Source of the DNA: an uncultured Candidatus Saccharibacteria bacterium
GTDB lineage: Bacteria; Patescibacteriota; Saccharimonadia; Saccharimonadales; JAUPVS01
Length of the DNA stretch: 64,000 nt
Reading direction: 5' to 3'
NCBI GenBank assembly: GCA_964462215.1
Contig: CAYWVZ010000001.1
Location: 26,128 to 90,127 of the forward strand
A program made the translations under genes and the position numbers. The notes beneath the pieces were generated by a model. The model had not been told where the DNA came from and did not search any database. It saw only the letters and a program-made list of their open reading frames with translations. Shown here one piece after another: positions 1 to 64,000 of the stretch. Positions within the stretch are counted from its first letter, which is position 1; each line of letters starts with the position of its first letter.

Positions 1-1121
1 TCCATATGGGTGACGTCGGATAGCCACAGTGTAGTGATGTCCGAGCCGGCCGCGCAGGCGTTAGCTATGTATAGGGCCGTGGTGTCTGGCAGGACGACTT
101 GGTCGGTGGTGCTTTCGGCAACCATTACCGGCTGATCGGCTGCTAGAACGGGGGCAGTTTGACGCCTGGCTTCGGCCTGCCAGTCCGGCACGTCGGCCGG
201 ATTAGCCGAGAAAAAGCGTTGTTTAAGATTGGTACGGATCAAACCGCCAAGGGCTGCTACCCCGATACAGCGGTTGGCAATTTTTTGGTAACTGCGTTGG
301 CCGGCCGGCGTGACGATTTCTTCGATTGACAGGTTGGGGTTAGCGCTGGGCCACGATATCACGACCTCGGGTCCGATTACCCAGTCGGCGGCGGAGTTAA
401 ATTGCTCGTTAAGCAGCGGCAGCAGTTCGGCGGCCGGAGCTGCGGCCACGGTACCGGCCAGCTGGAGCTCGGGTGCGTAGCTGGCTGCTTCGTGGGCGGT
501 AAACAGCGCCGACTGGCCACCTTGCGAATGGCCCCAGACGGCGAAGGTGCTGCCGGCCTGGGCTTCGCCGAGGGAGCGGGCGGCGCGGACGCTGTTGAGG
601 ACATCGTAGGCTTCGGCGCGGCCAACCAGATACTGTTGAATACCCGGCGTGCCCAGGCCGGCATAGTCGGTGGCTGTCACTACCCAGCCGTTTTTAAGCA
701 TTTCGCTCAGCCCCGGAACGTAATCGAGCGGGTTGGGCGTGCGGGTAGGCGCGCACTGCTCGCCCATTCCTAATGTACCGTGCGCCCAAGCCAAAATCGG
801 CCGGGGCGAGGTGGCCGGAGTACTTGGGATAAAGATCATGCCCGAAGAAAAAGTCGGGCTGCCGTTAGCCTGTTGAGTGCGGTACAAGACCCGCAAGCCG
901 GTACCGCCGTCTACTGACACGCCCAGCGGCTCTTGCCGGACAATCTCGCCCATCGGCCCGTCAAGCGGTAAACCGCTCGTCTGGTAAAATGGCTCCAGTT
1001 TTGCCTGCTGGCGGTCAACTCGAATTTTAGAAATGGCAATCATACCGAAGACGGTAAGGAAAAACAAAACGATAATTACAGCAATGCCAATCAGTAGGTA
1101 TTTTAGGTGTTTTCTAGCCAC
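1..1121 (-). CDS. secretory-lipase-family alpha/beta hydrolase (LIP-like) with N-terminal membrane anchor; C-terminus runs off the window
   Basis: Absent from the ORF track because it is open to the window edge. Manual translation from GTG at 1121 gives VARKHLKYLLIGIAVIIVLFFLTVFGMIA (TM), then TDYAGLGTPG and FAVWGHSQGGQSALF (GxSxG nucleophile elbow). Confidence 0.7.
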   Translation of the reverse strand, partial: MARKHLKYLLIGIAVIIVLFFLTVFGMIAISKIRVDRQQAKLEPFYQTSGLPLDGPMGEIVRQEPLGVSVDGGTGLRVLYRTQQANGSPTFSSGMIFIPSTPATSPRPILAWAHGTLGMGEQCAPTRTPNPLDYVPGLSEMLKNGWVVTATDYAGLGTPGIQQYLVGRAEAYDVLNSVRAARSLGEAQAGSTFAVWGHSQGGQSALFTAHEAASYAPELQLAGTVAAAPAAELLPLLNEQFNSAADWVIGPEVVISWPSANPNLSIEEIVTPAGQRSYQKIANRCIGVAALGGLIRTNLKQRFFSANPADVPDWQAEARRQTAPVLAADQPVMVAESTTDQVVLPDTTALYIANACAAGSDITTLWLSDVTHM

Positions 1122-1130
1122 GAGCCTATT

Positions 1131-1185
1131 GTACCATAAGCATAAACGTTCTATATCGCGGTGTCGTTACGGCTACTTATGGTAC
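1131..1185. repeat. perfect 10-bp inverted repeat GTACCATAAG / CTTATGGTAC with a 35-nt spacer, between two minus-strand genes
   Basis: Read directly at 1131-1140 and 1176-1185. Lies between the stop of the surface-protein gene (1200) and the lipase start (1121). Function unknown. Confidence 0.5.
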
Positions 1186-1199
1186 CGGCGACATACGTA

Positions 1200-3416
1200 C
1201 TAAATGGCGCTGAAGACTTTACGCGGTTTGAAGAACCTGGTTGCGCCGGCCAGTGATATAAGTGTCACGCCGCCGATTACTGCCAGGAGTATGGATTGCC
1301 CCGTGTTGGCCAGCAAGCCCCCGCCCTGGCTGGGGCCGACTACGCGCAACACGACACTGTCTTCTCCGGAAGCATCGATGATGTAGTGAATGGTAAATAC
1401 TGTGCCGTTGACACTAAAGCTGTCGCCGTCGGCCAGACCATCGAATTGGCCGTTGACCGTGTCTGCTCTTAGGATCGTGAAGCTATCCCCTGCGGCTGGC
1501 GTAAAACCAAGTGAAATGTCTAATTTGGCGTTGTTGAGTTCGGCGGTGCCGCCGACGACTACCTGGTCGTAGTCGGTACCAGCCGTGGTGCCGTTAATTT
1601 CCACTTCGAAGGCAGCCGGGCTGGCCGAGAGTGTTAGGTTGTCGGTGACGGTAATGATACCCGGTGAATCCCCGGGTGACAGTGCGCCGTGCAGCAACAG
1701 TACGCTGGCAACGGTGCCATTACCTTTCAAGGTGCCGCCATTAATGGCAACATTAACGCGTTCTGCGGTGTTGCCGTCGACCCGATAGGTTGTGTCATCC
1801 TCGATATCTATGGTGCCGGTAAAGCCGCTCAGTGACGTAAATTCACGAGTGCCGGAGCCAATCAGCCGCACCATGCCGTCACCGGCCACATCTGCCGCTA
1901 GCGTGTAGTTACTGCTACCGGCCAGCACGATAGTGCCGCCGCTTTCGACAGCCACGGTATTGCCGGCCGGGCCATAGGCGCTGGCCTGTCCGCTGGTTAC
2001 CGTGGTATCGGCGCTAACCGTAGTGTCGCCGACATACGTGTCGTCACCGGCTTTGATAACCGAGCCCCCTGCGTAGGTGACATTACCGGTGCCGCTGATG
2101 GGACTAAAAATCCAGAATTCACCAGCACCGCTGGCTGAACCGGCAAACACAATATCCCGACTATCCAAATTGACACCGCCGTTAAAGGCTATGGTAGCAT
2201 CAGCCGTACGACTGATGCTGACATTATCACCCACGACCGAAATCAGTCCGTCTATTTGCGCAGTACTGGTGCCGGTAGCCCCAAAGATAACGTTGTCATG
2301 CAGTTCGGTATCGTACGGATAGTTGACACCATCAAGCTGCAGTAAGGTTCCGAAAGTATTGTCATACACCGTCACGTCATTATCGGCATCGCCAAACGCA
2401 GTACTGCTGCCCAGGACTACATTGCCGGCTACAGTTACGTTGCCCGAAAAGGTATTGTCGCCGTTAACAAAAATCCCGCCGGGTCCCAGGCTCAGGTTAC
2501 CGGTGCCGTCAATATCACTGTTAATGGTAATGGTCATGCCAGCCGAGCCCTGCGTGCCGATACCCTGTGTGCCGCCGTCAAGCGTGATTGGGCCCTCCAA
2601 AATAATATCGGAGCCGGCGCTATTGTTGTATATACAGTCGTCAGCGCCGGTGACACTGCAAGTAACCGGGTTGTTCAGTGTGAAGTCGTTATGCACCAGC
2701 AGTGTACTGGTGCCCTCAACCGCCAGCGGGTTGCTGTTGTTACCAAGGCAGTCACTGGCACCGCAGAAAAGTGCCGAATTATTCAGCATGGTAATGGCGT
2801 CGGCCACGGTGAAGTTAGAAGCTCCGCCGAAACTGACCTGGCTATCATTGATAGTAATGCTTCCGGTGCTGCCGCTGGTGTCGCCCAGGCCGACAATACC
2901 GCCAACGATAATTACCTCACCATCATTAGCTGTTGCCAGGGAGATGGTACCGTTTAGCAAAAGATTACCGAAATTAGTGGTGGTATGACTAATCACAAAG
3001 TCATCGGAACTGCCCGAGCCATTAGGCCCGAACGTCAGATTATTGGCAATAGTCGTACTGAGCCCGCCGGTGTTGTCGGCCTCAATACCATCGGTGATAG
3101 TGAAAGCGTTGCCGGATATGTTGTAGTCGTCAAACACGGATAAGATAACGATACTCAGGTTGTCGAGGTCGTTTGTGTTGGTCTTACGATCTGCCACAGA
3201 GGGGAACACCAGCTCGTCACCGTTAGTCGGTGCGCCGTCGGCACAATCGTTCCAGTTTTCAACGGTTGACCAGTTGCTGTCAGCACCGTTGCCCGTCCAG
3301 ACGCAGACGTTGCCCAGCGCGGCCACCTGCCCCGCCGGAATAATTACTAAAAGGCCGCTGACTGCCAGCATGAGTGCCGCTGCACTTTGCCAAAATGCGG
3401 ATAGTTTTCGTTTCAT
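1200..3416 (-). CDS. large secreted beta-helical repeat surface protein with a C-terminal LANTG sortase-type anchor
   Basis: ATG at 3416 is preceded by AGGAGG. Signal/TM MKRKLSAFWQSAAALMLAVSGLLVIIPA. Gly/Asn/Thr-rich autotransporter-type beta-strand repeats (GTGNLSLGPGGIFVNGDNTFSGNVTVAG). C-terminus is LANTG + hydrophobic stretch + RFFKPRK tail. Confidence 0.75.
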   Translation of the reverse strand: MKRKLSAFWQSAAALMLAVSGLLVIIPAGQVAALGNVCVWTGNGADSNWSTVENWNDCADGAPTNGDELVFPSVADRKTNTNDLDNLSIVILSVFDDYNISGNAFTITDGIEADNTGGLSTTIANNLTFGPNGSGSSDDFVISHTTTNFGNLLLNGTISLATANDGEVIIVGGIVGLGDTSGSTGSITINDSQVSFGGASNFTVADAITMLNNSALFCGASDCLGNNSNPLAVEGTSTLLVHNDFTLNNPVTCSVTGADDCIYNNSAGSDIILEGPITLDGGTQGIGTQGSAGMTITINSDIDGTGNLSLGPGGIFVNGDNTFSGNVTVAGNVVLGSSTAFGDADNDVTVYDNTFGTLLQLDGVNYPYDTELHDNVIFGATGTSTAQIDGLISVVGDNVSISRTADATIAFNGGVNLDSRDIVFAGSASGAGEFWIFSPISGTGNVTYAGGSVIKAGDDTYVGDTTVSADTTVTSGQASAYGPAGNTVAVESGGTIVLAGSSNYTLAADVAGDGMVRLIGSGTREFTSLSGFTGTIDIEDDTTYRVDGNTAERVNVAINGGTLKGNGTVASVLLLHGALSPGDSPGIITVTDNLTLSASPAAFEVEINGTTAGTDYDQVVVGGTAELNNAKLDISLGFTPAAGDSFTILRADTVNGQFDGLADGDSFSVNGTVFTIHYIIDASGEDSVVLRVVGPSQGGGLLANTGQSILLAVIGGVTLISLAGATRFFKPRKVFSAI

Positions 3417-3552
3417 AACCCCTCCTAAAATGTGGTTTTCACAATGCCTATGCTTAGAATATAGCATTTCCTGGCCGCACACGCTAATTTTCTCAAATTA
3501 CCACTAGCGGCTTCCCTGCCGCCGCCTTATTTGCTATACTAATACGCATACT

Positions 3553-3693
3553 ATGGTAAAGAAGGTAACAAAAAAGAATCCCAAACAAGAGCCGTTGACC
3601 TGGAAGAAAGCTATAGGCTATGCCCTGTTGCTCATCGCCATATTTTTGGTGGCGTACACGGTAACCCGCTTCTTGCTTTTGCGTATCGGCTGA
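3553..3693 (+). CDS. possible 46-aa single-TM peptide
   Basis: Manual ORF MVKKVTKKNPKQEPLTWKKAIGYALLLIAIFLVAYTVTRFLLLRIG. No family signal; the overlapping 93-aa minus ORF looks non-coding. Confidence 0.3.
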   Translation: MVKKVTKKNPKQEPLTWKKAIGYALLLIAIFLVAYTVTRFLLLRIG

Positions 3694-3698
3694 ACGTA

Positions 3699-4121
3699 CT
3701 ACCGGGCAGGGCCGATGTCGACCATCCAGTTGACGCCGAATTTGTCGGTGAGCATACCGAATGTGTCGCCCCACGGCGCTTTTTCCAGCGGCACGGTGAT
3801 TTTGCCGTCCTTGATGAGCTTGTCCCAGTAGCCGCGTAATGTGGTCTCGTCGTCGCCGTTGAGCGTCAGCGTGATCCGTGCTCCTTTATTAAATGGCATA
3901 CCTTTTGGTGTGTCGGCGGCCATGAGTTCGATGCCATTGTCGCCCTTAAGATAGGCGTGCATGATTTTGTCTTTATCTTCATCGGCAACCGGCATGTCCG
4001 CAGATGCGAAGCTGGCGAACGTGTCCATAAAAACCTCGCCGCCAAAGATGGATTTATAAAACTCCATGGCTTCCTTGGCGTTGTCGTCAAAATTGATATA
4101 GCTGTTAAGTTTTACGGTCAT
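3699..4121 (-). CDS. VOC-superfamily protein (PhnB/YjdN-like, 3-demethylubiquinone-9 3-methyltransferase-domain fold)
   Basis: 140 aa. N-terminal YINFDDNAKEAMEFYKSIFGG and C-terminal APWGDTFGMLTDKFGVNWMV are typical of this family. Confidence 0.7.
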   Translation of the reverse strand: MTVKLNSYINFDDNAKEAMEFYKSIFGGEVFMDTFASFASADMPVADEDKDKIMHAYLKGDNGIELMAADTPKGMPFNKGARITLTLNGDDETTLRGYWDKLIKDGKITVPLEKAPWGDTFGMLTDKFGVNWMVDIGPAR

Positions 4122-4134
4122 AGTTCCTCCTTAT

Positions 4135-4596
4135 TTAAAAATCCGTGATGACGATTTTATGCATTTGCATCATTTTGGCGTAAGCACCGGGTTTTTTCAT
4201 CAGTTCTTCCATATTTTCGGGCACGATTTGCCAGCTTACGCCGTATTTGTCTTTACACCAGCCGCACTGCTCGGCTTCCGGCACGCTGGAGAGTTTTTCC
4301 CAGAAGTAGTCGATCTCGGCCTGGTCTTTGCAAGTGACCGCAAACGAAACTGCTTCGCTAAACGTGAATTCCGGCCCGGCGTTAATGGCCGTAAAGCGCA
4401 AGCCGCCAAGTTCAAAATCTATGGTCAGCACCTTGCCGGCCATGTCGAGCTGGAAATCGGCCAGGCCTTCCTCAGCGCTGTTTGGGTAGTGAAGCGTAGA
4501 AATTATCTTGCTGTCCGGAAAAACCGACACATAATAGTCGACCGCCTCCTTGGCATTGCCGTCGAACCACAGATTTGGTGTAATTTTTTGCGCCAT
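4135..4596 (-). CDS. VOC-superfamily protein (PhnB-like), paralogous type to the neighbouring gene
   Basis: 153 aa. ITPNLWFDGNAKEAVDYYVSVF ... CGWCKDKYGVSWQIVP are hallmark motifs. Confidence 0.75.
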   Translation of the reverse strand: MAQKITPNLWFDGNAKEAVDYYVSVFPDSKIISTLHYPNSAEEGLADFQLDMAGKVLTIDFELGGLRFTAINAGPEFTFSEAVSFAVTCKDQAEIDYFWEKLSSVPEAEQCGWCKDKYGVSWQIVPENMEELMKKPGAYAKMMQMHKIVITDF

Positions 4597-4600
4597 AGCA

Positions 4601-4792
4601 CTACTTACCGTTCAAGTATTTACCGGCAACACTCAGCGCGAACGATGGCAATATGACAAAAACGGTTACGAACAACAGTTTGTGTAAGATTGAGTTTTCA
4701 TTGTCGTTAGATGAGGTGAGCACTGTCAAAATGCCCAAGACACCAAAGACAACTGACGCACCGATAAATATTTTGGTGGCTATCTTCTGCAT
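4601..4792 (-). CDS. small two-TM membrane protein
   Basis: 63 aa with two hydrophobic helices. Sits 5 nt upstream of the VOC gene on the same strand. Confidence 0.45.
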   Translation of the reverse strand: MQKIATKIFIGASVVFGVLGILTVLTSSNDNENSILHKLLFVTVFVILPSFALSVAGKYLNGK

Positions 4793-4897
4793 GGTTCCAT
4801 TATAGCAGAGGTTCGGCTTTCCATAGTAACGGAGGCTAGAACCACGATACAGTGGCGTTCCTTGATAGAAGAATGGTAGCTGGGGTAAGATATATGT

Positions 4898-5221
4898 ATG
4901 ACCAAAGAAGAACTAGCTGGCGGCACGGTGCACACAATGCCGGTAGACCTGCGAAAAGCCCTTACTGCTGCCCCGGCCGCCCGAACGGCCTGGGCCAGCC
5001 TGACGCCGCTGGCTCGTAATGAGTGGATTTGCTGGACTATTACCGTTAAACAAGCGGAAACCAGGAAAAACCACATCAAGCGGACGGTCACGGAGTTGCA
5101 AGAAGGCAAACGCCGCCCCTGCTGCTGGATCGGCTGCATCCACCGCACGGACAAGCCGATAAGCCCGTCGGTGCAAGGGGTGCTCGACAGACAATCCGCG
5201 AGCAGCCTGATTGGCGATTGA
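4898..5221 (+). CDS. YdeI/OmpD-associated family protein
   Basis: 107 aa. DLRKALTAAPAARTAWASLTPLARNEWICWI..VKQAETRKNHIKRTV matches the family pattern. The overlapping 166-aa minus ORF is rejected. Confidence 0.65.
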   Translation: MTKEELAGGTVHTMPVDLRKALTAAPAARTAWASLTPLARNEWICWTITVKQAETRKNHIKRTVTELQEGKRRPCCWIGCIHRTDKPISPSVQGVLDRQSASSLIGD

Positions 5222-5285
5222 CGCAGACTGGCTACCGGCTCGACCGGATTGCCAAGGAAATCTGGAGAACTGTTTTTCACCTGGA

Positions 5286-5816
5286 TTATCTTTCTGAATC
5301 GTCTTTTGGGTAGGTTAGCTTTGTGCCGTCAACGACCGCAAACGATGTCAACGTATGGTCCTTTGTGCTCGTTTCGCTCATGATGTCGCGAACTCTGACA
5401 TCGCGGACCAGCAGCGCATCGCCGACCAGCGAACGGTGGCATCTCCATGGCACCGCTTCGGCACACATAATTACGGTTGGTGTTTCTGCAGCAAGCTTTA
5501 CGAGCGTGTCGATTCCGTTTGCGAACTCTGGGGATTGCATATAGTCGGCATAGTTCCGGAACGATTCATTGTGCCACCCTAGATTTAATGAGTTTTTAAC
5601 TTTTGGCCGCAGGCCGCCCAGCTCTTTCATGTATACGTAGTCGATGCCATGACTTGGCAATGACTTTTCGAGCGCCGTCCGCTCAAACTGCGGATTATGG
5701 CGCGACCGGGGAACGGTGCGAATATCTACTAGTCGTTTCACCCCGTTTATCTTTAATAACTCGATAAATTCCTCGATGGATCGAGTGGAATGTCCAATCG
5801 TGAATATTTCGGCCAT
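5286..5816 (-). CDS. DUF488 family protein
   Basis: Start moved to ATG 5816 (MAEIFTIGHSTRSIEEFIELL). VDIRTVPRSRHNPQF and VIMCAEAVPWRCHRSLV are DUF488 signatures. Confidence 0.75.
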   Translation of the reverse strand: MAEIFTIGHSTRSIEEFIELLKINGVKRLVDIRTVPRSRHNPQFERTALEKSLPSHGIDYVYMKELGGLRPKVKNSLNLGWHNESFRNYADYMQSPEFANGIDTLVKLAAETPTVIMCAEAVPWRCHRSLVGDALLVRDVRVRDIMSETSTKDHTLTSFAVVDGTKLTYPKDDSER

Positions 5817-6008
5817 AACCCTATTATACCCTCGTACCGTCTCTTTGTTGTTTATGCTACCATGAGCAATAATGGCAACAGCACTAAAAGCCAACAAAAA
5901 CCCCAAACACTTGCTTATTACCTTGCTCGGCTTGGCAATCTGCCGATTATGTTGCCGGCTTTGGGGATAGTTGTGCAGAGCTAGTCTCGAGAATTATAAC
6001 AAAGGGTG

Positions 6009-6054
6009 GAGCTAGGAACCCGGTCAGGGTTTTTGACTGCTTGGTCTGGCTCCA
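6009..6054 (-). repeat. att-like repeat copy 1 (distal island boundary): degenerate hairpin + TGCTTGGTCTGGCTCC
   Basis: GGAGCTAGGAACCCGGTCAGGGTTTTTGACTGCTTGGTCTGGCTCC, followed by a T-arm-like remnant GGTCTTGAACCC. Confidence 0.8.
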
Positions 6055-6109
6055 CCTGTCGGTCTTGAACCCGTGATTTTTTAGTATAGTTTAGTATAAT
6101 AGTTGTTGT

Positions 6110-6844
6110 ATGAAGATTATGTCCCTTAATGTGTGGCAAGGACGCTTAGAACGAGTCTTACTTAAACACTTAGAGACTTTGAATCTAGATTTTGCATGCA
6201 TGCAAGAAGCCATTGATTATGACGGCTTCTCTTTAGGTCTGGTAAGTTCGTACCAGAAGATTGGAGACAGCCTCAGACTGGATCAGCAATTCTTTTCCCC
6301 GTTGTTAGCGACAAAACTGGGAAATAAGCAAATGACGTTCGGAAACGCGACGTACTCTCGCCTTCCGTTTTCTCAAACAAGCACCGTCTTTACACGAGGC
6401 GAGCATACAGATGATTTCGATTTCGATACAGATGACTACAATATCCGCGCATTCCAGCATGCATTGATTGAGGTTGGCGATAAAAAACTAAACATCTTGA
6501 ACCATCATGGACACCACATCGATTCACACAAGCTGGGCGATGAAGAGACCGCACGCCAAGTCACGCAGATCGCTGGCTACATAAAACAACTGGACGGAGC
6601 GGTGATTCTTTGCGGTGACTTTAATCTCGCGCCGGAAAGTGAATCAATTAAGCTACTTGACAGCTTCTTGCATAACCTTCCGGTAGAGCGTTCACTTGAA
6701 ACGACCCGCTCCAGACTGACGTACAAAAATGAGGTGTGCGATTATATCTTTGTAAATGATGAAATCCACGTCAATGACTTTTCAATGGATGAGACGATCA
6801 TTTCCGATCACAACGCACTCATCCTAGATTTTGAAGTTAAGTAA
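6110..6844 (+). CDS. endonuclease/exonuclease/phosphatase (EEP) family protein
   Basis: 244 aa. MSLNVWQG ... FACMQE ... ILCGDFN ... SDHNALILDF is the canonical EEP motif order. Confidence 0.75.
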   Translation: MKIMSLNVWQGRLERVLLKHLETLNLDFACMQEAIDYDGFSLGLVSSYQKIGDSLRLDQQFFSPLLATKLGNKQMTFGNATYSRLPFSQTSTVFTRGEHTDDFDFDTDDYNIRAFQHALIEVGDKKLNILNHHGHHIDSHKLGDEETARQVTQIAGYIKQLDGAVILCGDFNLAPESESIKLLDSFLHNLPVERSLETTRSRLTYKNEVCDYIFVNDEIHVNDFSMDETIISDHNALILDFEVK

Positions 6845-6864
6845 CCCAGTACTTAACTAAAGGG

Positions 6865-6913
6865 GATCGGCCTAGGAACACGGCCTACCTTTTTGACTGC
6901 TTGGTCTGGCTCC
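6865..6913 (-). repeat. att-like repeat copy 2
   Basis: GATCGGCCTAGGAACACGGCCTACCTTTTTGACTGCTTGGTCTGGCTCC. The 24 nt TTTTTGACTGCTTGGTCTGGCTCC are identical to copies 1 and 4. Confidence 0.85.
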
Positions 6914-7022
6914 GCATACCGGTCATGAACCCTGAGGCGCTTAAGCAGCTGACTCAATACATGGATTGTTTGATAGAAATGGACCTACATGCAAAACGTA
7001 TCGCAACAGAGATAAGTGCGAC

Positions 7023-7055
7023 AAATGAGACACTACTATAGGGTGTCTCATTTTT
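7023..7055. terminator. 11-bp perfect hairpin AAATGAGACAC / GTGTCTCATTT flanked by A/T runs (bidirectional terminator-like)
   Basis: Read directly; 9-nt loop, followed by T5. No obvious upstream gene apart from the EEP gene 180 nt away. Confidence 0.5.
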
Positions 7056-7116
7056 GCTAACTAAAGGAAATGATCACTTAACAAGTATTTGTTCGCTGGG
7101 GTGTATAATTCTGACT

Positions 7117-7635
7117 ATGAAACCAAAAAGTGACCCAGGCAGCCTAAGGAGTGGCCTAGTTGTCGGACAAATTCAGCTCACCTTTTTGTTGGCACTGATT
7201 TTTGTGGTGTCATACGTTCTATTCAATTTAGGTAACGAGCAGACAACATTAACATTTATACAATGGTATTTGGGAATATTCATGCTTGCTTTTGCGGCTA
7301 TCAAACTGCTGGATTATAGAATGTTTGTATTAACGTTTTCTACTTATGACTTTGTGGCCAAGCGAGCAAAAGTGTACGCGCGGATATATCCCTTTATTCT
7401 ATTAGGGCTTTCCGGAATGTATCTTATCGACATACTCCCACATTTTCGTAACATCACTACTCTCATTGTCGGCTTAGTTGCCAGCATTGGGGTAATTAAA
7501 GATGTGTATATACAGCGAAACCAGCTATCCTGTGGAATACTCGGAAGAGTCATAAAGATGCCTTTTACCACGATGAGCTTAATAGAATGTGCAGCCTTAA
7601 TTAGCTTGTCAGTTCTGAGCCTGGTATTGATGTAA
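7117..7635 (+). CDS. integral membrane protein (4-5 TM), family unclear (possibly MauE/DoxX-like)
   Basis: ATG 7117 chosen over TTG 7054. Multiple hydrophobic helices. TATAAT at 7104-7109 sits immediately upstream. Confidence 0.5.
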   Translation: MKPKSDPGSLRSGLVVGQIQLTFLLALIFVVSYVLFNLGNEQTTLTFIQWYLGIFMLAFAAIKLLDYRMFVLTFSTYDFVAKRAKVYARIYPFILLGLSGMYLIDILPHFRNITTLIVGLVASIGVIKDVYIQRNQLSCGILGRVIKMPFTTMSLIECAALISLSVLSLVLM

Positions 7636-7906
7636 TATATGCATTTTCGATCTGTTTTATACTATTTTTCACTACTTGTGACATTTACAAAGTAATGGCT
7701 TTTGACACCAGCAATTTGCTGTGCTTAACTGCACATATCAACTAGCGTATAATCCACGGAGATTTAGCCGTTTCGCAGTTGACCATTAAGGCGTATTAGC
7801 CAAGATTAAACTAATTTAATTTTGGCAAGGCGTGGTCAACAGCAAGCGGTATTTTTATTTGCCACGAGTCTGGTCATACCCTTGCCTGCAAAAAGGAGCT
7901 GCCGCT

Positions 7907-9292
7907 ATGGCGACAAATACGCACGAGTTAAAAATAAAAATGGTAAATATAAAAGAACTAAAGAGCTCAGAATACAACCCACGCAAATGGAGTGACTCGG
8001 CAACTGAGCAACTAACCGAAAGCATCATGCGTTTTGGCATGGTAGATCCGATTCTCTGCAACCAAGCACCAAGACGAGAGAATGTAGTAATTGGTGGTCA
8101 CTTTAGGCTCAAGGTAGCTAAAGAGCTGGGCTACACCGAGGTGCCGGTAGCATACGTCAACATCCCAGACCTTGCCAAAGAAAAAGAGCTGAACCTACGT
8201 CTTAATAAGAACTTGGGTGAATGGGACTTTGCCCTACTCAAAGACTTTGACGAATCCATACTGGACGATGTAGGATTTTCCAGCGAGGAGATTGATGACA
8301 TCTTTGAGATCGAGGATGACGAGGAGCAAAGTAATTACAGCCTGAAGAAGGAGCTAAACAAGCTAGGCATCACCAAAATTGAACTGCAAAAAGGCGATGT
8401 ATTCCAGCTCGGCGATTCACGGCTAATGGTCGGTGACAGCACTATTGAAGCAGACATGCTGAAACTCATGAACGGCGAGAAAGCTGATCTATGTCTGACA
8501 GACCCTCCATATATACTTGATTACTTGCACGCCAAGCGGCACGGCAAGCCCACGACTGGCTTCGGCTCAAAGCGAAACCGGCGTTATCTCGAAACTGACG
8601 TGCTACCCGACAACTTTACTGAGTTATGGATGGGTAATATCGCTAGTGTCGCCAAGTCGGACTTCAGCATCATCTGCTACGAGAACTGGAAGAATATGCG
8701 CACCATATGGAACGAGATGGAGAAACACTGGAAGATTAAAAACATGATCATATGGCACTTGCCTAACCGCAACCAAGGATTTGCTGCTAAGTACAAGTTT
8801 TTTAGTAAATACGACATCGCTATGGTTGGAGCCTCGGGCGAAGTCCCCTACAACCTTGATGAGGAAGAAAGCGGTCTCCAGGAGACCTACGAGTCCGCCC
8901 TTTTCGCTACATCGGGTCGCCCCCAGTGGGAAGGTTACGAAAAAGGCAAAAAGTACTTACCGACTGACTTTATTGACTTCAATGCCGCCGATGAACAAAG
9001 TTCAGGACAAGCTGTCATATTCGGCGTAAAACCTCTGGAGATACTAATCCCGTACATTAAGGTGCTAACGAAGCGTGGTGACTTGGTGGTCGAACCTTTC
9101 TGTGGCTCGGGCAGTACGCTTATTGCCTCCACCAAGCTAAACCGCAGGTGCTATATCATGGAGAAATCTCCAGTCTATGCCGAGATAGCCATTCGAAGGT
9201 GGGAAAAAGAAACAGGGTTAAAGAGGAAGCGGATCCATGAGGGCAAAGACCAAAAAGCAGAAACGACAGCTGCTGAACGAACTGGTAAATAA
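7907..9292 (+). CDS. ParB-like N-terminal domain fused to a beta-class N4/N6 DNA methyltransferase (orphan)
   Basis: ATG 7907 follows AAGGAG. SEYNPRKW ... GGHFRL (ParB-N). LCLTDPPYILDY (motif IV) lies upstream of EPFCGSGST (motif I). No restriction partner is adjacent. Confidence 0.8.
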   Translation: MATNTHELKIKMVNIKELKSSEYNPRKWSDSATEQLTESIMRFGMVDPILCNQAPRRENVVIGGHFRLKVAKELGYTEVPVAYVNIPDLAKEKELNLRLNKNLGEWDFALLKDFDESILDDVGFSSEEIDDIFEIEDDEEQSNYSLKKELNKLGITKIELQKGDVFQLGDSRLMVGDSTIEADMLKLMNGEKADLCLTDPPYILDYLHAKRHGKPTTGFGSKRNRRYLETDVLPDNFTELWMGNIASVAKSDFSIICYENWKNMRTIWNEMEKHWKIKNMIIWHLPNRNQGFAAKYKFFSKYDIAMVGASGEVPYNLDEEESGLQETYESALFATSGRPQWEGYEKGKKYLPTDFIDFNAADEQSSGQAVIFGVKPLEILIPYIKVLTKRGDLVVEPFCGSGSTLIASTKLNRRCYIMEKSPVYAEIAIRRWEKETGLKRKRIHEGKDQKAETTAAERTGK

Positions 9293-9686
9293 TCCTCTCA
9301 TAGAACGAGCTTGCAAGAAAATCGGAGTTGCCCGCTCCACCTTTTACCGGTGGTGCGTGGCAGATCCGGCCTTTAAGGAAGAAGCTGAAGCAGCGATAAC
9401 TAAGGGGCGCGAGAAAATGAACGACTTTGCGGAGTCCAAGTTACTTGAGTCAATTAGCCTTGGCAACTTACAGGGCATACGATACTGGCTGGATCATAAT
9501 TCCAAGCGTTATGCAGGTGTAAGCTCGGCAGAATTGAAACGTCTACGATTCTTCGAATCCGTAGTGTATGACTTATTAGATAAGGCTGCATTTGGAAATG
9601 ATTTTGAAGTCTTTAATGTTATTGCTAAACTTCGGGACCAAGCCGAAAAACAAATACAGGAGGAAAAGAACAGAACTGAGATATAA
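9237..9686 (+). CDS. small HTH protein (phage terminase-small-subunit-like / homeodomain-like)
   Basis: 149 aa. ACKKIGVARSTFYRWCVADPAFKEE is an HTH. RBS AGAGGAAG. Overlaps the methyltransferase gene end by 56 nt. Confidence 0.45.
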   Translation: MRAKTKKQKRQLLNELVNNPLIERACKKIGVARSTFYRWCVADPAFKEEAEAAITKGREKMNDFAESKLLESISLGNLQGIRYWLDHNSKRYAGVSSAELKRLRFFESVVYDLLDKAAFGNDFEVFNVIAKLRDQAEKQIQEEKNRTEI

Positions 9687-9795
9687 TGGGACTTGTCTAG
9701 GATTCAAACAATTAGTTAACGTAACTTCCGTTGCGTAGTTATGCCGTAAAATGGGCAGCTACGTAAAAAAGAATAGGCATAACTGCTTGTTTGGG

Positions 9796-9842
9796 TCCTA
9801 GACAGTCCAGCGTGGCTGTCCTTTTTATTTGGTCTAGCTTTC
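9796..9842 (-). repeat. decayed att-like repeat copy 3 (overlaps a plus-strand terminator-like hairpin at 9801-9830)
   Basis: TCCTAGACAGTCC..CTGTCCTTTTTATTTGGTCTAGCT compared with GGTCTAGGAAC..GGTCTACCTTTTTGACTGCTTGGTCTGGCT in the good copies; same orientation. Confidence 0.5.
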
Positions 9843-9887
9843 ATCGCTGGCATGTGTCATTACTTGTCGCTTGCAAAGGAGAAAGCT

Positions 9888-10589
9888 ATGCAACAACCAA
9901 ATAAGAAGAAGTTATCAAAGAAGCCTTGGCATAAAAAATCATGGGGCGTTGTCCTTATTATTCTGTCAGTCATTACACTGACGTTCCCAATAGTGCTGTT
10001 TGTACTAATGTGGCAATCAAAGAAGTTCCCGGAGTGGGCAAAAATCGCCATCACAGCATTTGTCGTTATTGCAGCTATCGGTGCTGTCGGCTCGGAAGAA
10101 TCCGGCAATCAGACCAGCCAGAATAACAGCCCTGCTCAAGCCACCGAGCAAAAGCAAGCCGAAGAAGAACAAAAGAAAAAAGAAGCTGAAGCCTCCTACC
10201 AAAAAGTACTGGATACTTACGCCCCCGTATACTGCGCCAATCACCAAGACATAACTGTAAACGAGCCAACCCTACACGCAGATGGCTGGCCTATGGCAGA
10301 TAACAGAAAAGGTATTACCGCTGATGAGTGCAAGATACTTATAGGGCTGCTGTACTTACAGCGAGATGGCTATGCTAACCAAGAAGCATGGATTAAGTCA
10401 GTAGCAGAACGTAAGGTCGCTATCGGTATGACAAAAGTAGAGGTTGTGTACGCATGGGGTAGCCCGAGCGATATAAACCGCACTATAACCGGTGGTAACA
10501 CTCACGAGCAGTGGGTATTCGGCAACCCGATATACGGCGCAAACTACGTCTACTTCGACAATGACCTAGTAACAAGTATACAAAACTAA
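9888..10589 (+). CDS. membrane-anchored protein with a Lys/Glu-rich linker and a C-terminal SmpA/OmlA (BamE)-like domain
   Basis: ATG 9888 follows AAAGGAG. TM WGVVLIILSVITLTFPIVLFVLMW. C-terminus MTKVEVVYAWGSPSDINR...EQWVFGN...VYFDNDLV resembles BamE-type domains. Confidence 0.5.
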   Translation: MQQPNKKKLSKKPWHKKSWGVVLIILSVITLTFPIVLFVLMWQSKKFPEWAKIAITAFVVIAAIGAVGSEESGNQTSQNNSPAQATEQKQAEEEQKKKEAEASYQKVLDTYAPVYCANHQDITVNEPTLHADGWPMADNRKGITADECKILIGLLYLQRDGYANQEAWIKSVAERKVAIGMTKVEVVYAWGSPSDINRTITGGNTHEQWVFGNPIYGANYVYFDNDLVTSIQN

Positions 10590-12067
10590 CGAATACTTGT
10601 TAGACGGTTCAATATCTCTACCATTGCCAAGGTATCAAGTTTGCAGTATTTGAGTAAGTCGTTGTAGGTTTTCTCGGCTTCGTCAGGATTCAGAGCGCCC
10701 GTAACTGCATCAAACCACCTTACAGCGGCAACATCACCCTTTTGTATATCCAAGTCTTTATACGAATGCTCGGGTACCAGTACGGGTAATACGGCCTTGA
10801 TGGAGCAACTGCCCTTGAAATCTGGGTGTACATAGAGCTGTTTCGCAAAAATGTCTTTCAGATCAAATACCCTGTCATTAACACCGTGCAGGAAATTAGC
10901 ATACTCAGGGTAGAGCGTTGCCATTTCAGCGTTTCTGCCAACCTCGAACGATTTATGCCAAACTAAGACACTACCTGTATTGCCAATGTGATCTCTCATG
11001 GTACTGACCAGTTCTTCTATAGGATTAGTGCTAGCATCAGTGCTTAAGTATTCGTAATGTTCAGGCTCTGCGTTTGCTTCCTTTAGAACGTGCAACGAAT
11101 ACTGGAATGGTACTTGCTGGTATGGATGGCAGCGATTGAACATTGGCAGAGCGGTAGAAATGCTTTCGTAATCCAAAAAGTACAGCGGATAACTCAGTTC
11201 ATCAAGCATGAGGGCTATGCCAGCAGTGTCTATAATCGGTTCGCCAGATTTTGCTACCTGTACTTGCTTGGCTTGTGGTGGGGTTAGCTTAAAATCGTCA
11301 GGCACGTCAGTAAGACTAAAGATCTCATCATCTACTAGGCTAGCTAGTTTCTTGCCTTGCATGCGAGCAATGTCGAAAACGGAATACTCAGGAACATCGG
11401 GGTTAAAATACCGGAAAGTCGGGCAGTGTTTGCCACGCGAAAGTAAACGGCAACTACAACCCTTTGGCTCGGTCTTGTCCTTCAAACGATGTAGGGCATC
11501 GCTAACTTGCTGGCGAATTATTTCGATCAGCTCTGCTACTTGCTCGTCAACACAAGTTTTTGTGAGCAAACTACCAACATCAACGGTTTCGCTGTTACGA
11601 ACGTACTCTTTATTCATATGCACTACGTAGGTACTAACGATATTGTAGCCAGCAGTCTCAAAAGCTACCCGCTGAAATGCAATGTCGCTATAGTGCTCCT
11701 TTTTGATAGAATTCGTGGACTTTATTTCGTATAGAACCCAGCCGTCTTGTGCCTCGTCATACTCCAATACGTCAGCCATAGCCAATAAACCGTTGTCGGT
11801 CACAACGGTTGCTTGAAAGATAGTTCTAGCGCCATTCGCAATTAGCTTTTCAGTTTCGGGCTTTGCTTGATGACCTTTGGCTTGTACTAGGGCCACATTA
11901 CTGAATAGTGTGCGGGCATAGCGTTCAATTTCGTTACCTTGTTCAAGCCGCTGCTTGGCAACCTCTTCCTGATCATCGGATGGCACTAACTCACGTTTGT
12001 GTTTCCATAGCCAAAAATAGCTAGGGCAGATTTGGTATTTCAGGAAATCGGATTTAGATAAATGCAT
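10586..12067 (-). CDS. DUF2779-family protein: N-terminal Cas4/RecB-like PD-(D/E)XK nuclease plus C-terminal RNase-H-fold (DEDD-like) domain
   Basis: 493 aa. N-terminus LSKSDFLKYQICPSYFWLW. DVLEY...LYEIKS (D..ExK). Cys cluster C14 + CSCRLLSRGKHC. Later YFLDYES (DxE). The start abuts the upstream stop (TAAATG). Confidence 0.6.
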   Translation of the reverse strand: MHLSKSDFLKYQICPSYFWLWKHKRELVPSDDQEEVAKQRLEQGNEIERYARTLFSNVALVQAKGHQAKPETEKLIANGARTIFQATVVTDNGLLAMADVLEYDEAQDGWVLYEIKSTNSIKKEHYSDIAFQRVAFETAGYNIVSTYVVHMNKEYVRNSETVDVGSLLTKTCVDEQVAELIEIIRQQVSDALHRLKDKTEPKGCSCRLLSRGKHCPTFRYFNPDVPEYSVFDIARMQGKKLASLVDDEIFSLTDVPDDFKLTPPQAKQVQVAKSGEPIIDTAGIALMLDELSYPLYFLDYESISTALPMFNRCHPYQQVPFQYSLHVLKEANAEPEHYEYLSTDASTNPIEELVSTMRDHIGNTGSVLVWHKSFEVGRNAEMATLYPEYANFLHGVNDRVFDLKDIFAKQLYVHPDFKGSCSIKAVLPVLVPEHSYKDLDIQKGDVAAVRWFDAVTGALNPDEAEKTYNDLLKYCKLDTLAMVEILNRLTSIR

Positions 12068-12919
12068 TTACTTTGTATTCTTGTCTTTTAGGATGGTAAT
12101 TAAAGCAATACTCAGATGCAATACGGTGTGTGCATCTTCATAATCTGGATCGTTGTCAGTGCCAGAGTTATGTACGCTTCTTTTATTAACAAAAGAAGTC
12201 AATGAGGTTATTAATGATGGCCAATCAAGAATATCTTTTTTCGGTAAGTCCAGTTTATCAATATTATCTGAGATTTGCTTTGCATATTTACCTAAGTTGG
12301 TCGTTTTGTCATCTGGGTAGAGTCTGTCCCTGATTGCTCCCGCTAGCTGATCTAGTGATTTCTGCACTACGCTAGGGAGATTTTGACGCGATACATCGTA
12401 TAGGTCATTCCACGCTTGCTGTATGCGTTTATTATCCTCAAGCTGTGAAAGCTGTAAGTCAGCTTCTTCTGGAACTCTGAATTGCAAACTTATGGACACA
12501 CTGTGCCAATTTGGATCTGGAAGCCCCTGATTATTTTGCCGTACCGGCTTAGACTCAGAATGAACTGTATATTCTGAATTTGCCCCACTTAATATGTCCT
12601 CAAGCTCCCTGGCCGATGCATCATCTGGGTATGTCTGTAGAAGGTAGTTGATGTAATCTGCGATAAGCTCATTATTGCCTGATATTGATGCAGTGTGCGC
12701 TTCTAAATTATCTCCAAAGCTGCGTCTAAAAGCAGCGCTAATTTTTGCATTAAAACTATCGCTGATAGTTGTGTACATAGTGTTATACACTGATGGTTGA
12801 GGCGTATGGCCCTGTACATGGGCGCTAATCCATCTGAATACAGAGTCTTGCAAGAAAGGCGGAAAGCCTTTGGTTATCTCATTGGCATTATTATCTGGGT
12901 ATAAACGGTTAAAACTCAT
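12068..12919 (-). CDS. hypothetical protein; its C-terminal helix pair resembles an abortive-infection Abi_C-type domain
   Basis: 283 aa. The C-terminus VNKRSVHNSGTDNDPDYEDAHTVLHLSIALITIL is reminiscent of the RN..aHG...a..l.la motif of Abi_C. Weak by-eye similarity only. Confidence 0.35.
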   Translation of the reverse strand: MSFNRLYPDNNANEITKGFPPFLQDSVFRWISAHVQGHTPQPSVYNTMYTTISDSFNAKISAAFRRSFGDNLEAHTASISGNNELIADYINYLLQTYPDDASARELEDILSGANSEYTVHSESKPVRQNNQGLPDPNWHSVSISLQFRVPEEADLQLSQLEDNKRIQQAWNDLYDVSRQNLPSVVQKSLDQLAGAIRDRLYPDDKTTNLGKYAKQISDNIDKLDLPKKDILDWPSLITSLTSFVNKRSVHNSGTDNDPDYEDAHTVLHLSIALITILKDKNTK

Positions 12920-13016
12920 GCGAATATTTGTTGGAGCAAGTTTTTTGGATTTTTTACTACTCCAGCTTCCTTTTAACTGGTTCTATTTTATCACCTTAGG
13001 TAATAAAGAGTCGGAT

Positions 13017-13646
13017 TTAGAGAGATACATATTTCCTCTTGCTCCCATTTTTCAATCTTTCATTTACTTTCTCAAGTACTGACTCTTTTGCTCTTAGATT
13101 GTTCGCTGCTGCAAACTGTAAGAACCACAAAGTCCACTTAATGGCAGTATCGTAATCATTTCCGTCCAGAAGTGCCGTTGTCTTTCCTGAAAAGTGGATT
13201 GTTTTTGAACATTCATTATATAACTTCTTCAATACAGTAGGCTTGCTGGGATTCGTAGGGATTCTTGCCACCATTTGTGTGTATGTTTGACGGACATTAA
13301 CAGGATACTTTTTGTCGTCAGACTTTGGAAAATGTTTACCGTCTTTGTATGCCTTTATGAAATCCCTTAGTTCTGGACCCTCCAGCTTACGAACCTCGTT
13401 GATAATTGACATGCTTTCTGCCAAGAGTCTGAGTAGTGCAATAATTGCCAGCGTATGGCTTTTGTCTCCATTCTCTATCAACGCTTGTATTGAACGTCCA
13501 GTAGATACCGTATATTCGTGGTAATCACTCAAAAGCGTGAAGTAATATCTTTGTTTGCTTTTTTGAGGCACGATACTTACAAAAGCTGTAAAACTTTCCT
13601 CAACATCTGTTATCGCTTGACCTATCTGTTGCGACTCCTTTGTCAT
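13017..13646 (-). CDS. hypothetical helical protein, translationally coupled to the type IIG enzyme gene
   Basis: 209 aa. ATGA overlap with the upstream gene (13643-13646). No recognisable motif. Confidence 0.5.
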   Translation of the reverse strand: MTKESQQIGQAITDVEESFTAFVSIVPQKSKQRYYFTLLSDYHEYTVSTGRSIQALIENGDKSHTLAIIALLRLLAESMSIINEVRKLEGPELRDFIKAYKDGKHFPKSDDKKYPVNVRQTYTQMVARIPTNPSKPTVLKKLYNECSKTIHFSGKTTALLDGNDYDTAIKWTLWFLQFAAANNLRAKESVLEKVNERLKNGSKRKYVSL

Positions 13647-16600
13647 AATTTCTCAACAATGGTGATTTCTTCGGGGGTTAGGTTGTAGAGTTTGTAGACA
13701 AGCTGGTCGATTTCTTGGTCGGTTTTTTGGATTTGGGTATCGAGTTCGGCACATTCTTTTTTGTACTTTTCGAAGAGTTGGAGGAGTTCGTCTTTTTGCT
13801 GGAGAGATAGCTTCACTTTGAGGACTTTTACGAAGTCGGCGAAATCAAGCGTCCACCATTTGTTGAGTTTGGCTGCCCATTTTTCAATACCATACTCAGA
13901 TGATATTAACTTTCTAAAACTGTTCGATTTGTTTTGCAGGGTGGCGATTGCGTCAAGCATTGCTATAGAAAGTTCTTTGATATCATCATTTGGCACAACG
14001 ATAGGAAAATTAGCTAATTCACCAGCTTTCATTTGCGGGAATAATCCGCGCTGCATCTTACCTAACTTATTTACAAACCAAAACGATATCAACTTAGAGT
14101 TTAAGATACCGCATAAGGCTGGCAATAGCGAGACCTCATCATCATTTCGTCCGTAAACTACTATATAATTTTGGTCATTATAATAGTTCTCAGGAACGAC
14201 CATTGCCTGTATGGAGTGTGGCAGTTGTGATGGAATCACTCTAACAAGCAGGTGCATCTTATCGAACAGCTCCAGCCGTCTTGGTTCTCCCAGGTTATTC
14301 CCATATTTGATATACTCGCCAGACCAATCTGCATAGTATCGCTTTACATCACTTCCGCCAAAATAAGGCTTCCAATCAGACCCACTCGGTACATGAGAAT
14401 GGTAGACTCGTTTTTGACCCATTTCTTTATCTTGTTCAGGCGTTCCGTTACCAAGCTTGTAGGCAACCAGTCCATTTGAAATGGCGACTATGTCCTTTAG
14501 ATTTTGCCGCCCAGATTCAATCTTTTTCACAAGGTTCGCTTTTTCAGGACTTTGATACATTTCAAAGTTAATAATGTTGTCGCCATCAACAAAAATGTTC
14601 TTATCAATTCTTAGGATTTCAGTAAGTTCGCCGTCTGTCATATTATAAGCAGTAAGATTCTTGCTGGTCTGGTCTTTTTTGAATGTCGAAATCATAGTAT
14701 CAACATTTGCATCTGAAAAAACTTTTCCATAGATATTAACAATGTTAATTTCTGACGTATTTTCCAAAAAGTATTTACGGAAATCAGCTAACGAACGGAT
14801 AGTTAATACGTTATTTGGAGATATAAAAGATAGATAGCCGCCCGTCTTTAGTATCTCAAAGGCTTTTTCAAAGAAGTATATGTCAGTTCTAGGCTTGAGC
14901 TTATAGAGAATATATTTATCACGATAGTAAAGACCCTCTGGCTTGCTCATATTGTTACTGCGCAAGAAAACATACGGCGGGTTGCCAACTACCACATCAA
15001 ATCCGCCATTCTTAAATATCTCTGGGAATTGCTCTTGCCAGTTAAAGGCTTTGTCGCCAGCAACTTCCGAGTCGTCAATCAGGCTATTACCGCACTTTAT
15101 GTTGTTGTCCAACGCTGTGAGTTTCTTGCCCTTTTGGGCGGTCTTAAGCCACAACGATAGCTTGGTAATCTCTACTGATTCATCGTTAAGGTCAACACCG
15201 TAAATGTTGTTTTGCAGAATTGATTTAATGTAGTCATCGCTACTAAATAAGTTGTTGCCAAGTATACTCGCAACACGTTTGTTTTCTGCGAGTAAATAGT
15301 CAAAGACGTAAACTAAGAACGCACCCGAGCCACAAGCAGGGTCAACCACTTTGACGTTCTGTAGAAACTCCTGATATTTGTTGTAGGCTTGTTTTTCACG
15401 CTTCTCATAGTTTCTGTCATTGATGTCGCCCTTAAGCGCAAACTCGTCTTTGAACTTGTCTTCATGTTCTCGCAGATATGCACCAAGCGAATTATCTACG
15501 ATGTAACGGACGATGTAGTCAGGTGTATAGAAAATACCGTCTTTCTTGCGCCGAGATTGCTGGATTGCTTCTAGGTTTTGTTGCTCATTGACCTTGCTTT
15601 TAATTTCTTCCAGATCGCTGATAGATTGCTCAAAGATATGACCAAGAATCGTAACACTCAAGTCTTCATCGAAATTGTAATTACTGAGCGTTAGAACTGA
15701 ACGTAATGACTCATCGCTAATCTTCAGACTGTTGAGGTCTGGGTCGTGTTTGAACAGACCACCGTTATAACCGTCAGGAATCTCCAACTTGGGGCTACCA
15801 ACGTCAATAGCTTCAAAGAAACCTTTGAGCGTACTCCACAAGCTACCGCCAAACACAGAACTATCAGCAGCCTTTACGACACGTTGTAGGGTGTTATCTG
15901 GCAATAAGCCCTTGTCTTCGGCGAACGCCGCAAACACGATACGGTCTATAATCTTCTGGGCTTTTTCGATGCCAGTATCTATGTCTGTTCTGATCTGCTC
16001 ATTCTGTCGGTAAATGTCACGGAGTAATTCAAGACGAGCCTGGCGGTAGACTTTGTAAAACTTCTTACCAATTTCTTCTTGTTCAAAGCGGATGTCACTC
16101 AGTAAGTCCTCGGTTTTACTCGAACCTTTCGGTGTTGTGAGGTTGTCGCTGTGAATGAGTGTGTAGAACGTCTTGAACTTTAGGTAGTCGTCTTCAGGAT
16201 CAACAAGATCGTCTAACGTCCAGAGTTCATAGTCTAGTTGGTTGTCGTGATATAAGCGGAATTCCCAGAAGTTGCTGACAATAACAAACGGACAGTTGCG
16301 ATACTGCGTTTTATACTTAAAGCCTTGCTGAACTGGACTCATGTTACCTTCACGGCGCTGCGGACGGTCTAGCTCAATGGCAGCACCTTTTAGCTCAACT
16401 ACTGCGGCTATGTTCTTAATCTCACTCGAGACATCCGTGTGACTAAGCACGGCATCAGGTAGCTGACCTTTGTCTGTGGTGGCTTTTGGTTCAAAACTAT
16501 AGGGAACGGCTGGCTTCTCTTTGTAGCCAAGTATCTTAATGAAAAAATCTTGATTATAGGCTTGCTCACGAGATGTTTCTTTGTCTCGCTTGAGGCTACC

Positions 16601-16726
16601 GTTATGGTAGTCATGGTGCCATGTTTTGACGATAGCGATTTTATCTTCCAGATTCGAAGTCTCTAGTTTAGACGCTATGTCACGAAGTTTATTTTTTCCG
16701 AACAGGCTTGCCATATTAGACAACAT
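13643..16726 (-). CDS. type IIG restriction-modification enzyme (N-terminal PD-ExK endonuclease + gamma-class N6-adenine methyltransferase + target-recognition region; MmeI/Eco57I-like)
   Basis: 1027 aa. QLPDAVL...AVVELKG (PD...ExK). VVDPACGSGAFLV (motif I). VVGNPPYVF (motif IV). Long C-terminal specificity region. Confidence 0.8.
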   Translation of the reverse strand: MLSNMASLFGKNKLRDIASKLETSNLEDKIAIVKTWHHDYHNGSLKRDKETSREQAYNQDFFIKILGYKEKPAVPYSFEPKATTDKGQLPDAVLSHTDVSSEIKNIAAVVELKGAAIELDRPQRREGNMSPVQQGFKYKTQYRNCPFVIVSNFWEFRLYHDNQLDYELWTLDDLVDPEDDYLKFKTFYTLIHSDNLTTPKGSSKTEDLLSDIRFEQEEIGKKFYKVYRQARLELLRDIYRQNEQIRTDIDTGIEKAQKIIDRIVFAAFAEDKGLLPDNTLQRVVKAADSSVFGGSLWSTLKGFFEAIDVGSPKLEIPDGYNGGLFKHDPDLNSLKISDESLRSVLTLSNYNFDEDLSVTILGHIFEQSISDLEEIKSKVNEQQNLEAIQQSRRKKDGIFYTPDYIVRYIVDNSLGAYLREHEDKFKDEFALKGDINDRNYEKREKQAYNKYQEFLQNVKVVDPACGSGAFLVYVFDYLLAENKRVASILGNNLFSSDDYIKSILQNNIYGVDLNDESVEITKLSLWLKTAQKGKKLTALDNNIKCGNSLIDDSEVAGDKAFNWQEQFPEIFKNGGFDVVVGNPPYVFLRSNNMSKPEGLYYRDKYILYKLKPRTDIYFFEKAFEILKTGGYLSFISPNNVLTIRSLADFRKYFLENTSEINIVNIYGKVFSDANVDTMISTFKKDQTSKNLTAYNMTDGELTEILRIDKNIFVDGDNIINFEMYQSPEKANLVKKIESGRQNLKDIVAISNGLVAYKLGNGTPEQDKEMGQKRVYHSHVPSGSDWKPYFGGSDVKRYYADWSGEYIKYGNNLGEPRRLELFDKMHLLVRVIPSQLPHSIQAMVVPENYYNDQNYIVVYGRNDDEVSLLPALCGILNSKLISFWFVNKLGKMQRGLFPQMKAGELANFPIVVPNDDIKELSIAMLDAIATLQNKSNSFRKLISSEYGIEKWAAKLNKWWTLDFADFVKVLKVKLSLQQKDELLQLFEKYKKECAELDTQIQKTDQEIDQLVYKLYNLTPEEITIVEKL

Positions 16727-16802
16727 TATACCTTAAAAACAGATATAAATCTGGAAGATTCGCCTAGACTTTATATTCCTTTGCGGTACCTTGTACCTTG
16801 CT

Positions 16803-18077
16803 ATGGAAACAGTCCCAGAACTCAAATACTGCCTGTATGCACGAAAATCGAGCGAGTCCGATGAACGGCAAGCTATGAGTATTGACTCGCAGTTGGCGGA
16901 AATGCGTGCCCTTGCGCAAAACCAAGGATTGGATGTAGTGTGTGAACTGCAAGAAAGCCACTCGGCAAAAGACTCGGGGAAAAGACCTGTCTACAATCAA
17001 CTACTGCAAGGCGTGAGGAATGATGAATATAACGCCATTCTTACATGGGCACCCGACCGATTAAGTCGTAATGCCGGTGACCTGGGTGCAGTTGTTGACC
17101 TAATGGATCAAGGTAAGCTGCTTCACATAAAGACGTATTCCCAAACGTTTACGAATAATCCGAATGAAAAATTTTTGTTGATGATTCTCTGTTCTCAGGC
17201 CAAACTAGAAAACGATAATAAAAGTATCAATGTGAAGCGTGGTATCAAGGCAAAGTGCGAGATGGGATGGAGACCGGGCGTTGCACCACTAGGCTATATA
17301 AACCGTACATTTGGCGGAGTTAGTGATATTATTCCTGATCCGGAACGAGCTGAGGTTATAACTGAAATGTTCCATAAAGCATCTCAAGGTTGGAGTGGGC
17401 GTAGGTTAAAAGATTGGCTCGATGAAAAAGGTATTACTACTCGCAGCGGAAAACCAGTTCCGCTCAGTAGTTTGTTGGCAATGTTAATAAACCCCTTTTA
17501 CTACGGAGAATTTCAATATCCTGAGGGTGCAGGAGCGAAATGGTACAAGGGGGCACACAAGCCGCTCATATCAAAAGAACTGTTCGATGAATTACAACAG
17601 ACACGTGGAACCAATAAAGGAATATGGGGCTCAAAACAGTTTGCGTTTCGTGGGCTTATAAAATGTGGCCAGTGTGGTGCTGAGTTCACAGCTCAGGAAA
17701 AGTTCAAGAAGTTGAAGAACGGTGAATTTAACCGGCATGTTTACTACAACTGCACACGAAGAGTTGATCGAGACTGCACAGAAAAGTACATCAATGAAAA
17801 AGACCTGTGTGTGCTACTCCAGGAGTTCATTGAAAAAAATCACGACAAAATACACTTTACCGACAAACTGCGAGCTAAAATAGAAAGGCATTACCAAGTC
17901 ACCAAAACTCTACTTGGGCACTATGGCCTTGAGCAGTCGTTGGATGTACCATTTGTGGAGTATTCTAGATATATTCTAGTGCGAGGTACAGAGGCTGAAC
18001 GTGTAGCGTATGTCAACGGATTTACGACAAAACTGCTTATCAATGACGGCAATCTACTTATCCAGCCAGCGCGATAA
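16803..18077 (+). CDS. large serine recombinase (resolvase domain + recombinase domain + zinc ribbon)
   Basis: CLYARKSSESDERQAMSIDSQ (catalytic Ser region). ILTWAPDRLSRN. CGQCGAEF...YYNCTRR..DC zinc ribbon. Confidence 0.85.
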   Translation: METVPELKYCLYARKSSESDERQAMSIDSQLAEMRALAQNQGLDVVCELQESHSAKDSGKRPVYNQLLQGVRNDEYNAILTWAPDRLSRNAGDLGAVVDLMDQGKLLHIKTYSQTFTNNPNEKFLLMILCSQAKLENDNKSINVKRGIKAKCEMGWRPGVAPLGYINRTFGGVSDIIPDPERAEVITEMFHKASQGWSGRRLKDWLDEKGITTRSGKPVPLSSLLAMLINPFYYGEFQYPEGAGAKWYKGAHKPLISKELFDELQQTRGTNKGIWGSKQFAFRGLIKCGQCGAEFTAQEKFKKLKNGEFNRHVYYNCTRRVDRDCTEKYINEKDLCVLLQEFIEKNHDKIHFTDKLRAKIERHYQVTKTLLGHYGLEQSLDVPFVEYSRYILVRGTEAERVAYVNGFTTKLLINDGNLLIQPAR

Positions 18078-18102
18078 AACCTGATACCCTATAATAGATA
18101 GT

Positions 18103-18918
18103 ATGAATGATGCAACTATTTTCTACTCTTGGCAGAGCAACCATAAAGAAACGAAAAACTTCATAAACAAGGCTTTGAGCGATGCGATTAAGACCTTGTC
18201 GGGTAATAACACATTAGAAAAAGCACCCAGACTCGATAAGGACACGCAAGGAACTGTTGGATCTCCCAACATCGTCAGCACCATTAAAAACAAGATAGAT
18301 AATTGTGGCATATTTATTGCCGACGTTTCAATTGTTGACGAATCAAAAAGTGGCAGAAAACTTGTAAATCAGAATGTGATGTTTGAGCTTGGTTACGCTA
18401 TCGCCAAACACTCAGAGTTAAATGTCGCTATGCTGTTTAATGCTGACCTGGGTGATCCAAAAGACCTGCCTTTTGATATCTCACACCACCGAGTGCTGCA
18501 GTTTTCCGTTAAGGATGATGACAAAAATGGCACAAAACTGAAAGCGAAGTTAGTCGGAGCACTCACAGCACACCTAAACAGTCTGACAGAACAGGAAATA
18601 TCACAAGTTGAGCAAAGCTTGGACGAGATCCAGCTACTAATCATGAGGGTGTTCGCCTCCATGACTGACGACAAGAGAATTTTGGTTTCTGCTCATTTGG
18701 GTGGACATAGCTTACACCCAATGAACCCCGTAGACGACAGTCTGCTGAGTCAGCTTAATCGGATAGACATCCAAGAGCTTATTGCAAACATGGATGACCT
18801 TGTAAATACTGGTATTCTAACCGTAGATTATGGTAGTAAAGGGACACCTAACTACAAGCCTGCGAAGCAAGGTTTTGAGATTATTAAGATACTGAATAGT
18901 AAACAAAACGAACCTTAG
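18103..18918 (+). CDS. TIR-like / nucleoside 2-deoxyribosyltransferase-like domain protein with a helical C-terminal domain
   Basis: 271 aa. IFYSWQSNHKETKNFINKAL ... CGIFIADVSIV ... NQNVMFELGYAIA ... LPFDISHHRV is a pattern recalled from bacterial TIR-like domains. By-eye assignment. Confidence 0.5.
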   Translation: MNDATIFYSWQSNHKETKNFINKALSDAIKTLSGNNTLEKAPRLDKDTQGTVGSPNIVSTIKNKIDNCGIFIADVSIVDESKSGRKLVNQNVMFELGYAIAKHSELNVAMLFNADLGDPKDLPFDISHHRVLQFSVKDDDKNGTKLKAKLVGALTAHLNSLTEQEISQVEQSLDEIQLLIMRVFASMTDDKRILVSAHLGGHSLHPMNPVDDSLLSQLNRIDIQELIANMDDLVNTGILTVDYGSKGTPNYKPAKQGFEIIKILNSKQNEP

Positions 18919-18988
18919 GGTAATCCATACATCAAAACTAAGTGAAGATCATAAAAACCAGAAAAACCCGAAGATCAAGGGTGTCCTA

Positions 18989-21900
18989 TTAGGCTGTGAT
19001 ATTTTTGTCGATAAGCTGTGTTAGCCTACTAAACTCACGGTCGGTGTCGTCTAGCCAGTTAGTTGACCATATGCGGTACAGCTCCCAACCCTTCTCTTCG
19101 AGCACCTTTTGACGGTTATAGTCGCTCTGTTCTTTATCAAAGCCACTGTGGTACATTGCGCCGTCCATTTCTATACCCAATACAAATTTCTTGTGCTTGG
19201 TAGAGAATACTCCAAGATCAATCCTAAAACCAACATTACGTTCATTAGCATCTATGCCTTCACCAGTAGGAATTAGTAAATGCCATCCAACCTCACTGTA
19301 TATCTTAATGGAGTGACCGAGCTGATCCGCATAATGATCTGTCAACTTCTCATAGAGTTGTTGCGTTAGTGGCGAATCGAACCAATTGACATTATTGCCC
19401 AGCTTTCGATCAAGATATGTAGTGTCCGTGACTTCTCCAGCATTTTGCAATAGTGCCTTCATCAATTCGGCACTCTTACGGGCATTCGGTCCAGTTAAAC
19501 CGCTGCTTATTTTATCTTCACAAGTCTGTATCCAGCGGGATTTTTGATCCGCTAGTAGTAATTTCAAGCCTTCTCGTTGACGAGTAATCGAGACGTTTAG
19601 ACGCTTGTACGCACCGGCTGCTTCTTTGAAGAACCACATAGCACCAGGTGACGAGTAATGTTGCATATAGATTATCGTGTAGGTACCTTCAATGCCCTGA
19701 CAGTTTGTAACAGTAGAAAGTAGAATCTTATCAGTTCCATAGAGCCGTGAAATGTTCTGATACTTTTGCTCACCGATTTGAGTCAAGAAGTTCTTAAACT
19801 CGGTTAGTTTATGCCCAGTAGTGAAAAGGATACAAAAACTTGAATCGCTATCCTGAACCAGATATTCATCAACTGATTCGCAGATTTTGTAAAAGTTTTT
19901 ATCATAACCAAATTCATCTTGGTCATCACCTAAATCGTCAATGATGTCTATAGGCGCACCGTTAGCAAGTTCCGCTTCAAAGATTGGCTCAATTCCATCT
20001 TCACTATAAATAGCCTCGCGGGACGGCTCAAACAACTTGTTGTATTTGGAACGGTAGTGAACTTTAAGGTGGTGCTGTTTCTGCGGTTGCTTTCGTGCTA
20101 AGTCTAGTATGCTCTCTCCTAGATCATCGAAATCATCTTCCGATTGTTCGGTCAAACCAATACTAGCATTCAGGCTAGGGGGCATTTGGTGTGGGTCGCC
20201 AATAATTACTGCCTTCTTGGCACGATATATTGATGGTAGCGCTTGACCAGGCAATAGCTGCGATGCTTCATCAAAAATAACAAAATCAAAAATACCTTTG
20301 TCTGGTGCTATATACTTTGAGACTTCTTTTGGAGTGGCACAGATGACAGGAAAGGCACTCGCTATAGTTGCAGTGTTGTGCCTGAATTTATCCATAGTAG
20401 ACTTACCGCCCAACTGCATAGTTGACTGTTTCGACAATTCTCGCATTGCGTCCAACGAGCTACTATATATATGTTTAAGGTTATCTTTATAAGTTTGAGC
20501 TTTTTGGCTCTTTAAATACTTTTCATAACTATCGACAATATCCTTAGTAGTAACGTGTTTCTTGTCACTTAATCCAGCACGCCCAAAACTCTCACCCACC
20601 AAAACATTCACCAATCGTGACGCAAACACATCAAAGGTTATATCATTATTTAGTATTTCGTCTAGATACTGGCTATTTGCCCCACCAAGAGCTTGCCTAA
20701 TACTACTTATTGATTTATTGTGCTGTATAAAATCGACGATCTCGGAATCATTATTGTAAATTGACAGGATATTTATACTGCTAAGCCAATCCTGGAGTGT
20801 TTTTTCCTGTGGAAGTTCGAAAAAGAAATCGGAAAACAAGTCTAATTGATTTACTTCATTAATCGTCGTAACGAGCTTTTCTATATCTGAGTTTATCGAT
20901 GCATTATCGTCTGGCAGCGACAAGGTATCAGTAACTTTTCCAATAACTACTTCGTTCCTATCTAAATATTCATAAACCTCTCTGGCTCTTGCGGCATATG
21001 AGTCTGTTTCATTAATACCAATGAGCCACTTGCTGTTTTCTGAGAATGAATTCTGCGTTAGAACCTTTTGCTCATTCAATACTTCAGACTTCTTCTGCTG
21101 ATGATGCTTGATATCTATAGCCTGATTAGCGTCAGTTACGAAATCAGTCAGTTTCCCACCAAGAAATGCTTTTTTATTGTTTGAATCTTGTCGTAGTAAA
21201 TCTAGTGCTTTGACACTACGGCTAAATTCCGAGAACCATCCACTAACCTCTTTGAATTCACCAGCAATTGATGCTGAGCCGTATTTTTTATTTATTATGT
21301 AAAAAAGTTCATACACCGGTAATAACCTATCCTTTAAGACGGTTATGTCTTTAGATGGCTTAACACCCAGCTTTGATAGTTCAATAGTACTATTCTTGTT
21401 AGCCAATCCAATGAACTGCTTAATATTCGACCCATCAATATCTATAATTTCTTTAATCGCATTTAGAATTGGTGCGAAACTTTCCCTATAGGTATCCATC
21501 TGCTTTGCGTTTTCGAATGCAAGCAAATCTTTAAAATTTTTTGGTACACCACTTAACATCCGTTTGATAGAGTTTTGAGCATAGTACTTATCCAGTTCTC
21601 TATTTAGTACATCGATATCTTTTGCGGTTAGCATATAGACTGTATCTTGACCACCCTCTATAGTTTCGCTCAATACGGACTTGATTTGTTTTGCCATACC
21701 GATGAGAAGATTTGATAAGCTAGAGTACTTGACATCGGGTGCCGTTCCTAAGACCACTTTGACTAGTTCGGGTATGCGTTTATGATCCTGTAATAACTCA
21801 CCGAAATCTTGTTCAGCGATGGTTATTGCTTCGGCGCTAAGTTTGATTTGCTCATTTAATTCGTCAGGTATATTGATTTGATATTTAGCACTCTCCGCTA

Positions 21901-22843
21901 CAGAGGTTATGTGCTTATCAATACGCTGAAGCTTCTCGTTATTTTCATGCGTGCCATCTATGAAGTCTTTTAGACTTTTCGTTAGCTCTCCGACTTCCTT
22001 ATGCTCTGTTGCAATCCTATAGGTATCTATGTATTGGATGGATTGATTGTACTTCTGTAACATGATCAGATAGTCAACGACATCTATACTCGTCTTGGTT
22101 GCAAACCGATTGAGATAGTCTCCTTGAAATGTATCGTTTATATTCTTGATCTGCTCTCGAATATCCGGCAATATTATGTTGCTATTCTTGGTAGACAAAA
22201 GTATCAGTTCCCGTCGAGGCTTATTAAATTCCGTAAAATAATCTTTATGCTCGTAGGAATCAAGCTCGGTAAAAACTGCTCGAACGTTAACTTTTTCAAA
22301 TTCTCGAACAGATTCTGGTGCCATGGACCGTCTAACGTATTTGATATAGTAGCCGACCAACTCATCGAAGCCTATATCATCTGACGTGATGTGATAGTTG
22401 CTATTGTGATCAAGAGTCGTGTAGCGCAGAGGATATTGTATAGCTGAAGGTCTGTCTGCCAAAAAGATATCGGGAAGTTGCTTGCTAGTGATTTTAGAGT
22501 ATTGCTCGCGTAAATATTTCAGATACCTATGCGTGGGGTTGTGAAGCATCAAACAAAAGTCCAAAAGTGATAGATACTTATTGTCATTAGGATAGCCTAT
22601 CGTGGACTCGGTGTGCTTTATCATACGCTCTATCACCCTAAGTGCTTCTGTGTTCTGGCTCACGAACAGAACCTTCTTGTTTTCACCCGCTAATCTTTCA
22701 AGCAAGCTAACTACTAGCTGAGACTTTCCGGTTCCCGGTGGTCCATAAACAATTTGTATAGTAGCAGGGTCATTATCAATAGAGTTAAACGTATTCTTTT
22801 GTGACGGATCTAGCGAGCTGAATGTTATATTGTTCTCGCTCAC
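18989..22843 (-). CDS. SF1 (Dna2/Upf1-like) helicase with a large insertion and a C-terminal DUF559/Vsr-like PD-(D/E)XK endonuclease domain
   Basis: 1284 aa, GTG start. LDPSQKN...VYGPPGTGKSQLVVSLL...VLFVSQNTEALRVI (Walker A). FVIFDEASQL (Walker B). IIGDPHQMPP. NVSITRQREG. C-terminus GIEMDGAMYH...VLEEKGWELYRIWSTNW. Confidence 0.8.
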   Translation of the reverse strand: MSENNITFSSLDPSQKNTFNSIDNDPATIQIVYGPPGTGKSQLVVSLLERLAGENKKVLFVSQNTEALRVIERMIKHTESTIGYPNDNKYLSLLDFCLMLHNPTHRYLKYLREQYSKITSKQLPDIFLADRPSAIQYPLRYTTLDHNSNYHITSDDIGFDELVGYYIKYVRRSMAPESVREFEKVNVRAVFTELDSYEHKDYFTEFNKPRRELILLSTKNSNIILPDIREQIKNINDTFQGDYLNRFATKTSIDVVDYLIMLQKYNQSIQYIDTYRIATEHKEVGELTKSLKDFIDGTHENNEKLQRIDKHITSVAESAKYQINIPDELNEQIKLSAEAITIAEQDFGELLQDHKRIPELVKVVLGTAPDVKYSSLSNLLIGMAKQIKSVLSETIEGGQDTVYMLTAKDIDVLNRELDKYYAQNSIKRMLSGVPKNFKDLLAFENAKQMDTYRESFAPILNAIKEIIDIDGSNIKQFIGLANKNSTIELSKLGVKPSKDITVLKDRLLPVYELFYIINKKYGSASIAGEFKEVSGWFSEFSRSVKALDLLRQDSNNKKAFLGGKLTDFVTDANQAIDIKHHQQKKSEVLNEQKVLTQNSFSENSKWLIGINETDSYAARAREVYEYLDRNEVVIGKVTDTLSLPDDNASINSDIEKLVTTINEVNQLDLFSDFFFELPQEKTLQDWLSSINILSIYNNDSEIVDFIQHNKSISSIRQALGGANSQYLDEILNNDITFDVFASRLVNVLVGESFGRAGLSDKKHVTTKDIVDSYEKYLKSQKAQTYKDNLKHIYSSSLDAMRELSKQSTMQLGGKSTMDKFRHNTATIASAFPVICATPKEVSKYIAPDKGIFDFVIFDEASQLLPGQALPSIYRAKKAVIIGDPHQMPPSLNASIGLTEQSEDDFDDLGESILDLARKQPQKQHHLKVHYRSKYNKLFEPSREAIYSEDGIEPIFEAELANGAPIDIIDDLGDDQDEFGYDKNFYKICESVDEYLVQDSDSSFCILFTTGHKLTEFKNFLTQIGEQKYQNISRLYGTDKILLSTVTNCQGIEGTYTIIYMQHYSSPGAMWFFKEAAGAYKRLNVSITRQREGLKLLLADQKSRWIQTCEDKISSGLTGPNARKSAELMKALLQNAGEVTDTTYLDRKLGNNVNWFDSPLTQQLYEKLTDHYADQLGHSIKIYSEVGWHLLIPTGEGIDANERNVGFRIDLGVFSTKHKKFVLGIEMDGAMYHSGFDKEQSDYNRQKVLEEKGWELYRIWSTNWLDDTDREFSRLTQLIDKNITA

Positions 22844-23697
22844 GATTCATAGTCCTTACTGTCAAGCATCTTTCCCCACGCAGGATCAACGTACTCGGCC
22901 TCAAAGCCGGTAACAATCTGAAACGCCATATACTGAGGATTAATCTTAACACTTTTGTATTTAGCAGATAGATTAACGCCATTCATATACTCCGATATAG
23001 TATTTACTTGATTTGCAAAATCAGCATCCAGCGTAACCTCAAAATTATTCGAACGTTTCCGGCCTATTTCATTACCGAAGAAGTTTTTGTCTAGCCAAAA
23101 ATTGATAAAACCTGTTTGCTCTACGGTAGCGTTAAATTTATTTAAATCTAATTCTGGACAAGAAAATAAAAAAAGCGGATAGTTTGCTACTTTATCCTGA
23201 TAGTCAACTACCTCAACCAGACCAATCGTTAAGTAATGCATACGGTCACCCGTCGTACGATATTGAGTATCAGTTTCCTTCTTTAGCTTGTCTAGGTTAC
23301 GACTGATCAATCGGCGCTTAGCTGCTTCAGATAACTTATCCCATATATCACTATCTTTCTCGGTGTTGAATCTTAGTCTATTTATTAAGTTAGCCAGGGA
23401 AAGTTCACCACGCGCTTCGACCTGACGAACTACTTCGTCGTAGCCATTTTTGTCAAAAACCAGGCCCGGCTGGTTACGGCCACCAAGCCTTTGCCATACC
23501 CCTATTGGGGCTTTTGCTTTTTCATCTACTTCAAATAGGGTTTGGTTATCCGGAGTATTCTTGTCAAACACCAAAGATAATCCACTTGCTAAGTTGCCGC
23601 TAGCTATACTTCCTCTGTTGCCAACCAAAACACGCCTAAACTCACCGAATTGCTTCGTATTACTGTACTCAAGAATACTGTCATAAGCGGTAGTCAT
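22840..23697 (-). CDS. hypothetical protein resembling a detached DUF4011 N-terminal module of DUF4011-helicases
   Basis: 285 aa. GTGA overlap with the helicase gene. RMHYLTIGLVEVVDYQDKVANYPLFLFSCPEL resembles the LyLalGfLeW....aPLlL.Pv core of DUF4011. By-eye only. Confidence 0.45.
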   Translation of the reverse strand: MTTAYDSILEYSNTKQFGEFRRVLVGNRGSIASGNLASGLSLVFDKNTPDNQTLFEVDEKAKAPIGVWQRLGGRNQPGLVFDKNGYDEVVRQVEARGELSLANLINRLRFNTEKDSDIWDKLSEAAKRRLISRNLDKLKKETDTQYRTTGDRMHYLTIGLVEVVDYQDKVANYPLFLFSCPELDLNKFNATVEQTGFINFWLDKNFFGNEIGRKRSNNFEVTLDADFANQVNTISEYMNGVNLSAKYKSVKINPQYMAFQIVTGFEAEYVDPAWGKMLDSKDYES

Positions 23698-24039
23698 CTA
23701 GCGCAATTATATCATAATAACAGGGCTAGATATCGGTCTAGGAACCCTGTCTGGTTTTCGGCTGCACAGTCCTCGTAATCAGGATTGGTCAGTTCGGGAA
23801 CCGTTTAACAGAGATGAGAATGAAAGAACCGCTATTTCTAGCGGTTCCAACATCTGTACTTTGTAATCAGCACGTTTCTTTCTTGGCTGACCAAGGAGTT
23901 AAATGAGGGACCGGTCTAGGAACTCGGTCTACCTTTTTGACTGCTTGGTCTGGCTCCGGGGACTGGATTCGAACCTGCAGTAGTTACCACTTTATTTCAG
24001 GCTCGCTTTACTTTAGCTTACATCTGTAAATTATCAAAT
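23698..24039 (-). repeat. inter-cassette junction unit A (secondary decayed att copy, spacer with hairpin, att hairpin+core, tRNA-like remnant)
   Basis: Alignable along its length with units B (25081-25424) and C (26598-26936). Core at 23942-23959; secondary copy at 23733-23772. Confidence 0.8.
23951..24038 (-). pseudogene. tRNA-like remnant (CCA, 3' acceptor half, decayed T-arm; no 5' acceptor strand)
   Basis: The reverse complement ends ...GGTTCGAATCCAGTCCCCGGAGCCA. The 5' region cannot pair with the acceptor 3' strand. About 85-nt block conserved with 25342-25424. Confidence 0.65.
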
Positions 24040-25080
24040 TTAATAAGTAAGGGTAATATTATGTGTAGTAAGATCAATCTTCGCCAAGCCGCCATAGGGC
24101 ATAACGATTTGCGGAGCTGTATGCCCGAAATCTAAGTTCTGAACAATAGGAATATTGGCATTGTATCCCCGGACTGTTTTTACGATTGTCTCGCGCTGTT
24201 GTTTCTTGTAGGCGTCTTTCTGCTCCGGCGAGTTTGGCTTATCGAATTCCCATGACTTTGGTCGTCCAACTAGTACTCCTTGAAAGATATCAAACCACCC
24301 ACGTTCGCCGAAGCCTGTCAGTAGGTACTCAACAATCCATGCCTCGGGGATATCCTCCGCAGTTTCGATAAATAAAATCGTGCCCTCTAGGTCTTCTTGC
24401 TTGGGTAAATACTTTTCGGCAGAACACTGTACTATGAGTGATTCAACGCATCCGCCCCACAAAACACCTTCCCCGCTTTTATCACCATCCCACTTTAGTC
24501 CATCATTTGGCTCAAATTGGCGCTGTTTATCCAGATTTTCTTTTACTGACCAGTTGAGCCCGATGTCATTGAATTCACTAGAAGACTCAACCGCTAGCTC
24601 TCCTGTCTCAAAAAGCGCTTGTCTTAGGTATTTAACATTAAGGTCCGGAATTTTTTGCTGAAAAGCCAATTCAGTCATAATCCCGCCGCCATAGTAAGAG
24701 GGAATACCTAACCCCCATAGAAAATTATGCAAATGAGTGTTGTCGCTATATCCGAAAAATGGCTTAGGATTGGCAGTGAATACTTCAGGGTTGAGTAGCT
24801 TAATAAGCTTTATTTGGTCTTCGCCGCCAATAGAAGCAAACACCGCCTTGTTAGCCTGATCACTAAACGCGGCCATAATATCCTGGGCACGATCTTCCAG
24901 TGATGAGCCCATTTGCCGAGTAGTTGGGTACTCTTTTGGAATCAGTTGAAAGACGTTCTGTAATCTTTCCAGTCCTAAATCCTGTACCCATGGAAATAAA
25001 CCTGGGAGGCCAGCCGAAGGAGAGATGACGCCAACCTGATCGCCAGGCTTAAGCTTTGGAAGTTTCAGGAAGGTTTTCAT
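24040..25080 (-). CDS. S66-family LD-carboxypeptidase (MccF/LdcA-like serine peptidase)
   Basis: 346 aa. LKPGDQVGVISPSAG ... FASIGGEDQIKLI ... FFGYSDNTHLH ... DFGHTAP is the family motif order. Confidence 0.75.
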   Translation of the reverse strand: MKTFLKLPKLKPGDQVGVISPSAGLPGLFPWVQDLGLERLQNVFQLIPKEYPTTRQMGSSLEDRAQDIMAAFSDQANKAVFASIGGEDQIKLIKLLNPEVFTANPKPFFGYSDNTHLHNFLWGLGIPSYYGGGIMTELAFQQKIPDLNVKYLRQALFETGELAVESSSEFNDIGLNWSVKENLDKQRQFEPNDGLKWDGDKSGEGVLWGGCVESLIVQCSAEKYLPKQEDLEGTILFIETAEDIPEAWIVEYLLTGFGERGWFDIFQGVLVGRPKSWEFDKPNSPEQKDAYKKQQRETIVKTVRGYNANIPIVQNLDFGHTAPQIVMPYGGLAKIDLTTHNITLTY

Positions 25081-25424
25081 AGATATATAGTATCAGTTTT
25101 CGGTCATGGAACCCGGTCTGCCTTTCGTCTGCTCGGCCGTCGTATAGGCGACAGGTCAGTTTCGGAACCGAATAACAGAGCTAACAAGTAAAAATCAGTC
25201 GCTTACGACAGTTCCAACAACCACACTACATAATTCTTATTTTGGGAAACCGGGCTCGAACCGAATAACAGATAAGAGGTGGTTTGAGAAAATAGAAAAG
25301 ACCGGTCTAGGAGACCGGTCTACCTCTGTTAGTGCTTGGTCTGGCTCCGGGAACTGGATTCGAACCAGGAGTAGCTACCACCCAATTTCAGGCTCGCTTT
25401 ACTTTAGCTTACATCTGTTATTTA
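25081..25424 (-). repeat. inter-cassette junction unit B
   Basis: Roughly four-fifths identical by eye to unit C over about 260 nt. Contains an extra tRNA 3'-end fragment TGGGAAACCGGGCTCGAACCG (25243-25263) and the duplicated motif CGAACCGAATAACAGA. Confidence 0.85.
25342..25424 (-). pseudogene. tRNA-like remnant (intact T-arm CTGG/ATTCGAA/CCAG, 3' acceptor half, CCA; no 5' acceptor strand)
   Basis: The reverse complement ends ...CCTGGTTCGAATCCAGTTCCCGGAGCCA. The upstream part (GCTAAAGTAAAGC..) does not fold as a cloverleaf. Confidence 0.65.
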
Positions 25425-26570
25425 TCAAAATTCTAGCCAAGTTGTGTCTGAACCGGCGCCCTTGTTCCTGACGCGAATACCTGGATCTGCTGTCACTAAA
25501 CCAATTTCCTGAGCATTTACTCCACGCTCCTCAGCAAGCTCAAGTACTTTATCTGGATCAGGCGTTGCAATTACCATGCCTGGGCCCATGTGCCATTTGC
25601 CATACGCTGTTTTATCGTCAAAGCCACGGATTTCCTGCATTTTGAGCATAATATCTGGTGGTGTATTTGGGTTTGCTATTTCTACGCCAAGCCCACTCGG
25701 CTCAAGCATACGCCCTAGTTTACTTGGTTGACCGCCACCTGTAATGTGAGCGACACCTGTCACCCTTGCGAGGGCAGGTTTAGAAATGTCATAACCGCCA
25801 GTTAGTTCAGAGACGAAGCCAGAGTAAATTATTGATGGAGCTTGTACTAGTTTCCCTAGAGCAACATCACCAAGAGAATGATCGACTGTATTGTGCCAAT
25901 TATCACCATACTCTTTTTTCATTGCTTTTCTAACGTCAGTAATACCATTTGATCGGAAGCCGTGCTCACCAAGACCTATAAGCTTATTTCCGGGCTGGAT
26001 TTGATGACCCGTAAGAATCCGATCTCTATGTGCCATCCATAAAATCGCTGCACCCCAGTTGTAGTTGAATGCACCGTAGCCACCTACCCTATCTCCAAGT
26101 TCAGCTACTTCGCCATTTACAACTGCCACATTCGCAAGAGCTGCTGCAGTTACATAGCCGGTTGCAAGTTGTCGTAATGCTTCTCGCGTATGTTCGGTAT
26201 CATCGAGCTGACGTACATCAAGGATCGTCCCAATTGCTAGCGGCTCTGCACCACGTACGACAGCGTCGTCACAAACCATTGCAAATAAATCATGGGCAAC
26301 TGTCGAATGGTCATCGACTCGTTCAGCTACCTCTACTTTTGTGCCGACTCCGTCGAAGCCTAGGTTTATTTCAAGGTTCACAAAATCTTTGTCAGCGAAT
26401 TGCGCGAGTGGAATTGAACGAAAGCCTGAAAATGACTCGTGAGCCTCTCTTACTAAGCCTGGTCGGTTGTCATGTGTAAGCTTCGAAGCCTCATAAAGCG
26501 CTCTCGATGCATCATCGCCAAGTTCAATGTTTACATCCTGAATAACGCCTCGTTCTGTCATATTATTCAT
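25425..26570 (-). CDS. purM: PurM-family protein (AIR synthase / phosphoribosylformylglycinamidine cyclo-ligase homologue), orphan
   Basis: GFDGVGTKVEVA..HDLFAMVCDDAVVRGAEPL, NGEVAELGD, GLGEHGFRSNG and VAHITGGG align with E. coli PurM motifs. Start ambiguous (26570, 26561 or GTG 26597). Confidence 0.75.
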   Translation of the reverse strand: MNNMTERGVIQDVNIELGDDASRALYEASKLTHDNRPGLVREAHESFSGFRSIPLAQFADKDFVNLEINLGFDGVGTKVEVAERVDDHSTVAHDLFAMVCDDAVVRGAEPLAIGTILDVRQLDDTEHTREALRQLATGYVTAAALANVAVVNGEVAELGDRVGGYGAFNYNWGAAILWMAHRDRILTGHQIQPGNKLIGLGEHGFRSNGITDVRKAMKKEYGDNWHNTVDHSLGDVALGKLVQAPSIIYSGFVSELTGGYDISKPALARVTGVAHITGGGQPSKLGRMLEPSGLGVEIANPNTPPDIMLKMQEIRGFDDKTAYGKWHMGPGMVIATPDPDKVLELAEERGVNAQEIGLVTADPGIRVRNKGAGSDTTWLEF

Positions 26571-26597
26571 CAGTATACTAACAGATAGATTAATCAC

Positions 26598-26861
26598 AAA
26601 GCATATCCAGTTTTAAGCATCGGTCATGGAACGCGGTCAACTTTTTTCCTGCTGGGTTGCCATAGGGCTGACTGGTCAGTTTTGGAACCACCTAACAGAG
26701 GCCGAAAGTAAGAATCAGCTAGTTACAACAGTTCCAACATCCACACTACATAATCCATATTTAGGGAAACAGGACTCGAAACGGATAACAGATAAGGGGT
26801 GATTTAAGTAAATAGAAAAGACCGGTCTAGGAAACCGGTCTACCTCTGTTAGTGCTTGGTT
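26598..26861 (-). repeat. junction unit C (native downstream flank of tRNA-Asn, template of units A/B)
   Basis: Same architecture as unit B: secondary decayed copy at 26621-26661, conserved GTTCCAACATCCACACTACATAAT block, hairpin at 26819-26841. Confidence 0.8.
26811..26841 (-). terminator. rho-independent terminator of tRNA-Asn
   Basis: On the minus strand the arms AGACCGGT and ACCGGTCT pair (8 bp, 7-nt loop), followed by CTTTTCTATTT. Confidence 0.65.
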
Positions 26862-26936
26862 TGGCTCCGGGGAGAGGATTCGAACCTCCGACCTGGGGAT
26901 TAACAGTCCCTCGCTCTACCACTGAGCTACCCCGGA
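26862..26936 (-). tRNA. tRNA-Asn (anticodon GTT), CCA encoded
   Basis: Reverse complement: TCCGGGG TA GCTC AGTGGTA GAGC G AGGGA CTGTTAA TCCCC AGGTC GGAGG TTCGAAT CCTCT CCCCGGA G CCA. 75 nt, cloverleaf folds by hand. Confidence 0.9.
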
Positions 26937-27021
26937 TTATCCTATAATTATAGTACGTCAAAGACTGACAAATTATAGCTTGCTTAAGAAGTTAAGGCAA
27001 CCCACTGTCGACATATCCGCG

Positions 27022-28632
27022 TCAGGCCAATGTAACAATTCTGGCTTCGCGGGGCTGCAGGACGGTTGGATTATGGCTATCAGGTGCGAACGTAGCGGTC
27101 GACAGCAGGGTTGTACCGTGCACCGGGCTGGTTGTCAGGTCAATCGATTCGCCGGAAAAGTTAATTATAATCGCTAGCCTCTCGGCTTTGTGTTCGCGTA
27201 CAAAACAAAACACCTCAGGATGAATATCCAAAGACCGGTAGCTGCCATACCGTAAGGCGTCAGAGGTATTGCGCAGGCGGATCATTTGCCGATACAGGTT
27301 GAGCATAGAATGCGGGTCGGTTGTCTGCGTGGCAATATTCCTTTCGGCGAAGCCAGGGTCAACCGGCAGCCAGGGTGTATGAGAAGAGAAACCGGCGTTC
27401 GGCTGATTATTCCAAAGCAATGGTGTGCGCTGCGGGTCGCGGCCCAGGCCTTTGCCAGGTATATTTCTTTCCAGAGAGTCTTTAACTTCATTAGGCGGCA
27501 TAACAACATCGACCATGCCCAGTTCGTCACCGTAATATATGTTTGGCATACCCGGTAAGCTTAGTAATAATATCGCGGCCTCGCGGGCAGATTCAGGCCC
27601 GAGCCGGGTAGCCAGGCGCGAACGGTCATGGTTGCCCAGGCTGTACACCGGTATGTAGCCCGGCTTGAGGGCTCCTTGGAAACGGTCAATAAACGCCTTA
27701 AAATCAGCAGCTTTCCAGGGCGCGAAAATCCCTTCGAAATTGAACGGCGCACAGACTGTCGGGTCAACCTGTTCGTAAAACTTAAGGTAAGACGCGGTAT
27801 TGTTCCAGTGATCGGGGTAGGCTTCGGTAATCATGAACCGGTCGGGGTAACTCCCCACTACTTCGGCCATTTCCTGTAAATACTCATACAGATGAGGCCC
27901 TTCCCGGCTGTACAGGTGGTCAAACCTATCATACGGGCTGGCCGGGTTGGACGGTTCGCGTTCCAGCGGGTCATCCCTGAACAACCTGTCTTTGGACAGC
28001 CAATACACGGCGTCAACCCGCAGGCCGTCAACCCCCAAATCCAGCCAGAAGCGCATGACCTGCTGCATGGCTTTCCGTACCTCGGGGTTGTCCCAGTTGA
28101 GGTCGGGCTGTCTATCCAGAAAGCTATGCAGATAATACTGGTTGGTGTGGGGGTCGAGTTCCCAGGCGGAGCCGCCAAACGCACTTTGCCAATTATTGGG
28201 CGCCGACCCGTCCGGTTTGGGTTTACGCCAAATATACCAATCGCGCTTGGGGTTGTCCAGGCTGGCGCGGGCTTCCTTGAACCAAGGGTGCTGGTCAGAG
28301 GAGTGGTTTGGGACGAAATCAATAATCAGTTTCATTCCCCGCTTGTGGGTGGCCGCAACTAAATCCTTAAAGTCATCGAGCGTTCCAAAAACTGGGTCAA
28401 CCTGGCAGTAGTCTGCTACGTCGTAGCCAAAATCGGCCATTGGCGATGGGTAGAACGGTGACAACCAAATGGCATTTACTCCCAGCGAACCAGCCGTGCC
28501 GTTTAGGTAATCCAATTTGGTAATAATACCTTTTAGGTCACCAATGCCGTCATTGTTTGTATCATAAAAACTGCGCGGGTATATCTGGTATATAACAGCA
28601 CTCTGGAACCAGTGGTTAGGCGGTACCGGCAT
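27022..28632 (-). CDS. GH13 alpha-glucosidase / oligo-1,6-glucosidase-type enzyme
   Basis: 536 aa. WWQSAVIYQIYPRSF-type N-terminus, DFVPNHSS, GVDGLRVDAV, ITEAY, LGNHD (GH13 conserved regions). Confidence 0.9.
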   Translation of the reverse strand: MPVPPNHWFQSAVIYQIYPRSFYDTNNDGIGDLKGIITKLDYLNGTAGSLGVNAIWLSPFYPSPMADFGYDVADYCQVDPVFGTLDDFKDLVAATHKRGMKLIIDFVPNHSSDQHPWFKEARASLDNPKRDWYIWRKPKPDGSAPNNWQSAFGGSAWELDPHTNQYYLHSFLDRQPDLNWDNPEVRKAMQQVMRFWLDLGVDGLRVDAVYWLSKDRLFRDDPLEREPSNPASPYDRFDHLYSREGPHLYEYLQEMAEVVGSYPDRFMITEAYPDHWNNTASYLKFYEQVDPTVCAPFNFEGIFAPWKAADFKAFIDRFQGALKPGYIPVYSLGNHDRSRLATRLGPESAREAAILLLSLPGMPNIYYGDELGMVDVVMPPNEVKDSLERNIPGKGLGRDPQRTPLLWNNQPNAGFSSHTPWLPVDPGFAERNIATQTTDPHSMLNLYRQMIRLRNTSDALRYGSYRSLDIHPEVFCFVREHKAERLAIIINFSGESIDLTTSPVHGTTLLSTATFAPDSHNPTVLQPREARIVTLA

Positions 28633-28666
28633 TACCCACCATAATAGCAGCTTCGGGTTGACGGGG

Positions 28667-29680
28667 CTATTCCTTGCTGTGTTTCCGGATAATTGCCAGC
28701 AGGCGATTAACGGACTTGCGGCGAGTGAACTTTTGCGATGCCTGCTCCCTGACCTTGTCGGGTACCGGACCCATCTTGGCGGCTCGGACGATAGTCTCGG
28801 CCAAAGCGAGCGAGCTGCCCGGCTTAAATAGTAGCAGGCTGCCGCAATTAGTCTCGGGCAGGCCGCCGTCGTTACTGGCTATTACCCGGCAGCCGGCGTG
28901 CTGGGCTTCGATAGACAACATGCCAAAGGGTTCATGCCAGAAGTAATGGTTTGAAGGCATAACCACTATGTCTTGCTTAGCCAGCAGCTCGGCCATATCT
29001 TGCCTGCTGTGCTGGGCGTCAATCACTTTTAGCCAGGGGTGGTGCCGCAGGAACTTTTCGAGCATTCTGCCGTCTTTTGTCTGCCGGCCGGCCGTAGTAA
29101 TAGTGAATTCGAAGCCGGTTCTGAGTATGTCGTGGTGTAATGATTCCAGAAATGTATATATGCCCTTTTCGGTGCTTAAGCGTCCGGCAAACAGCACGCG
29201 CTTTTTCTTGGTGGCTCTGCCCCGTTTGACGCTGGCAAAATGGGGGTCGGCAAAGGGGTTTAGGACCTCTATCGTGTTGCGGCTGACCCCTAAGTAGTCG
29301 GCCCATTCTTTTTGCATGAAGCGGCTGTTGGTGATCAATATGTTGGCCTTTGCGGCCTTAGCGTAATATTTTTTTGAAAATTCATACAGGGGCGGTACGT
29401 GCAACATGGCGTATGATTGCTGCGCGGTTACAGCGCTGTGCGGCCGGCTGACGTAGACTATAGTGCCCTTGAACTTCTTTAGTTCGTCCAGGCTCTTTAT
29501 ATCGTTAAAGACAATATCCGGGTAGTGCTTTCGGCCGTCATTTTTGCCAAGGCCAACGGTAATAATTTCAACAGGCACGCCCATACCCAGTAACTCATGG
29601 GCGTGTCCTATCGTGAAACTTTCCGAACCGCCACGTCCGGAATACAACGGTAGAGGGTCGGACCAAACAAAATAAAGCAT
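28667..29680 (-). CDS. GT4-family glycosyltransferase
   Basis: MLYFVWSD..GRGGSESF N-terminus; C-terminal EPFGMLSIEAQHAGCRVIASNDGGLPE (GT4 E-x7-E region). The start could also be 29722. Confidence 0.75.
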   Translation of the reverse strand: MLYFVWSDPLPLYSGRGGSESFTIGHAHELLGMGVPVEIITVGLGKNDGRKHYPDIVFNDIKSLDELKKFKGTIVYVSRPHSAVTAQQSYAMLHVPPLYEFSKKYYAKAAKANILITNSRFMQKEWADYLGVSRNTIEVLNPFADPHFASVKRGRATKKKRVLFAGRLSTEKGIYTFLESLHHDILRTGFEFTITTAGRQTKDGRMLEKFLRHHPWLKVIDAQHSRQDMAELLAKQDIVVMPSNHYFWHEPFGMLSIEAQHAGCRVIASNDGGLPETNCGSLLLFKPGSSLALAETIVRAAKMGPVPDKVREQASQKFTRRKSVNRLLAIIRKHSKE

Positions 29681-29776
29681 AAAATCGGCTTGTGCTGCCA
29701 CCCCTTTCTTCCCATATCTCATTATACGACACCATACCTTTTTAGCTATAAAACCCGGGGTTCTTCGTGATAAAAT

Positions 29777-30937
29777 TTAAGATAAATTTAATTTTTCGGT
29801 GGCGATGACGAACATAGCATGGGACCACGCCAGGGGAGTTATGCCCTGGCCTTGCCGCTCGTTATCTATAAAAAGCTGTTCCGGAATATGGTTATTGGGC
29901 AGTAATTTGGCCCGGTACAGGCTGTCGAGCCTCTCGATAGTCTGCTGGTAAATAGCCTGGGCTTCGGCTGTTTGGCCGGTTTCCTGAAGGGCTATGGCGT
30001 ACCAGAAGGTTAACAAGGGCCACCGCCCGGCCTCTCCCTCTTGTCCGTCAAGGCGGGTAATGCCGTCATATGTATCGCCTTCGTAACGAGCGACTCCGTT
30101 GGGCAGGCGGCACAGTTGGCGGCCGATTTCCTGCACTGTTCGATCCAGGCGTTGGTCTACTCCGCCGGTAGTCTCCCTTCTTTTAGCCGAAAAAGGAAAG
30201 ACGAGCCCCGCCAAACTGGCATCAAGGCTGTTGTCGGGGCGGCCAATGCCGCCGGCATCGATTTTACGAAGATAATACGGCAGTGTATGAGAGGCTAGCA
30301 CTTCCCTTATCTGCCGGGCGGACTGCAACCACTGGTCCCGTTCGGCCTCCAGCCCCTGGTCAGCCAGGTGCCGGGCGGCTCGTTCCAGGCCATGTGCGGC
30401 TGTAGCCGCTGTGTACGTAAAGACCTCTTGTTCGGCCGGGTTAGTTAGGCGGTTTTCCCATAAATCCTGGGTGGGCTCCCGAAAATGCGTGTTGTCCCAC
30501 TGCGCGGCTAAGCCGTTGGCCAGAAGCCGCATCACTTTATCCGTTTTTTGGTCGGGCGATTCGGTCGTTTCGCTGATTGCCCACAGAAGTGCCGCTGCCT
30601 GGTCGGGCTGGTATTCCGTGCCGTACCGCCGGTCGAGTGGACCGTTCGGGGAGTAGCGCTTGATAATCAGCCCGCTTGCGCTGAACCCCTGGCAACGCTC
30701 CAATAACCAGTCAAGATAGGCGTCGCGGATATCGGCAGCCTGAGGCAGGTCCAGGCGATGGGCTGCGTATATCTGAAAGGCTGCGTCGCGGCCCCAGGAA
30801 AAATAATAACTTTCGGCGGCGGCAGGATAGTCTTGCCGGCACGTATTGGCGGCCAAAATGGCCCCGTTTTCAAGAGCACAGTCTTTTAGTACCTCGCCGC
30901 TGCTGTTCCAAAGCTGTTCTACCCGAGAACTCTCCAT
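29777..30937 (-). CDS. GH15-family glycoside hydrolase (glucoamylase/glucodextranase-like catalytic (alpha/alpha)6 domain)
   Basis: 386 aa. YYFSWGRDAAF, DLWENR and PLAWSHAMF are typical GH15 motifs. Confidence 0.65.
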   Translation of the reverse strand: MESSRVEQLWNSSGEVLKDCALENGAILAANTCRQDYPAAAESYYFSWGRDAAFQIYAAHRLDLPQAADIRDAYLDWLLERCQGFSASGLIIKRYSPNGPLDRRYGTEYQPDQAAALLWAISETTESPDQKTDKVMRLLANGLAAQWDNTHFREPTQDLWENRLTNPAEQEVFTYTAATAAHGLERAARHLADQGLEAERDQWLQSARQIREVLASHTLPYYLRKIDAGGIGRPDNSLDASLAGLVFPFSAKRRETTGGVDQRLDRTVQEIGRQLCRLPNGVARYEGDTYDGITRLDGQEGEAGRWPLLTFWYAIALQETGQTAEAQAIYQQTIERLDSLYRAKLLPNNHIPEQLFIDNERQGQGITPLAWSHAMFVIATEKLNLS

Positions 30938-30976
30938 GAAAGCACTTAACCACTAAAACAGGCGTATGTCAAAGGG

Positions 30977-31432
30977 CTACGCCTTCAGGCGGGTTTGGGT
31001 TTCGCGCTCCTGGTCACGTTTTTTAATAGCCTGGCGTTTGTCGTAGTGCTTTTTGCCGCGGCCGACAGCAATGCGTAGTTTAATGTAGCGACCCTTAGTG
31101 AGGATATCGGTGGGGATAATACTTTGCCCCTGCTGTTTGGCGGCTATCAGGGCGTCGATCTCCCGTTTGCGAGCCAGCAATTTACGGCTTTGGGTTTGCT
31201 CGGTTTCGCTGAGCGCTGCGCCTGGGGCACCGGTAATGGTGGCGTTGAGCAGCCACAGTTCGCCGTCCTTGGCGACCACGTAGGCGCCGCGCAAGTGGCC
31301 GTGCCCCAGGCGCAGCGCCTTGGTTTCGCGGCCATTTAGGGCAATGCCCACGACTAACCCGTCACCCAGTTCGTAATCGAATCGGGCGCGGCGGTTGCGG
31401 ATGACACCGGCGGGTTGCTTCTTCTTAGCCAT
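30977..31432 (-). CDS. smpB: SsrA-binding protein SmpB
   Basis: 151 aa. NRRARFDYEL.., GRETKALR, and a C-terminal basic tail KKHYDKRQAIKKRDQERE. Confidence 0.9.
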   Translation of the reverse strand: MAKKKQPAGVIRNRRARFDYELGDGLVVGIALNGRETKALRLGHGHLRGAYVVAKDGELWLLNATITGAPGAALSETEQTQSRKLLARKREIDALIAAKQQGQSIIPTDILTKGRYIKLRIAVGRGKKHYDKRQAIKKRDQERETQTRLKA

Positions 31433-31511
31433 AACCTTTGTATTGTACTAGAGGTCAAGCATATTGACAAACATATATTAGCATTACATAAATTAATAGA
31501 ACTTACTGCTG

Positions 31512-32714
31512 TTAGTCGTCGTAATAGGTTTCGTACAAAGTGGTGTTCTGAACGTCTTGGATGTTGGCTTTGACGACGTTCCACAGGCTGGGGTCGTTGT
31601 GCCGGACTTTGCGCCAATACCACCACTCGCTGCCCCACAGGTCGATTGACTTCATGCCGGTCGCTTTACCGTAGTTTATGCGATCTTGCAGCCGCTTGGC
31701 GTTCATAGACTTGTTCTGTTCTTCAAGCGAAGAATCAACCATGTTGAGGTGTTCGGGCATCCAGGGCTCGGCCTGGAGTTCGTGGACGATCATGTTGCGG
31801 CCGGTCAAAAGCTCCTGGGCGCCGGCCAGAAAGCCGTAGAACCAGGCCGGAAAAGGATATTCGAAATAACGGTGCGTAAGGGTTTTGTCCCATACCCGTT
31901 TGTATATTGATATGCCAAACTCGTCAGGCAACGGTTTACCGATAGGCAGCCCGAGGGCGTTATTGCTGCGGCTAATAATAACCGGATGGAACGGGTCTTT
32001 GGCTTTGACGAAGTTAAACTCGTCAACCAAGCGGTCACGGCTGAAGTCCGGGCATTCGCCGAAGGCCCGCAAAAAGAACTCGTTTTCCAACTGGTAACTG
32101 TCGAGCGCCGAACTGTCTTTGTAGCGGTCAATCACGGCTCCCATGAAGTTTTGCAGTTGCGGCGACCATTCTTGCATAGGCCGGTCTTTGTACCATTCGG
32201 GCATGTGGCATTCCGGCCAGCGGGGCTGGCGCAAGCCGATTGCCAGCGAAACCTTAGCGCCGCTGTCTTCGGCCATTTGGAATTGCCAATCTAGCTCGTT
32301 AAAATCATACACGCCGGGCGCGACCTCAATATCATCCCAGTAGCTGACCAGGCGGAACTGGCGAATGCCCAGGTCGTTGATAAAAGCGCTAAAGGTTTCT
32401 TGCGGGTTGAGGCCGTAGTATTCCGCATACCGCGGCACGAACGTGGTGCCCAGCACTGGCGGCTGGTTGGCATGCTTGGCCATATACCAACGGGCGATGC
32501 CGTACATGCCGCCGATGGTCAGCAGCAGCGCAGTCGTACAGATAATCAGTAATTTTTGCCACCAGGCGCGCTCGCGCCACCAGTAACGCGGCCGTTCAAC
32601 GCGCAGCTTTTCCCAGTGGTGCAGCAGACGCGTCCGGTAGCGGGCTTCATTACTGCCCCAGTGCCGCTTATAAAAGGGTCGTAGTCTGGTAGTTTTTCTC
32701 TTTGACTTGGGCAT
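31512..32714 (-). CDS. membrane-anchored TIM-barrel glycoside hydrolase (GH5/GH42-like clan A)
   Basis: 400 aa. TM WWQKLLIICTTALLLTIGGMYGIA. YQLENEF (NE acid/base motif). HELQAEPW (nucleophile-region-like). Confidence 0.5.
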   Translation of the reverse strand: MPKSKRKTTRLRPFYKRHWGSNEARYRTRLLHHWEKLRVERPRYWWRERAWWQKLLIICTTALLLTIGGMYGIARWYMAKHANQPPVLGTTFVPRYAEYYGLNPQETFSAFINDLGIRQFRLVSYWDDIEVAPGVYDFNELDWQFQMAEDSGAKVSLAIGLRQPRWPECHMPEWYKDRPMQEWSPQLQNFMGAVIDRYKDSSALDSYQLENEFFLRAFGECPDFSRDRLVDEFNFVKAKDPFHPVIISRSNNALGLPIGKPLPDEFGISIYKRVWDKTLTHRYFEYPFPAWFYGFLAGAQELLTGRNMIVHELQAEPWMPEHLNMVDSSLEEQNKSMNAKRLQDRINYGKATGMKSIDLWGSEWWYWRKVRHNDPSLWNVVKANIQDVQNTTLYETYYDD

Positions 32715-32747
32715 TTGTTATTATGTAATCAACCTGTTTATGAAATT

Positions 32748-33596
32748 ATGACAAAAAAAGCATTAGCGATATCAATAGTTATACCAGTTTATAACGAAGA
32801 AAACCACTTAAAGGCTTGTTTGCAGGCGGTTGCCGCCCAAACCGTACCGCCGTTCGAGGTGCTGGTGGTGGACAATAATTCGACCGATAAAACCGTAGCC
32901 ATAGCCAAAAGTTTTCCGTTTGTGACGCTGTTGCACGAAAAGCGTCAAGGCGTGGTCTTTGCCCGTAATAAGGGCTTTAATGCTGCTACGGGCGACATTA
33001 TCGGCCGGATTGATGCCGATACGCTATTACAGCCTAACTGGGTGGCGCGCGTCCAAAGGGATTTTAGGCGGGATTCGCTGGCTGCCGTCACTGGCCCGGT
33101 TTCGCTGTATGATATGCCCTTCCCCGACAAGAATTACCGCGTTGACCACTTCTTCCGCCGCCGTTTGTTTGAATACGGCAAAAACTTCCCGTTTTTGTTC
33201 GGCACCAATATGGCGCTACGGCGGACGGCGTGGCAGGCTATTGCCCAAGAAGTTTGTATTACCGGCCACGATTTTCACGAAGATATCGACATCGCTATTC
33301 ACCTTGACTGGCGTGGCGCCGAGCTTTTGTATGACGAGCAGTTGCTGGCCGGTATGTCATCGCGCCGCTATGACGACTCGCTGATTGATTTTATCGAGTA
33401 CAGCCGGCTAATGAAACGGACATACGACAAGCATGGTATCGAAAGCCTGGCGCCAGACATTGCCACCAGTATTTACATGGTTGGCTATTTTGTGTTGTGG
33501 CCGCTGCGCCGCTCGTATGACGAAACCACCAAGAAGCGGTCGCTACTGACTCTGCTGCAGGGCGGTAATGCCGCCCGCCGCAACCCTATGGGCTAG
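32748..33596 (+). CDS. GT2-family glycosyltransferase
   Basis: ATG 32748. ISIVIPVYNEENHL..., VVDNNSTDKT, GRIDADT (DxD). Confidence 0.8.
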   Translation: MTKKALAISIVIPVYNEENHLKACLQAVAAQTVPPFEVLVVDNNSTDKTVAIAKSFPFVTLLHEKRQGVVFARNKGFNAATGDIIGRIDADTLLQPNWVARVQRDFRRDSLAAVTGPVSLYDMPFPDKNYRVDHFFRRRLFEYGKNFPFLFGTNMALRRTAWQAIAQEVCITGHDFHEDIDIAIHLDWRGAELLYDEQLLAGMSSRRYDDSLIDFIEYSRLMKRTYDKHGIESLAPDIATSIYMVGYFVLWPLRRSYDETTKKRSLLTLLQGGNAARRNPMG

Positions 33597-34167
33597 CCGG
33601 CCCGGCGTCGTTGGAGCTGTAGCCGCCGTATTGGTTGAGCTGGGGCTGGCAGGCTGCCCACAAGCCGCGGTTATGCTCACGGGCCTTATTCTGTAATTGC
33701 TTGAATTCTTCCATTTTGCTGAACGGAAAGCCGGTGTAGGCAAAGCCGTAGCCCTCGCGGATGAGGACGGCATTAACAAGCGTGTTATCGGGCAGATACA
33801 CGTAGCGCAGCAGCCGGTTGTAACGGTCGCGGTTGGTATTGAGCTGGTCGGATTCCAGGCGCACCGGCTGCTGGCCGATGAGCTGCTTGGTAAAGGCCGA
33901 AGCCGCCTTACCAAAACACTGCACGGCTTTGCGCGGGTCTTTGGTTTCGGGCGTATCCACGCCGATGAAGCGGATTTCTTCCTCGGTGCCGTTCATGTCG
34001 ACCACGATGGTATCGCCGTCGTCAAACTGGGTGATGCGGTACAGCCCGGGCTGGTTTTGCTGCAAGGCGGCGTTACGCGGTGCGTAGCGCAATAAAAGCG
34101 GAATAATGACCACCACTAGTGTGGCCGTGCCAACTGCAATAGTTTGTTTGTTGAGCCGCCTAAACAC
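33586..34167 (-). CDS. thermonuclease (staphylococcal nuclease/SNase family), membrane-anchored
   Basis: GTG start. TM IAVGTATLVVVIIPLLL. GDTIVV...IRFIGVDTPE...DRYNRLLRYVY...LIREGYG. Confidence 0.8.
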   Translation of the reverse strand: MFRRLNKQTIAVGTATLVVVIIPLLLRYAPRNAALQQNQPGLYRITQFDDGDTIVVDMNGTEEEIRFIGVDTPETKDPRKAVQCFGKAASAFTKQLIGQQPVRLESDQLNTNRDRYNRLLRYVYLPDNTLVNAVLIREGYGFAYTGFPFSKMEEFKQLQNKAREHNRGLWAACQPQLNQYGGYSSNDAGPASP

Positions 34168-34219
34168 GTATTCAGCTTAAGCGGAACAACCACCAACTGC
34201 CAACAAACTTAATCAGTAG

Positions 34220-34789
34220 TTAATAATCGATGCCTTTGTTGGCCAGGTATTTTTCGTCAAAATGGTGCTTGATCTTGGTCATGTTGGTGGCAATGTCGGT
34301 GAGCGGCAACAATTCTTCCGGGAAGTTGCGGCCGGTCAGGCATAAACTGGTGTTTGGCGCCCTGTCTTTGATGAGCTTTTTCATCTTGGCAACACTGAGC
34401 AGGCCGTTGTTGACGGCATTGTTGATCTCGTCGCAAATAACCAGGTCGAAATTGCCGCTGGTGACGGCCTGGTAGGCTTCGTCGTAGGTTTCGCGGGCGG
34501 CCTGTTTGTGTTCGGCTTCGCTGATACCCTTGGCGCTCAGGTCGCCGGCATTATAAAAACCCTTACCGCCTTTATAAAAGTACAGTTTGTCACCGAACAA
34601 CGGCTGGATTTTGGTGATGAAGCGGTGCTCGCCGACTTCCCAGTGCTTGATAAATTGGATAAAAGCAACTTTCCAGTCGGTGCCGAGGCTGCGGGTCATC
34701 AGCCCCATGCTGGCGCTGGTTTTGCCCTTGCCCTCACCGGTATAGACAATAACTACCGCCTTTTTTTGTTTGTAATCCTCAAACGCCAT
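34220..34789 (-). CDS. cob(I)yrinic acid a,c-diamide adenosyltransferase (CobO/BtuR type)
   Basis: ATG 34789. VIVYTGEGKGKTSASMGLMTRSLG (P-loop), VAFIQFIK, LVICDEIN, TGRNFPEEL. Confidence 0.8.
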   Translation of the reverse strand: MAFEDYKQKKAVVIVYTGEGKGKTSASMGLMTRSLGTDWKVAFIQFIKHWEVGEHRFITKIQPLFGDKLYFYKGGKGFYNAGDLSAKGISEAEHKQAARETYDEAYQAVTSGNFDLVICDEINNAVNNGLLSVAKMKKLIKDRAPNTSLCLTGRNFPEELLPLTDIATNMTKIKHHFDEKYLANKGIDY

Positions 34790-34811
34790 ATATCTAGTGT
34801 AGCGTAAAAAA

Positions 34812-35228
34812 TCAGGAAGCCATAGAGCCGGGCCGGGTGTCTTCTGGCGGTGCGGACAGCACCGCCAGATCCTCAAGCAGTAAGCGCACTAAAGTGGTGC
34901 GGCGAACACGAAAAGCAGTACTTATCTGTTCATCGTACGTGGCGTTCTCTCTGCGCAGCGACAGTATTTGCAAGACAGGGTCACGATCTAACAATTCTTC
35001 TACGGAATCGTCATACATAGCACGATTGTTTTCCAGCAGGTTCTTTACCTGCGGTTCATTTTGTACAAGCTCCGGTGGATATGGTTCGGCTATAATGGCG
35101 TGTCCCCGGAGGTCTCCGGATTGGTGGACTGCAATCGCTTGGGCTAGTTCGTATGGCAATAGAGCAATGATCTCTTCGAAAGAGTACTCGTGTGACATTT
35201 CGTGTTGACCATAAAACTCCCCTGCCAT
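34812..35228 (-). CDS. hypothetical protein
   Basis: 139 aa from ATG 35228 (a longer form would overlap the glutaredoxin gene). No motif recognised. Confidence 0.4.
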   Translation of the reverse strand: MAGEFYGQHEMSHEYSFEEIIALLPYELAQAIAVHQSGDLRGHAIIAEPYPPELVQNEPQVKNLLENNRAMYDDSVEELLDRDPVLQILSLRRENATYDEQISTAFRVRRTTLVRLLLEDLAVLSAPPEDTRPGSMAS

Positions 35229-35271
35229 GGCTATATTATACCACTTTCTATCAGAGGAGCGCCAGGGGTTT

Positions 35272-35520
35272 TTAGGCTTGCAGCGCGGCGTCGATTCTGG
35301 GGCGGTCGAAACCGACAATAATATCGCTACCGATTTCGAGTACCGGAATACCCATTTGGCCGGATTTGGTGACCATCTCCTGGGCGAAGCTGCGGTCTTG
35401 TTCGACGTCTTTTTCGGTGTATTTTATGCCTTTTTTGTCGAGGTACTCTTTGGCGGCGCGGCAAAAGGCGCACCACGGCGCGGTGTAGATAGTAACGAGG
35501 GGATTGTTGGCGGTGGGCAT
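35272..35520 (-). CDS. glutaredoxin-like protein (CxxC thioredoxin fold, NrdH/Grx type)
   Basis: 82 aa. VTIYTAPWCAFCRAAKEYLDKKGIKYTEKDV ... GIPVLEI. Confidence 0.8.
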   Translation of the reverse strand: MPTANNPLVTIYTAPWCAFCRAAKEYLDKKGIKYTEKDVEQDRSFAQEMVTKSGQMGIPVLEIGSDIIVGFDRPRIDAALQA

Positions 35521-35557
35521 GCCTATAGTATACCACAGGCGGCGGCCTAAAAACTGG

Positions 35558-35587
35558 TTGCAGCAACTACCCGACTACTGTTATAAT
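35558..35587 (+). promoter_or_regulatory. sigma70-like promoter candidate for the atp operon
   Basis: TTGCAG (35558-35563), 18-nt spacer, TATAAT (35582-35587); about 80 nt upstream of atpB. Confidence 0.4.
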
Positions 35588-35669
35588 GACCAAAGATGAA
35601 GAGAGTTTCGGCCGCCGCCATGACGACGACTAGTTACCCTGGTGCGATTAATGCAGGAGGCGGACTCTA

Positions 35670-36503
35670 ATGTTACCCCTGTTTGCTGACACCGGTATCC
35701 ACATTAGCCTTAAGGCCGAAACCTTATTTACGGTCGGCCCGTTGGCAGTCACTAACTCTATGGTGTACGGGTTGCTGTGTGCAATCATCCTGGCTGCCGG
35801 TATGCTGTATGCGGCCCACCGGGTGGCCCTCAAACCACAAAAGGGGCTGGCCGGCGCTATCGAACTACTGGTCAATTATGTCCTGAAGCTATTGGAAGGG
35901 CTTTTTGGTACACCAGAGCAAGCCGCTAAATTTACGCCCATTTTTGCCGGCTTCTTCCTGTTTATTCTGGTCAGTAACCTGTCGGACCTACTGCCGGTTG
36001 TCGGCCCCAGCATCCATAGCGGCGGCACACCGCTATTCCGCCCCTTTACGGCCGACTTTAACGGCACCATTGCTCTGAGTATAATTGCTATTATTATGGT
36101 GCAGGTACTTAGCATCAGAGAACAGGGGTTCAAAAAACACATGCAGCACTATTTCTCTACTAAGCCGCAGAACCCCATCAACTTTTTTATCGGCTTGCTT
36201 GAGGTTCTCGAAGAGTTTACTCGCGCCCTGAGCTTAAGCCTGCGGTTGTTCCTTAATGTCGCGGTCGGCGAAATCCTGATAACTGTGTTTACTTCTCTCA
36301 TTTTGTCGGCTGGCCGTACGCCGCTGGCAGTTGTACCGATCTTACTGTTTGAAGGTCTTGTGGCATATATCCAGGCTTATGTATTTACCGTCCTGGCTGC
36401 TTCGTACCTGGGTATGGCGATTAGCCATGCTGATGAACCCCACGCCGAGCTTAACCAACCTGTTCCCACCAATAAGGTCGAAGCGGGAGCCGGGCATGGT
36501 TAA
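35670..36503 (+). CDS. atpB: F0F1 ATP synthase subunit a
   Basis: 277 aa polytopic protein. LSLSLRLFLNVAVGE carries the conserved Arg. AGGAGG RBS. Confidence 0.9.
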   Translation: MLPLFADTGIHISLKAETLFTVGPLAVTNSMVYGLLCAIILAAGMLYAAHRVALKPQKGLAGAIELLVNYVLKLLEGLFGTPEQAAKFTPIFAGFFLFILVSNLSDLLPVVGPSIHSGGTPLFRPFTADFNGTIALSIIAIIMVQVLSIREQGFKKHMQHYFSTKPQNPINFFIGLLEVLEEFTRALSLSLRLFLNVAVGEILITVFTSLILSAGRTPLAVVPILLFEGLVAYIQAYVFTVLAASYLGMAISHADEPHAELNQPVPTNKVEAGAGHG

Positions 36504-36568
36504 GATATCGATGGACCATCTCGCCGTTCGCGGTGAGTTACTAAGGTAATAAAGGAAAAGGAGAAAAC

Positions 36569-36808
36569 ATGGTTCCACTATTTGCACAAGAAGTCGTTAA
36601 CAACGGCCCGATTATGGCTAAAGGTATTATGCTGGCTGTAGCGTTTGCTGCTGCCGCACTGGGCCTGGGCCTGGTCGGCGCCAACTACATGAAGGCTTTG
36701 GGCCGCAACCCGGAAGCCGGTAAGGCTGCCAGCCAAATCATCATTATCGCCGCCATGATCGAAGTGACCGCTTTGTTGGCCTTCCTGCTCGGCGCGTTTC
36801 TGCTGTAA
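36569..36808 (+). CDS. atpE: F0F1 ATP synthase subunit c
   Basis: 79 aa hairpin. GLGLVGANYMKALGRNPEA loop and IIAAMIEVTALLAF carrying the carboxylate Glu. Confidence 0.9.
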   Translation: MVPLFAQEVVNNGPIMAKGIMLAVAFAAAALGLGLVGANYMKALGRNPEAGKAASQIIIIAAMIEVTALLAFLLGAFLL

Positions 36809-36877
36809 ACAGCAGACCGCCTAAACAGAACGATCAAGCGAACGAACATGTGAACATAACGAAAGGATACAGCTAAG

Positions 36878-37417
36878 GTGAACGGACTATTGCCAACTAT
36901 ACTTGCCAACGCGGCCGAAGAGTCGCAGGGCATCGCAGCGCTCGGGATTGACCCGTGGGCTATTTTGGCGCAGGCCGTCACCTTTCTGGTCCTGTTCTGG
37001 GTGATTAAGCGGTTCGCGCTCGATAAAATCGTGGCTATGCTCGAAGAGCGCCGCAAAACCATCGACAAAGGCGTCACGCTCGGCCTGGAAATGGAAAAAG
37101 AAAAGTCCGACCTTGACGACAAAGTCGAAGAGTTGCTGCGCAAGGCCCGCACCGAGGGTGATAAAATTATCGCCGAAAGCCAAGCCGAAGCCGGCGCGAT
37201 TATCAAAGAGGCCGATGCGGCCGCCGGCCGCAAGGCCGATGCCCTAATGGCCGAAGCCCACAACCGCATTGAGGATGACATCCAACGGGCTAAACACGAA
37301 CTTAAACAAGAAATGGTGCAATTGGTTGGCCAGGCCACAGAGGCGATTATTCGCGAAAAAGTCGATGCCGGTAAAGACGCCAAGCTAATCGAGCGGGCGC
37401 TCGAGGAGGTTCGCTAA
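36878..37417 (+). CDS. atpF: F0F1 ATP synthase subunit b
   Basis: GTG start. One TM (VTFLVLFWVIKRFAL) followed by a long charged helix; operon position. Confidence 0.85.
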   Translation: MNGLLPTILANAAEESQGIAALGIDPWAILAQAVTFLVLFWVIKRFALDKIVAMLEERRKTIDKGVTLGLEMEKEKSDLDDKVEELLRKARTEGDKIIAESQAEAGAIIKEADAAAGRKADALMAEAHNRIEDDIQRAKHELKQEMVQLVGQATEAIIREKVDAGKDAKLIERALEEVR

Positions 37418-37812
37418 TGGCTGGCCTCAAGCGTACCGAACTGGCCGAAGTGCTGGCTGGCCTGGCCGATGGCGCCAAAGACCACAAAAAATTAGCACGA
37501 GCCATTGCCGGTTATCTGGTCAGCACCCACCAAACCCGCGAACTCGACGCCATTTTGCGTAATGTTATGGCCGTTCGCGAAAAAGACGGCGTTGTCGAAG
37601 CCACCGTTACTTCAGCTTTCCCACTGAGCCCTGCTCTGCAAAAAGAGATTGCCACAGTCTTGCGGCAAGCCTACCCCGCTGCTGCCCGGATTATCGTCAA
37701 CCAAGATGTTAACCCCGGGGTTTTAAGCGGTATCAAGGTGCAGACTATCGATAAACAGCTTGATGAGACAGCTCGAGGTAAATTACAGCAATTAACACGG
37801 GCCGTGGCCTGA
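37417..37812 (+). CDS. atpH: F0F1 ATP synthase subunit delta (short, 131 aa)
   Basis: Operon position. C-terminal [28 protein letters not shown] matches OSCP/delta C-termini. The N-terminal part is shorter than usual. Confidence 0.7.
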
Positions 37813-37826
37813 AAGGAAGACGTTAT

Positions 37827-39377
37827 ATGTCTGATGTATCCATCAAAGAACTTGGCGCCGACATTCGGGCGGCCATTAATGACCTAAAGCGCAGCGGCGA
37901 TTTCGAAACCGTTGGTGTGGTGACTCGCGTGGGCGACGGTATCGCCTGGATTTACGGCCTCAACACCTGCGGCTTTAACGAAATGCTCGAAATCGAAACT
38001 ACCGGCGGCGGTGCCGTGACGGCATTTGCCCTCAACCTAATGGAAGACGAAATCGGTGCAGTGCTTTTGGGTGATGACGTCAAGGTCAAAGCCGGCGCCA
38101 AAGCCCGTTTGACCGGCAAGGTGCTGGAAGTCCCGGTCGGCCCGGAGCTGGTCGGCCGCGTGGTTGACCCGCTGGGGCGTCCGTTGGACGACAAAGGCCC
38201 TATCAAAACCCGAAGCCACGGCCTGGTAGAGCGACCAGCTCCGGGCGTACTGGACCGCAAAAGCGTACATGAACCGCTGATGACCGGTCTTTTGGCCATC
38301 GACGCTATGGTGCCCATCGGCCGCGGCCAGCGCGAGCTGATTATCGGCGACCGCCAAACCGGTAAAACCGCCGTGGCTATCGACACTATGATTAACCAGC
38401 ATCGCCAAGGCACCGGCGTCATTAACATCTATGTGGCCGTCGGCCAGAAGCTTAGTAAGGTCGCCCGCATGATTGAGCGCTTAAAACGCGAAGGTGTGAT
38501 GAATCAAACCATTGTTATTGCCACCAGCGCCTCCGACCCAGCTAGCCTGCAATATCTGGCACCCTATGCCGGTACGGCCATGGGCGAATACTTCCGCGAC
38601 AATGGCCAACATGCGCTCATCATCTATGATGACCTAACCAAGCATGCTGCCGCTTATCGTCAGATGTCACTATTGCTACGCCGCCCGCCGGGCCGCGAAG
38701 CCTACCCTGGCGATGTCTTCTACCTGCACTCTCGTTTGCTGGAACGCTCTGCCAAGATGAGTGACGCCCGCGGCGGCGGCTCACTAACTGCTCTGCCTAT
38801 CATCGAAACCCAGGCTGGTGACATCAGTGCCTACATCCCGACCAACGTGATTTCGATCACTGACGGCCAAATCTTTATGGAAACCAGCTTGTTCTACCAA
38901 GGTATCCGCCCGGCTATTTCGGTCGGTCTGTCGGTGTCGCGTGTCGGTGGCGCCGCCCAAACCAAGGCCGTTAAGAGTGTAGCCGGCAACCTGCGCCTTT
39001 CCCTGGCCCAGTTCCGCGAACTGGCTGCTTTCGCCCAGTTCAGTACCGACCTGGACGCCGAAACCAAACAACGCATCGAGCGCGGCCAACGTTTGACCGA
39101 GCTTCTGAAGCAACCACAGTACAGTCCTTTGAGCGTCTGGGAGCAAACTGCTTCCCTGCTAGCCGCCAACGAAGGCGCCCTCGACCATATACCAGTGGAA
39201 CAGATCAAGCCGGCTCAAAAAGCTCTGCTTGACCGCCTGCACCGCGACCACCGCAAAGCCATGGACACCCTGAGCAAAGGCGACAAACCAACCGACGAAG
39301 CCAAAGACGCCATTCTCAAGACCGCCCGCGACGTCGCCAAGAGCTACCAAACTGAAGTAAAGGAAGCGAAAGAGTAG
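37827..39377 (+). CDS. atpA: F0F1 ATP synthase subunit alpha
   Basis: 516 aa. [14 protein letters not shown] (P-loop), [31 protein letters not shown]. Confidence 0.95.
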
Positions 39378-39380
39378 GCA

Positions 39381-40243
39381 ATGGCTAGTACGCAGCAGCT
39401 CAAGCGCCGCATGGGTTCGATCAAGAACACCAAGCAAATCACCAAAGCTATGGAGCTGGTGTCGGCTAGTAAGATGCGCCGCGCCCAAGACAGTGCGGTG
39501 CGTTCGCGCGACTATAGCCGTGTGGCTCGCGAAATCCTAACTCGCCTGCGCCAGTTGACCGACGTCAATAAACATCCGTTATTCAAGCAACGTACTGTCA
39601 AAATCCGCCTGCACGTTGTGATTACCAGCGACCGCGGATTAGCCGGAGCTTACAACAGTAACGTCCTGCGCCAGTTCACCCGCGAGCTGCAAGCCGACAA
39701 AGACGTCGGCACTACCAGCCAAGCGGTAGTTATCGGTAAGAAGGCTGCCCATTTCGTCGGCCGTATCGAAAACTGCCAAGCGGTTGCCGTTTACGAAAAT
39801 TTTCCGGAACACCCCACCGCCAACGACATTCGTCCGCTGCTCAACACGCTGATCGAAAAATTTACGAACGGCGCGGTTGATGCCATAGACGTTATCTACA
39901 CCGATTATAAATCGAGCATCAGCCAAGAAGTCACCGTGCAGCGTCTGTTGCCGGCGGCCTTTACCAAGGTTAAGGTTCGCCCCGACCTGGAAGCGGCCAT
40001 TTTTGAGCCATCCGTTCAGGCGGTGCTCGACAATGTGACCCTCAGGCTGATCGAATCCCAGCTCAGCCAGGCTCTGCTGGAAAGTTTCGCCAGCGAACAC
40101 TCTATGCGCATGATGGCCATGAAGAGCGCCACCGACAATGCCACCGACCTGATTGATGACCTCACCCTCGCCTTCAACACCGCCCGTCAAGCGGGTATTA
40201 CCCAAGAAATCGCCGAAATCACCGGCGGCGCGGAGGCCATCGC

Positions 40244-40247
<4 letters not shown>
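39381..40247 (+). CDS. atpG: F0F1 ATP synthase subunit gamma
   Basis: 288 aa. IKNTKQITKAMELVSASKMRRAQ N-terminus; NTARQAGITQEIAEITGGAEA C-terminus. Confidence 0.95.
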
Positions 40248-41895
<1,648 letters not shown>

Positions 41896-41896
41896 G

Positions 41897-42115
41897 ATGG
41901 ACAGTACCGAAAGACAGAGTACCTATACGCCGGAACCGGATAATCAGAATGACACGCTTTCGGCCGAAGACTTAGCGGCTCTCGAAGCCGAAAGGGATAC
42001 GTTTGGCTTCGGCAAGAGTCTGTTCGACCCAACGACTGGAGAGTTCAAAGGCTACCCGGCCGGCTCTACGGTGATTGATGACCAGTTTGATGACATAGGA
42101 GAACCCCGACATTGA
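41897..42115 (+). CDS. 72-aa acidic ORF inserted between atpD and atpC (unknown)
   Basis: ATG 41897 lies 9 nt after AAGGAGG embedded in the atpD end. Its TGA overlaps the atpC ATG (TGATG). Asp/Glu-rich, no TM. Confidence 0.5.
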   Translation: MDSTERQSTYTPEPDNQNDTLSAEDLAALEAERDTFGFGKSLFDPTTGEFKGYPAGSTVIDDQFDDIGEPRH

Positions 42116-42540
42116 TGCAGTTTGAGCTGATTACTCTTGACGGCGTAAAGTTTTCGGAGCCGGTGCACGAAGTGCAGTTGCCGACCCCGGGCGGAATTAT
42201 TGGCGTATTCCCGCACCACAGTCCGTTAGTTAGCGTGGCTAGCACCGGCATTGTTACCGTGCGCCGCAAAGCTAGCGACCCCGACAGTTTGCTGGAGCAT
42301 TTTGCTATTAACGGCGGCGCTATTGAAATCGCCGAAGGCAAAGTCCGCGTGCTGGTAGACGAAGCCGACCACAGCGAAGAAATTAATGAACAAGAGGCAC
42401 AAAAAGCCTACGAGCGCGCTCAGCAGCTTAAGCGCGAAGCTACCGACCAAGTCTCCTTAGATAAGGCTCAGGACTTGATCGACCGTCAAGCCACCCGTCT
42501 CAAGCTGGCCGAGCTCAAGCGCCACAAACGCCGCCGCTAG
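42115..42540 (+). CDS. atpC: F0F1 ATP synthase subunit epsilon
   Basis: MQFELITLDG..., beta-sandwich plus C-terminal helical hairpin (EAQKAYERAQQLKRE). Confidence 0.85.
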   Translation: MQFELITLDGVKFSEPVHEVQLPTPGGIIGVFPHHSPLVSVASTGIVTVRRKASDPDSLLEHFAINGGAIEIAEGKVRVLVDEADHSEEINEQEAQKAYERAQQLKREATDQVSLDKAQDLIDRQATRLKLAELKRHKRRR

Positions 42541-42576
42541 CTACAATACGGCTTTAGGTAAATGGGTATTGCTGTG

Positions 42577-43083
42577 TTAATCGGCAGACGTGCCGCGCTG
42601 CTTGTGGCGGCCGGTCAACAAAGAGAACAGCCCCAAGACAGCTACATTTCTGGCAATACCGGTTTTGGAAGCGTGTTCGGTAGTCTTTCCCTGCCGGAAG
42701 AGTTGTTTTAAACGAGACTCCGGTTCGGCCGCTTGCGGCCGGTTTTCATCGGTTGCACTCGGAGCCGCGTACAAAGCTTGCAGCGCCTCGGTTGTCCGAG
42801 CTTCGGTCAATAAGGCATACACCTCAAGCATGGCTTTGGTGAATTCGCCTCTTTTTTCGGCGTCGGCCGGATCAGGATACCGCTGAAAGCTCCTGACAGA
42901 TATAAAATGCCGAACCTCCGGATACTCATCTGCCAGTTTATCCCAATGGTCTTGTCTGATTTGATCGCTCTCGGCCTTGTCATTGAGCGCTTGCAACAGC
43001 GAGTCGACCACTTCTTCCGGCACATCACGGGAAAGCAGTTCACCAAGCGGGGATACAGGCTGCTTTTCTATAGGGTTCTCCAT
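42577..43083 (-). CDS. hypothetical protein
   Basis: 168 aa from ATG 43083 (MENPIEKQPV...). The upstream extension in the track is AT-rich and looks non-coding. Confidence 0.4.
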   Translation of the reverse strand: MENPIEKQPVSPLGELLSRDVPEEVVDSLLQALNDKAESDQIRQDHWDKLADEYPEVRHFISVRSFQRYPDPADAEKRGEFTKAMLEVYALLTEARTTEALQALYAAPSATDENRPQAAEPESRLKQLFRQGKTTEHASKTGIARNVAVLGLFSLLTGRHKQRGTSAD

Positions 43084-43209
43084 ACGTATAGTATGGGGCA
43101 CTATATGCGTATGGTATGTGATATTTATCACAGTATATATGGGGTCTTGAAATTTTTTACCAGGGGTGTATGATGAGTGCTGGTTTTTCAAAATAACTAA
43201 AGAGGAAAC

Positions 43210-44100
43210 ATGGATTACGCAATGCCAGGAATGGAGCAAGACACTATGTCAGTAATGGTTACGGTGGCCGAACAGCCGCTGAAGGCCCTTGGGGGCGAAG
43301 TTTTAGTAACACAAGAAGCGCTTGAAGAACAAGGGCGCCACGCTCGCGACAGCCTGAAACCGGTTAAAGACTCGGCCTATGGCACATGTGTTGAAGACCG
43401 CCGGCGCGCTGGCGTGCTCTCTGGCGAGAGCGCGGTCGAACCGCGTTATTCGGCAGCCGGCGGGCCCAACATATATGGACTATATGTTGCCGAACTCACC
43501 GGCTACTTCGGCGACAGCCAAGCTGACGGCGAGGAACGATTACGGCAAGTAACACGCAGCATTAACGCTAAAGGCATTCCCTCCGGCGGCCACAAACGGT
43601 GTGCTGCCAACGGAGGTATTAGCGCGGTGGTAGGTTTGATCGCTGGCGACCAGCGCGAGGCCGTTCAGGCCGGTGCGCAACGCCGGCTTGGTGACGAGTA
43701 TGATCAGGCTGCTATGGATGAGGTGCTGGCTAATGCTGGAGCGGTGGTCGCCAGCGGCCGCTATGATGACTGGGACGAATCAGTTCTCGAGCGAGTGTTG
43801 GGTGACGAAGCCGGCGAAGCGCTCGAAGTGCTGGAACCAGGCGACCACAACGCTAGCTCATATATCCGTAACGAAGTTGCCGGCAAGACCGTTGATCGAA
43901 ATACCTTGCATGAGCGTGCCGGCAAAGGCAGCTATGTTCAAGATGAAGCCTATGTCGGTAAGATCGAAAACGCTTTGGCAGATGGTCCGCAGGCTGCCTG
44001 GAAGCAAAAAGTTGCCCGCCACGCCCGTGAAGCCCTGGTTACTGCCCTGGTGGCCGCCCTGCCCGACCCGGAAATTCATCAGATTGACCTGCATCAATAA
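43210..44100 (+). CDS. hypothetical protein
   Basis: 296 aa. RBS AGAGGA. Codon usage is like its neighbours. No motif recognised. Confidence 0.5.
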   Translation: MDYAMPGMEQDTMSVMVTVAEQPLKALGGEVLVTQEALEEQGRHARDSLKPVKDSAYGTCVEDRRRAGVLSGESAVEPRYSAAGGPNIYGLYVAELTGYFGDSQADGEERLRQVTRSINAKGIPSGGHKRCAANGGISAVVGLIAGDQREAVQAGAQRRLGDEYDQAAMDEVLANAGAVVASGRYDDWDESVLERVLGDEAGEALEVLEPGDHNASSYIRNEVAGKTVDRNTLHERAGKGSYVQDEAYVGKIENALADGPQAAWKQKVARHAREALVTALVAALPDPEIHQIDLHQ

Positions 44101-44139
44101 ATCCGCTAGACTGTGGTCATAATAAATTGGAGGGTTCTT

Positions 44140-44853
44140 ATGGTTGGCAGACGACACATTGCCATGGTATTAGCCGAATTCTTCGGGGCTATTGCCCTGA
44201 CGACGGCACTTTTAGCAATCGGTAAATCGGGGGTCGGTTATTCCTACTTCCTGGCTGGCGGCGTTGGTTTAGCAGCTGCAGCTATGGCTTTGGCCGTTGG
44301 CGGCCTCTCAGGCGCCAACTTCAATCCGGCGGTTAGCTTGGGTTTGTGGGTGACCCGAAAAATCTCTACGCTTAGGGGTATTGCTTTCATTGTTGCTCAA
44401 CTGCTTGGTGGTTTTGCGGCCTGGAAGATGTACGAATACCTGGTAGGCCAACCGCTTTCCAGCACGGCCGGCCAAACGTTTGAATGGCCGGTACTGTGGG
44501 CCGAAGCGCTCGGCGGTTTCGTGATCGTCTTTATTGTTTGCGCAGCAGTTTACCTGGGCTACAGAGGCATAAAGTTCGCAGCCACTGTCGGCGGCGCCGT
44601 TTTCTTGGGCGCCCTGCTGGCATCGCTCGGCTCTAACGGTATTGGTAACCCGGCGGTTGCCTTGGGTGTCCAGTCGTGGAGCAAGGCGTACGTGCTCGGC
44701 CCGCTGCTTGGTGGTGTGCTCGGCGCCTTACTGTACGCTCTGATCTTCGCACCAAAAAGTACCCTCGGTCCGGTAGCTGTTCCTCGATTCGCTAAGGCCA
44801 AGACCGCACCGGCCGCCGCCAAAAGCAAGTCCACGAGTAGTAAGAAGAAATAG
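44140..44853 (+). CDS. MIP-family channel (aquaporin/glycerol facilitator)
   Basis: ATG 44140 follows GGAGGG. Two NPA boxes (GANFNPAVSLG and GIGNPAVALG). Lys-rich C-tail. Confidence 0.85.
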   Translation: MVGRRHIAMVLAEFFGAIALTTALLAIGKSGVGYSYFLAGGVGLAAAAMALAVGGLSGANFNPAVSLGLWVTRKISTLRGIAFIVAQLLGGFAAWKMYEYLVGQPLSSTAGQTFEWPVLWAEALGGFVIVFIVCAAVYLGYRGIKFAATVGGAVFLGALLASLGSNGIGNPAVALGVQSWSKAYVLGPLLGGVLGALLYALIFAPKSTLGPVAVPRFAKAKTAPAAAKSKSTSSKKK

Positions 44854-44863
44854 TCCCTAGACT

Positions 44864-47800
44864 TTAGACTTTTCCGTCTAACAGATCTTGCTCGAATTGC
44901 TTGACTCCTTTGAGGTCGAGGCTGTAAGCACTGGTATCCGGAAAATCCAAGTCCATAACGTGCTGCCAGACGGCGGCGACCAGTTGCTCCAAGCGGCTCA
45001 ACTCTTCAATGCTGGCTTTGTATTCAAGTTCCAGCAGGTTACCGTCTTCGTCGGGTTCGACAAACTGCAACAGGGTGTGGTCAACCTGCCGGTGGTTAAA
45101 GTGGGCCGAACCGTTTACCAAAAAGTGATAGAAGCCAAGCTGTTGCTGATACAGGTGGGCGCGAACCTGGGCATAGGCGCCCTTGGGCCGCCAATTGGCT
45201 AGCGGCGCACCGGTTTTGTAGTCTAAAATGGCCAACCGGTTGTCGCCGAGCTGCCGGATCACATCGATTTTACCGGTTAACCGTGCCGGTCCCAGCACTA
45301 CACCTTCCCTGGCAAAAGAGTATTCACTTTTGTCGTCTGTCCGCAGGCTGCCGCTGCAGTCTGTATAAAATCGGGCCAAAGTTTCACGGCCACGCTGTAT
45401 CAATCGTTCTTTATCGGCGGCCGGCAGATTCGACAACCGTAAATCATTGGCCAACAATTTTTGTAGCGTGGCTAGTTTGGGTAGCGTACCGCTGCGGCTG
45501 TAATGGTTGTGCAGGTAATGCAGGGTTTGGTGGATAGCCGAACCGTAGACTGAACTGGGAGTTGCCGCCTCCGGGAAATGTAGGATATGCCGGAAGAAGA
45601 AATGTTTGGGCCCGCCCTTGGTTAGGTCGACAAAACTGTTCAGGTGGGTGGCGCTCAACTTGTAGGTTTCCAGATACGGCTTGAGGCTGTCGTGCAGGCT
45701 GCCGTGTTGCCGCGGCGTCATGCTCCACTGCAGCTCCTGGGTGCGGACGAGTTCCACAGTGGCCGGCAACGGCGCCAAAGCCGGCTCACCCACATCCATA
45801 CTTTCGCTAACAAACCAGCTGATCGGTTCAGCCTTCTTGCCATTGAGGTTTTGCTGAAAACTCGTTAAGTACAGGTTGTTCCTGGCTCGGGTCATAGCTA
45901 CATAGAGCAGACGCAAATGGTCGTCGTGCGAGTCGCGCGCCGGTTTAATCCAGGCCAGGTTGCTGGGTAGGCCAAAGCTGTAGGTATTGCCGCGGGTGCG
46001 GGTGCCCCAGATATTGTCGTGTGCTCCTAATATAAACACCGTATCCCACTCCAGCCCCTTAGCTTTGTAGGCCGTCATAAGCTCTACAGCATCGGCGGTG
46101 ACGGTGTGTGGATTAGTGTCGAGTAGTGTCAATTTACTTTGCTCGTACAGGCTGACGAATTCGGTTACGTCAGCCAGGCCCAGGGTTTTGTCCGGCCGGT
46201 ATTCGCGCAGACGTTGGCGCAGGCTGGTCAGCTGCCCCAGCAGCGTGAAGTATTCTTGCGGTGTTTGCTGCAGCTGCGTCTCGCCGAAGTAATTCTGACG
46301 GTATGGAATATGCCACGTCTCGTTACCAGGCAGGGTTATCGGCTGGTTGCCCAGCAGCAAGTCAAGCATGTGTTCCATGGGAGTATGGGCTGCCGCGCGA
46401 GCCAATACCGGTACGGCCTGGGCGAATCGCTGTAACTGCTTGTTTTGGTGTTTGAGCATGATCTCCAGCCACAAACGTTTAGTGCGGTAGGCTTCGACCG
46501 ATACTGTCCACATAACCAGCGGGTCAAGCTGCCAGTAATCGGCCGCTAACACTAGCGGCATCAGGCTATCTACCTTGGCCCAGTCGCCGCTGCCGGCTGC
46601 TTGCACCAGCCGTGCCAAGTCCAGCAGTTCAATGATGCGCGGCTGGCTCAGGATATGCTCACGACGTTCGTACGTTACCGGCAGTTTACGGTCCAGCAGG
46701 TACGGCACCAGCGCCTGCAAGTAGCTGTGCTTGGGCGCCAGTACGGCAATCGAGCCGGGTGTCGCCCCGTCCTTGATCAGCCGGCTGATCTCGTCGGCCA
46801 CATAGGCGTACTGGTCGAGTTCGGAAACGGTCTGGGTATAGGTTAGGCGGGCTTGATCTTTGGCTGGATCGGAACGTTCCGCTACAAGTTGCTTGCTAAG
46901 TTCGGGTACGTGGTTCTCCAGGCGGTCTTGACCCTGGACGATCAGATTCCGGTTCAAGTCGAGTAACCGTTTGCCGGAGCGATAGTTGGCGGTTAGGACG
47001 ACCTGCGTCACGTCGCGCCAGCGGTTTAAGAAGTCGAGCATAATCGACATGTGCGCCCCCTGGAAGCGGTAAATCGCCTGGTCGTCATCACCGACTGCCA
47101 ACAAGTTAGGGCGGCCTTCGTTAACGGGGCTGTCGGCTAATAGTTCGAGCAGCCGGTTTTGCGAGCCGTTGGTGTCCTGGTATTCGTCGACCATGATGTA
47201 CTGGTACTGTTCTTGCAGGGTGAGTCGCAGCTCTTCGTGCTGCTCTAAAGCGCGGCTGGTTCGCAGGATCATATCGTCAAAGGTGTACCAGCCGCGATTT
47301 TGCAAAGCTGCCTGGTAGCGCTCATAGACAGTAGACAAAGCTTGGAGGAACGTGGTGCGCCGCCGGTCGGCCGGTATCCAGACTTTGAGGCGGTTTTGGA
47401 CCAGCCACTTGTTGCGCCACTCGGTAATCGGCTTGGCGTGCCGACCGGCGGCGTCGGTCGCCGCTATGGCGGCCGACAGCTCCTCGACACACAAATCCTG
47501 CAAGGAGCTGTCGGCCTGGCTTGAGCGGAACTGCCGCAAGGCCTGCAGCAGCCGTTCGTATTCCGGCAGTCGTTTAGGGCTGGTCCGCTCGGCGAAAACT
47601 GGTTTTACCAGTGGCTCAGCGAAGTCAATAAAGGCCTTGTTGGCTTTAACTACGCTCCGCAGGTCGGCCGGTTCGATACCGGCTTGTTTCAGCCAGCTAA
47701 TGGCTTGTCGCGCCGAACCCAGGTGCAGATAATCGTCACCTAGCTTTAACGATAGCGGATTGCTGTGCGGCAACTCGGCGAATATACCGGCCAATAGTTC

Positions 47801-48163
47801 GTAAGCACCCAACTCATCAATGGCGGTAACCAGCGGCTGGTCCATAAAGTATTCGGGATACCGCTGAATGATATCCGTACCGAAACCATGAAACGTGTAT
47901 ATACCAACATGGTACGCGGCCTCGCCGATCAGGCCGACCAGGCGTTCGCGCATATTGCGCGCTGCCGCCTCGGTAAACGTCAAACACACGATATTGGCCG
48001 GCGAGGTATCGGTGTGCTGCAGAATATAAGCCACCCGCATACTCAGCAGCTGGGTCTTACCGGTTCCCGGCCCGGCAACCACCAAAACCGGGCCGTCGAT
48101 AGTCTCGACCGCTTGGCGCTGCGCCGGATTAAGGCGCGCAAATTCAGTTTCGTACTTCCCCAT
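44864..48163 (-). CDS. UvrD/PcrA-family SF1 helicase fused to a C-terminal RecB-type PD-(D/E)XK nuclease (AddA-like)
   Basis: 1099 aa. LVVAGPGTGKTQ, IMVDEYQDTN, LYVAMTRARN. C-terminus GKIDVIRQLGDNRLAILDYKTG. Confidence 0.85.
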   Translation of the reverse strand: MGKYETEFARLNPAQRQAVETIDGPVLVVAGPGTGKTQLLSMRVAYILQHTDTSPANIVCLTFTEAAARNMRERLVGLIGEAAYHVGIYTFHGFGTDIIQRYPEYFMDQPLVTAIDELGAYELLAGIFAELPHSNPLSLKLGDDYLHLGSARQAISWLKQAGIEPADLRSVVKANKAFIDFAEPLVKPVFAERTSPKRLPEYERLLQALRQFRSSQADSSLQDLCVEELSAAIAATDAAGRHAKPITEWRNKWLVQNRLKVWIPADRRRTTFLQALSTVYERYQAALQNRGWYTFDDMILRTSRALEQHEELRLTLQEQYQYIMVDEYQDTNGSQNRLLELLADSPVNEGRPNLLAVGDDDQAIYRFQGAHMSIMLDFLNRWRDVTQVVLTANYRSGKRLLDLNRNLIVQGQDRLENHVPELSKQLVAERSDPAKDQARLTYTQTVSELDQYAYVADEISRLIKDGATPGSIAVLAPKHSYLQALVPYLLDRKLPVTYERREHILSQPRIIELLDLARLVQAAGSGDWAKVDSLMPLVLAADYWQLDPLVMWTVSVEAYRTKRLWLEIMLKHQNKQLQRFAQAVPVLARAAAHTPMEHMLDLLLGNQPITLPGNETWHIPYRQNYFGETQLQQTPQEYFTLLGQLTSLRQRLREYRPDKTLGLADVTEFVSLYEQSKLTLLDTNPHTVTADAVELMTAYKAKGLEWDTVFILGAHDNIWGTRTRGNTYSFGLPSNLAWIKPARDSHDDHLRLLYVAMTRARNNLYLTSFQQNLNGKKAEPISWFVSESMDVGEPALAPLPATVELVRTQELQWSMTPRQHGSLHDSLKPYLETYKLSATHLNSFVDLTKGGPKHFFFRHILHFPEAATPSSVYGSAIHQTLHYLHNHYSRSGTLPKLATLQKLLANDLRLSNLPAADKERLIQRGRETLARFYTDCSGSLRTDDKSEYSFAREGVVLGPARLTGKIDVIRQLGDNRLAILDYKTGAPLANWRPKGAYAQVRAHLYQQQLGFYHFLVNGSAHFNHRQVDHTLLQFVEPDEDGNLLELEYKASIEELSRLEQLVAAVWQHVMDLDFPDTSAYSLDLKGVKQFEQDLLDGKV

Positions 48164-48197
48164 CTGCCCTTATTGTACCGGTTACCGCTAAAAATGC

Positions 48198-48719
48198 TTA
48201 GGCGGCAACGATTTTGCCGCAGGCCAGCCGCGGTCCGCCGCTGTGTCCGGAACCGGATTCACCCGGAGTGTAGGGGTCGGGATTGCCATGTACCATGAGC
48301 GACGTACCCTCGGCAGGAGCTAGTATCGAGACCGGCCCGTCCGACAAAGTAACCCGCGTGGTAAGGGCCTCAAGCACTCCTTTGCCGGCTTCATCGACAG
48401 TAATGCTTGGCAAGTCGCCAGCGTGATAGCCGTGGTTGGCGTCCGGGTCGGTGTTACCGGCAGGGCCCGGGTCGAAATGGCCACCGGCGCACTTGAAGCC
48501 GTCGCACTCGCAGTCACCTTTTTCGTGGATGTGCACGGCATGTTTGCCGGCAGTCAAAACGCTTGGTTTGCCGTGTAGCTCCAACCGCAAATGGACATAT
48601 TTTGCTCCGTCAACATCATATTCGGTAAAAACGGCCGTACCGGTGATATCCGGCCCCTCTACATCAGCTTTTGCCCGGGCAGTGACCTTTTTAGCGTCGT
48701 TTTGCAGATCGAGCTTCAT
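48198..48719 (-). CDS. sodC: Cu/Zn superoxide dismutase, no recognisable signal peptide
   Basis: 173 aa. HAVHIHEKGDC, GGHFDP, NHGYHAGDLP, MVHGNPD are metal-ligand motifs. The N-terminus MKLDLQNDAKKV is hydrophilic. Confidence 0.85.
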   Translation of the reverse strand: MKLDLQNDAKKVTARAKADVEGPDITGTAVFTEYDVDGAKYVHLRLELHGKPSVLTAGKHAVHIHEKGDCECDGFKCAGGHFDPGPAGNTDPDANHGYHAGDLPSITVDEAGKGVLEALTTRVTLSDGPVSILAPAEGTSLMVHGNPDPYTPGESGSGHSGGPRLACGKIVAA

Positions 48720-48841
48720 TTTTTAACCTCTTTCATAATCAGGTATATAATCACCACCATCAGGCCGACCATAGCCAGTCCGCCGAAAATCAGCCCGCTG
48801 CTGAAAGAATGGCTCGGTGTATGATGTGCAAATAGTTCCAT
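48716..48841 (-). CDS. 41-aa His-rich single-TM micro-ORF translationally coupled to sodC
   Basis: Manual ORF MELFAHHTPSHSFSSGLIFGGLAMVGLMVVIIYLIMKEVKK. AGGAGGGAAT precedes the ATG. The stop overlaps the sodC start (ATGA) after an A6 run. Confidence 0.45.
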   Translation of the reverse strand: MELFAHHTPSHSFSSGLIFGGLAMVGLMVVIIYLIMKEVKK

Positions 48842-48922
48842 ATTCCCTCCTCTTTTCTATAATTATTGTAGCAGTTTTAAAACGATAAGCTATAATGAAC
48901 CTAACATAAGGAGTAACGATAT

Positions 48923-49807
48923 ATGGCAGCAACTAACAAAACTAGATTTTGGCGGCGGGTATTAATTACGGCAGTCATCGCAGCGCTGTTGCTGGTAGTG
49001 GCCAATTCAGCCTATTGGGTAAGCCGGACCATTTTTGACTCCAATAACTTTACGCGTGTTGCGGTAGCTTCGGTAACGTCCGATAGCAGCCGGCAAGCTA
49101 TTGCTGACGAGGTTGTCGATCGGGCCTTAAAAGACGTCCCGGTCATCAAAGAGATCGCCGGGCCGACAGCCAGTAAACTAGTCGGCAGCCTGTTGGCAAC
49201 TAACCAGTTTTCACATCTGTTAGAAAGCGCCACCAGCCGGCTGCATGTCTACTTGACATCTAATAACCGCGAGTCAATTGTGCTGAACCTGGGCAGCGTC
49301 AAAAACGTGCTTGGTTCATTGATTAGCCTGGCCGGCGACAGTGACGGCCAGAATGCCGCCCGTATAGATACTGTACCTGACCAAATTGTACTGGTCGATT
49401 CCAGCGATATTCCTGACTTCTACAGATATGGCATGGTCTTCTTGTGGCTGGGGCCGATAACGGCAATAGCGGCGCTGCTACTGCTGGCCTACCCCTACAT
49501 ACGCGACCGTTCCAAATACTACATTATCGCTTTGGCTCAGGGTGTCTCGATTGCGGTTGTTGGCTTGCTGTGTCTGCTGGTTGGGCCGCTGTTTAGGCCG
49601 CCGGTGCTGGCTGGTGTTGATAGTGTTAATAGCCGGATCGTAGTCGGCAACCTCTACGACGCTTTCGTTAATACCTTTAACCACCAGTCTCTGAACCTGG
49701 TTAAGGTCGGTATTGTCATAGCCGTGCTGCCATTGCTGGCGCACTTCGGGCTGGAGTTCTATCACAAGCGTAAGGCTGCTGCCAAAAAAACCGCCCAGAA
49801 ACCCTAG
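48923..49807 (+). CDS. membrane protein, unknown function
   Basis: 294 aa. N-terminal TM plus three C-terminal TM helices. Confidence 0.55.
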   Translation: MAATNKTRFWRRVLITAVIAALLLVVANSAYWVSRTIFDSNNFTRVAVASVTSDSSRQAIADEVVDRALKDVPVIKEIAGPTASKLVGSLLATNQFSHLLESATSRLHVYLTSNNRESIVLNLGSVKNVLGSLISLAGDSDGQNAARIDTVPDQIVLVDSSDIPDFYRYGMVFLWLGPITAIAALLLLAYPYIRDRSKYYIIALAQGVSIAVVGLLCLLVGPLFRPPVLAGVDSVNSRIVVGNLYDAFVNTFNHQSLNLVKVGIVIAVLPLLAHFGLEFYHKRKAAAKKTAQKP

Positions 49808-50382
49808 GCTTTAGTTGCCGGAGTTTTGCGCGCTGGCCGTATTGCCGCCCACAGTAAAAAAGCCACAATAAACAAACCTATAGAATAAAAACCGACCTCG
49901 CCGTACAGTTCTATTTTGTAGCCTTCATTAAAGTTCAATACGAAATAACCGAGCGCCGTGGAAGTATAGGCGGCTACGCACAGGGCGGCAGTAGCTACAA
50001 TGGCACTGCGGCTGCGTAACACAGCGGCAGTAATAATGGGGATAACATACAGGATAACGGCCCGGCTGGCCATGCCCCGCTGGCTGTATACTAAGAACGA
50101 AGCTACCAGAATATCGGCGGCGATAAGCACGAACACCAGGTTACGGTAAGCGTTGGCCGCCATAGCCTTACTTTTGGCTAAAAACCATACTACTGCCGTA
50201 ACCGCTAATAATCCTGCCGCAACCAGCCAGCGCTGCAGTACAACCTCCGGGGTTATAAGCTTCCAGGCATCATAGATAATAATCTGCCCCGCCAGAGCCA
50301 ACACGTATGCAAAGTGCCAGCGCGCTACCCGCGTGACACTGTTACGGAACTGAAGAATCTGATTTTTATTTGTTTGTTTCAT
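49804..50382 (-). CDS. polytopic membrane protein, unknown function
   Basis: ATG 50382 (MKQTNKNQ...). About 5 TM helices. Confidence 0.5.
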   Translation of the reverse strand: MKQTNKNQILQFRNSVTRVARWHFAYVLALAGQIIIYDAWKLITPEVVLQRWLVAAGLLAVTAVVWFLAKSKAMAANAYRNLVFVLIAADILVASFLVYSQRGMASRAVILYVIPIITAAVLRSRSAIVATAALCVAAYTSTALGYFVLNFNEGYKIELYGEVGFYSIGLFIVAFLLWAAIRPARKTPATKA

Positions 50383-50457
50383 AGGGCCTATAGGTATTAA
50401 ACAGGCCTCTGTTCTATCTGTCAACAGATTGCTGGGTGCCGGGCGAATAGTTAGCGC

Positions 50458-51993
50458 CTATTGTTCGAGCCGGAATGCCGTTAATTTGGCGCTGGCTTTG
50501 CCGACGCTCAGATTACGGGCAAAAACCGCCGGCCCGCCGGCTAACATAGAAATATCTTTGTTGCCAACCAAGACGTTCTGGCCGTTCAACTGGCAGACAA
50601 TCCGGTTATTACCGTCAACGATGATACCGAATGTGCTGCCGGTCCGGTAACCGGGCGGCTGTTTAATCTGGGTCAGGGGTTCGCGTGTGCCGCCGGTTAT
50701 GTGCTCAACTAAGATCCGATTATCATAAAACACACAACCGACATAGTCATTCTTGCCGCCATACAATGCGCCCAGTTCAATGTTGGTCAGAGGGTCCGGT
50801 ATGTCGAACCGGGCGGTAACGCGGTACTTCTTTAACAGCTTGGTACCGTCAAGGTACATAGCTACGCCGGTAGCGTTTGGTTCGGTGGTAAACGTCAGGC
50901 CGTCGTTGCTAAAACTCATAACGCCCCATTCATTTTTCCAGCCGTCGCTGGCGTCAAGCCGGGCCTGAAACGTAGCCGGTTTAGCGGTGCTAAGAGCCAG
51001 GTTAGCTACCAGTTCCGCGCCGCTTAGCCGCGGACTGACTTCGATGCGGCGCGACAAAAACGAATTATCGTTATGGTAATTAGAACTGTATGGCTCGCCC
51101 TTGCGGAACTGTACGTACACTTGTTGGTAATGGCGACGGGCCTCCTCTAGTAAGATGGGTGTTAGGGCGGTGTTGTCGCTGTGCTGGCCGTAATCGCCGA
51201 ACGGAAAAGCCAAGGTGCTGATACTGCCCGGCCCCAGCAAGTCGGTCAAGCGTTGCTTGGCGGTGGCCAACTCTTTGCCTACCCGGCTTCGGTATTCATC
51301 CGGTGTTTCTTTCCGCTTGTCTGCCGTGTTCCACTCCAGGTCGCCCAGAAAGTTTTCGGTTGTTCCCTTGGCGTCAACCACAATCTTATTAGTCCCCAGG
51401 TAATCAGCGTGGGCTTCGATGTCCCAGCGGCCGGTTTTATCCATCTGCAGCAGTTCTTTTTTGTCGAGGTAATATTGGCTGCCGTCGACAATGGAGTAAC
51501 CGCTGGCGATATACATGACGGCCTTAAAGTCGAGGGCCTCAAGAATAGAGTCGGCCCGGTAATAGCTGTCTTTGCGCCCGTCGTCGAACGTTATCATGAT
51601 AGACTTTTCGGGTAAACTGCTGGCTCCGGATATGAAGTCCAGGTATTGGTCAGTGGTAATAGTAGTGTAGCCGGCTTCTTTGAGGGCGACCATATGGTCG
51701 TTAAAAGCTTTTTGGGTAATGCTGAAGCCGTCATCCTGCGGCGTGTTCAAAATACCATGGTACAGAAGGATCGGCACCTCTTGCGCCACGGCGCCGGTCG
51801 GCTCCGGGCTGCCGATATGGCCATACTGGATACCGTAAGCGATACTGTCAATCGCGCGCATGGCCCGCATGCGCTGCAATGGCCGCACCCGCCAGTAACC
51901 GTAAATCAATGTCAGGCAAACAGCTATGATGACCAGGCCGATGACCATGATTTGCAGGGTGCGTTTGGGCCCGGAGTGCCGATGCTCTGTCAT
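50458..51993 (-). CDS. membrane-anchored polysaccharide deacetylase (CE4/NodB homology) with an extra C-terminal beta-rich domain
   Basis: 511 aa. TM IMVIGLVIIAVCLTLIYGYW. ITFDDGRKDSYY (NodB motif 1). LAFPFGDYG. Confidence 0.75.
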   Translation of the reverse strand: MTEHRHSGPKRTLQIMVIGLVIIAVCLTLIYGYWRVRPLQRMRAMRAIDSIAYGIQYGHIGSPEPTGAVAQEVPILLYHGILNTPQDDGFSITQKAFNDHMVALKEAGYTTITTDQYLDFISGASSLPEKSIMITFDDGRKDSYYRADSILEALDFKAVMYIASGYSIVDGSQYYLDKKELLQMDKTGRWDIEAHADYLGTNKIVVDAKGTTENFLGDLEWNTADKRKETPDEYRSRVGKELATAKQRLTDLLGPGSISTLAFPFGDYGQHSDNTALTPILLEEARRHYQQVYVQFRKGEPYSSNYHNDNSFLSRRIEVSPRLSGAELVANLALSTAKPATFQARLDASDGWKNEWGVMSFSNDGLTFTTEPNATGVAMYLDGTKLLKKYRVTARFDIPDPLTNIELGALYGGKNDYVGCVFYDNRILVEHITGGTREPLTQIKQPPGYRTGSTFGIIVDGNNRIVCQLNGQNVLVGNKDISMLAGGPAVFARNLSVGKASAKLTAFRLEQ

Positions 51994-51994
51994 A

Positions 51995-53371
51995 TTAGCC
52001 CCGCTGCCATTTCATTTTGCGGATAGTAACAGCCGAATAGAGAATAACCCACGCTAAAAACACTGCCGAGAACAGGCTCATTAAAGGCCGGAAATACCAG
52101 TAGCGGCACTCGCGGTCTTCGAACCGCAGCGCCAAGGCAAATAGCCCGCCGATTATAGCCACACTTAGTAAATAGGCGCCAATAGTAAAGGAGTACCGCT
52201 GGTGCGGCCGCAGAAATACCCGGGCAGCGATAATCGGGGCGCAGATAACGAAGATGATGTGGCTGTAATAAAGCAAAGCTACCGGGAACGGCTTGCGCCA
52301 AAAGAAGCGCGAATTAAAGAAAATATTACGGATGAAACTCTTTTTCCAGCGGACTTGTTGGGTCAGGAATTTCTTAAGCGTTGACGGAACAATAGTGACG
52401 GAGCGGGTGCTCCGGCTGTATACCACTTGCCATTTGCGGGGCGGATAGATGGTTCTTAAGAACCGGCTGCCGGCGTATTCTTGCCCGATTTTTTTGTGCA
52501 GGTACGGTACCCCAAGGACGATAGCGGTTAAGGTACGGTCGGTGGCAAAGCGGAACTCGGAGCCTAAGAACCGGTCGTCACGCCAGGCCGGCAGGAAGTT
52601 ATAGACGGCCTGCTTGCGGTAAACGGCCATTGGCCCGGAGACGCAGGTAACGGCGCCAAAAGCGCTCTCGAACGCCTTGCGTACCGAAAACTGCCCTTCC
52701 ATCCAGGCGTCTTGCATTTTGGTCAGTACGTTTTGGCCGGCGTTAATGGCCCGCCCGTGCCCCGACACGGCACCGACTAAGGGGTTGTTAACAAAGATGC
52801 GGACCGCTTTTTCGATCGCGTCATTTTTCCAGATGCTGTCGCTGTCGGTGTGGGCAAAAAGGCTGCCCTTGGCCTTACCCATGGCCTCGCAGAGGGCAGC
52901 CTTTTTGCCGATATTCTCTTTCATGCTGATAATCCGCAAGCGGCCTGGGTAGGTTTTTTTGTATGATTGCAGTATGGCCAGGGTTGAGTCGGTACTGGCA
53001 TCGTCGACTACGATTATTTCGATTTTAGGGTAGGTTTGGGTAGCTATAGAATCGAGGCAGCGCGTAATAAAAGCCTCTTCGTTGCGGACGGCAACCATGC
53101 AGGATACTAACGGTAACTGTTTGAATTCAGAAACCGGCCGCCCCCGGGTGGCCAGGTCTTTGTACTTAAACAGGGCCGTAATAAAGACCATTAAGTGAAC
53201 CGACAAAACGGCAAAACCGTACCCCAGCAGCAGGGTCAGACCGCTAATCTGGAAAACTACTATTTTATTGGCAAAAAACGCCAGCAAGACGCCAATGATT
53301 ACCAGGGCCGTCAGGGCTTTTTCGAATCGCCGTAGCCATACCTGTTTGTGCTGCGCAGGTTGCTTATTCAT
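51995..53371 (-). CDS. processive GT2 polysaccharide synthase (PgaC/IcaA/HasA/NodC-like)
   Basis: 458 aa. VVDDASTDST, HTDSDS, QQVRWKKS (Q(Q/R)xRW). TM helices flank the catalytic domain. Confidence 0.8.
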   Translation of the reverse strand: MNKQPAQHKQVWLRRFEKALTALVIIGVLLAFFANKIVVFQISGLTLLLGYGFAVLSVHLMVFITALFKYKDLATRGRPVSEFKQLPLVSCMVAVRNEEAFITRCLDSIATQTYPKIEIIVVDDASTDSTLAILQSYKKTYPGRLRIISMKENIGKKAALCEAMGKAKGSLFAHTDSDSIWKNDAIEKAVRIFVNNPLVGAVSGHGRAINAGQNVLTKMQDAWMEGQFSVRKAFESAFGAVTCVSGPMAVYRKQAVYNFLPAWRDDRFLGSEFRFATDRTLTAIVLGVPYLHKKIGQEYAGSRFLRTIYPPRKWQVVYSRSTRSVTIVPSTLKKFLTQQVRWKKSFIRNIFFNSRFFWRKPFPVALLYYSHIIFVICAPIIAARVFLRPHQRYSFTIGAYLLSVAIIGGLFALALRFEDRECRYWYFRPLMSLFSAVFLAWVILYSAVTIRKMKWQRG

Positions 53372-53376
53372 GTCCG

Positions 53377-54702
53377 TTATCTGCCAATGCCGCGGTAGTG
53401 AATACCGGCAGTAATTATTTTCTCTTTATGCAGGCAGTTCCGGCCATCCAGCACGTACTTAACCTTATGTCGGGTCAGCAGTTCCGGTGTGATAGTCTCG
53501 ACGTATTCACGGTGCGCAGTAGCAACAAAGATAACGTCACTGGCACGTAAAACATTTGTGAGCGACTTGGCTCGCGTGCAATGGCGTAGGGTAGCATCAG
53601 TACTGTCGCTGGCGTACGGATCATGCAAGATAACTGCGTTAGCTTTATGAACAAGATGGCGGGCTGCATCTATGGCGGGACTGCGCCGGGTATCACCGAT
53701 ATTCTCTTTATACGATAAACCGATCACACCAACAGTTAGGTCGGCTAGGTTATCGCCATGGCTTTCGCACATGTCCCTCAGGCGCTGCACGGCGTAGTAC
53801 GGCATAGTGTTGTTGACGTCGGCGGCGCTGTCAAGGAAACGAGTGTCGCGGCCGTTACGCCGGGCTTTTTGGATGACGTAGTGAATATCCTCCGGGATGC
53901 AATGGCCACCCGGCCCGATCCCCGGTTTCGCTAGACTCAGGCCGAACTGGGCCACCTTGGAATTAAGGCCGAGTAAAATGTTATTAATATCCATGCCGAG
54001 TGTATCGCAGATCATGGCTGATTCGTTAGCCAGGGCAATCATAACGTTACGATGGGTGTTTTCCCATGACTTGACAAATTCAGCCTCTTCAACCGAACCG
54101 AGCGGCACAATCATGGCATCGACCACCGACTCGTAGAAATCTGTTGCCCGCTTGCGGCAAGCCGGCGTGATACCGCCGACCACCCGGTTGAGGTTGCCAA
54201 CGAAGAATTCTTCGTTGCCCGGATCGACACGCTCCGGGCAGTGCGCCAAAAAGAAACCCTTACCTGCTTTGAGATTAGAAGTTTTCTCTAAAATCGGCAG
54301 TACAACTTTTCGGGTAACGCCCGGGTTAACGGTGCTTTCCAGAACGATAAGTTGTCCAGGCCGCAAGTGTTTGGCGATCTGCTGGCTGGTCGTGCGTATG
54401 TAGCTAAGATCGGGCACGTTGTCTTTAGTGGGGGTTGGTAAGCAGAGTATGATTGTGTCTGCGTCCCCGATTCGCCCAAACCCGGCTACAGCCCGTAGGG
54501 CTTGTGCCGGTGTTTGGGCGAAAGCGGCGTTGAAACGTTGGTCGTTGACAAACGGCGAAACGCGCTGGTTAACGTTACGGATGCGTTGTTTGTCAACGTC
54601 TACACCCAAGACGGTGTAGCCCTTGGCAGCCGCCTGGACTGCCAGCGGCAGGCCAACGTAACCTAGGCCAATGACGGCTACTACTTTCTCTTTATTACTC
54701 AT
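53377..54702 (-). CDS. nucleotide-sugar 6-dehydrogenase (UDP-glucose/UDP-GlcNAc/UDP-ManNAc dehydrogenase family)
   Basis: 441 aa. VIGLGYVGLPLA Rossmann motif. GPGGHCIPED catalytic Cys region. Confidence 0.85.
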   Translation of the reverse strand: MSNKEKVVAVIGLGYVGLPLAVQAAAKGYTVLGVDVDKQRIRNVNQRVSPFVNDQRFNAAFAQTPAQALRAVAGFGRIGDADTIILCLPTPTKDNVPDLSYIRTTSQQIAKHLRPGQLIVLESTVNPGVTRKVVLPILEKTSNLKAGKGFFLAHCPERVDPGNEEFFVGNLNRVVGGITPACRKRATDFYESVVDAMIVPLGSVEEAEFVKSWENTHRNVMIALANESAMICDTLGMDINNILLGLNSKVAQFGLSLAKPGIGPGGHCIPEDIHYVIQKARRNGRDTRFLDSAADVNNTMPYYAVQRLRDMCESHGDNLADLTVGVIGLSYKENIGDTRRSPAIDAARHLVHKANAVILHDPYASDSTDATLRHCTRAKSLTNVLRASDVIFVATAHREYVETITPELLTRHKVKYVLDGRNCLHKEKIITAGIHYRGIGR

Positions 54703-56339
54703 ATCCTACCGCCTCGTTGTTCATGCAGCAGCCAGCCGGTCTGGTATTTTTGGAAGAACGAAAAAGGCGGCGGAGTCTGCAGCGCTTCTGACACCACGGC
54801 AGACAAAGGCTTGGCTGCAACCGATTTTTGCGCCGGGTTTCTTCCCAGCCGCACCTGGCCCAGCGACGGCATGGTGCGCTTGTCGAAGATGGTAATATTC
54901 TGGTCGGCCGCCTCAAAGATGGTCAAACCGGCTGGCTGGTAGTTCATGACGTCAATGTTGTTACCGGCGGCGGCAAGCCGTAGTATGGTTAGCGATGCCT
55001 GGTCTGGTCCGGCTACCGTGTATGTGGGGACAAGCCGGTTATGTACATGCTGGTCATCCTCACCGGATACTTGGATACCAACGGCGTTACCGGTTACGGT
55101 AGTCTGTCCGCGGAATTGTATGCCGGTAATGTGTTGTTTCGGCCCGGTAGAGGGCGGGCTTTCCAGGCTTTTATCGTCACCAACAGTATAGAAAGCGATA
55201 CCGGCGCGGTGGTTGCGGGTGCTCGTGATATTTGCCAGGATTAAAGAGCGGGTAACCTCGAATGTTTGAGCGTATTGGCTGGTCACGGCTATACCGCTCT
55301 TACTGAAGTTGTCGACTTCTATAGCTTCGAGTGTTGCTCCGTCAACGGTGTTTAAGTCAACACCGTTCATCGGCGGCAGGCTGGCGTGGCCGCGGCCATT
55401 CACTTTCAGGTTGCGCAAGACAATGTTGCGGCTTTGACTCATTTTTAAGGCGGCCACGCCGTTTTGCGCCGGGGCGTTAAACGTTAGGTTCTCTATTGTA
55501 ATGTTCTTGAGCTGCTGAACTAAAAGGCCGTTACCAGACGAGTCGGCTACCAAGGTAACCTGGACGCCGTCGCGGCTTTGGCCAATAAGCTTGACAGTGC
55601 CCCGCTTGAACCGGAGTGTCTCGTGGTATGAACCGTTACGTACATGGACGATACCGCCGTCACTAACACGGTCAAGCCCCTCTTGGATAGTACGCAGCGG
55701 GGTTCCAGCCGTACCATCGCCGTCTTGAATGACACTACTGTCTACATATACTTCTGACAGTGTTGGTGACGGCAATGGTTCGCCGCCAATATATACCGGA
55801 CGGGTACTGTATTCGAAATCATTATCATCGACAGACAGACCGGTCACGTAACCTGCGCTGATAACCCGTTCTAGTGCCGCCGTAGCCAGGGCCGACACGG
55901 CCCGGAAGCGGTTACCGCTCACCTCTACGTTATCGGCGTTGATGCTAATCAGCTGCTGCTGTTTGGCTGCGTCAGTTTTAATAAAAGTAAAACCACGAAT
56001 GGCAGTACCCAAGCCACTTGGCGTAACTATAAAAGCGGTCTGGCCGCCCGAAATCCGTATCTCCGCGTTGTTATTGGTCTGGATATGGAGCGGCTTTTCG
56101 ATACGTATAGTCTCATCACGAATGGTCTGGGGGCTTGATATGCTTATCTCGCTGCCCGGTTTGGCTTTTTGGACGGCTTCTTGCAGGCTGGTGTACTGGC
56201 ACCCCTGTTCGCATACGGTGGTCTTACTTGCCGCCAGTGCCCATCGTAAAAAATACGGGTGCATACACGCGCCCGCCACCACTGCTAGCGTCACCGCCAG
56301 CAATCCATATACTAGCCTACGATGTTTTACGGTACTCAC
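54699..56339 (-). CDS. secreted/anchored right-handed parallel beta-helix repeat protein (NosD/pectate-lyase-like fold)
   Basis: 546 aa. N-terminal TM LVYGLLAVTLAVVAGA. Periodic G/N/V-rich beta-helix repeats. 4-nt overlap with the dehydrogenase gene. Confidence 0.5.
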   Translation of the reverse strand: MSTVKHRRLVYGLLAVTLAVVAGACMHPYFLRWALAASKTTVCEQGCQYTSLQEAVQKAKPGSEISISSPQTIRDETIRIEKPLHIQTNNNAEIRISGGQTAFIVTPSGLGTAIRGFTFIKTDAAKQQQLISINADNVEVSGNRFRAVSALATAALERVISAGYVTGLSVDDNDFEYSTRPVYIGGEPLPSPTLSEVYVDSSVIQDGDGTAGTPLRTIQEGLDRVSDGGIVHVRNGSYHETLRFKRGTVKLIGQSRDGVQVTLVADSSGNGLLVQQLKNITIENLTFNAPAQNGVAALKMSQSRNIVLRNLKVNGRGHASLPPMNGVDLNTVDGATLEAIEVDNFSKSGIAVTSQYAQTFEVTRSLILANITSTRNHRAGIAFYTVGDDKSLESPPSTGPKQHITGIQFRGQTTVTGNAVGIQVSGEDDQHVHNRLVPTYTVAGPDQASLTILRLAAAGNNIDVMNYQPAGLTIFEAADQNITIFDKRTMPSLGQVRLGRNPAQKSVAAKPLSAVVSEALQTPPPFSFFQKYQTGWLLHEQRGGRI

Positions 56340-56450
56340 AACACCTTTCGTTCTGCAAGTATTATATAAGAAAATTGCAATAATTAAAAGTTTAATTAGT
56401 CAGATAGTACTTATCTGATGAAACAGGCACTTGGTAGCGACGAAAGATAG

Positions 56451-56999
56451 CTACATATCGTCGTAATCTATCGCTTCGACTTTCCAGTTGCTCTGGATAG
56501 CGGCTGCTCGCCCGTTTGAAGTGACCGTAATGTCCATAAACGGTACCGCCTGATAGTTATGGTAGAACTTTCCTGCTTCCTCTAAAGCTGCGCTGACCTT
56601 CTCTATGACCGGCTGCGGGGTATCCCATCGTTCGTCTAGTCCGGCGGCCAGCGGCGGCCGGTATAGGGGCGCCGAGTTAAAGTGGTTGTCCTGAAAGCTT
56701 ATATACGCCAGGTGCAATATAAAGCCGGCTGCCCGTGAGGCCAGCTGTACCTCCAGCTGGCGCGGCCTTAGCATGTCGCAGAATATGCCCTCGCCTTGCA
56801 TATTTTCTTTTAGCACCCTGGGTGCCATATACAACCTCATCTGCTTTCCCTCTGGCGGCGTGATGCCGCGGACATTGGTGGTCACTAGGGCATCTTCTGG
56901 CGCATCGAGGTCAAATGGCTCAACGTAGTTGATGGCTTGGGGTATTTTGAGGTACTGCAGGAAATGAATGGTGCCGTCAAGGCCCTGCTGCAACTCCAT
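56451..56999 (-). CDS. hypothetical protein
   Basis: 182 aa, no motif recognised. Confidence 0.45.
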   Translation of the reverse strand: MELQQGLDGTIHFLQYLKIPQAINYVEPFDLDAPEDALVTTNVRGITPPEGKQMRLYMAPRVLKENMQGEGIFCDMLRPRQLEVQLASRAAGFILHLAYISFQDNHFNSAPLYRPPLAAGLDERWDTPQPVIEKVSAALEEAGKFYHNYQAVPFMDITVTSNGRAAAIQSNWKVEAIDYDDM

Positions 57000-57298
57000 G
57001 ACCGGATAGGCCTAAGGTTTCGACCGACCGCCGATGCTGGTCTTTTGATATTTCACAGACCGTTTAAGTTGACTCCTGTGAATAATATATCGCGAAAATG
57101 GTTGGAGTAATTTAGAGTACTTAGGCATACGAGTCTGGAACCTTATTGGTGCAATGCGTGTATGAAAAAATTTCTTCGCTCAAACTTACTTTAAACAAGT
57201 CCTCGATATTCTACTATCACTACCATGCCTCCCGGGGTAGGGTTATTTGTAAATGTAAATAGGTAGTTCTATACTCACACTTATAAGCACAGAAAGAT

Positions 57299-58126
57299 TT
57301 GACTATTTTGCTCAGAAAACAACCCATTAGAGTATATTGGTGGCAAAAGCCCGAGAGTCGGCATGGTAATTTTGGGGACGAATTAACTAAATATATACTT
57401 CCGACCATTTTTAAAAGATCAGCAGAGTGGTCACCGCCAACCGAGTGTGAACTGGTTGGTACTGGTTCTATCCTTGAGCATATCGATGTCAACCCTCAAG
57501 GTAAGCCCCTGATATGGGGTTCGGGGTTTCTTGAAAAAGCAGATACAACACTTGATGCCCATCGGTACTCGGTACTTGCGGTAAGAGGAAAACACACCCT
57601 AAAACGAATCCGTAATAAGCCACCAGAGCCTATTATATTGGGTGATCCGGGCTTGCTCGCCAATGAATTATTGCCCAAAAAGACCTACCAGAAAAAATAT
57701 AAAATAGGTGTCATAGCTCACTTTCATGATAAGGATTCAGTATTCCTAAAGAAAATTAGTTCATACCAAGGTGTAGTAATTATTGATGCCCTTGGTGACA
57801 CAATACACACTCTCGAAAAGATCGCTCAGTGTGAGGTCTTGCTATCGTCAAGCCTACATGGTCTGGTTGTAGCCGATAGCCTAAATATACCAAACCTACA
57901 CGTACATATTGGTAATAAACTGGAGGGTGGTCGTTATAAATTCGAAGACTACTACTCGGCATTTAACAACCACACTTTCCGCTCAATAAAGGCTGAGAAG
58001 ATAAAGACCAAAAATGATTTAGAGAATATTGCCAAGAGTATTCGCGAATCCTATGCTCCACCAGCGAACCTTGAAAATATACGTAAGTCTCTTAAAGAGA
58101 TTCTTAGGAAGAACCTACCCCGATAG
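57299..58126 (+). CDS. polysaccharide pyruvyl transferase family protein
   Basis: TTG start. HGNFGDELTKYILPTIF and LLSSSLHGLVVADSLNIP are family-typical. AT-rich gene. Confidence 0.6.
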   Translation: MTILLRKQPIRVYWWQKPESRHGNFGDELTKYILPTIFKRSAEWSPPTECELVGTGSILEHIDVNPQGKPLIWGSGFLEKADTTLDAHRYSVLAVRGKHTLKRIRNKPPEPIILGDPGLLANELLPKKTYQKKYKIGVIAHFHDKDSVFLKKISSYQGVVIIDALGDTIHTLEKIAQCEVLLSSSLHGLVVADSLNIPNLHVHIGNKLEGGRYKFEDYYSAFNNHTFRSIKAEKIKTKNDLENIAKSIRESYAPPANLENIRKSLKEILRKNLPR

Positions 58127-58311
58127 CACAGAGTACTCGTCTGTTGATGAAGATAGAACTTGCCACCGTATACGGTATCTTCAAGCATTCTATAGTCTGT
58201 TTTATAAATACACTCATGGATGGTCTGGAACTTCTATGGTTAAGTGATGCAGTCTGGCTCACGTTACCTAACTTTACAAATGTATGTATGAATGAATGTT
58301 ATAAATATTAC

Positions 58312-58701
58312 ATGACAGACTTACCAAATGGCTTTAGTGAGCGTGTTCATAGTGAACTTGATAGACGAACTAGGGCTGACGCTAAGCGCAGAACTCCTGC
58401 AGTAGCTCCTGTAGATCATGCCAAATTGGCAGAACTGGCAGCATTAAAAGATGTTTTGACAATTGCTCGAGCTTTAGGGCCGCTTGCGCTTGAACACTTA
58501 GGGCAGAAAAGTATTCGTAGTTTTATACAACGTGTTTGCGTTAGAGAAAGTGGCCTGTTCCTTGGTGCAAAGTATACAAATGTGCGTTTTGCCGAAGGCA
58601 GGCTTTTACCAGCATTTCCCCCTGATAGAACTTACCTAAACGCAGATATCGTAGATGCTGGACTTTTGAAGTTTGCCGTAAACCACGAACTTCCTTTGTA
58701 A
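58312..58701 (+). CDS. hypothetical protein (start uncertain)
   Basis: The ORF is open from 58144. ATG 58312 (MTDLPNGF...) is chosen arbitrarily among several; no RBS is visible. Confidence 0.3.
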   Translation: MTDLPNGFSERVHSELDRRTRADAKRRTPAVAPVDHAKLAELAALKDVLTIARALGPLALEHLGQKSIRSFIQRVCVRESGLFLGAKYTNVRFAEGRLLPAFPPDRTYLNADIVDAGLLKFAVNHELPL

Positions 58702-58855
58702 TTGCAGGATGCTCACCTACCCCCACCAGATACTGATAGGATCAAGGACTGGAATCAAAAAACCAGCCTTATGGCCGGCCGCACGATATCGATATTTGCA
58801 CCTAACAGATTACGCAATATTACTAAGCAGTCAGGTCACCTTAGGTGTCCTGAAA

Positions 58856-58873
58856 TGGCTGGGGCGGAGGGAT
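58856..58873 (-). repeat. 18-nt direct repeat of the tRNA-Gln 3' end (att remnant)
   Basis: TGGCTGGGGCGGAGGGAT is identical to 59040-59057 (CCA, acceptor 3' strand, T-stem). Confidence 0.85.
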
Positions 58874-59039
58874 ATCGCCGCCTACGCGGCTTCTCCGCTC
58901 AAGCTTTCTCGAAGCAAGGCTTCTGCGACAGCCTTCGCTCTGCCGAACCCCTCGTTCGCTAACGCTCACTCTATGGGATTCTTAACCCTATCATACCAAA
59001 ACAGCTCCGACAATGTGACTAAAGCCACATTTCCGGAGC

Positions 59040-59114
59040 TGGCTGGGGCGGAGGGATTCGAACCCCCGAATGCTGGTACCAAAAACCAGTGCCTTACCAC
59101 TTGGCCACGCCCCA
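59040..59114 (-). tRNA. tRNA-Gln (anticodon TTG), CCA encoded
   Basis: Reverse complement: TGGGGCG TG GCC AAGTGGTAA GGC A CTGGT TTTTGGT ACCAG CATTC GGGGG TTCGAAT CCCTC CGCCCCA G CCA. 75 nt. Confidence 0.9.
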
Positions 59115-59243
59115 TTGACTATTCATGCCTGTACGGTCGCGGCGCTGGCACCTGCCCCAAGCGTGAATAACAGATAGATTGTAGCGCAGAACGGTGCTTT
59201 TCTCAACTGGCTTGGCGTTGGAGTGCGGTATACTAAGCATAAG

Positions 59244-60503
59244 ATGAATGTTCGAGAACCGCACGATTTTGCCAAGGTGCGCAACCGGCGCCAAGCTAAG
59301 CATGTATTTCGGCGGATCGGCAAGGTGTTTTTGGTTCTTGGGGTGGTACTACTGGGCGTGGTGTTGTTGGGCTATGCCTCGTACGCCCGGGCTTTGCCGC
59401 TGATTACCGTTCAAACCACCATGTTGCCGGCTATCACTGTGCAGGAGGTTACACCGACGTGGCCGGCTCAAGGTCAGGCGGCCGTGGGGGTGCTCGGCCA
59501 AGGCGTGCTGAGCGGCACGCCCAACCAAAAGCCGCTGCCAACAGCCAGTACGGCTAAGGTGATGACAGCTCTGATGGTGCTGCAGAAACACCCGTTGGAG
59601 CCGGGCCAGACCGGCCCGATGTATACCATTACACCCGCCGACGTCCAGGCCTACCGTGATTATGTGGCCGTCGGCGGCTCGGTAGTACCGGTACAGGCCG
59701 GCCAGCAGATCACCCAGTACCAGGCCATGCAGGCGCTGCTGATTCCGTCGGCTAACAACATTGCCGACTTGCTGGCAGTGTGGGCCTACGGTTCCCTGCC
59801 CGCCTATTTTGAAGCCGCCAACCAAAAGGCACAGGAATTAGGAATGACGCAGACCACATTTGCCGGCGATGCCAGCGGCTTGTCGCCCAAGAGCGTCAGT
59901 ACACCGCACGACTTGGTGCTGCTCGGCCAGGCTGCCATGCAGGTACCGGTGATCCGGCAGATTGTCGCCCAAAAGACCGCTGACTTGCCGATTGTCGGCA
60001 CCGTTACTAACACCGACATATTGTTAGGACGAGACGGAATTGTTGGAATAAAGACCGGTAATACCGAGCAGGCCGGCGGTTGCTTTATGTTCGCGGCTGA
60101 CCACATGCTGCCGAATGGCAAGACCGTTACGGCCATAGGTGCCATTATGGGAGCGCCGAACTTGCCGCAGGCTTTTGCCTATACTCCGCCGCTACTCGCT
60201 AGTTTTTATCAGGGATTTGGAGAGATCTCCATCGCACCGGCCGGCGAGACGGTGGTGCGTTACGGCGTGCCGTGGAGCGGCTCGGCCGCGGCGCAGACAA
60301 CGCAAGATTTATCAGTGGTGGGCTGGTTGGGCACCAAGCCTACGGTAGCGGTGGCGGCCGAGCCGCTCCGGGTGCCGGCTGCCGCCGGCACCCCGGCCGG
60401 TGCGCTGCGCGCCCAGACTCCGTATGACGAAGCCAGCGTACCTATCGTGCTGGCTCAGGCTGTAGCCGAACCGACCTGGTACTGGCGGGTCACCCGCTTC
60501 TAA
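59244..60503 (+). CDS. serine-type D-Ala-D-Ala carboxypeptidase (S11, PBP5/DacB-like)
   Basis: TM FLVLGVVLLGVVLLGY. ASTAKVMT (SxxK), IPSANN (SxN), IKTGNT (KTG). Confidence 0.85.
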   Translation: MNVREPHDFAKVRNRRQAKHVFRRIGKVFLVLGVVLLGVVLLGYASYARALPLITVQTTMLPAITVQEVTPTWPAQGQAAVGVLGQGVLSGTPNQKPLPTASTAKVMTALMVLQKHPLEPGQTGPMYTITPADVQAYRDYVAVGGSVVPVQAGQQITQYQAMQALLIPSANNIADLLAVWAYGSLPAYFEAANQKAQELGMTQTTFAGDASGLSPKSVSTPHDLVLLGQAAMQVPVIRQIVAQKTADLPIVGTVTNTDILLGRDGIVGIKTGNTEQAGGCFMFAADHMLPNGKTVTAIGAIMGAPNLPQAFAYTPPLLASFYQGFGEISIAPAGETVVRYGVPWSGSAAAQTTQDLSVVGWLGTKPTVAVAAEPLRVPAAAGTPAGALRAQTPYDEASVPIVLAQAVAEPTWYWRVTRF

Positions 60504-61267
60504 TTTGCAGCGTAGGTCGGTGCCGGCGGCAGGCCGAAGTATTCTTCTAGTGTTTGGCCGCTGGTCATGACTTTCTCGGCCAGGTCTTTGCCAATGTAAC
60601 GAAGGTGCCATGGTTCGTAGACGTAGCCGGTAACACTGTCTCTTCCAGGCAGATAGCGCAGAATAAAGCCGTAGCGGGCCATGTTTTCGGCCAGCCATGT
60701 GCCCTCGGCCGTTTCGCCAAAGCAGGCTTCGAGCTGGCACTGACCGTCGGCTCTTCCTAGATCGACGGCCAGGCCGGTTTGATGCTCGCTAAAGCCCGGC
60801 CGGGCGCTGTCGGTGTCGGCTAAAGCCTGGCCTTTTTCGGCAACGTATCGGTTATACACGCTATATTGAGTGGCTTGCGAACGGTAGCCGCTGAGCAGCA
60901 GTAGGTTCAGCCCTGCCGCTTTGGCATCGGCCACCAGATTTTCCAGGGCGGCAGCCGCCTCTTGCCGCATATGCATTTCTGAGGTATCGCCGCTCAACCG
61001 CAACGGAACGTTCGGTACGACCAAATCGGTCGGCGCGTAGCCGTCCGGCAGCGGCCGCAACTTATTGACGACCACCGTGATGCTGCTGGGGTTGTCCAGG
61101 TCAGGAGCCGGCCGGCTGTCCGCAGGAGCTGACGAGGACGTATCGCTTGCCGCTGGCGCTCCGGCTTGGCGGTGGTCGGGCCACAAAACAAATACCAGCA
61201 ACAGCAAGCAAATAGCTGCAACTGCAATCAATTTGATATTTCGCCTAACTGGTGTAGTAAACGCCAT
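60500..61267 (-). CDS. M15-family (VanY-like) D-alanyl-D-alanine carboxypeptidase
   Basis: TM IKLIAVAAICLLLLVFVLW. SGYRS, SEHQTGLAVDL, YEPWHLRY. Confidence 0.85.
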   Translation of the reverse strand: MAFTTPVRRNIKLIAVAAICLLLLVFVLWPDHRQAGAPAASDTSSSAPADSRPAPDLDNPSSITVVVNKLRPLPDGYAPTDLVVPNVPLRLSGDTSEMHMRQEAAAALENLVADAKAAGLNLLLLSGYRSQATQYSVYNRYVAEKGQALADTDSARPGFSEHQTGLAVDLGRADGQCQLEACFGETAEGTWLAENMARYGFILRYLPGRDSVTGYVYEPWHLRYIGKDLAEKVMTSGQTLEEYFGLPPAPTYAAN

Positions 61268-61343
61268 ATGCTGACAGTATAGCGCATATGGCGCTCGCTA
61301 CCCTTGCCAACAGGGGCTGATTCCATTACAGTAACACCTAAGA

Positions 61344-62273
61344 ATGCCAGAAGAAATCGCCAGCCAGGTGGCGGACTACATCCATCCGCTTAATATGAAC
61401 GGCCTTAAGGGTCGGATGTTGCGTTTACCGCCTCCGCCTGGCAAGACCCGCGAGATCCTATTTATTTACGGGCACCATTCCAGCCTGGAGCGCTGGTGGG
61501 GCGTGGTGCAGGCGCTCAACAAATACGGCGGCGTCACTATGCCCGACTTGCCGGGTTTCGGCGGTATGGATAGCTTCTATAAAGTCGGCCAGAAGCCAAC
61601 TATTGATAATTTGGCTGATTACCTGGCCTCGTTCGTTAAACTGCGCTACAAACGCAAAAAAGTCACTATTGCCGGCTTGTCTTTCGGCTTTGTGGTGGCC
61701 ACGCGCATGCTGCAGCGCTATCCGGATTTGGCCAAGAAGGTTGACCTGATGGTTAGCGTGGTTGGTTTTGCCCGCCGCGACGACTTTACGTTTAGCCGGC
61801 CGCGCTACTGGTCGTACCGCTTGGGTGCCGGCTTTTTCTCGCACCGTCCGACGGCTTTTTTCTTCAAGAACATATTCCTTAATCCGTTGGTGTTACGGGC
61901 GGCCTATGCCCGCACCAATAATGCCCAGCACAAGTTCAAGCAGAAATCCAAGGCCGAGAAAAAGAAGTTGATGGATTTTGAGATTCACCTGTGGCATTGC
62001 AACGACGTGCGGACCTACATGTACACCACCGTGCAGTTTTTGAAAGTTGATAACTGCGGCCGGCCGGTTAAGGTGCCGCTGTGGCATGTGTCGGTCAAAG
62101 CCGACCAGTATTTTGACAATCACCTGGTTGAACAGCATTTGCGGGTGATCTTCGCTGACTTTCATCAGGTTCAGGCGCCGATGGACACTCACGCGCCCAG
62201 TATTATCGCCGATGCTATGGTCGCCTCGCAGTTGTTGCCGCGGCGCTTGCGCCAAGTGCTGGCCAAAGGCTAG
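61344..62273 (+). CDS. alpha/beta-fold hydrolase
   Basis: 309 aa. ILFIYGHHSS, IAGLSFGFVVA (GxSxG variant). Confidence 0.6.
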   Translation: MPEEIASQVADYIHPLNMNGLKGRMLRLPPPPGKTREILFIYGHHSSLERWWGVVQALNKYGGVTMPDLPGFGGMDSFYKVGQKPTIDNLADYLASFVKLRYKRKKVTIAGLSFGFVVATRMLQRYPDLAKKVDLMVSVVGFARRDDFTFSRPRYWSYRLGAGFFSHRPTAFFFKNIFLNPLVLRAAYARTNNAQHKFKQKSKAEKKKLMDFEIHLWHCNDVRTYMYTTVQFLKVDNCGRPVKVPLWHVSVKADQYFDNHLVEQHLRVIFADFHQVQAPMDTHAPSIIADAMVASQLLPRRLRQVLAKG

Positions 62274-62323
62274 CCTTTGGCCAGCCGCCGCTGCCGGCGC
62301 CAGGGTGCTATACTAAAGGTAAT

Positions 62324-63466
62324 ATGAAGATCGGCATCGTTTGCCCCTATGACATTGTGCGCGGCGGCGGCGTGCAAGAGCACGTCTTGGCGCAAGCGCG
62401 CGAACTGCGCAGGCGGGGCTACGAGGTTATAATACTCACGCCGCGCCCTCGCCACCAGGACCTATCCAAGCTCAATCTCAAGCAGTATATCTTTATCGGC
62501 AACTCGGCTATGGTCAAGACACCGCTCAAAACTTCTCTGGAGCTGGGCGTTAGCTTAAGCCGTGACGAAGTGGATGACATCTTGGCCCGCGAACAATTCG
62601 ACCTGCTGCATGTTCACGAGCCGGAGGTGCCGATTGTCGGCGGCCAGATCGTAGCTAAAGCCACCTGTCCGGTGGTGGCCACCTTTCATGCCGTTTACCC
62701 CGAAACGCCGATGGGCCGCACCATGGGAACCCTGCGTATCCCCTATTCGCATTCTATTTTCAGCCGCCTAACCGAACTGACGGCCGTATCCGAAGCCGCC
62801 GCCGGCTTTGTGCGCGAACAGACCAAGCGGCCGGTGCGCATCATCCCTAACGGCATAGACCTGCAAAAGTACCGGTTCGAGCCGCAGACACCGCCTAAAC
62901 GCAAGACGATCGTATACATTGGCCGTCTGGAAAAACGCAAGGGGCTGACTTATTTGCTGAAGGCTTATGCTAAACTGGCGCAGCAGCGCGACGACCTGGA
63001 ACTGGTGATAGCCGGCGAAGGCCCGTTGCTTAATAGCTTACAGAATTACGCCGCCAACCACCGGTTGCCGCGAACCACGTTCGTTGGCTTTGTTAGCGAG
63101 GCCCGCAAGCTCAAACTGCTGCACCAGGCAACGGTTTTTTGTTCGCCGGCGCTGTACGGTGAAAGCTTTGGTATCGTTTTGCTGGAAGCTATGGCCAGCG
63201 GCACGGTTATCGTGGCCGGCGACAACGCCGGGTATGCCGGTGTCTTGCGCGGTACCGGCCGCCAGGCGCTGGTTAACCCCAAGCATACCGCGGAGTTTGC
63301 GCAACGGCTCGACCTGATGCTCGACGACCAGGCTATTCGGGCCGCCTGGCTAAAGTGGGCTCAAAAACACGTCAAGCAATTTGATTACCCGCGTGTAGTC
63401 GACCAATACGAAAAAGTCTATCGCCAAGCCGTGCGCCAGACTCGCCGGAAAGGCACGAAAACATGA
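62324..63466 (+). CDS. GT4 glycosyltransferase (PimA-like)
   Basis: MKIGIVCPYD..RGGGVQEHV; C-terminal ESFGIVLLEAMASGTVIVAGDNAGY. Confidence 0.8.
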   Translation: MKIGIVCPYDIVRGGGVQEHVLAQARELRRRGYEVIILTPRPRHQDLSKLNLKQYIFIGNSAMVKTPLKTSLELGVSLSRDEVDDILAREQFDLLHVHEPEVPIVGGQIVAKATCPVVATFHAVYPETPMGRTMGTLRIPYSHSIFSRLTELTAVSEAAAGFVREQTKRPVRIIPNGIDLQKYRFEPQTPPKRKTIVYIGRLEKRKGLTYLLKAYAKLAQQRDDLELVIAGEGPLLNSLQNYAANHRLPRTTFVGFVSEARKLKLLHQATVFCSPALYGESFGIVLLEAMASGTVIVAGDNAGYAGVLRGTGRQALVNPKHTAEFAQRLDLMLDDQAIRAAWLKWAQKHVKQFDYPRVVDQYEKVYRQAVRQTRRKGTKT

Positions 63467-64000
63467 AAATCGGCTTCGTACTGGACGACGGCTTGGATAG
63501 CAATGACGGCGTCCAGCAATATGTCTTAACGCTCGGAAAGTGGCTGGTCGGTGCCGGCCACGAAGTACAGTACCTGACCGGCGAAACTAAGCGAACCGAT
63601 ATACCTAATGTTCATAGTCTCAGCCGCAACATCAAAGTGCGGTTCAATGGCAACCGCATGTCCATACCCACACCGGCTCTTGCCTACCCTATCCGTGAAC
63701 TGCTCAACCGCGAGCAGTTTGACATTTTGCATATCCAGATGCCCTACAGTCCGGCGCTCGGTGCCAAGGTCGTTAAATACGCACCGCGTGGCACGGTTTG
63801 CGTCGGTACATTCCATATTTTGCCGTTCGGCTGGCTGCAGCACGCCGGATCACAGTTGCTAACCTGGTGGCTGCTGCCTTCTTTACGGCGGCTCAGGCGG
63901 GTTTGGAGCGTGTCCGCACCGACCCAGGCCTTCGCGCATGAGCTCGGTATTGCTTCTGAGGTTCTGCCGAATGTCGTTGACACCGCTCGCTTTACCAAAG
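63463..64000 (+). CDS. GT4 glycosyltransferase, second of a tandem pair; 3' end beyond the window
   Basis: Manual ORF: ATGA overlap with the previous stop. MKIGFVLDDGLDSNDGVQQYVLTLGKWLVGAGHEV... stays open to the window end. Confidence 0.7.
   Translation, partial: MKIGFVLDDGLDSNDGVQQYVLTLGKWLVGAGHEVQYLTGETKRTDIPNVHSLSRNIKVRFNGNRMSIPTPALAYPIRELLNREQFDILHIQMPYSPALGAKVVKYAPRGTVCVGTFHILPFGWLQHAGSQLLTWWLLPSLRRLRRVWSVSAPTQAFAHELGIASEVLPNVVDTARFTK

Follow-up and report, generated by a model that had tools for sequence, protein, structure and literature searches.

The window, by which we mean the whole stretch of 64,000 nucleotides analysed, stems from Candidatus Saccharimonadales (TM7) and harbours a low-GC island which is cut into modules by repeats of the 3' end of a tRNA-Asn gene. 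This raises the question of how the island came to lie at this gene and which recombinase would have brought it there. The host assignment rests on the NCBI names given to homologues of the island's recombinase. The tRNA gene itself is intact and has a promoter-like TTGCCT-17-TATAAT at 27000-26972, while the island begins at its last base. The 16-mer TGCTTGGTYTGGCTCC occurs in five exact copies of the same orientation, compared to 0.07 expected by chance, a number reached in none of 100 shuffles.

26862-26936, - strand: functional tRNA-Asn(GTT), found by ARAGORN and by Rfam (tRNA, 70.5 bits)
6038-6053, + strand: first copy of TGCTTGGTYTGGCTCC, exact match
6898-6913, + strand: second copy, exact match
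23942-23957, + strand: third copy, exact match
25333-25348, + strand: fourth copy, exact match
26853-26868, + strand: fifth copy, exact match

A previous sequence-only reading had regarded the copy at 26853 as the genuine 3' end of tRNA-Asn plus its flank, which ARAGORN and Rfam bear out: positions 26862-26868 are the last seven nucleotides of the tRNA (GGAGCCA, the sequence common to all junctions) and 26853-26861 are flank. It had counted six copies in one orientation. Five of them stand at the positions given, save that the first starts at 6038 and not at 6039, while the sixth (9820-9839) turned out to be the T-tract and tail of a hairpin element described below. The dyad GACCGGTCTAGG-N3-CCGGTCTACC was rightly seen ahead of every core copy, degenerate at the two distal ones. 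Scored on the tRNA-sense strand, it resembles an intrinsic terminator hairpin at 26841-26819 and 25321-25299; at the 23942 copy the terminator-like hairpin differs from the dyad and sits at 23848-23825. Within the window the TGCTTGGTYTGGCTCC motif is confined to the island. The GC contrast formerly estimated by hand is real, the computed profile being anything but flat, with values of 0.375-0.476 over 6-27 kb versus 0.49-0.62 on the flanks. The direct repeats, which contain the tRNA 3' end at the far end of the island and between modules, also include a 69-nt family.

The repeat unit had been taken to measure about 50 nt. The repeat exists, but this length is an understatement, since copies 3 to 5 are parts of units of ~340 nt (mean column identity 76%) which contain a whole pseudo-tRNA and a trailer of ~230 nt. 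The proximal unit thus consists of a pseudo-tRNA-Asn, GGAGCCA and this structured trailer, designated E, which starts with GACCAAGCA and harbours two copies of the 17-nt motif GACCGGKTTCCWWGACC (motA and motA'), covarying stems and a terminator. In the following, LSR denotes the large serine recombinase of the island.

26598-26861, - strand: junction element E1, alpha type, with a GACCAAGCA-type 3' half of the core and a decayed copy of the tRNA 3' half
25342-25412, - strand: pseudo-tRNA-Asn c4, 3' end GGAGCCA
25081-25341, - strand: junction element E2, alpha type, repeat family D1, 80% to E1
23951-24021, - strand: pseudo-tRNA-Asn c3, 3' end GGAGCCA, repeat family D3, 87% to c4
23698-23950, - strand: junction element E3, beta type, proximal end (P' arm, attL side) of the LSR element

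Each E unit possesses a terminator-like hairpin. In E1 it is formed by motA (26824-26840; hairpin 26819-26841), with motA' at 26622-26638. E2 shows motA at 25304-25320, the hairpin at 25299-25321 and motA' at 25102-25118, while in E3 motA (23913-23929) and motA' (23735-23751) are accompanied by stem P1 and by the terminator-like hairpin P3 (23825-23848). Stems P1 and P3 are 95.9% paired, compared to 34-53% in slid controls, and display compensatory changes at six pairs; the observed score was reached in none of 500 shuffles. In pseudo-tRNA c4 the D-arm and the T-arm are recognisable, a short hairpin replaces the anticodon arm and the 5' acceptor strand is gone; neither ARAGORN nor Rfam calls it. 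With Rfam, only the two real tRNAs pass and nothing relevant appears in 23600-27000 up to E = 5. As no curated covariance model matched, an assignment of the E trailer or the pseudo-tRNAs to a known Rfam family was ruled out.

The largest part of the island is formed by the LSR element (6914-23950).

6914-23697: body of the LSR element, ~17 kb, backbone syntenic with L179, L181, L182 and L177
6914-23697, genes: orf285, helicase-nuclease (PDC-S37/Hhe-like), TIR protein, LSR, type IIG restriction-modification enzyme
6914-23697, further genes: two unknown ORFs, DUF2779/Cas4-like, orf245, the hairpin element, HTH (terS-like), ParB-N6/N4 methylase, MauE-like membrane protein
16791-18077, + strand: LSR, 428 aa, opposite in orientation to the tRNA
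9695-9835, + strand: conserved long-hairpin element plus terminator, ~140 nt, z = -6.8, inside the LSR element

The YARKSS catalytic motif of the LSR is intact, the protein has a zinc ribbon and Cys clusters, and the Pfam domains Resolvase (PF00239), Recombinase (PF07508) and Zn_ribbon_recom (PF13408) score above their cutoffs. By these domains and by its PDB relatives, the SPbeta YokA, TP901-1 and A118 integrases, the protein is a large serine integrase of the typical kind. Among named families it stands closest to CcrB, XisF and CcrA, CcrB being the best NCBIfam match (E = 3e-35, 121.7 bits versus a cutoff of 900; CcrA 61 versus 700). In the window the gene lies 6 kb from the proximal junction and adjoins neither end of the element.

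The arms of the hairpin element carry inverted TCCTAGAC, the core of motA, and the element is common to the window and two other genomes. One of its arms (9783-9797) nearly matches the 16-mer, with one gap and one mismatch. A division of 6914-23941 at the spurious sixth copy, giving two modules, finds no support, since ParB-methylase, HTH, hairpin element and LSR travel together in relatives, whereas the gene content formerly listed for the five modules proved correct. The island is ~21 kb of foreign DNA whose cargo is mostly defence (type IIG restriction-modification, TIR, helicase-nuclease, Cas4-like), with a few enzymes besides.

On either side of the LSR element we find further junctions and modules.

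6898-6931, + strand: distal junction c2 of the LSR element, reading GGTTCATGACCGGTATGC-GGAGCCA-GACCAAGCA on the tRNA-sense strand
6003-6071, + strand: outermost junction c1, composed of the variant arm GGTTCAAGACCGACAGGT, GGAGCCA and a core with the left half of motA
25425-26597, - strand: cassette gene 1, AIR-synthase/PurM-like (148 bits, below the NCBIfam purM cutoff of 236)
24040-25080, - strand: cassette gene 2, peptidase S66 (LD-carboxypeptidase/MccF-like)
6110-6844, + strand: EEP-family (endonuclease/exonuclease/phosphatase) gene, oldest recognisable module

Junction c2 combines an arm of the element which mimics the tRNA 3' half (c2arm), the 7-nt tRNA end and a truncated E of the next, older module; the likeness of c1 to the other copies stops after TTCCTAG. 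The junctions are nested in the order tRNA-GGAGCCA-E ... pseudo-tRNA-GGAGCCA-E ... c2arm-GGAGCCA-(truncated E) ... c1arm-GGAGCCA. This nesting supports serial accretion, as proposed in the sequence-only reading, and would place newer insertions closest to the tRNA. In L179 the equivalent distal place is taken by a gene with 82% amino acid identity to the EEP gene.

The PurM-like and the S66 cassette are each bounded by a pseudo-tRNA-Asn plus E unit, lack a recombinase of their own and appear to have their own promoters. The PurM-like arrangement is found unchanged on Logan contig L001, and both arrangements recur in independent samples (L001, L122, L123, L124). The stretch 23977-25127 around the S66 gene is 100% identical over 1151 nt to L121, a different genome, while syntenic core genes of the two share only 63-74% nucleotide identity (SmpB 64% in amino acids). 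This identical block extends from just past the second core copy (25127) to the T-stem of the pseudo-tRNA (23977). Such endpoints, not being core-to-core, are less well explained by a single fixed crossover than by homologous recombination or gene conversion.

The linkage of LSR and tRNA-Asn extends beyond this genome. In all eight contexts (the window, L165, L176, L177, L179, L180, L181 and L182) tRNA-Asn/E is followed 0.3-8 kb downstream by an LSR homologue (71-87% identity), invariably in opposite orientation and even with differing upstream flanks. L154, L135 and L160 are examples of loci with tRNA-Asn plus E but no LSR within the 5-12 kb examined. Among 77 array-side ORFs of relatives, LSR domains are the joint most frequent family. 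In five genomes c2arm-GGAGCCA is present 10-17 kb from E, beyond the LSR; the c2arm is kept at the distal end of the element in L177, L179, L181 and L182 and also occurs at a junction of L183. L181 and L182 show a plain terminator hairpin directly after c2arm-GGAGCCA, without E, which indicates that E belongs to the inserted DNA and not to the ancestral flank; such a terminator is as would be expected for the original flank of the tRNA. The contiguous c2arm-GGAGCCA-E junction of L183 may be of the excision type but could equally be a tandem junction.

In 45 of 50 metagenome loci matching the tRNA-Asn end plus core, motA begins 28 nt after the core start, and most of the loci reaching far enough show motA' 175-203 nt past motA. 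A pseudo-tRNA/E-type unit follows tRNA-Asn in ~45 metagenome loci, often arrayed (2-5 units in at least 10 loci). The repeat is thus tied to tRNA-Asn and is not a dispersed terminator motif. Nor do relatives share one gene order, since the cargo at the tRNA-Asn locus differs in every one of them. L188, a related tandem locus, contains an FtsK/SpoIIIE-like gene.

Taken as a whole, we consider it probable that the island grew by accretion anchored at tRNA-Asn, through insertion of the LSR element at GGAGCCA and the later arrival of cassettes. The ~17-kb element (6914-23950) would have entered at the 3'-terminal GGAGCCA of the tRNA by site-specific recombination. Its tRNA-proximal end would bring E and thereby provide the tRNA transcript with a new intrinsic terminator, while its distal end would join the c2arm to GGAGCCA. 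The EEP module would be older and distal to it, whereas the PurM-like and S66 cassettes would have landed later, between tRNA and LSR element, moved by the LSR acting in trans or else through homologous recombination at E. That the island was acquired horizontally at the tRNA 3' end, its modules cut by direct repeats, had already been proposed and agrees with our data. Its intact target, direct repeats, composition, linked recombinase and variable content in relatives are those of a tRNA-anchored integrative genomic island of the tandem accretion type. The conserved distal end c2arm-GGAGCCA suggests that the crossover probably takes place within GGAGCCA at the CCA end of the tRNA, and the LSR is the most likely catalyst of the insertions. 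Large serine integrases usually use sites of ~50 bp which share little beyond a 2-bp crossover, and near-identical sites are not normally recombined. Measured against these rules, long similar repeats and repeated insertion beside an occupied tRNA are atypical, although SCC/Ccr provides a precedent. It speaks against the insertion model that the sequences compared show neither an excised circle nor an empty site, nor any presence/absence polymorphism within a species. The ends of the S66 block, the relatives with E but no LSR nearby and the position of the LSR gene away from both ends of its element count against it as well.

For the small cassettes, a credible if somewhat unlikely alternative is that the LSR mobilises nothing but its 10-17 kb element. 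The cassettes would then not be site-specific elements and would spread by natural transformation, of which Saccharibacteria are capable, with homologous recombination of the RecA type, or a circle bearing its own tRNA-Asn plus E would enter by a Campbell-type single crossover; the ~340-nt unit would act as portable homology and redundant tRNAs would decay to pseudo-tRNAs. This agrees with the ends of the S66 block, each of which falls in a conserved stretch but in a different part of the unit, at no equivalent position, and with the mosaic make-up of the E units, which combine 5' and 3' halves of alpha and beta type. In L121 a 35-nt tract from T-arm to core is identical in all three copies, as from gene conversion, and in L181 a pseudo-tRNA whose 3' half is identical to that of the functional tRNA-Asn lies 16 nt behind it. 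Duplication of tRNA plus E would, moreover, leave whole-length pseudo-tRNAs. However, the pseudo-tRNAs of many genomes share derived features (GTAAGCTAAAGTAAAGCGAGCCTAAAAT...), which indicates that they travel with the cassettes and did not decay independently in each genome. Furthermore, the regular geometry of core, motA and motA' is kept beyond the need of homology arms.

Direct repeats containing a tRNA 3' end are the classical footprint of tyrosine integrases. The sequence-only reading had hence invoked a lost or trans-acting enzyme of this type, in which case the LSR would be incidental cargo. The size of motA and its partial dyad (ACCNGG-TTCCTAGA-CCNGGT in alpha units) resemble a simple tyrosine-recombinase core site, and our view of this genome spans 64 kb only. 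Yet we judge this account improbable. As that reading had itself stated, there is no tyrosine recombinase ORF: no Phage_integrase or other tyrosine recombinase domain was detected in any island ORF scanned, nor is a tyrosine integrase among the families with at least two members in the 77 array-side ORFs of relatives. By inspection, the XerD-arm consensus known from dif sites is absent from motA. The LSR, in contrast, is present and intact, and its family is tied to tRNA-Asn in 8/8 contexts, with element ends conserved in five genomes. Still less probable is an origin without any mobile element, with E as a host non-coding RNA or tRNA-Asn 3' trailer and the array arising by local tandem duplication of tRNA-Asn plus E and decay of the extra tRNAs: E does follow tRNA-Asn in nearly all related loci, including single-unit stretches, and terminators, together with stems that covary and contain G-U pairs when read on the tRNA-sense strand, indicate selection at the RNA level, but an identical S66 cassette in a genome with 26-37% nucleotide divergence of its core genes, low GC limited to the island, different cargo at the same locus and the E-less terminators of L181 and L182 speak against it.

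Extending the favoured reading of LSR-driven accretion, we tentatively raise a rather doubtful possibility, namely a clade-wide gene-capture platform of Saccharimonadales. A conserved Ccr-like LSR and a tRNA-Asn landing pad would take up and exchange recombinase-less, often single-gene cassettes, each tagged by a pseudo-tRNA-Asn plus E which would serve both as recombination site and as tRNA terminator. If so, an ultra-small epibiotic bacterium would possess a functional counterpart of the integron that works with a serine recombinase, and CPR genetics would have a site-specific integration system ready for use.

Chromosomal integrons likewise possess arrays of mostly single genes, usually in one orientation, with a conserved structured repeat beside a fixed primary site and a recombinase conserved across the clade. 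In contrast to theirs, the island repeat contains a pseudo-tRNA and a terminator, and the cassettes appear self-promoted. An integron was ruled out for want of an IntI-type tyrosine recombinase (no Phage_integrase in the island ORFs scanned, none recurrent in relatives). So were attC sites, since the repeat joins a pseudo-tRNA to a trailer in which stems P1 and P3 and a directly repeated motif stand instead of the imperfect inverted repeats R''-L''...L'-R'. With serine-integrase prophages and excisable elements (SPbeta SprA/YokA, A118, TP901-1, XisF) the LSR shares domain architecture and catalytic motif, but phage structural genes are absent from the island, the target is a tRNA end and the att similarity is long; ParB-methylase and terS-like HTH are the sole hints of phage or satellite ancestry. 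In ICE/CIME accretion at the 3' end of a tRNA or other gene (Streptococcus thermophilus, ICESt1/ICESt3), integrase-less att-flanked modules, in principle trans-mobilisable, stand in tandem with an integrase-bearing element. The island resembles this in its recombinase-less modules in tandem with a recombinase-bearing element at one site, whereas ICE/CIME rely on tyrosine integrases and conjugation modules, and conjugation genes are absent from the window.

Staphylococcal SCC/SCCmec elements use the large serine recombinases CcrAB/CcrC at the 3' end of rlmH. Direct repeats of the rlmH end bound them, and tandem arrays include recombinase-less pseudo-elements with varied cargo. The island resembles them in having an LSR, for which CcrB scores highest among the named families, and in that a single conserved housekeeping gene receives the insertions at its 3' end without being inactivated. 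It differs in its phylum and in repeats far longer than the 15-18-bp integration-site sequence of SCC. A CcrA/CcrB/CcrC orthologue was ruled out for the LSR by scores far below the Ccr cutoffs (122 versus 900 bits), and an SCC element by the target, which is tRNA-Asn and not rlmH (orfX).

As in the tycheposons and tRNA-linked islands of Prochlorococcus (bioRxiv 10.1101/2020.12.28.424599), a specific tRNA is targeted in a streamlined genome and the elements are bordered by tRNA copies, both full and partial; with each new integration the older elements move further inward, remnants lie deeper still, and the cargo serves defence and niche. Tycheposon-type elements, however, carry tyrosine recombinases in 910 of 937 cases and an LSR in a minority only (Hackl et al., bioRxiv 10.1101/2020.12.28.424599), while here the recurrent recombinase is an LSR. 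The present repeat is a ~340-nt pseudo-tRNA plus structured trailer and not a bare partial tRNA, many cassettes are single-gene without integrase or replication genes, and the host is a CPR bacterium. Altogether, the island is most likely an LSR-driven tRNA island which resembles both SCC elements and tycheposons.

tRNA-Asn(GTT) is encoded on the minus strand, and the 16-mer TGCTTGGTYTGGCTCC, repeated behind it as the sequence-only reading had described, is present in exactly five copies in the window, all of them on the plus strand (0.07 expected by chance):

26862-26936, minus strand: tRNA-Asn(GTT)
26853 (start), plus strand: copy of the 16-mer at the end of tRNA-Asn
25333 (start), plus strand: copy of the 16-mer
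23942 (start), plus strand: copy of the 16-mer
6898 (start), plus strand: copy of the 16-mer (junction c2)
6038 (start), plus strand: copy of the 16-mer (outermost junction, c1)

The copy at 26853 comprises the final 7 nt of tRNA-Asn (GGAGCCA on the tRNA strand) and 9 nt of its flank, and all five copies lie within one 69-nt repeat family. Likewise, the dyad reported upstream of the copies is found at all five, degenerate at the two distal ones, and the gene content read from the sequence agrees with domain and gene annotation. The low GC content of the island also holds (0.375-0.476 between 6 and 27 kb compared to 0.49-0.62 outside; the stretch 2000-6000 is intermediate with 0.49-0.53, compared to 0.62 at 1-1000). 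What had been taken for a sixth copy at 9820-9839, however, is no copy of the repeat; it is the T-tract belonging to a hairpin element, conserved and about 140 nt long (9695-9835, plus strand; -52.9 kcal/mol, z = -6.8). This element also occupies the equivalent place in two related metagenome loci, L177 and L179. It stands between an HTH gene and orf245, is followed by a terminator and has a TATAAT-like box just upstream; its two arms carry TCCTAGAC in inverted orientation, and GGAGCCAAACCAAGCAG, at the junction between the tRNA and the trailer described below, is almost complementary to the 3' arm. The hairpin may act as a small RNA or, alternatively, as a site for protein binding in the element which carries the large serine recombinase (LSR) of the island.

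The repeat unit is larger than the sequence-only reading, which had rightly seen it as repeated, had assumed: in the three proximal copies it measures about 340 nt and is structured. On the tRNA strand it has the following order:

tRNA-Asn or pseudo-tRNA-Asn, then GGAGCCA, then GACCAAGCA, then a spacer of 8-11 nt
motA, a 17-nt motif GACCGGKTTCCWWGACC, then about 150 nt
a decayed copy of the tRNA 3' half with a AACCAAGCAG-like end, then motA', the second copy of the motif
the cassette gene, 10-70 nt after motA'

The portion 3' of GGAGCCA, designated E, exists with two 5' types, alpha and beta. Beta units have a long-range stem, P1, in which ACCAAGCAGxGAA pairs with TTCxCTCCTTGGT around motA, and a GNRA-capped hairpin, P3, which together with the U-run after it looks like the terminator of the tRNA; in alpha units a terminator-like hairpin is made by motA itself. 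Among 19 distinct beta units, P1 and P3 pair to 95.9% compared to 34-53% with the partners slid, compensatory changes occur at six P1/P3 pairs, and none of 500 shuffles attains the observed covariation score. The E stems contain many G-U pairs when read on the tRNA-sense strand, which speaks for selection on the RNA. No Rfam family was found for E or the pseudo-tRNAs, either at the gathering threshold or at E-values up to 5, and blastn of the window's beta-type copy, E3, against plasmids gave no match. We rejected E as a riboswitch-like leader because the genes which follow it are unrelated and sometimes located on the opposite strand. Similarly, motA was tentatively discarded as a dif/Xer site: by inspection only TTCCTAGA resembles the XerC arm of Bacillus dif, and the XerD arm is without counterpart. 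The window contains six copies of the octamer TCCTAGAC, which constitutes the motA core (1.1 expected by chance); four of these sites are situated in motA or motA' and two form the inverted arms of the hairpin element, a distribution which hints at one common DNA-binding protein.

At the outermost junction, c1, the core and half of motA are retained where a plain terminator would otherwise stand. Given this junction and the intermediate GC content of 2000-6000, the island may extend as a decayed remainder beyond the left boundary drawn previously, through the DUF488 and PhnB-like genes. An exact-sequence look-up gave no record of the DUF488 flank protein, and a scan of the genome collection with the flanking alpha-amylase gave no close relative (best match 51% identity, in other phyla). 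A cyanobacterial origin was rejected, as a HIP1 count found no sites. At the other end of the window, an 18-nt copy of the 3' end of tRNA-Gln (59040-59114, minus strand), ATCCCTCCGCCCCAGCCA, is present 184 nt downstream of this gene (58856-58873). Beside it, within 56980-59114, lies a 2-kb stretch of low GC content (0.42-0.44), which includes a pyruvyl-transferase-like and an unknown ORF on the other strand. The region looks like a second, smaller tRNA-linked insertion.

Metagenome contigs were scanned for the T-loop and acceptor end of tRNA-Asn together with ACCAAGCA. This tRNA-Asn/core scan returned 50 loci, in 45 of which motA is found 28 nt after the core start; the remaining five, which lack motA, are unrelated tRNAs. 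In most loci which reach far enough motA' follows 175-203 nt beyond motA, and at least ten loci contain arrays of two to five units. When viral contigs were scanned with the bare 16-mer, all 39 matches were due to chance and none had motA. By the NCBI names of close LSR homologues, the host lineage is Candidatus Saccharimonadales. The unit is a clade-wide feature linked to tRNA-Asn. In five loci an apparent partial tRNA is the 3' exon of a tRNA-Asn gene split by a group I intron, and these "anticodon-loop type pseudo-tRNAs" were accordingly dismissed as footprints of tyrosine integrases. The intron (Rfam RF00028, 50-99 bits) splits the anticodon loop of tRNA-Asn(GUU), and ARAGORN misses these genes:

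L126, 2490-2707: tRNA-Asn with group I intron
L132, 8034-8211: tRNA-Asn with group I intron
L150, 1947-2180: tRNA-Asn with group I intron
L162, 716-969: tRNA-Asn with group I intron
L172, 13507-13737: tRNA-Asn with group I intron

The best-known hosts of group I introns among bacterial tRNAs are tRNA-Leu, tRNA-fMet, tRNA-Ile and tRNA-Arg. Locus L181 (19200-19385, minus strand) harbours a functional tRNA-Asn and, 16 nt later, a second copy with the same 3' half but a GC-rich hairpin in place of the D-arm and anticodon region; E is joined to this second copy only. In L130, L133, L139, L140 and L164 a 213-aa ORF on the opposite strand directly follows E. It probably belongs to the Fic/DOC family, which is matched by four array-side ORFs, and since it lies between two core copies in L130 it behaves as a cassette.

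A domain scan revealed no tyrosine-recombinase domain in any of the island ORFs scanned. Among 77 array-side ORFs of related loci, the LSR domains, with four members, share first place in frequency, and Phage_integrase is absent from the families with at least two members. The LSR of the island (16791-18077, plus strand) is intact, with a YARKSS catalytic motif and a zinc ribbon. It resembles the integrases of SPbeta, TP901-1 and A118; its best named families are CcrB, XisF and CcrA, each scoring under its cutoff. Its own family comprises more than 120 clusters at 72-87% identity. We examined the contexts of six homologues on long contigs and of L165 as a seventh. In all seven the LSR is located 0.3-8 kb downstream of a tRNA-Asn/E unit, in which tRNA-Asn may be intron-bearing or replaced by a pseudo-tRNA, and is oriented opposite to the tRNA. 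This linkage is kept even with an upstream flank other than smpB, as in L180, L181 and L182. Between genomes the LSR shares 74-87% amino-acid identity compared to 64-74% for SmpB. Directly upstream of the LSR start a non-coding motif, CTAGACTT-N9-TTGCGGTACCTTGTACC, is conserved in five genomes (window 16727-16790; L165, L176, L177 and L179); it includes the motA hexamer CTAGAC and probably serves as promoter or operator.

Five genomes (the window at c2, with c1 as a variant, L177, L179, L181 and L182) have a mimic of the tRNA-Asn 3' half beyond the LSR, at a distance of 10-17 kb from E: (CTGTTG...)GGTTCATGACCGGTATGC-GGAGCCA, designated c2arm. Fewer than 0.001 chance matches per locus would be expected (24-mer with at most five mismatches; our calculation). 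In L181 and L182 an ordinary terminator hairpin directly follows c2arm-GGAGCCA without E, which is how the ancestral flank of the tRNA should look. Because of this plain terminator, the shared crossover region is likely to be the terminal GGAGCCA of tRNA-Asn, and E and c2arm would represent the proximal and the distal arm of the element, respectively. Both c2 and c1 of the window continue into a truncated E consisting of core and motA only, as would be expected if the distal arm of one element abuts on the proximal arm of an older one; such arm-to-arm junctions are the pattern which serial insertion at the tRNA would leave behind. L183 and L188 show a junction of distal and proximal arm with complete E, two LSR elements being arranged in tandem on their 37-kb contig (L188/L189; IMG/VR UViG_3300009873_002614). 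One module of this contig encodes an FtsK/SpoIIIE-type translocase, an APH kinase and an ABC-F protein, and although the contig is filed as viral no capsid or large-terminase gene is present among the ORFs scanned. We rejected the reading of the IMG/VR LSR contigs as free phage genomes with attP, since their genes (ParB-methylase, restriction-modification, APH, ABC-F and FtsK/SpoIIIE, and neither a capsid protein nor the large terminase subunit) point to tandem elements in a chromosome.

The exact protein of the S66 peptidase cassette is also encoded on L121, a 424-kb JGI contig of a genome with a GC content of about 45%. Upstream of tRNA-Asn, L121 is syntenic with the window (smpB, cobA, GT2 and a GH42-like gene) at a nucleotide identity of only 63-74%. 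Its tRNA-Asn array otherwise contains succinyl-CoA-ligase-like genes, a GNAT gene and PadR/ABC genes, and the S66 cassette is flanked by two pseudo-tRNA/E units. From 25127 to 23977 (1151 nt) the window is 100% identical to L121, while outside this block the identity amounts to 88% upstream (alpha E) and 55-70% downstream (beta E). The block ends on the left just past the second core copy and on the right inside the T-stem of the pseudo-tRNA. As independent samples repeat both arrangements (L001 and L123 that of the window, L122 and L124 that of L121), neither is an assembly chimera. This is direct evidence of a recent cassette transfer between distantly related Saccharimonadales.

With the architecture and its recurrence, the linkage of the LSR to tRNA-Asn, the conserved ends, the cassette identity across species and the conserved structure of E established, the following course may be proposed. 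The LSR would integrate its own 10-17 kb element at GGAGCCA, E would take over as the terminator of tRNA-Asn, and newer insertions would enter at the tRNA-proximal junction. A circle of the LSR element would read c2arm-GGAGCCA-GACCAAGCA... (E3); the candidate attP is c2arm-GGAGCCA-GACCAAGCAG...motA, and the candidate attB comprises tRNA-Asn from the T-arm to CCA together with a plain terminator, for which L181 5590-5650 is an example. The recombinase-less cassettes may be mobilised by the LSR in trans, as for SCC pseudo-elements, or may spread by homologous recombination or transformation through E. At least for the S66 event the latter is favoured by the asymmetry of the two ends of the identity block, the mosaic nature of the E units and a T-arm-to-core tract which is identical in all three L121 copies.

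The genomes of Saccharibacteria and other CPR bacteria are tiny, and to our knowledge their gene acquisition is poorly understood. Our results point to the tRNA-Asn end as one fixed hotspot for defence and accessory genes common to many Saccharimonadales. At this locus a serine recombinase is conserved, the ends of the element are defined, and the junction unit, about 340 nt long, can be recognised. If the LSR and its sites of about 50 bp act as proposed, they would provide a native integration tool for genetically very intractable organisms, and the core/motA signature would serve as a simple handle for mining metagenomes for the flexible gene pool of the clade.

In the searchable literature no prior description from Saccharibacteria was found. 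Tests for the defining features of the Ccr family and of integrons were negative for this LSR and island, which therefore stand outside both. Tycheposon islands of Prochlorococcus (bioRxiv 10.1101/2020.12.28.424599) share the tRNA-anchored accretion, as does ICE/CIME accretion in concept, and SCC composite islands resemble the present island in enzyme class and tandem logic. New compared to these systems are the occurrence in a CPR bacterium, the dedication of an LSR family to the end of tRNA-Asn, a junction unit made up of pseudo-tRNA and structured trailer, and arrays of cassettes which often consist of a single gene.

Follow-up and report, generated by a model that had tools for sequence, protein, structure and literature searches.

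Proteins built around TIR-like domains and recombinases that mark defence genes have both been described, and the locus reported here has counterparts in each group. The characterised members of the Cap12/PycTIR clade are NADases, and the glutamate of the NV..E.G motif is presumably the catalytic residue of both PycTIR and Cap12. Vulcan and other single-protein systems (NIR/DUF4062; 10.64898/2026.09.04.749371) join an N-terminal TIR-like NADase to a C-terminal sensor. In the AbiJ-type abortive-infection (Abi) proteins, one small domain that is not catalytic pairs with a range of exchangeable effectors, of the HEPN-Ymh, PLD/HKD, REase, TIR and NDT-like kinds (Anantharaman et al. 2013, PMC3710099), Ymh being a HEPN family (PMC3710099). 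As for recombinases, small, Mu Gin-like serine recombinases mark defence systems in Bacillota and other phyla (PLoS Biol 2026, PMC13552941).

Here we present an analysis of a 64,000-nucleotide stretch of DNA (the window) from an uncultured Candidatus Saccharibacteria bacterium, centred on a large serine recombinase gene and on the gene that follows it, which encodes a TIR-like protein of 271 amino acids (the TIR gene). Candidate Phyla Radiation bacteria such as the Saccharibacteria have, to our knowledge, tiny genomes and few recognised phage defences. The explanation that we favour, and consider fairly probable, is that the two genes belong to an island at tRNA-Asn that is moved by the recombinase, and that the 271-aa protein is a single-protein abortive-infection system made of a TIR-like NADase and a winged-helix sensor. 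A preliminary description of the same DNA had read the pair as a large serine recombinase followed by a TIR-like gene, and both open reading frames were recovered at the same coordinates on the + strand. The features of the locus are as follows.

6863-6931 (no strand): left bound of the island, a repeat resembling the 3' end of tRNA-Asn (repeat family D2)
7832-10589 (+): backbone genes for a ParB_N-N6/N4 methylase, a 149-aa HTH protein and a 245-aa protein (Pfam, synteny with L090)
10590-16753 (-): accessory block 1, with a DUF2779 Cas4-like nuclease, unknown proteins of 283 and 209 aa and a type IIG RM enzyme (Pfam, PADLOC, synteny)
16803-18077 (+): large serine recombinase, 424 aa (Pfam, nearest solved relative, related clusters)
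18078-18102 (+): spacer of 25 nt, with TATAAT at 18090-18095 (sequence)
18103-18918 (+): 271-aa open reading frame, with a TIR-like domain, a long helix and a winged helix-turn-helix (wHTH)
18103-18531 (+): TIR-like domain, residues 1-143 (PF10137, AlphaFold model, Foldseek, conserved residues)
18385-18387 (+): candidate catalytic Glu95 (family conservation, alignment to PycTIR/Cap12)
18532-18618 (+): long alpha-helix joining the two domains, residues 144-172 (model secondary structure)
18625-18906 (+): winged helix-turn-helix domain, residues 175-268 (profile, domain model, Foldseek)
18986-23733 (-): accessory block 2, with a helicase-nuclease (18989-22843) and a 285-aa open reading frame (22840-23697) (PADLOC, Pfam)
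23734-23978 (no strand): right end of the island, including a tRNA-Asn 3'-end-like repeat at 23907-23975 (repeat families D2/D4)
26862-26936 (-): intact tRNA-Asn(gtt), the putative integration target (ARAGORN)

Under the favoured explanation, the window from 6.9 to 24.0 kb would be one genomic island at the 3' end of tRNA-Asn in a Saccharibacteria chromosome, mobilised by the 424-aa recombinase. The edges of the island are 69-nt repeats derived from tRNA-Asn, the left one (6863-6931) sharing 83% identity with that at 23907-23975; the tRNA-type repeats of the window measure 69-284 nt and are diverged. As the preliminary description had stated, the recombinase lies in the middle of its module rather than at a boundary, and it diverges from the type IIG RM gene (13643-16726, -), their start codons being 76 nt apart. 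That description went on to suggest that the recombinase marks a small nested element of about 16.7-23.7 kb, which would carry the TIR-like gene and possibly the helicase pair as cargo. The layout is of the kind such an element would have: a recombinase in mid-island that reads away from the RM gene, with the TIR gene and the helicase pair behind it, and a right limit that would match the tRNA-like repeat at 23907. Related loci are arranged otherwise. In L090 and L091 the order runs ParB-methylase, 149-aa gene, 211-aa gene, recombinase, TIR gene, DUF4145 gene and tRNA-Asn, and identity to the window is 78.6% for the recombinase and 88% for the TIR gene. Since the backbone genes of L090 directly adjoin the 5' side of the recombinase, in the order of the window and with block 1 absent, the RM block is itself an insertion, with one junction past the stop codon of the 245-aa gene (10590) and the other 47 nt 5' of the recombinase ATG (16753). 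Homology between the window and L090 resumes at 16820-18898 and again at 23806-23978, and the right end of the island is homologous to L090 6089-6262, which there adjoins a true tRNA-Asn. The helicase pair, missing in L086, L002 and L090, is likewise a discrete insertion, placed between the TIR gene and the right end of the island; the TIR genes of L086 and L002 end, at their stop codons, directly against sequence that aligns to window positions 23714/23728-23978. Its helicase-nuclease matches PADLOC PDC-S37 (2.8e-65) and the Pfam families AAA_11, AAA_12 and MTES_1575. Within the 76-nt spacer between the RM and recombinase genes no repeat or att-like site was found, and the search for att half-sites, as inverted or direct repeats, near 16.7 and 23.7 kb that the preliminary description had proposed turned up only the tRNA-type repeats. 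The comparison with L090, L086 and L002 thus places the recombinase and the TIR gene in the backbone and makes inserts of blocks 1 and 2, and a nested element seems to us quite improbable.

The recombinase reading frame starts at an ATG at 16803, with an alternative TTG at 16791, and its Pfam matches, all three above cutoff, point to the architecture of a large serine recombinase: a Resolvase catalytic domain (6.8e-21), a Recombinase domain (3.3e-15) and a zinc ribbon (Zn_ribbon_recom, 2.7e-09). The same domains are present in CcrAB of the SCC elements and in SprA of SPbeta, its closest solved relative (1.5e-11). The YARKS of the recombinase aligns to the YLRRS motif of SprA, which we take to be the site of the nucleophilic serine. 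The best NCBIfam match is CcrB, at 121.8 bits against Ccr cutoffs of 900. As in SCC, modules stand in tandem between repeats of a target site located in a conserved gene, at its 3' end; unlike in SCC, the target would be tRNA-Asn, and the bounding repeats are 69-284 nt long and diverged.

By Pfam, this protein is the sole recombinase detected in the island, and no tyrosine integrase was found among the island proteins. More than 120 related clusters share 72-87% identity with it, the few that are named coming from Saccharimonadales, and time and again its relatives are found 1-7 kb away from tRNA-Asn and oriented towards it. In L090, L002, L004, L087 and L208, the tRNA-Asn lies beside the TIR gene or the recombinase, and the ParB-methylase/HTH backbone is also found upstream of the related recombinases in L207 and L209. 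The recombinase is a member of a large Saccharimonadales family, found in ParB-methylase/HTH islands at the end nearer to tRNA-Asn; it is probably the integrase of the whole island, and would act at the tRNA-Asn site. The long tRNA-derived repeats count against a serine-recombinase origin, tyrosine integrases being the more typical source, and no serine-recombinase att core, crossover core or half-site symmetry was identified at the tRNA-type repeats that bound the island. The preliminary description had also held that a serine recombinase probably does not account for these repeats; the argument is weakened, since the island has no other recombinase and the relatives of this one lie close to tRNA-Asn and face it. 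The islands L207-L209 have related recombinases and the same backbone, lack the TIR-wHTH gene, and carry an MmeI-type RM system, a type I RM system, a ThsB_TIR gene with a caspase, and an RHS toxin. Across these islands, the predicted defence cargo changes on either side of the recombinase.

The 271-aa reading frame is a real gene, given its 649 homologues (E<=1e-3) and a dN/dS of 0.03-0.06 against its relatives, a sign of strong purifying selection that is taken from the closest pairs only because dS is saturated for most gene pairs. Its close TIR-wHTH relatives make up about 22 clusters, and a scan of metagenomes gained about five more. The linkage to the recombinase is genuine: the pair is found in L090/L091, and in L092/L093, L002/L003 and L086 the TIR gene is preceded by 3' remnants of the recombinase. 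Some homologues are surrounded by housekeeping genes (L089), and defence genes are scattered among the neighbours. A megablast search of 16-24 kb against plasmids returned no match. The very strong conservation and the stable position close to tRNA-Asn in diverged genomes are less typical of a fast-turnover defence gene, and count against that part of the explanation.

Between the recombinase and the TIR gene we count 25 nt, the ATG being the 26th base past the recombinase stop, which agrees with the 26 nt given earlier. A TATAAT ends 7 nt ahead of this ATG, and the TATAAT-N7-ATG layout is kept in L090, L092, L002 and L004. A sigma-70 scan did not call it, since a -35 hexamer is absent; from its conservation, however, the TATAAT may be the gene's own promoter, giving a leaderless mRNA.

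On sequence and predicted structure, the N-terminal domain is a TIR-like domain of the Cap12/PycTIR type (PF10137) with an invariant E95, in line with the TIR-like label it had first been given. PF10137 matches residues 49-122 at 27.9 bits (E 2.5e-6), a small margin over the gathering cutoff of 24.7, and it also matches 39 of the 52 broader family members. With the AlphaFold model of the 271-aa protein (pLDDT 85.9) as query, the best Foldseek matches in the PDB were the TIR-STING structures 9lmr, 9lmq and 7un8 (E 5e-6 to 2e-4), and the nucleoside 2-deoxyribosyltransferase (NDT), DNPH1 and MilB structures ranked lower (E 5e-4 to 1e-2); the choice between TIR and NDT that the preliminary description had left to Foldseek thus falls to TIR-STING (5e-6 against 5e-4 for NDT). 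Compared by sequence, the solved TIR and NDT proteins match weakly (E 0.26-0.96). The motifs read from the protein at the outset are all present (IFYSWQSN at residues 6-13, NVMFELGYA at 91-99, LPFD at 122-125), and the residues invariant in the family are FYSWQ(S), D74, N89, N91, E95, G97, P123, F124 and D125, four of which (E95, G97, P123 and D125) do not vary among the 46 close or the 48 broader members compared. E95 and the LPFD motif align with NVHLEFG/LPSD of PycTIR and with NVVFEFG/LPTD of Cap12, and by analogy with these proteins the domain would have NAD+ glycohydrolase activity. The N-domain family always occupies the extreme N-terminus, its C-termini vary, and it is present on 33 IMG/VR contigs. 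Residues 77-122 also align to positions 198-243 of the 278 in the PADLOC profile PDC-S35 (E 1.7e-6), short of a full-length match; since the profile has this region at its C-terminal end, the architecture of PDC-S35 differs, and a literature search for it gave no result.

A metabolic role has to be weighed against this assignment. Saccharibacteria rely heavily on salvage, and the 271-aa protein could be a nucleoside or nucleotide 2-deoxyribosyltransferase or hydrolase serving it: the Foldseek matches include NDT, DNPH1 and MilB, one homologue is labelled nucleoside 2-deoxyribosyltransferase by JGI, the gene is strongly conserved, and E95, within FELGYA, aligns with the NDT glutamate. Membership of the NDT family (PF05014) was rejected, as no Pfam NDT model reaches E<=0.01, while PF10137 does exceed its cutoff, and as VNQNVMF stands against EPDCGTAF of 6qai, with only the fold and the Glu in common. 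The general NDT motif has D-x-G-T ahead of the Glu, seen as PDCGT in 6qai; the family has NQNV or PNPNV at this point, as in PycTIR/Cap12, and LP.D is common to PycTIR and Cap12, too. TIR-STING is the better structural match, the wHTH is held in common with HEPN and PLD toxins, and the distribution of the gene is patchy, in islands beside RM systems and toxins. With neither a PF05014 match nor a D-x-G-T, the housekeeping NDT that the preliminary description had set against its own reading is not borne out, and a salvage enzyme is distinctly unlikely.

The C-terminal half, described earlier as a helical domain of about 130 aa, consists instead of a long helix (residues 144-172) and, after it, an alpha/beta winged helix (175-268) about 95 aa in length. 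A profile search of this domain against the PDB matched the hsRosR wHTH (E 1.5e-5); a separate model of it has a pLDDT of 91.8, and the top Foldseek matches are all wHTH proteins (TubR, RosR, QsrR, MarR and PadR; TM 0.5-0.6), at weak E values near 0.02. The domain is rare, with 49 clusters in 1.84 billion representatives, and in named genomes it was found only on Saccharibacteria TIR-like proteins. Seven of ten proteins scanned carry it fused to HEPN-Ymh, and the other N-termini are PLDc_2, a 300-aa stretch of no known family and a hydrophobic, probably membrane-spanning region; the N-terminal domain of the protein P0248 had no PDB or Pfam match. These fusions of the rare wHTH to HEPN, PLD and other N-termini that resemble effectors point to a sensor-plus-effector abortive-infection protein.

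The winged helix could also be put to other uses. It might target the TIR-like domain to DNA or RNA, the protein then acting as an N-glycosidase or nuclease-like enzyme on phage DNA rather than by NAD+ depletion. The wHTH fold would suit this, its other partners include nucleic-acid enzymes (HEPN RNase, PLD nuclease), and the related folds DNPH1 and MilB hydrolyse the N-glycosidic bonds of nucleotides; but the domain is mildly acidic (pI 5.1), which makes DNA binding uncertain, and the characterised Cap12/PycTIR members are NADases, so we regard such targeting as rather unlikely. Alternatively, the protein might serve the recombinase, as a directionality factor or island regulator whose winged helix sits on att or operator DNA. 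Its gene lies on the same strand, 25 nt past the recombinase, the pair is kept in L090/L091, the wHTH fold is typical of DNA-binding regulators, and serine-integrase directionality factors are diverse proteins, some of them enzyme-like. Yet the related recombinases, with more than 120 clusters, far outnumber the close TIR-wHTH proteins, and L207-L209 do without the gene; it stays intact and under purifying selection even where the recombinase is a remnant, and the wHTH occurs on HEPN and PLD proteins away from recombinases. An acidic winged helix speaks against the role as well, and the invariant catalytic-type residues would serve no purpose in it. We consider an accessory role highly improbable.

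The favoured reading, of a self-contained TIR-like effector, also differs from the described multi-gene systems. Pfam, PADLOC and NCBIfam detected no ThsA, CD-NTase or Pycsar cyclase among the island proteins, nor is there one among the window-wide matches listed, and no partner gene is conserved among 150 neighbour reading frames in 40 loci, any given Pfam family turning up in 3 of them at most. The 271-aa protein lacks a ThsB_TIR or TIR_2 Pfam match and no ThsA is among the window matches listed, which sets the locus apart from Thoeris; with no cyclase in the island, and a wHTH in place of a cyclic-nucleotide sensor, it is set apart from CBASS and Pycsar too. This upholds the earlier statement that no ThsA-, CBASS- or Pycsar-type partner is nearby and that no Thoeris or CBASS layout can be recognised. 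Cap12/TIR-STING and PycTIR, the best structural and sequence matches, resemble the 271-aa protein in the TIR-like fold, the NV..E.G glutamate and LP.D, and by analogy the expected chemistry is NAD+ hydrolysis upon activation; in contrast to them, it has neither a cyclase gene nor a sensor of the STING, SAVED or cNMP-binding kind, its TIR domain is N-terminal and leads through a long helix to the wHTH, and the FYSWQSD signature is distinctive of its family. Vulcan is similar in that a single polypeptide joins an N-terminal TIR-like effector with a catalytic Glu (here a candidate) to a C-terminal non-enzymatic module and has no partner gene, but the 271-aa protein is PF10137-like rather than DUF4062 and has a wHTH rather than HEAT repeats. 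A DUF4062/NIR identity was rejected, there being no Pfam DUF4062 match. The pairing of one module with interchangeable effectors recalls AbiJ, although the module here is a C-terminal wHTH, unrelated to the AbiJ N-terminal domains and restricted to its 49 clusters.

Gene structure, folds, conserved residues, synteny and domain swapping are what the analysis shows; the NADase chemistry, the trigger, the anti-phage activity and the action of the recombinase at the tRNA site we infer. The island would have a conserved backbone, of ParB-methylase, HTH protein, small protein, recombinase and the right end at the tRNA, with cargo slots on either side of the recombinase. The TIR gene would be defence-type cargo, placed between the integrase and the end at the tRNA and probably transcribed from a TATAAT promoter of its own, and the RM block and helicase pair, absent in relatives, would be additional cargo. 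The C-terminal winged helix would act as a sensor or regulatory module for phage nucleic acid or protein, coupled by the long helix to the TIR-like domain, which would be activated probably through oligomerisation; Glu95 of the activated domain would then cleave an N-glycosidic bond, most likely that of NAD+, and the infected cell would be arrested. More tentatively, the rare wHTH sensor and its at least five effector heads (TIR-like, HEPN-Ymh, PLD, the 300-aa stretch and the hydrophobic region) could represent an undescribed family of single-protein Abi systems, whose TIR version travels on a very widespread serine-integrase island that stacks modules at tRNA-Asn.

The recombinase may exemplify a large serine recombinase that targets the 3' end of a tRNA. 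Its family marks a fixed tRNA-Asn hotspot at which RM systems, a Thoeris-like pair, toxins and the TIR gene are exchanged, and could therefore be used as bait for new defence genes of Saccharibacteria. Such use would parallel that of the small serine recombinases in other phyla, which are likewise linked to varied antiphage genes, although here the enzyme is a large serine recombinase and putative island integrase of Saccharibacteria. A small TIR-like protein whose sensor can be swapped and is confined to one lineage would enlarge the defences of the Saccharibacteria by a family open to experiment.

The 271-aa protein encoded beside the large serine recombinase appears, from sequence comparison and structural models, to join a TIR-like effector to a sensor that is new and confined to one lineage; its gene lies on a probable serine-integrase island. 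We regard the find as being of moderate interest. Both reading frames lie where the preliminary description had placed them, and the motifs that it quoted from the 271-aa protein are present.

16803-18077, plus strand: large serine recombinase, 424 aa counted from the ATG
18103-18918, plus strand: TIR gene, 271 aa, starting 25 nt past the recombinase stop codon

The TIR gene is a real gene, with 649 database homologues and a dN/dS of 0.03-0.06 against relatives in which synonymous sites are nearly saturated. The sole Pfam match of its product is PF10137, the Cap12/Pycsar-effector TIR domain, which passes the gathering score by a slim margin (27.9 against 24.7 bits), and PADLOC returns short matches only, to PDC-S35 and CBASS TIR effectors. 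An AlphaFold model (46 homologues in the alignment, pLDDT 85.9) divides the protein into a flavodoxin-like domain (1-143), a single long helix (144-172) and a compact alpha/beta domain (175-268). Searched against the PDB with Foldseek, it brings up bacterial TIR-STING at the top (E 5e-6 to 2e-4), then nucleoside 2-deoxyribosyltransferase (NDT; 5e-4), and lower still DNPH1 and MilB (about 1e-2). In weak profile-to-PDB matches (E 0.26-0.96), the invariant E95 of NVMFELGY is consistently aligned with the glutamate of PycTIR, NDT and Cap12, and LPFD with the LPSD or LPTD of PycTIR and Cap12. A metabolic NDT-like enzyme would share that glutamate and a place in the Foldseek ranking, yet it is quite unlikely: the stretch preceding E95, VNQNV here and PNPNV in the wider family, follows the PF10137 pattern and is unlike the PDCGT of the aligned NDT chain, and on this ground deoxyribosyltransferase identity was rejected. 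Because of the Foldseek order, the E95 and LPFD alignments and the residues before the glutamate, we place the N-terminal domain, as a divergent member, in the Cap12/PycTIR TIR-like clade, so that the earlier TIR-like label stands and the Foldseek comparison proposed with it comes out on the TIR side. An N-glycosidase directed at nucleic acid is an unlikely reading of the protein. The N-terminal domain bears the signature FYSWQSD and occurs widely, with 438 loci confirmed in species-representative genomes and 33 IMG/VR contigs. In every case it sits at the extreme N-terminus; the C-terminal regions behind it are variable and lack any Pfam match.

In the 271-aa protein the C-terminal domain, previously described as helical and uncharacterised, is instead a winged helix-turn-helix (wHTH): its profile matches the winged-helix protein RosR (E 1.5e-5), and a separate model of the domain (pLDDT 91.8) has structural matches that are all wHTH proteins, namely TubR, RosR, QsrR, MarR and PadR (TM 0.5-0.6, E-values weak). 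It is mildly acidic, with a pI of 5.1. A role of the 271-aa protein as a recombination directionality factor or regulator is very improbable. The wHTH version of the family (260-300 aa) was seen in Candidatus Saccharibacteria genomes only, and a wHTH-only profile finds just 49 clusters among 1.84 billion representative proteins. The same wHTH lies C-terminal to other heads: a Hypoth_Ymh domain with an FRNEKxH motif in seven of the ten proteins scanned, a PLDc_2 domain, a 300-aa domain with no family assignment, and an N-terminal part that is hydrophobic and probably spans the membrane. Ymh belongs among the HEPN families and is tied to RM and Abi contexts (PMC3710099). These fusions share the architecture of Abi-like conflict proteins such as the AbiJ family, one recognition-type module with interchangeable toxic heads, and the 271-aa protein matches the layout of recent single-protein systems such as Vulcan, a TIR-like NADase with a C-terminal sensor (10.64898/2026.09.04.749371).

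The mechanism that we consider rather probable makes this a stand-alone protein of the abortive-infection type. The wHTH would detect a phage-derived cue or keep the enzyme inactive; activation, by analogy with other TIR effectors, would probably proceed by oligomerisation through the long helix; and Glu95 of the activated domain would then hydrolyse NAD+. The plausibility of each reading was rated separately, and the ratings do not form a partition. We found no conserved partner gene: in 150 flanking ORFs from 40 homologue loci, no Pfam family occurred more than three times. ThsA, CD-NTase and Pycsar cyclase were found neither in the island nor in the top window-wide match lists, in agreement with the earlier remark that no ThsA-, CBASS- or Pycsar-type partner is nearby. 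Close homologues have type III RM, a CdiA toxin domain, an RHS-HNH toxin, a reverse transcriptase and a HEPN DUF4145 gene among their neighbours, along with some housekeeping genes, and wider neighbourhoods include MADS, BREX and RM components. The TIR-gene ATG is preceded, 7 nt away, by a TATAAT box. Its retention in five loci, one of them with no recombinase remnant at all, suggests a promoter of the gene's own and a leaderless transcript; because a promoter scan did not call this box, we infer rather than assert the promoter.

The low-GC region that holds both genes adjoins tRNA-Asn (26862-26936); within it, the tRNA 3' end and its terminator recur in five diverged copies, which divide the region. 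Between 6931 and 23907 no tyrosine integrase was found, nor any other recombinase besides the serine one. The TIR gene's closest relative (88% identity, beside a recombinase of 78.6% identity) is in the comparison locus L090/L091, with the order ParB-methylase, 149-aa gene, 211-aa gene, recombinase, TIR gene, DUF4145 and tRNA-Asn. Two blocks of the window have no counterpart in that locus.

10590-16753: RM block, with DUF2779, two genes lacking a family match and a type IIG RM enzyme
18986-23733: helicase block, with a helicase-nuclease and a 285-aa ORF

Their junctions are tight. The RM block sits between a 245-aa gene's stop codon and a conserved CTAGACTT that precedes the recombinase ATG by 47 nt; flanking the helicase block are AAGGGTGTC and the motif GGTCTAGGAACC, which are contiguous in locus L002. 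In both L086 and L002, a 250-nt sequence matching window 23714-23978 begins right after the TIR stop codon. TIR loci that seem to lack a recombinase (L092/L093, L002/L003 and L086) keep 35-64 residues of its C-terminus upstream.

L092 6162-6353, L002 7863-7967, L086 6295-6471: recombinase remnants, KHYQVTKTLL..EYSRYIL.RGTEAER..GF.TKLLI

The L086 remnant is a called ORF of 72 aa, 1.5 kb from the TIR gene. The remnants contain no stop codons, though synonymous sites are saturated between their TIR genes; they are either recent truncations or under selection. From these comparisons, the recombinase is probably the integrase of the whole island. Its usual position would be close to the tRNA-proximal end, leaving a slot for cargo on the side towards the att site, and the TIR-wHTH gene would be one recurrent occupant of that slot. 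The RM block and helicase pair appear to be separate cargo insertions; the alternative of a nested element around the recombinase inside a larger island, a question of island structure that overlaps the options for protein function, is therefore unsupported and distinctly improbable. What survives of that proposal, through the L090/L091 pair and the remnants, is the TIR gene as recombinase-associated cargo.

The DUF2779 protein, Cas4-like at its N-terminus, and two ORFs of 283 and 209 aa with no family match, all at 10586-13646, share the orientation of the type IIG RM gene, and the four genes came in together as one 6.2-kb block. The helicase-nuclease (1284 aa) carries AAA_11, AAA_12 and a C-terminal MTES_1575 REase, and matches PADLOC PDC-S37 (2.8e-65) and, under the cutoff, NCBIfam ProA (8.7e-62). 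Its start and the stop of the upstream 285-aa ORF, which has no family match, overlap by 4 nt, and the two (18989-23697) make a compact two-gene defence candidate.

Beyond the island, 23975-26818 holds two single-gene modules, each flanked by tRNA-Asn 3'-end-like repeats.

24040-25080, minus strand: LD-carboxypeptidase
25425-26597, minus strand: AIR-synthase-like gene

The modules share a 284-nt direct repeat (25083-25366 and 26603-26886, 80% identity), and the stretch resembles an array of cassettes at the tRNA that lacks its own integrase. The 19-nt motif CGGTCTAGGAACCCGGTCT occurs six times (6868, 23734, 23912, 25101, 25303 and 26823), two per module right end; next to the tRNA it makes up the tRNA terminator hairpin, and at 23734 it coincides exactly with the helicase block's right junction. 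Recombination or insertion may take place at this motif. A second low-GC patch (57000-59200, 0.42-0.44), adjoining tRNA-Gln (59040-59114, minus), may be another small island.

The recombinase has the Pfam domains Resolvase (6.8e-21), Recombinase (3.3e-15) and Zn_ribbon_recom (2.7e-09); CcrB is its top NCBIfam model, far under the CcrB cutoff. The SPbeta integrase SprA is the nearest solved relative (1.5e-11), and YARKS is aligned to its YLRRS, which we take to contain the catalytic serine of SprA. The family (more than 120 clusters, 72-87% identity) is far bigger than the TIR family. Among three sampled relatives (L207-L209), two have the ParB-methylase/HTH backbone, and the relatives otherwise lie on the same chromosomal side, by SmpB or by tRNA-Asn with LexA and Wzy_C. 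The cargo they carry is wholly different: MmeI-type RM and C5 methylase; type I RM, SocA and Fic; ThsB_TIR, caspase and RHS toxin. In the last, L209, a ThsB_TIR gene adjoins a caspase-like Peptidase_C14 gene (1545-2911), a Thoeris-like TIR-caspase pair in Saccharimonadales. More distant serine recombinases occur in L049, beside a 473-aa TIR-like gene and tRNA-Arg, and in L087. At L087 14667-16499, the 3' end of the gene for a 599-aa serine recombinase and the 3' 42 nt of tRNA-Asn, encoded on opposite strands, overlap, which suggests a second serine-recombinase lineage with the same tRNA target. The relevance of these findings lies mainly in CPR biology and in using the recombinase to mark a defence hotspot.

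Follow-up and report, generated by a model that had tools for sequence, protein, structure and literature searches.

Composite SCCmec islands of staphylococci, together with their ccr-less pseudo-SCC elements, are the work of large serine recombinases (LSRs) at the 3' end of a conserved gene. Short direct repeats lie between the elements of SCC arrays, and a cassette lacking a recombinase depends for its mobilisation on a neighbour's Ccr, acting in trans. CIMEs are elements devoid of integration genes, with att sites on both sides, arranged in tandem beside an element that does encode a recombinase (Pavlovic et al. 2004; reviewed in PMC5704250). Tycheposons of Prochlorococcus are defined by an integrase and a replication module of their own (Hackl et al., bioRxiv 10.1101/2020.12.28.424599). 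No description of a tRNA-Asn-anchored array of pseudo-tRNA cassettes was found in the searchable literature. Such an array is present in a tiny parasitic Candidatus Saccharibacteria host, where cassettes have been inserted successively at the last six bases of tRNA-Asn. Dozens of related genomes also have this system, with different cargo.

Anatomy of the array

The window, the whole stretch of 64,000 nucleotides that was analysed, had been described in an earlier note as containing two integrase-less cassettes at 23698-26861. The array extends much further, over ~6015-26936, with additional junctions at 6865-6945 and 6015-6080. It forms a low-GC island of 21 kb that starts at tRNA-Asn, stops at junction E and includes five GGAGCCA junctions. 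The base composition of the island (GC ~42% against ~54% for the host) is foreign to the host, and beyond junction E the GC content returns to the host level. The features, from the tRNA outward, are as follows (L numbers in the text denote the loci compared).

26862-26936, minus strand: functional tRNA-Asn(GTT) (ARAGORN; Rfam tRNA, 70.5 bits; cloverleaf fold)
26598-26861, minus strand: unit C, 5' arm of the PurM-like cassette (alignment, hairpin search, promoter/terminator scan)
25425-26570, minus strand: cargo 1, AIR-synthase-family PurM-like protein, 381 aa (Pfam AIRS and AIRS_C)
25342-25429, minus strand: pseudo-tRNA PSI-B, distal end of the PurM-like cassette (nhmmer, E=1e-25)
25081-25341, minus strand: unit B, 5' arm of the S66 cassette (alignments)
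24040-25080, minus strand: cargo 2, S66 LD-carboxypeptidase-family protein, 346 aa (Pfam Peptidase_S66 and S66C)
23951-24038, minus strand: pseudo-tRNA PSI-A, distal end of the S66 cassette (nhmmer, E=1e-23)
23698-23950, minus strand: unit A, proximal arm of the 17-kb LSR element (three-way alignment)
6914-23950, minus strand: LSR-bearing integrative element, 17 kb (Pfam; direct repeat; synteny with IMG/VR contigs L073-L079)
16791-18077, plus strand (antisense to the tRNA): LSR, 428 aa (Pfam Resolvase, Recombinase, Zn_ribbon_recom)
6865-6945, minus strand: junction D, distal end of the LSR element (motif search, comparison of arms)
6110-6844, plus strand: single-gene cassette between junctions D and E, Exo_endo_phos-family protein, 244 aa (Pfam)
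6015-6080, minus strand: junction E, distal end of the entire island (motif search, GC profile)

tRNA-Asn(GTT) is the only tRNA called in the region by ARAGORN and Rfam, and its last bases form the core of the proximal junction (GGAGCCA, 26862-26868). Unit C consists of a type I trailer with an intrinsic terminator hairpin (26819-26841), tRNA 3'-end debris and a fossil second core and trailer; its promoter-like site (26572-26599) ends at the ATG of the PurM-like gene. Unit B has the same type of trailer and terminator (25299-25321), tRNA 3' debris at 25243-25263 and a fossil core and trailer ('motif 2', ~25098-25127), where the 100%-identical block common with L001 begins. Unit A carries the long hairpin of a type II trailer (~23889-23950), an intrinsic terminator (23825-23848) and a promoter-like site (23711-23740). 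PSI-B contains an internal promoter-like TTGATA-N16-TAAAGT and has its core, GGAGCCA, at 25342-25348; PSI-A terminates in the same core at 23951-23957.

The repetition of junctions is real, as seen from the unit alignments, from independent assemblies and from motif counts: the T-arm/acceptor pattern GGTTCGAATCCNNTNCCCGGAGCCA is present in three copies and the hairpin AGACCGGTNTCCTAGACCGGTC in four, against 0.00 expected from shuffles in each case. Units B and C, judged by eye to be four-fifths identical, are 80% identical over 284 nt (25083-25366 and 26603-26886), and the ~130-nt block thought to be common to A and B is 87% identical over 133 nt (23909-24041 and 25300-25432). Unit A was said to keep the same architecture; its trailer is of type II and those of B and C are of type I. 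The tRNA debris TGGGAAACCGGGCTCGAACCG was recovered at 25243, while CGAACCGAATAACAGA, reported twice in unit B, is exact once (25257), the copy near 25163 having one mismatch. Remnants were placed within 1-2 nt of the cargo stop codons; the stops lie 0-3 nt from the conserved block. The ~340-nt unit does not hold as a single entity. It is a composite junction, in which the 88-nt pseudo-tRNA that ends the upstream cassette is followed by the 6-bp crossover core GAGCCA and the 5' arm of the next cassette, with its terminator-bearing trailer, fossil sites and promoter. The trailer hairpin has two arms and a central spacer, with conserved AGACC..GTTCC..GACC. Hairpin and terminator are maintained through compensatory changes across trailers, which fits a need to stop tRNA-Asn transcription after every insertion. 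Independent short-read assemblies of SRR16798009 reproduce amylase-tRNA-PurM-like-pseudo-tRNA (L005) and pseudo-tRNA-S66-pseudo-tRNA (L003) at 100% identity to the window, thus the array is no assembly artefact.

A non-autonomous cassette comprises a trailer with terminator, its own promoter, cargo and the 88-nt pseudo-tRNA ending in the core. The S66 peptidase and PurM cargo named earlier were recovered with Pfam, although the PurM-like protein reaches 148 bits with NCBIfam purM, under the 236-bit cut-off; its 381-aa gene call is backed by L005 and L036. An identical S66 protein occurs in L001, L002 and L004 in a different array context, and L033 has a homologue of this cargo at ~87% DNA identity. 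The Exo_endo_phos gene is oriented opposite to the other cargo. Complete cassettes bounded by pseudo-tRNAs (n=24) measure 1-7 kb and hold 1-8 genes each, and an LSR was found in none of the 24. Array cargo is highly diverse, with 171 Pfam families from 150 cluster representatives.

Pseudo-tRNAs, the GAGCCA core and linked recombinases

The 88-nt pseudo-tRNA family was detected with nhmmer at ~50 Saccharibacteria loci in genomes and metagenomes. All 48 distinct copies end exactly in GGAGCCA, and what follows belongs to at least eight unrelated right-arm families; in 25 copies the right arm is not a trailer. On the other side, ~11 arms that are neither tRNA nor pseudo-tRNA, from several unrelated sequence families, abut trailers at GAGCCA; the genome scan used a pattern that demanded a trailer after the tRNA, which biases the tRNA-proximal junction classes. 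Such a combination of left and right arms around GAGCCA is what a fixed crossover site leaves behind. Identity between L044 and L071 is 97-98% as far as GGAGCCA, and past it the two are unrelated. It had been proposed to look for the conserved block beside diverse cargo next to tRNA-Asn in other genomes and to run ARAGORN on the remnants: the block recurs in many genomes with highly varied cargo, and the pseudo-tRNAs are non-functional as tRNAs.

Very recent transfer of recombinase-less cassettes between lineages has taken place. The S66 cassette of the window is 100% identical to that of L001 over 1,151 nt, whereas the tRNA-Asn regions are just 76% identical and the cargo next to the cassette is not the same. 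L065 and L069 share a recombinase-less three-gene cassette (3,683 nt, 1 mismatch) beside clearly different tRNA-Asn genes.

The cassettes have no recombinase, as the earlier note stated, but the array does contain one, the LSR at 16791-18077. It lies 6 kb past unit A and belongs to a 17-kb element with the same junction sequence at its borders. Read in the orientation of the tRNA, the element encodes a 285-aa unknown protein, a 1284-aa helicase-nuclease, a TIR protein and the LSR, then an MmeI-like type IIG R-M enzyme, DUF2779, a terS-like HTH protein and a ParB-methylase. Both ends carry a 52-nt direct repeat (4 mismatches) whose first bases are GGAGCCA. Junction D has an element-specific T-arm-like arm (GGGTTCATGACCGGTATGC), of a family also seen in L027 and in IMG/VR contigs L073 and L078, followed by GGAGCCA (6907-6913) and a type II trailer. 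Junction E has a T-arm-like arm (GGGTTCAAGACCGACAGGT), GGAGCCA (6047-6053) and a short trailer. In the IMG/VR relatives of the element the order is element arm, GAGCCA and a trailer-like unit.

The LSR of the window is the candidate recombinase for the array. It is 71-77% identical to proteins on the IMG/VR contigs and has close homologues in the arrays of L018, L039, L044 and L056. An LSR was found in nine loci (most loci are 8-kb excerpts, from which presence or absence per genome is not scorable), each time on the strand opposite to the tRNA and farther out than the last pseudo-tRNA. LSRs are the sole recurrent recombinase family across array loci. The best CcrB score of the Saccharibacteria LSRs is 122 bits against a 900-bit cut-off, which rules them out as Ccr orthologues.

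Growth of the array and exchange of cassettes

The central reading of the earlier note, sister cassettes without a recombinase and with unrelated cargo, holds, and its overall interpretation is partly supported. We consider it probable that this is a tRNA-Asn-anchored accretion array in which site-specific insertion at GAGCCA and movement of cassettes by an LSR in trans are combined with homologous exchange. Mobile elements would recombine at the 6 bp that make up the acceptor-stem end, the discriminator base and CCA; a newcomer would replace the 3' trailer and terminator of the tRNA and shift earlier elements outward. The site is occupied by two kinds of element, autonomous ones of 7-17 kb that encode an LSR and non-autonomous cassettes of 1-7 kb, which a co-resident LSR most likely moves in trans, presumably via circular intermediates. 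Pseudo-tRNA and trailer also provide portable homology, by which whole or partial cassettes are swapped through homologous recombination or gene conversion. The linkage of LSR genes to the junctions points to the LSR as the likely catalyst. Two observations count against it. A 2-bp identity suffices for LSRs, and the strict 6-bp common core with a 52-nt direct repeat is more typical of tyrosine-recombinase systems. The junction of pseudo-tRNA, core and trailer resembles attB/attL and not attP, so canonical LSR partner rules do not obviously predict cassette integration.

Homologous recombination alone, with the junction units as arms for double crossover or gene conversion and the LSR elements merely using the same tRNA site, is an unlikely explanation for the whole, though it must account for a part. 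Junction units show 80-90% similarity over 130-330 nt, and Saccharibacteria have been shown to be naturally competent and to recombine with linear DNA, integrating it by homology upon transformation (PMC10633639). The S66 identity block begins in the fossil site, not at the live core, and ends just before the T-arm; the L065/L069 block finishes at AAGCTA. In both of these near-identical pairs the right boundary of identity falls 20-60 nt before GAGCCA, within the pseudo-tRNA. The most recent moves of these cassettes, at least, were therefore homologous and not site-specific. Breakpoints inside the pseudo-tRNA vary, and Cu-ATPase cassettes are mosaics with 63-100% identity per 60-nt window; hence homologous exchange occurs too. 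It cannot, however, make junctions that are unrelated on one side of GAGCCA, as in the 25 pseudo-tRNA copies and ~11 trailers described above. The other edge of the 3.7-kb L065/L069 block is exactly the G of GAGCCA, the tRNAs differing up to the base before, and the pseudo-tRNA is more conserved than a passive homology arm requires.

Site-specific insertion might also depend on a recombinase encoded elsewhere, a host Xer-type or unlinked tyrosine enzyme acting at GAGCCA or at the AGACC..GTTCC..GACC hairpin, with LSRs serving their own elements only. Such a mechanism would be comparable to that of IMEX elements or pdif modules, and we regard it as rather improbable. An identical 6-bp core with long flanking direct repeats is typical of tyrosine-recombinase overlap regions, many array excerpts contain no recombinase at all, and the trailer hairpin has the two-arm layout with a central spacer. 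Yet Pfam found no tyrosine recombinase in the island of the window, and no tyrosine integrase family is present in two or more of the 150 array protein clusters. Three different LSR subfamilies are linked to the same site, in L047 and L069 the LSR ORF extends past GGAGCCA into the pseudo-tRNA, and in L066 the pseudo-tRNA is overlapped by a truncated ORF weakly similar to LSRs (E=6e-4); moreover the two sides of the hairpin stems change together, as in an RNA terminator, and are not fixed like a protein-binding site. That the pseudo-tRNAs are conserved as functional tRNA or tRNA-like RNA genes is very doubtful. Pairing of the T-arm, D-like and anticodon-like helices is still possible in 79-99% of cells, and promoter-like TTGATA/TTGACA-N16-TAAAGT lies inside the block with a terminator after it, but ARAGORN and Rfam make no call on them, the acceptor helix is paired in 45% of cells only, covariation does not exceed shuffled controls and folding energy is no better than shuffled (z-scores -0.1 to -0.4). 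Least credible is a local segmental duplication downstream of tRNA-Asn, or a reused terminator and promoter module, without mobility. The 80% identity of B and C, each with a terminator and a promoter-like site, would suit it. It is refuted by the ~50 loci of other genomes and metagenomes with the same pseudo-tRNA and units around different cargo and by identical cassettes in lineages with different tRNA-Asn genes and neighbours; the foreign composition of the region also speaks against it. The cargo genes are unrelated, and A and B are, as first proposed, sister elements, both of them recombinase-less cassettes.

Relation to known systems

CIME/ICE accretion, tycheposon islands and SCC composite islands are all similar to the array, which is not an integron. 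The earlier labels of integron-like and tycheposon-like are justified in a functional sense only. Like integrons, it has ordered, mostly single-gene, recombinase-less cassettes with very diverse cargo at one chromosomal site; unlike them, it lacks an IntI tyrosine recombinase, an attI site and attC hairpins, and its cassettes lie between direct repeats, each with its own promoter and terminator, at a tRNA 3' end. IMEX elements and pdif modules of Acinetobacter plasmids are likewise recombinase-less, bounded by short sites and arranged in tandem, with the enzyme encoded elsewhere. Here the core is the CCA end of a tRNA, LSR genes are physically linked to the junctions, and no dif-like 28-bp XerC/XerD site was identified at the array. 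SCC elements target rlmH and not a tRNA, their junctions have no pseudo-gene module, and their Ccr enzymes are not orthologous to the Saccharibacteria LSRs.

Tycheposons, a minority of which use large serine recombinases, also bring cargo to specific tRNA genes of a streamlined genome, leave partial tRNA copies between successive insertions and form islands that are the main locus of flexible genes. The present cassettes lack the integrase and the replication module that define tycheposons, and their remnant is a full-length conserved pseudo-tRNA and not a bare partial tRNA; host phylum and tRNA target also differ. With CIME/ICE-IME accretion the array shares a location at the 3' end of the gene targeted, in many cases a tRNA, and growth by repeated site-specific insertion. 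The recombinase differs, being a large serine recombinase, and no conjugation module was identified except for an FtsK-like gene in one related contig. CIMEs are seen as decayed ICEs or IMEs, whereas the cassettes described here are a coherent family: each closes with the conserved pseudo-tRNA, holds one to a few cargo genes and brings a promoter and a terminator of its own, and there are signs of recent independent transfer.

Layout of the tRNA-Asn array

An earlier note on this DNA had placed two integrase-less single-gene cassettes at 23698-26861, next to tRNA-Asn, and regarded the sequence between them as a single repeated unit built from tRNA remnants. The features of the region, with a second tRNA site, are given below. 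PSI denotes the 88-89-nt pseudo-tRNA that ends a cassette, core the sequence GAGCCA, trailer the hairpin or terminator DNA directly after the core, and LSR a large serine recombinase.

Features of the array and of a second tRNA site in the window
26862-26936, minus: functional tRNA-Asn(GTT), called by ARAGORN and Rfam
26598-26861, minus: unit C, about 260 nt, directly downstream of tRNA-Asn
26572-26599, 25081-25100 and 23711-23740, minus: promoter-like sites upstream of cargo
25425-26570, minus: PurM-like gene
25081-25429, minus: 88-nt block (PSI-B, 25342-25429) and unit B
25342-25366 and 23951-23975, minus: T-arm/acceptor copies of tRNA-Asn
24040-25080, minus: S66 peptidase gene
23698-24038, minus: second block (PSI-A, 23951-24038) and unit A, then further genes
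23825-23950, minus: type II trailer, a hairpin with invariant apical motif AGACC..GTTCC..GACC, then an intrinsic terminator
16791-18077: intact LSR gene (Pfam resolvase, recombinase and zinc-ribbon domains)
6865-6945, minus: distal junction D, from BLAST of the units against the window
6015-6080, minus: distal junction E, from the same BLAST
Between D and E, strand opposite to other cargo: Exo_endo_phos single-gene cassette
59040-59114, minus: tRNA-Gln
58856-58880, minus: tRNA 3'-end copy site

ARAGORN and Rfam called no second tRNA near tRNA-Asn. Units B and C could be aligned over 284 nt with 80% identity and units A and B over 133 nt with 87%. The T-arm/acceptor motif occurs three times and the hairpin four times in the window, where shuffled sequences are expected to give 0.00 of each. 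Both junction contexts were recovered at 100% identity in independent Logan assemblies of SRR16798009, and the array is therefore not an assembly artefact. The tRNA-anchored junction pattern is thus real. The earlier interpretation was correct for the most part, though it overlooked the recombinase, how far the array extends and that the junction is composite. The intact LSR gene lies within the same array, and junctions D and E together with a tract of low GC content (about 54% falling to about 42% across roughly 6,000-27,000) take the array to about 6,000. The core with its preceding G, GGAGCCA, is present in seven copies on the minus strand of the 64 kb, five of which are array junctions. 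Each junction is made up of the PSI end of one cassette, the core, and then the trailer, fossil sites and promoter of the next cassette.

The PurM-like and S66 cassettes each carry one cargo gene that is not a recombinase, with GGAGCCA cores and conserved arms on both sides. The PurM-like protein scored 148 bits against a purM cut-off of 236 bits and the S66 protein 39 bits against the 378-bit LdcA model; both are divergent members of their families with uncertain function. Saccharibacteria are generally described as being without de novo purine synthesis, and a lone PurM-like gene is odd there. Exact protein look-ups gave no new contexts for the PurM-like or Exo_endo_phos proteins, and an empty site sought through the flanking alpha-amylase led to the same organism only. 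The comparison locus L003, a Logan contig which starts and ends in the repeat, was considered as a circle and rejected, as a de Bruijn graph is expected to break wherever a 34-mer is shared.

Trailers are of two types. That of units B and C, type I, forms a canonical intrinsic terminator with a 10-bp stem and a T-run. Type II is found in unit A, at junctions D and E and at many other loci (with homologues in L001, L006, L011, L018, L030, L033, L039, L056 and L065), and consists of a hairpin of about 63 nt right after CCA and a GGAACCG...CGGTTC terminator about 45 nt further. Compensatory changes were observed at eleven pairs of the type II hairpin across ten loci, and neither type matched an Rfam family. 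The type II trailer could give a discrete trailer-derived RNA. Xer-dependent modules (IMEX, pdif) lie between 28-bp dif-like sites for XerC/XerD and depend on host XerCD; the trailer hairpin does have a two-arm layout, but covariation in its stems is that of a terminator. The simplest interpretation is that whichever element displaces the DNA beyond tRNA-Asn has to come with a functional 3' trailer and terminator. More distally, the units hold decayed T-arm-like and trailer-like copies, described earlier as tRNA debris and a second hairpin, which can be read as fossils of older junctions. After these, a promoter-like site reaches to the cargo ATG or to within a few bases of it. The -10 elements end 0-8 nt before each ATG and no obvious Shine-Dalgarno sequence is present, which suggests that cassette mRNAs are leaderless or near-leaderless.

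Elsewhere in the window, an exact 18-nt copy of the tRNA-Gln 3' end (ATCCCTCCGCCCCAGCCA) lies about 160 nt downstream of that gene. Beyond this copy, about 2 kb of low-GC DNA (41-44%) at 57000-59000 encodes a polysaccharide pyruvyl transferase-like protein and an unknown protein. Judged from these features, the site may be a second, small tRNA-anchored insertion.

The pseudo-tRNA and the crossover core

Alignment with tRNA-Asn revealed that the PSI is a full-length decayed copy. Its ACAG(A/G)(T/G)G corresponds to the 5' acceptor strand TCCGGGG, TAAGCTAAAGTAAAGC is the counterpart of the D-arm and a short CCT...AGG hairpin that of the anticodon arm. In the 3' half the T-arm is well kept and the 3' acceptor strand is variable, followed by GGAGCCA. 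The earlier view of these sequences as remnants was upheld. No tRNA was called on the PSI by ARAGORN or by Rfam at gathering and E-value thresholds, single sequences folded no better than shuffled ones, the acceptor helix is paired in just 45% of cells in 48 copies, and covariation did not rise above shuffled controls. The tRNA finders, folds and pair counts together rule out a functional tRNA. On the other hand, the TAAGCTA..GTAAAGCGAGCCT segment is conserved to 90% or more across 48 distinct copies, next to an acceptor strand that varies freely, and part of the PSI is thus constrained as DNA or RNA sequence. A sigma-70-like motif, TTGA(C/T)A-N16-TAAAGT, was also observed in the 5' half of most PSI copies (columns 10-39 of alignment A3) and was scored in the window at 25401-25428 and 24010-24037 (minus strand). 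It points into the T-arm and trailer, and the cargo stop codon often lies inside its TTGA.

All 48 distinct PSI copies end exactly at ...GGAGCCA, and the sequence that follows belongs to at least eight unrelated families (the two trailer types, AGCATAAGCA..., AGAT..., ATTTTGA..., simple terminators and others). Trailers are also preceded at GAGCCA by several unrelated left arms other than tRNA, for example at junctions D and E of the window, at three sites in L027, and in L033, L048, L052 and L069. As unrelated families lie on both sides of GAGCCA, left arms (tRNA, PSI or other) and right arms combine freely round a fixed 6-bp core. Such junctions cannot come from homologous recombination, and this free combination of arms is the hallmark of site-specific recombination at the tRNA end (acceptor end, discriminator and CCA). 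A crossover 5' of the T-arm had been suggested by PSIs in L001 that share the host acceptor sequence, and it was rejected as a general rule because PSI acceptor strands differ from the resident tRNA in L065 and L069. No dyad symmetry of the LSR attB type was evident by eye round GAGCCA.

Distribution, cargo and exchange of cassettes

If the pattern noted earlier were general, the conserved block should lie beside variable cargo elsewhere, and the genomes and metagenomes searched yielded many such loci. The genome scan, with one genome per species and a pattern of T-arm, CCA and trailer, gave 30 loci, nearly all in Candidatus Saccharibacteria/Saccharimonadales MAGs; as the pattern requires a trailer, the classes of tRNA-proximal junction are biased. 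A metagenome scan with a block-specific pattern gave 36 further loci from varied environments, and most comparison loci are 8-kb excerpts. An nhmmer profile of the 88-89-nt PSI block recovered about 55 full-length copies, all oriented as tRNA-Asn and located 1-7 kb downstream of the tRNA or of another PSI, and the PSI pattern gave 0 matches in IMG/VR. The recurrence of the block in other genomes, along with the unrelated cargo, rules out a segmental duplication of the tRNA-Asn region; it had rightly been held that the units are not simple duplications. In several Saccharibacteria genomes the anticodon loop of tRNA-Asn is split by a group I intron of about 235 nt (Rfam Intron_gpI, 74-99 bits; L007:4496-4730(-), L014:155-390(+), L016:5495-5725(+), probably also L017). 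ARAGORN therefore misses those tRNAs, and the cassette array still comes after the 3' exon.

Cassettes bounded on both sides (n=24) are 1.0-7.1 kb long, with a median of 2.5 kb and 1-8 genes, and ten of them hold a single gene. Of 32 cases with the last gene on the sense strand, 25 have its stop codon no more than about 30 nt from the 5' edge of the PSI. The array cargo comprises 219 ORFs in 172 clusters, and 150 representatives match 171 Pfam families. Fic, NUDIX, HAD hydrolases, P-type ATPases, phosphotransferases and methyltransferases are the commonest families, and the tRNA-Asn locus also carries restriction-modification and other defence genes and peptidases. Two recurrent modules were recognized by eye from translations that were not individually scanned, one of a CsoR-like repressor with a Cu-ATPase-like pump and the other of molybdoenzyme-like, MFS-like transporter and phosphoglycerate-mutase-like proteins. 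The copper-export module was observed in L014, L017, L030, L034, L044, L065 and L068; it lies directly after tRNA-Asn in some genomes and after a PSI in others, and in L044 it fills the cargo slot of an LSR element. A 488-aa ORF beside many PSIs was considered as an integrase. It showed no LSR similarity and looks like a membrane-anchored molybdoenzyme (by eye, not individually scanned), and was assigned to cargo.

The S66 protein of the window is encoded identically in the tRNA-Asn array of a 424-kb contig (L001), where its neighbours are a succinyl-CoA ligase and an acetyltransferase on one side and PadR-ABC-FtsX genes plus another type of LSR on the other. Identity between the two tRNA-Asn regions is just 76%, whereas the cassette DNA is 100% identical over 1,151 nt (25127..23977) between flanks of 76-90%. 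Similarly, L065 and L069 differ clearly in their tRNA-Asn genes and also in the genes upstream, and they share 3,683 nt with one mismatch. The first base of this block is precisely the G of GAGCCA at the 3' end of the tRNA, and the block extends through the trailer and the three genes of a molybdoenzyme cassette into the PSI. L044 and L071 match at 97-98% as far as GGAGCCA and are unrelated directly after it. These comparisons show that cassettes without a recombinase are mobile and have recently moved between distinct lineages. In the two best cassette pairs the distal limit of identity falls inside the PSI, in the S66 pair before the T-arm and in the molybdoenzyme pair at AAGCTA, and the proximal limit for S66 is a fossil site, not a live core. 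Cu-ATPase cassettes are mosaic, with 63-100% pairwise identity per 60 nt, which indicates frequent homologous recombination within the copper-module cargo. Natural competence is established for Saccharibacteria, which take up linear DNA into the genome by homologous recombination (PMC10633639). It follows from the identity limits inside the PSI, the mosaics and natural competence that the conserved junctions serve as portable homology as well, and gene conversion is likely among PSI copies.

Serine recombinases, proposed mechanism and known systems

The 17-kb element from unit A to junction D (6914-23950) encodes, besides its LSR, a helicase-nuclease, a TIR protein, an MmeI-like restriction-modification enzyme, DUF2779, a terS-like HTH protein and a ParB-methylase. 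Both of its ends have a copy of a 52-nt direct repeat (4 mismatches), starting from GGAGCCA. Its defence genes (13643-22843) include the MmeI-like type IIG enzyme of 1027 aa and a CAP12/Pycsar-type TIR-domain protein of 271 aa. The helicase-nuclease (1284 aa) joins an AAA_11 helicase to an MTES_1575 nuclease domain, and a 285-aa protein without Pfam match lies upstream. By its gene content the element is a defence island. Pfam detected no tyrosine recombinase (Phage_integrase) in the island ORFs, where the LSR is the sole recombinase. Among the 150 array protein clusters LSR is the only recurring recombinase family, and no tyrosine-recombinase family has two or more members. LSR genes were found in 9 loci, with those of the window, L018, L039, L044 and L056 in one subfamily and those of L001, L047 and L069 in others, while L008 has a fragment. 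All of them run antisense to the tRNA and lie on the distal side of the last PSI, and none of the 24 PSI-bounded cassettes contains one. Two LSR frames, L069:5164-6633(-) and L047:18-1559(+), cross the GGAGCCA core into the PSI, which is the classic position of an integrase gene beside its attachment site; a truncated ORF in L066 also overlaps a PSI, with weak LSR similarity (E=6e-4). The L069 and L047 frames stop inside the neighbouring PSI, and their last 4-17 codons depend on the integration neighbour. All array LSRs fall far below the NCBIfam Ccr and XisF cut-offs (best CcrB, 121.7 bits against 900), and they are generic LSRs, not Ccr recombinases.

Homologues of the window-type LSR with 71-77% identity were found on IMG/VR contigs, in synteny with the ParB-methylase, the terS-like protein and DUF2779. 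A regex search of these loci found no tRNA-like attP. BLAST of two of them (L073 and L078) revealed an element-specific arm, GAGCCA and a trailer-I-like unit, then cargo and an antisense LSR; this arm falls into one family with those of window junction D and of one junction in L027. Searches of the window detected neither capsid nor portal nor large terminase, and the phage-like genes there are just the terS-like HTH protein and the ParB-methylase. IMGVR_UViG_3300009873_002614 (L078/L079) is labelled viral and encodes the window-type LSR twice, together with an FtsK/SpoIIIE-like translocase, an ABC-F-like ATPase and restriction-modification genes, but none of the ten proteins scanned was recognisable as a virion protein. 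It resembles a tandem of ICE-like elements more than a phage, and in view of the FtsK/SpoIIIE-like protein the LSR elements may be ICE-like and not phages.

Our data establish an accretion array at tRNA-Asn with a fixed GAGCCA junction core, and a coherent family of PSI-terminated, recombinase-less cassettes with recent transfer between lineages and LSR genes physically linked to the junctions. Co-resident LSRs probably catalyse cassette insertion in trans, and the same enzymes would presumably excise cassettes as circles. Newcomers would enter at the tRNA-proximal core and push older elements outward, which fits the observed order of tRNA, PSI cassettes and LSR element, and homologous recombination would shuffle cassettes between arrays. 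The weak points for a role of LSRs are that a shared core of 6 bp and 52-nt repeats are unusual for this family, and that PSI, core and trailer together resemble attB or attL, not attP. A further reading, rather doubtful as a whole, is that PSI and trailer are not debris and are the selected working parts of a dedicated gene-capture platform of Saccharibacteria and perhaps of other CPR bacteria. Each cassette would then bring a decoy tRNA-Asn attachment site in the form of the PSI, a replacement trailer and terminator, and its own promoter. One tRNA locus with LSRs acting in trans would make a functional integron analogue from entirely different parts, and would be the chief path by which these ultrasmall, host-dependent bacteria acquire genes. 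The promoter-like motif of the PSI and the co-varying trailer hairpin could in that case also specify a small tRNA-derived RNA.

Genomes of Saccharibacteria and other CPR bacteria are below 1 Mb and hold few recognised mobile elements, and the gain of adaptive genes in these bacteria calls for an explanation. Here a single tRNA-Asn locus collects extremely diverse cargo, from copper export, molybdoenzymes with transporters, Fic, NUDIX and phosphotransferases to defence and peptidases. Cassettes of 1.1-3.7 kb that are identical or one base apart between lineages point to very recent movement. The 88-nt PSI and GAGCCA junction provide a sequence handle for mining this flexible gene pool from metagenomes and for tracking the flexible gene content of uncultivated Saccharibacteria. 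They possibly also offer a natural landing pad and LSR integration tools in a phylum where genetics is only newly possible. The array is also a clean natural case in which to study how non-autonomous cassettes make joint use of serine recombinases and homologous recombination.

Of the systems with which the array had been compared, the integron does not fit, as neither IntI nor attC is present. An integron has IntI next to attI and Pc, whereas no IntI-type tyrosine recombinase occurs here. Its attC sites are inverted repeats that fold as hairpins, while direct PSI and trailer repeats are found here, and its cassettes are generally promoterless, unlike these with promoter-like sites directly upstream of the cargo ATGs. 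The likeness to tycheposons holds in part. The array resembles tycheposon islands (bioRxiv 10.1101/2020.12.28.424599) in having a full tRNA beside the element and a partial tRNA copy at the distal end. However, each tycheposon has its own integrase (tyrosine or large serine) and a replication or hallmark module (primase, helicase, polymerase), and both are absent from the cassettes, though the neighbouring 17-kb element has an LSR. In that element Pfam detected no primase or polymerase, and the helicase-nuclease and ParB-methylase are present; with an intact LSR and defined att junctions at both ends, it fits an LSR-type integrative element. Functionally, the array works like ICE/IME-CIME accretion (PMC5704250), and the cassettes share with CIMEs the retention of attL and attR and the lack of integration and transfer genes. 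CIMEs are regarded as products of ICE or IME decay and are mobilised in cis once accreted with a functional element. No remnants of such genes are visible inside the cassettes, and the conserved PSI end, distinct from the arm of the LSR element, argues for a separate lineage rather than decayed ICEs or IMEs. A functional likeness also exists to SCC composite islands with ccr-less cassettes; the SCC target is the 3' end of rlmH (orfX), in contrast to that of tRNA-Asn, and the LSRs here are not Ccr. A full-text literature search, of incomplete coverage, returned no description of a tRNA-Asn cassette array in Saccharibacteria. The array is of a known kind, site-specific accretion with non-autonomous members, and it is real, widespread and apparently undescribed. 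What sets it apart is the conserved full-length PSI as the cassette end, the self-contained design of terminator, promoter and cargo, the serine recombinases at the CCA end of a tRNA, and the host group.
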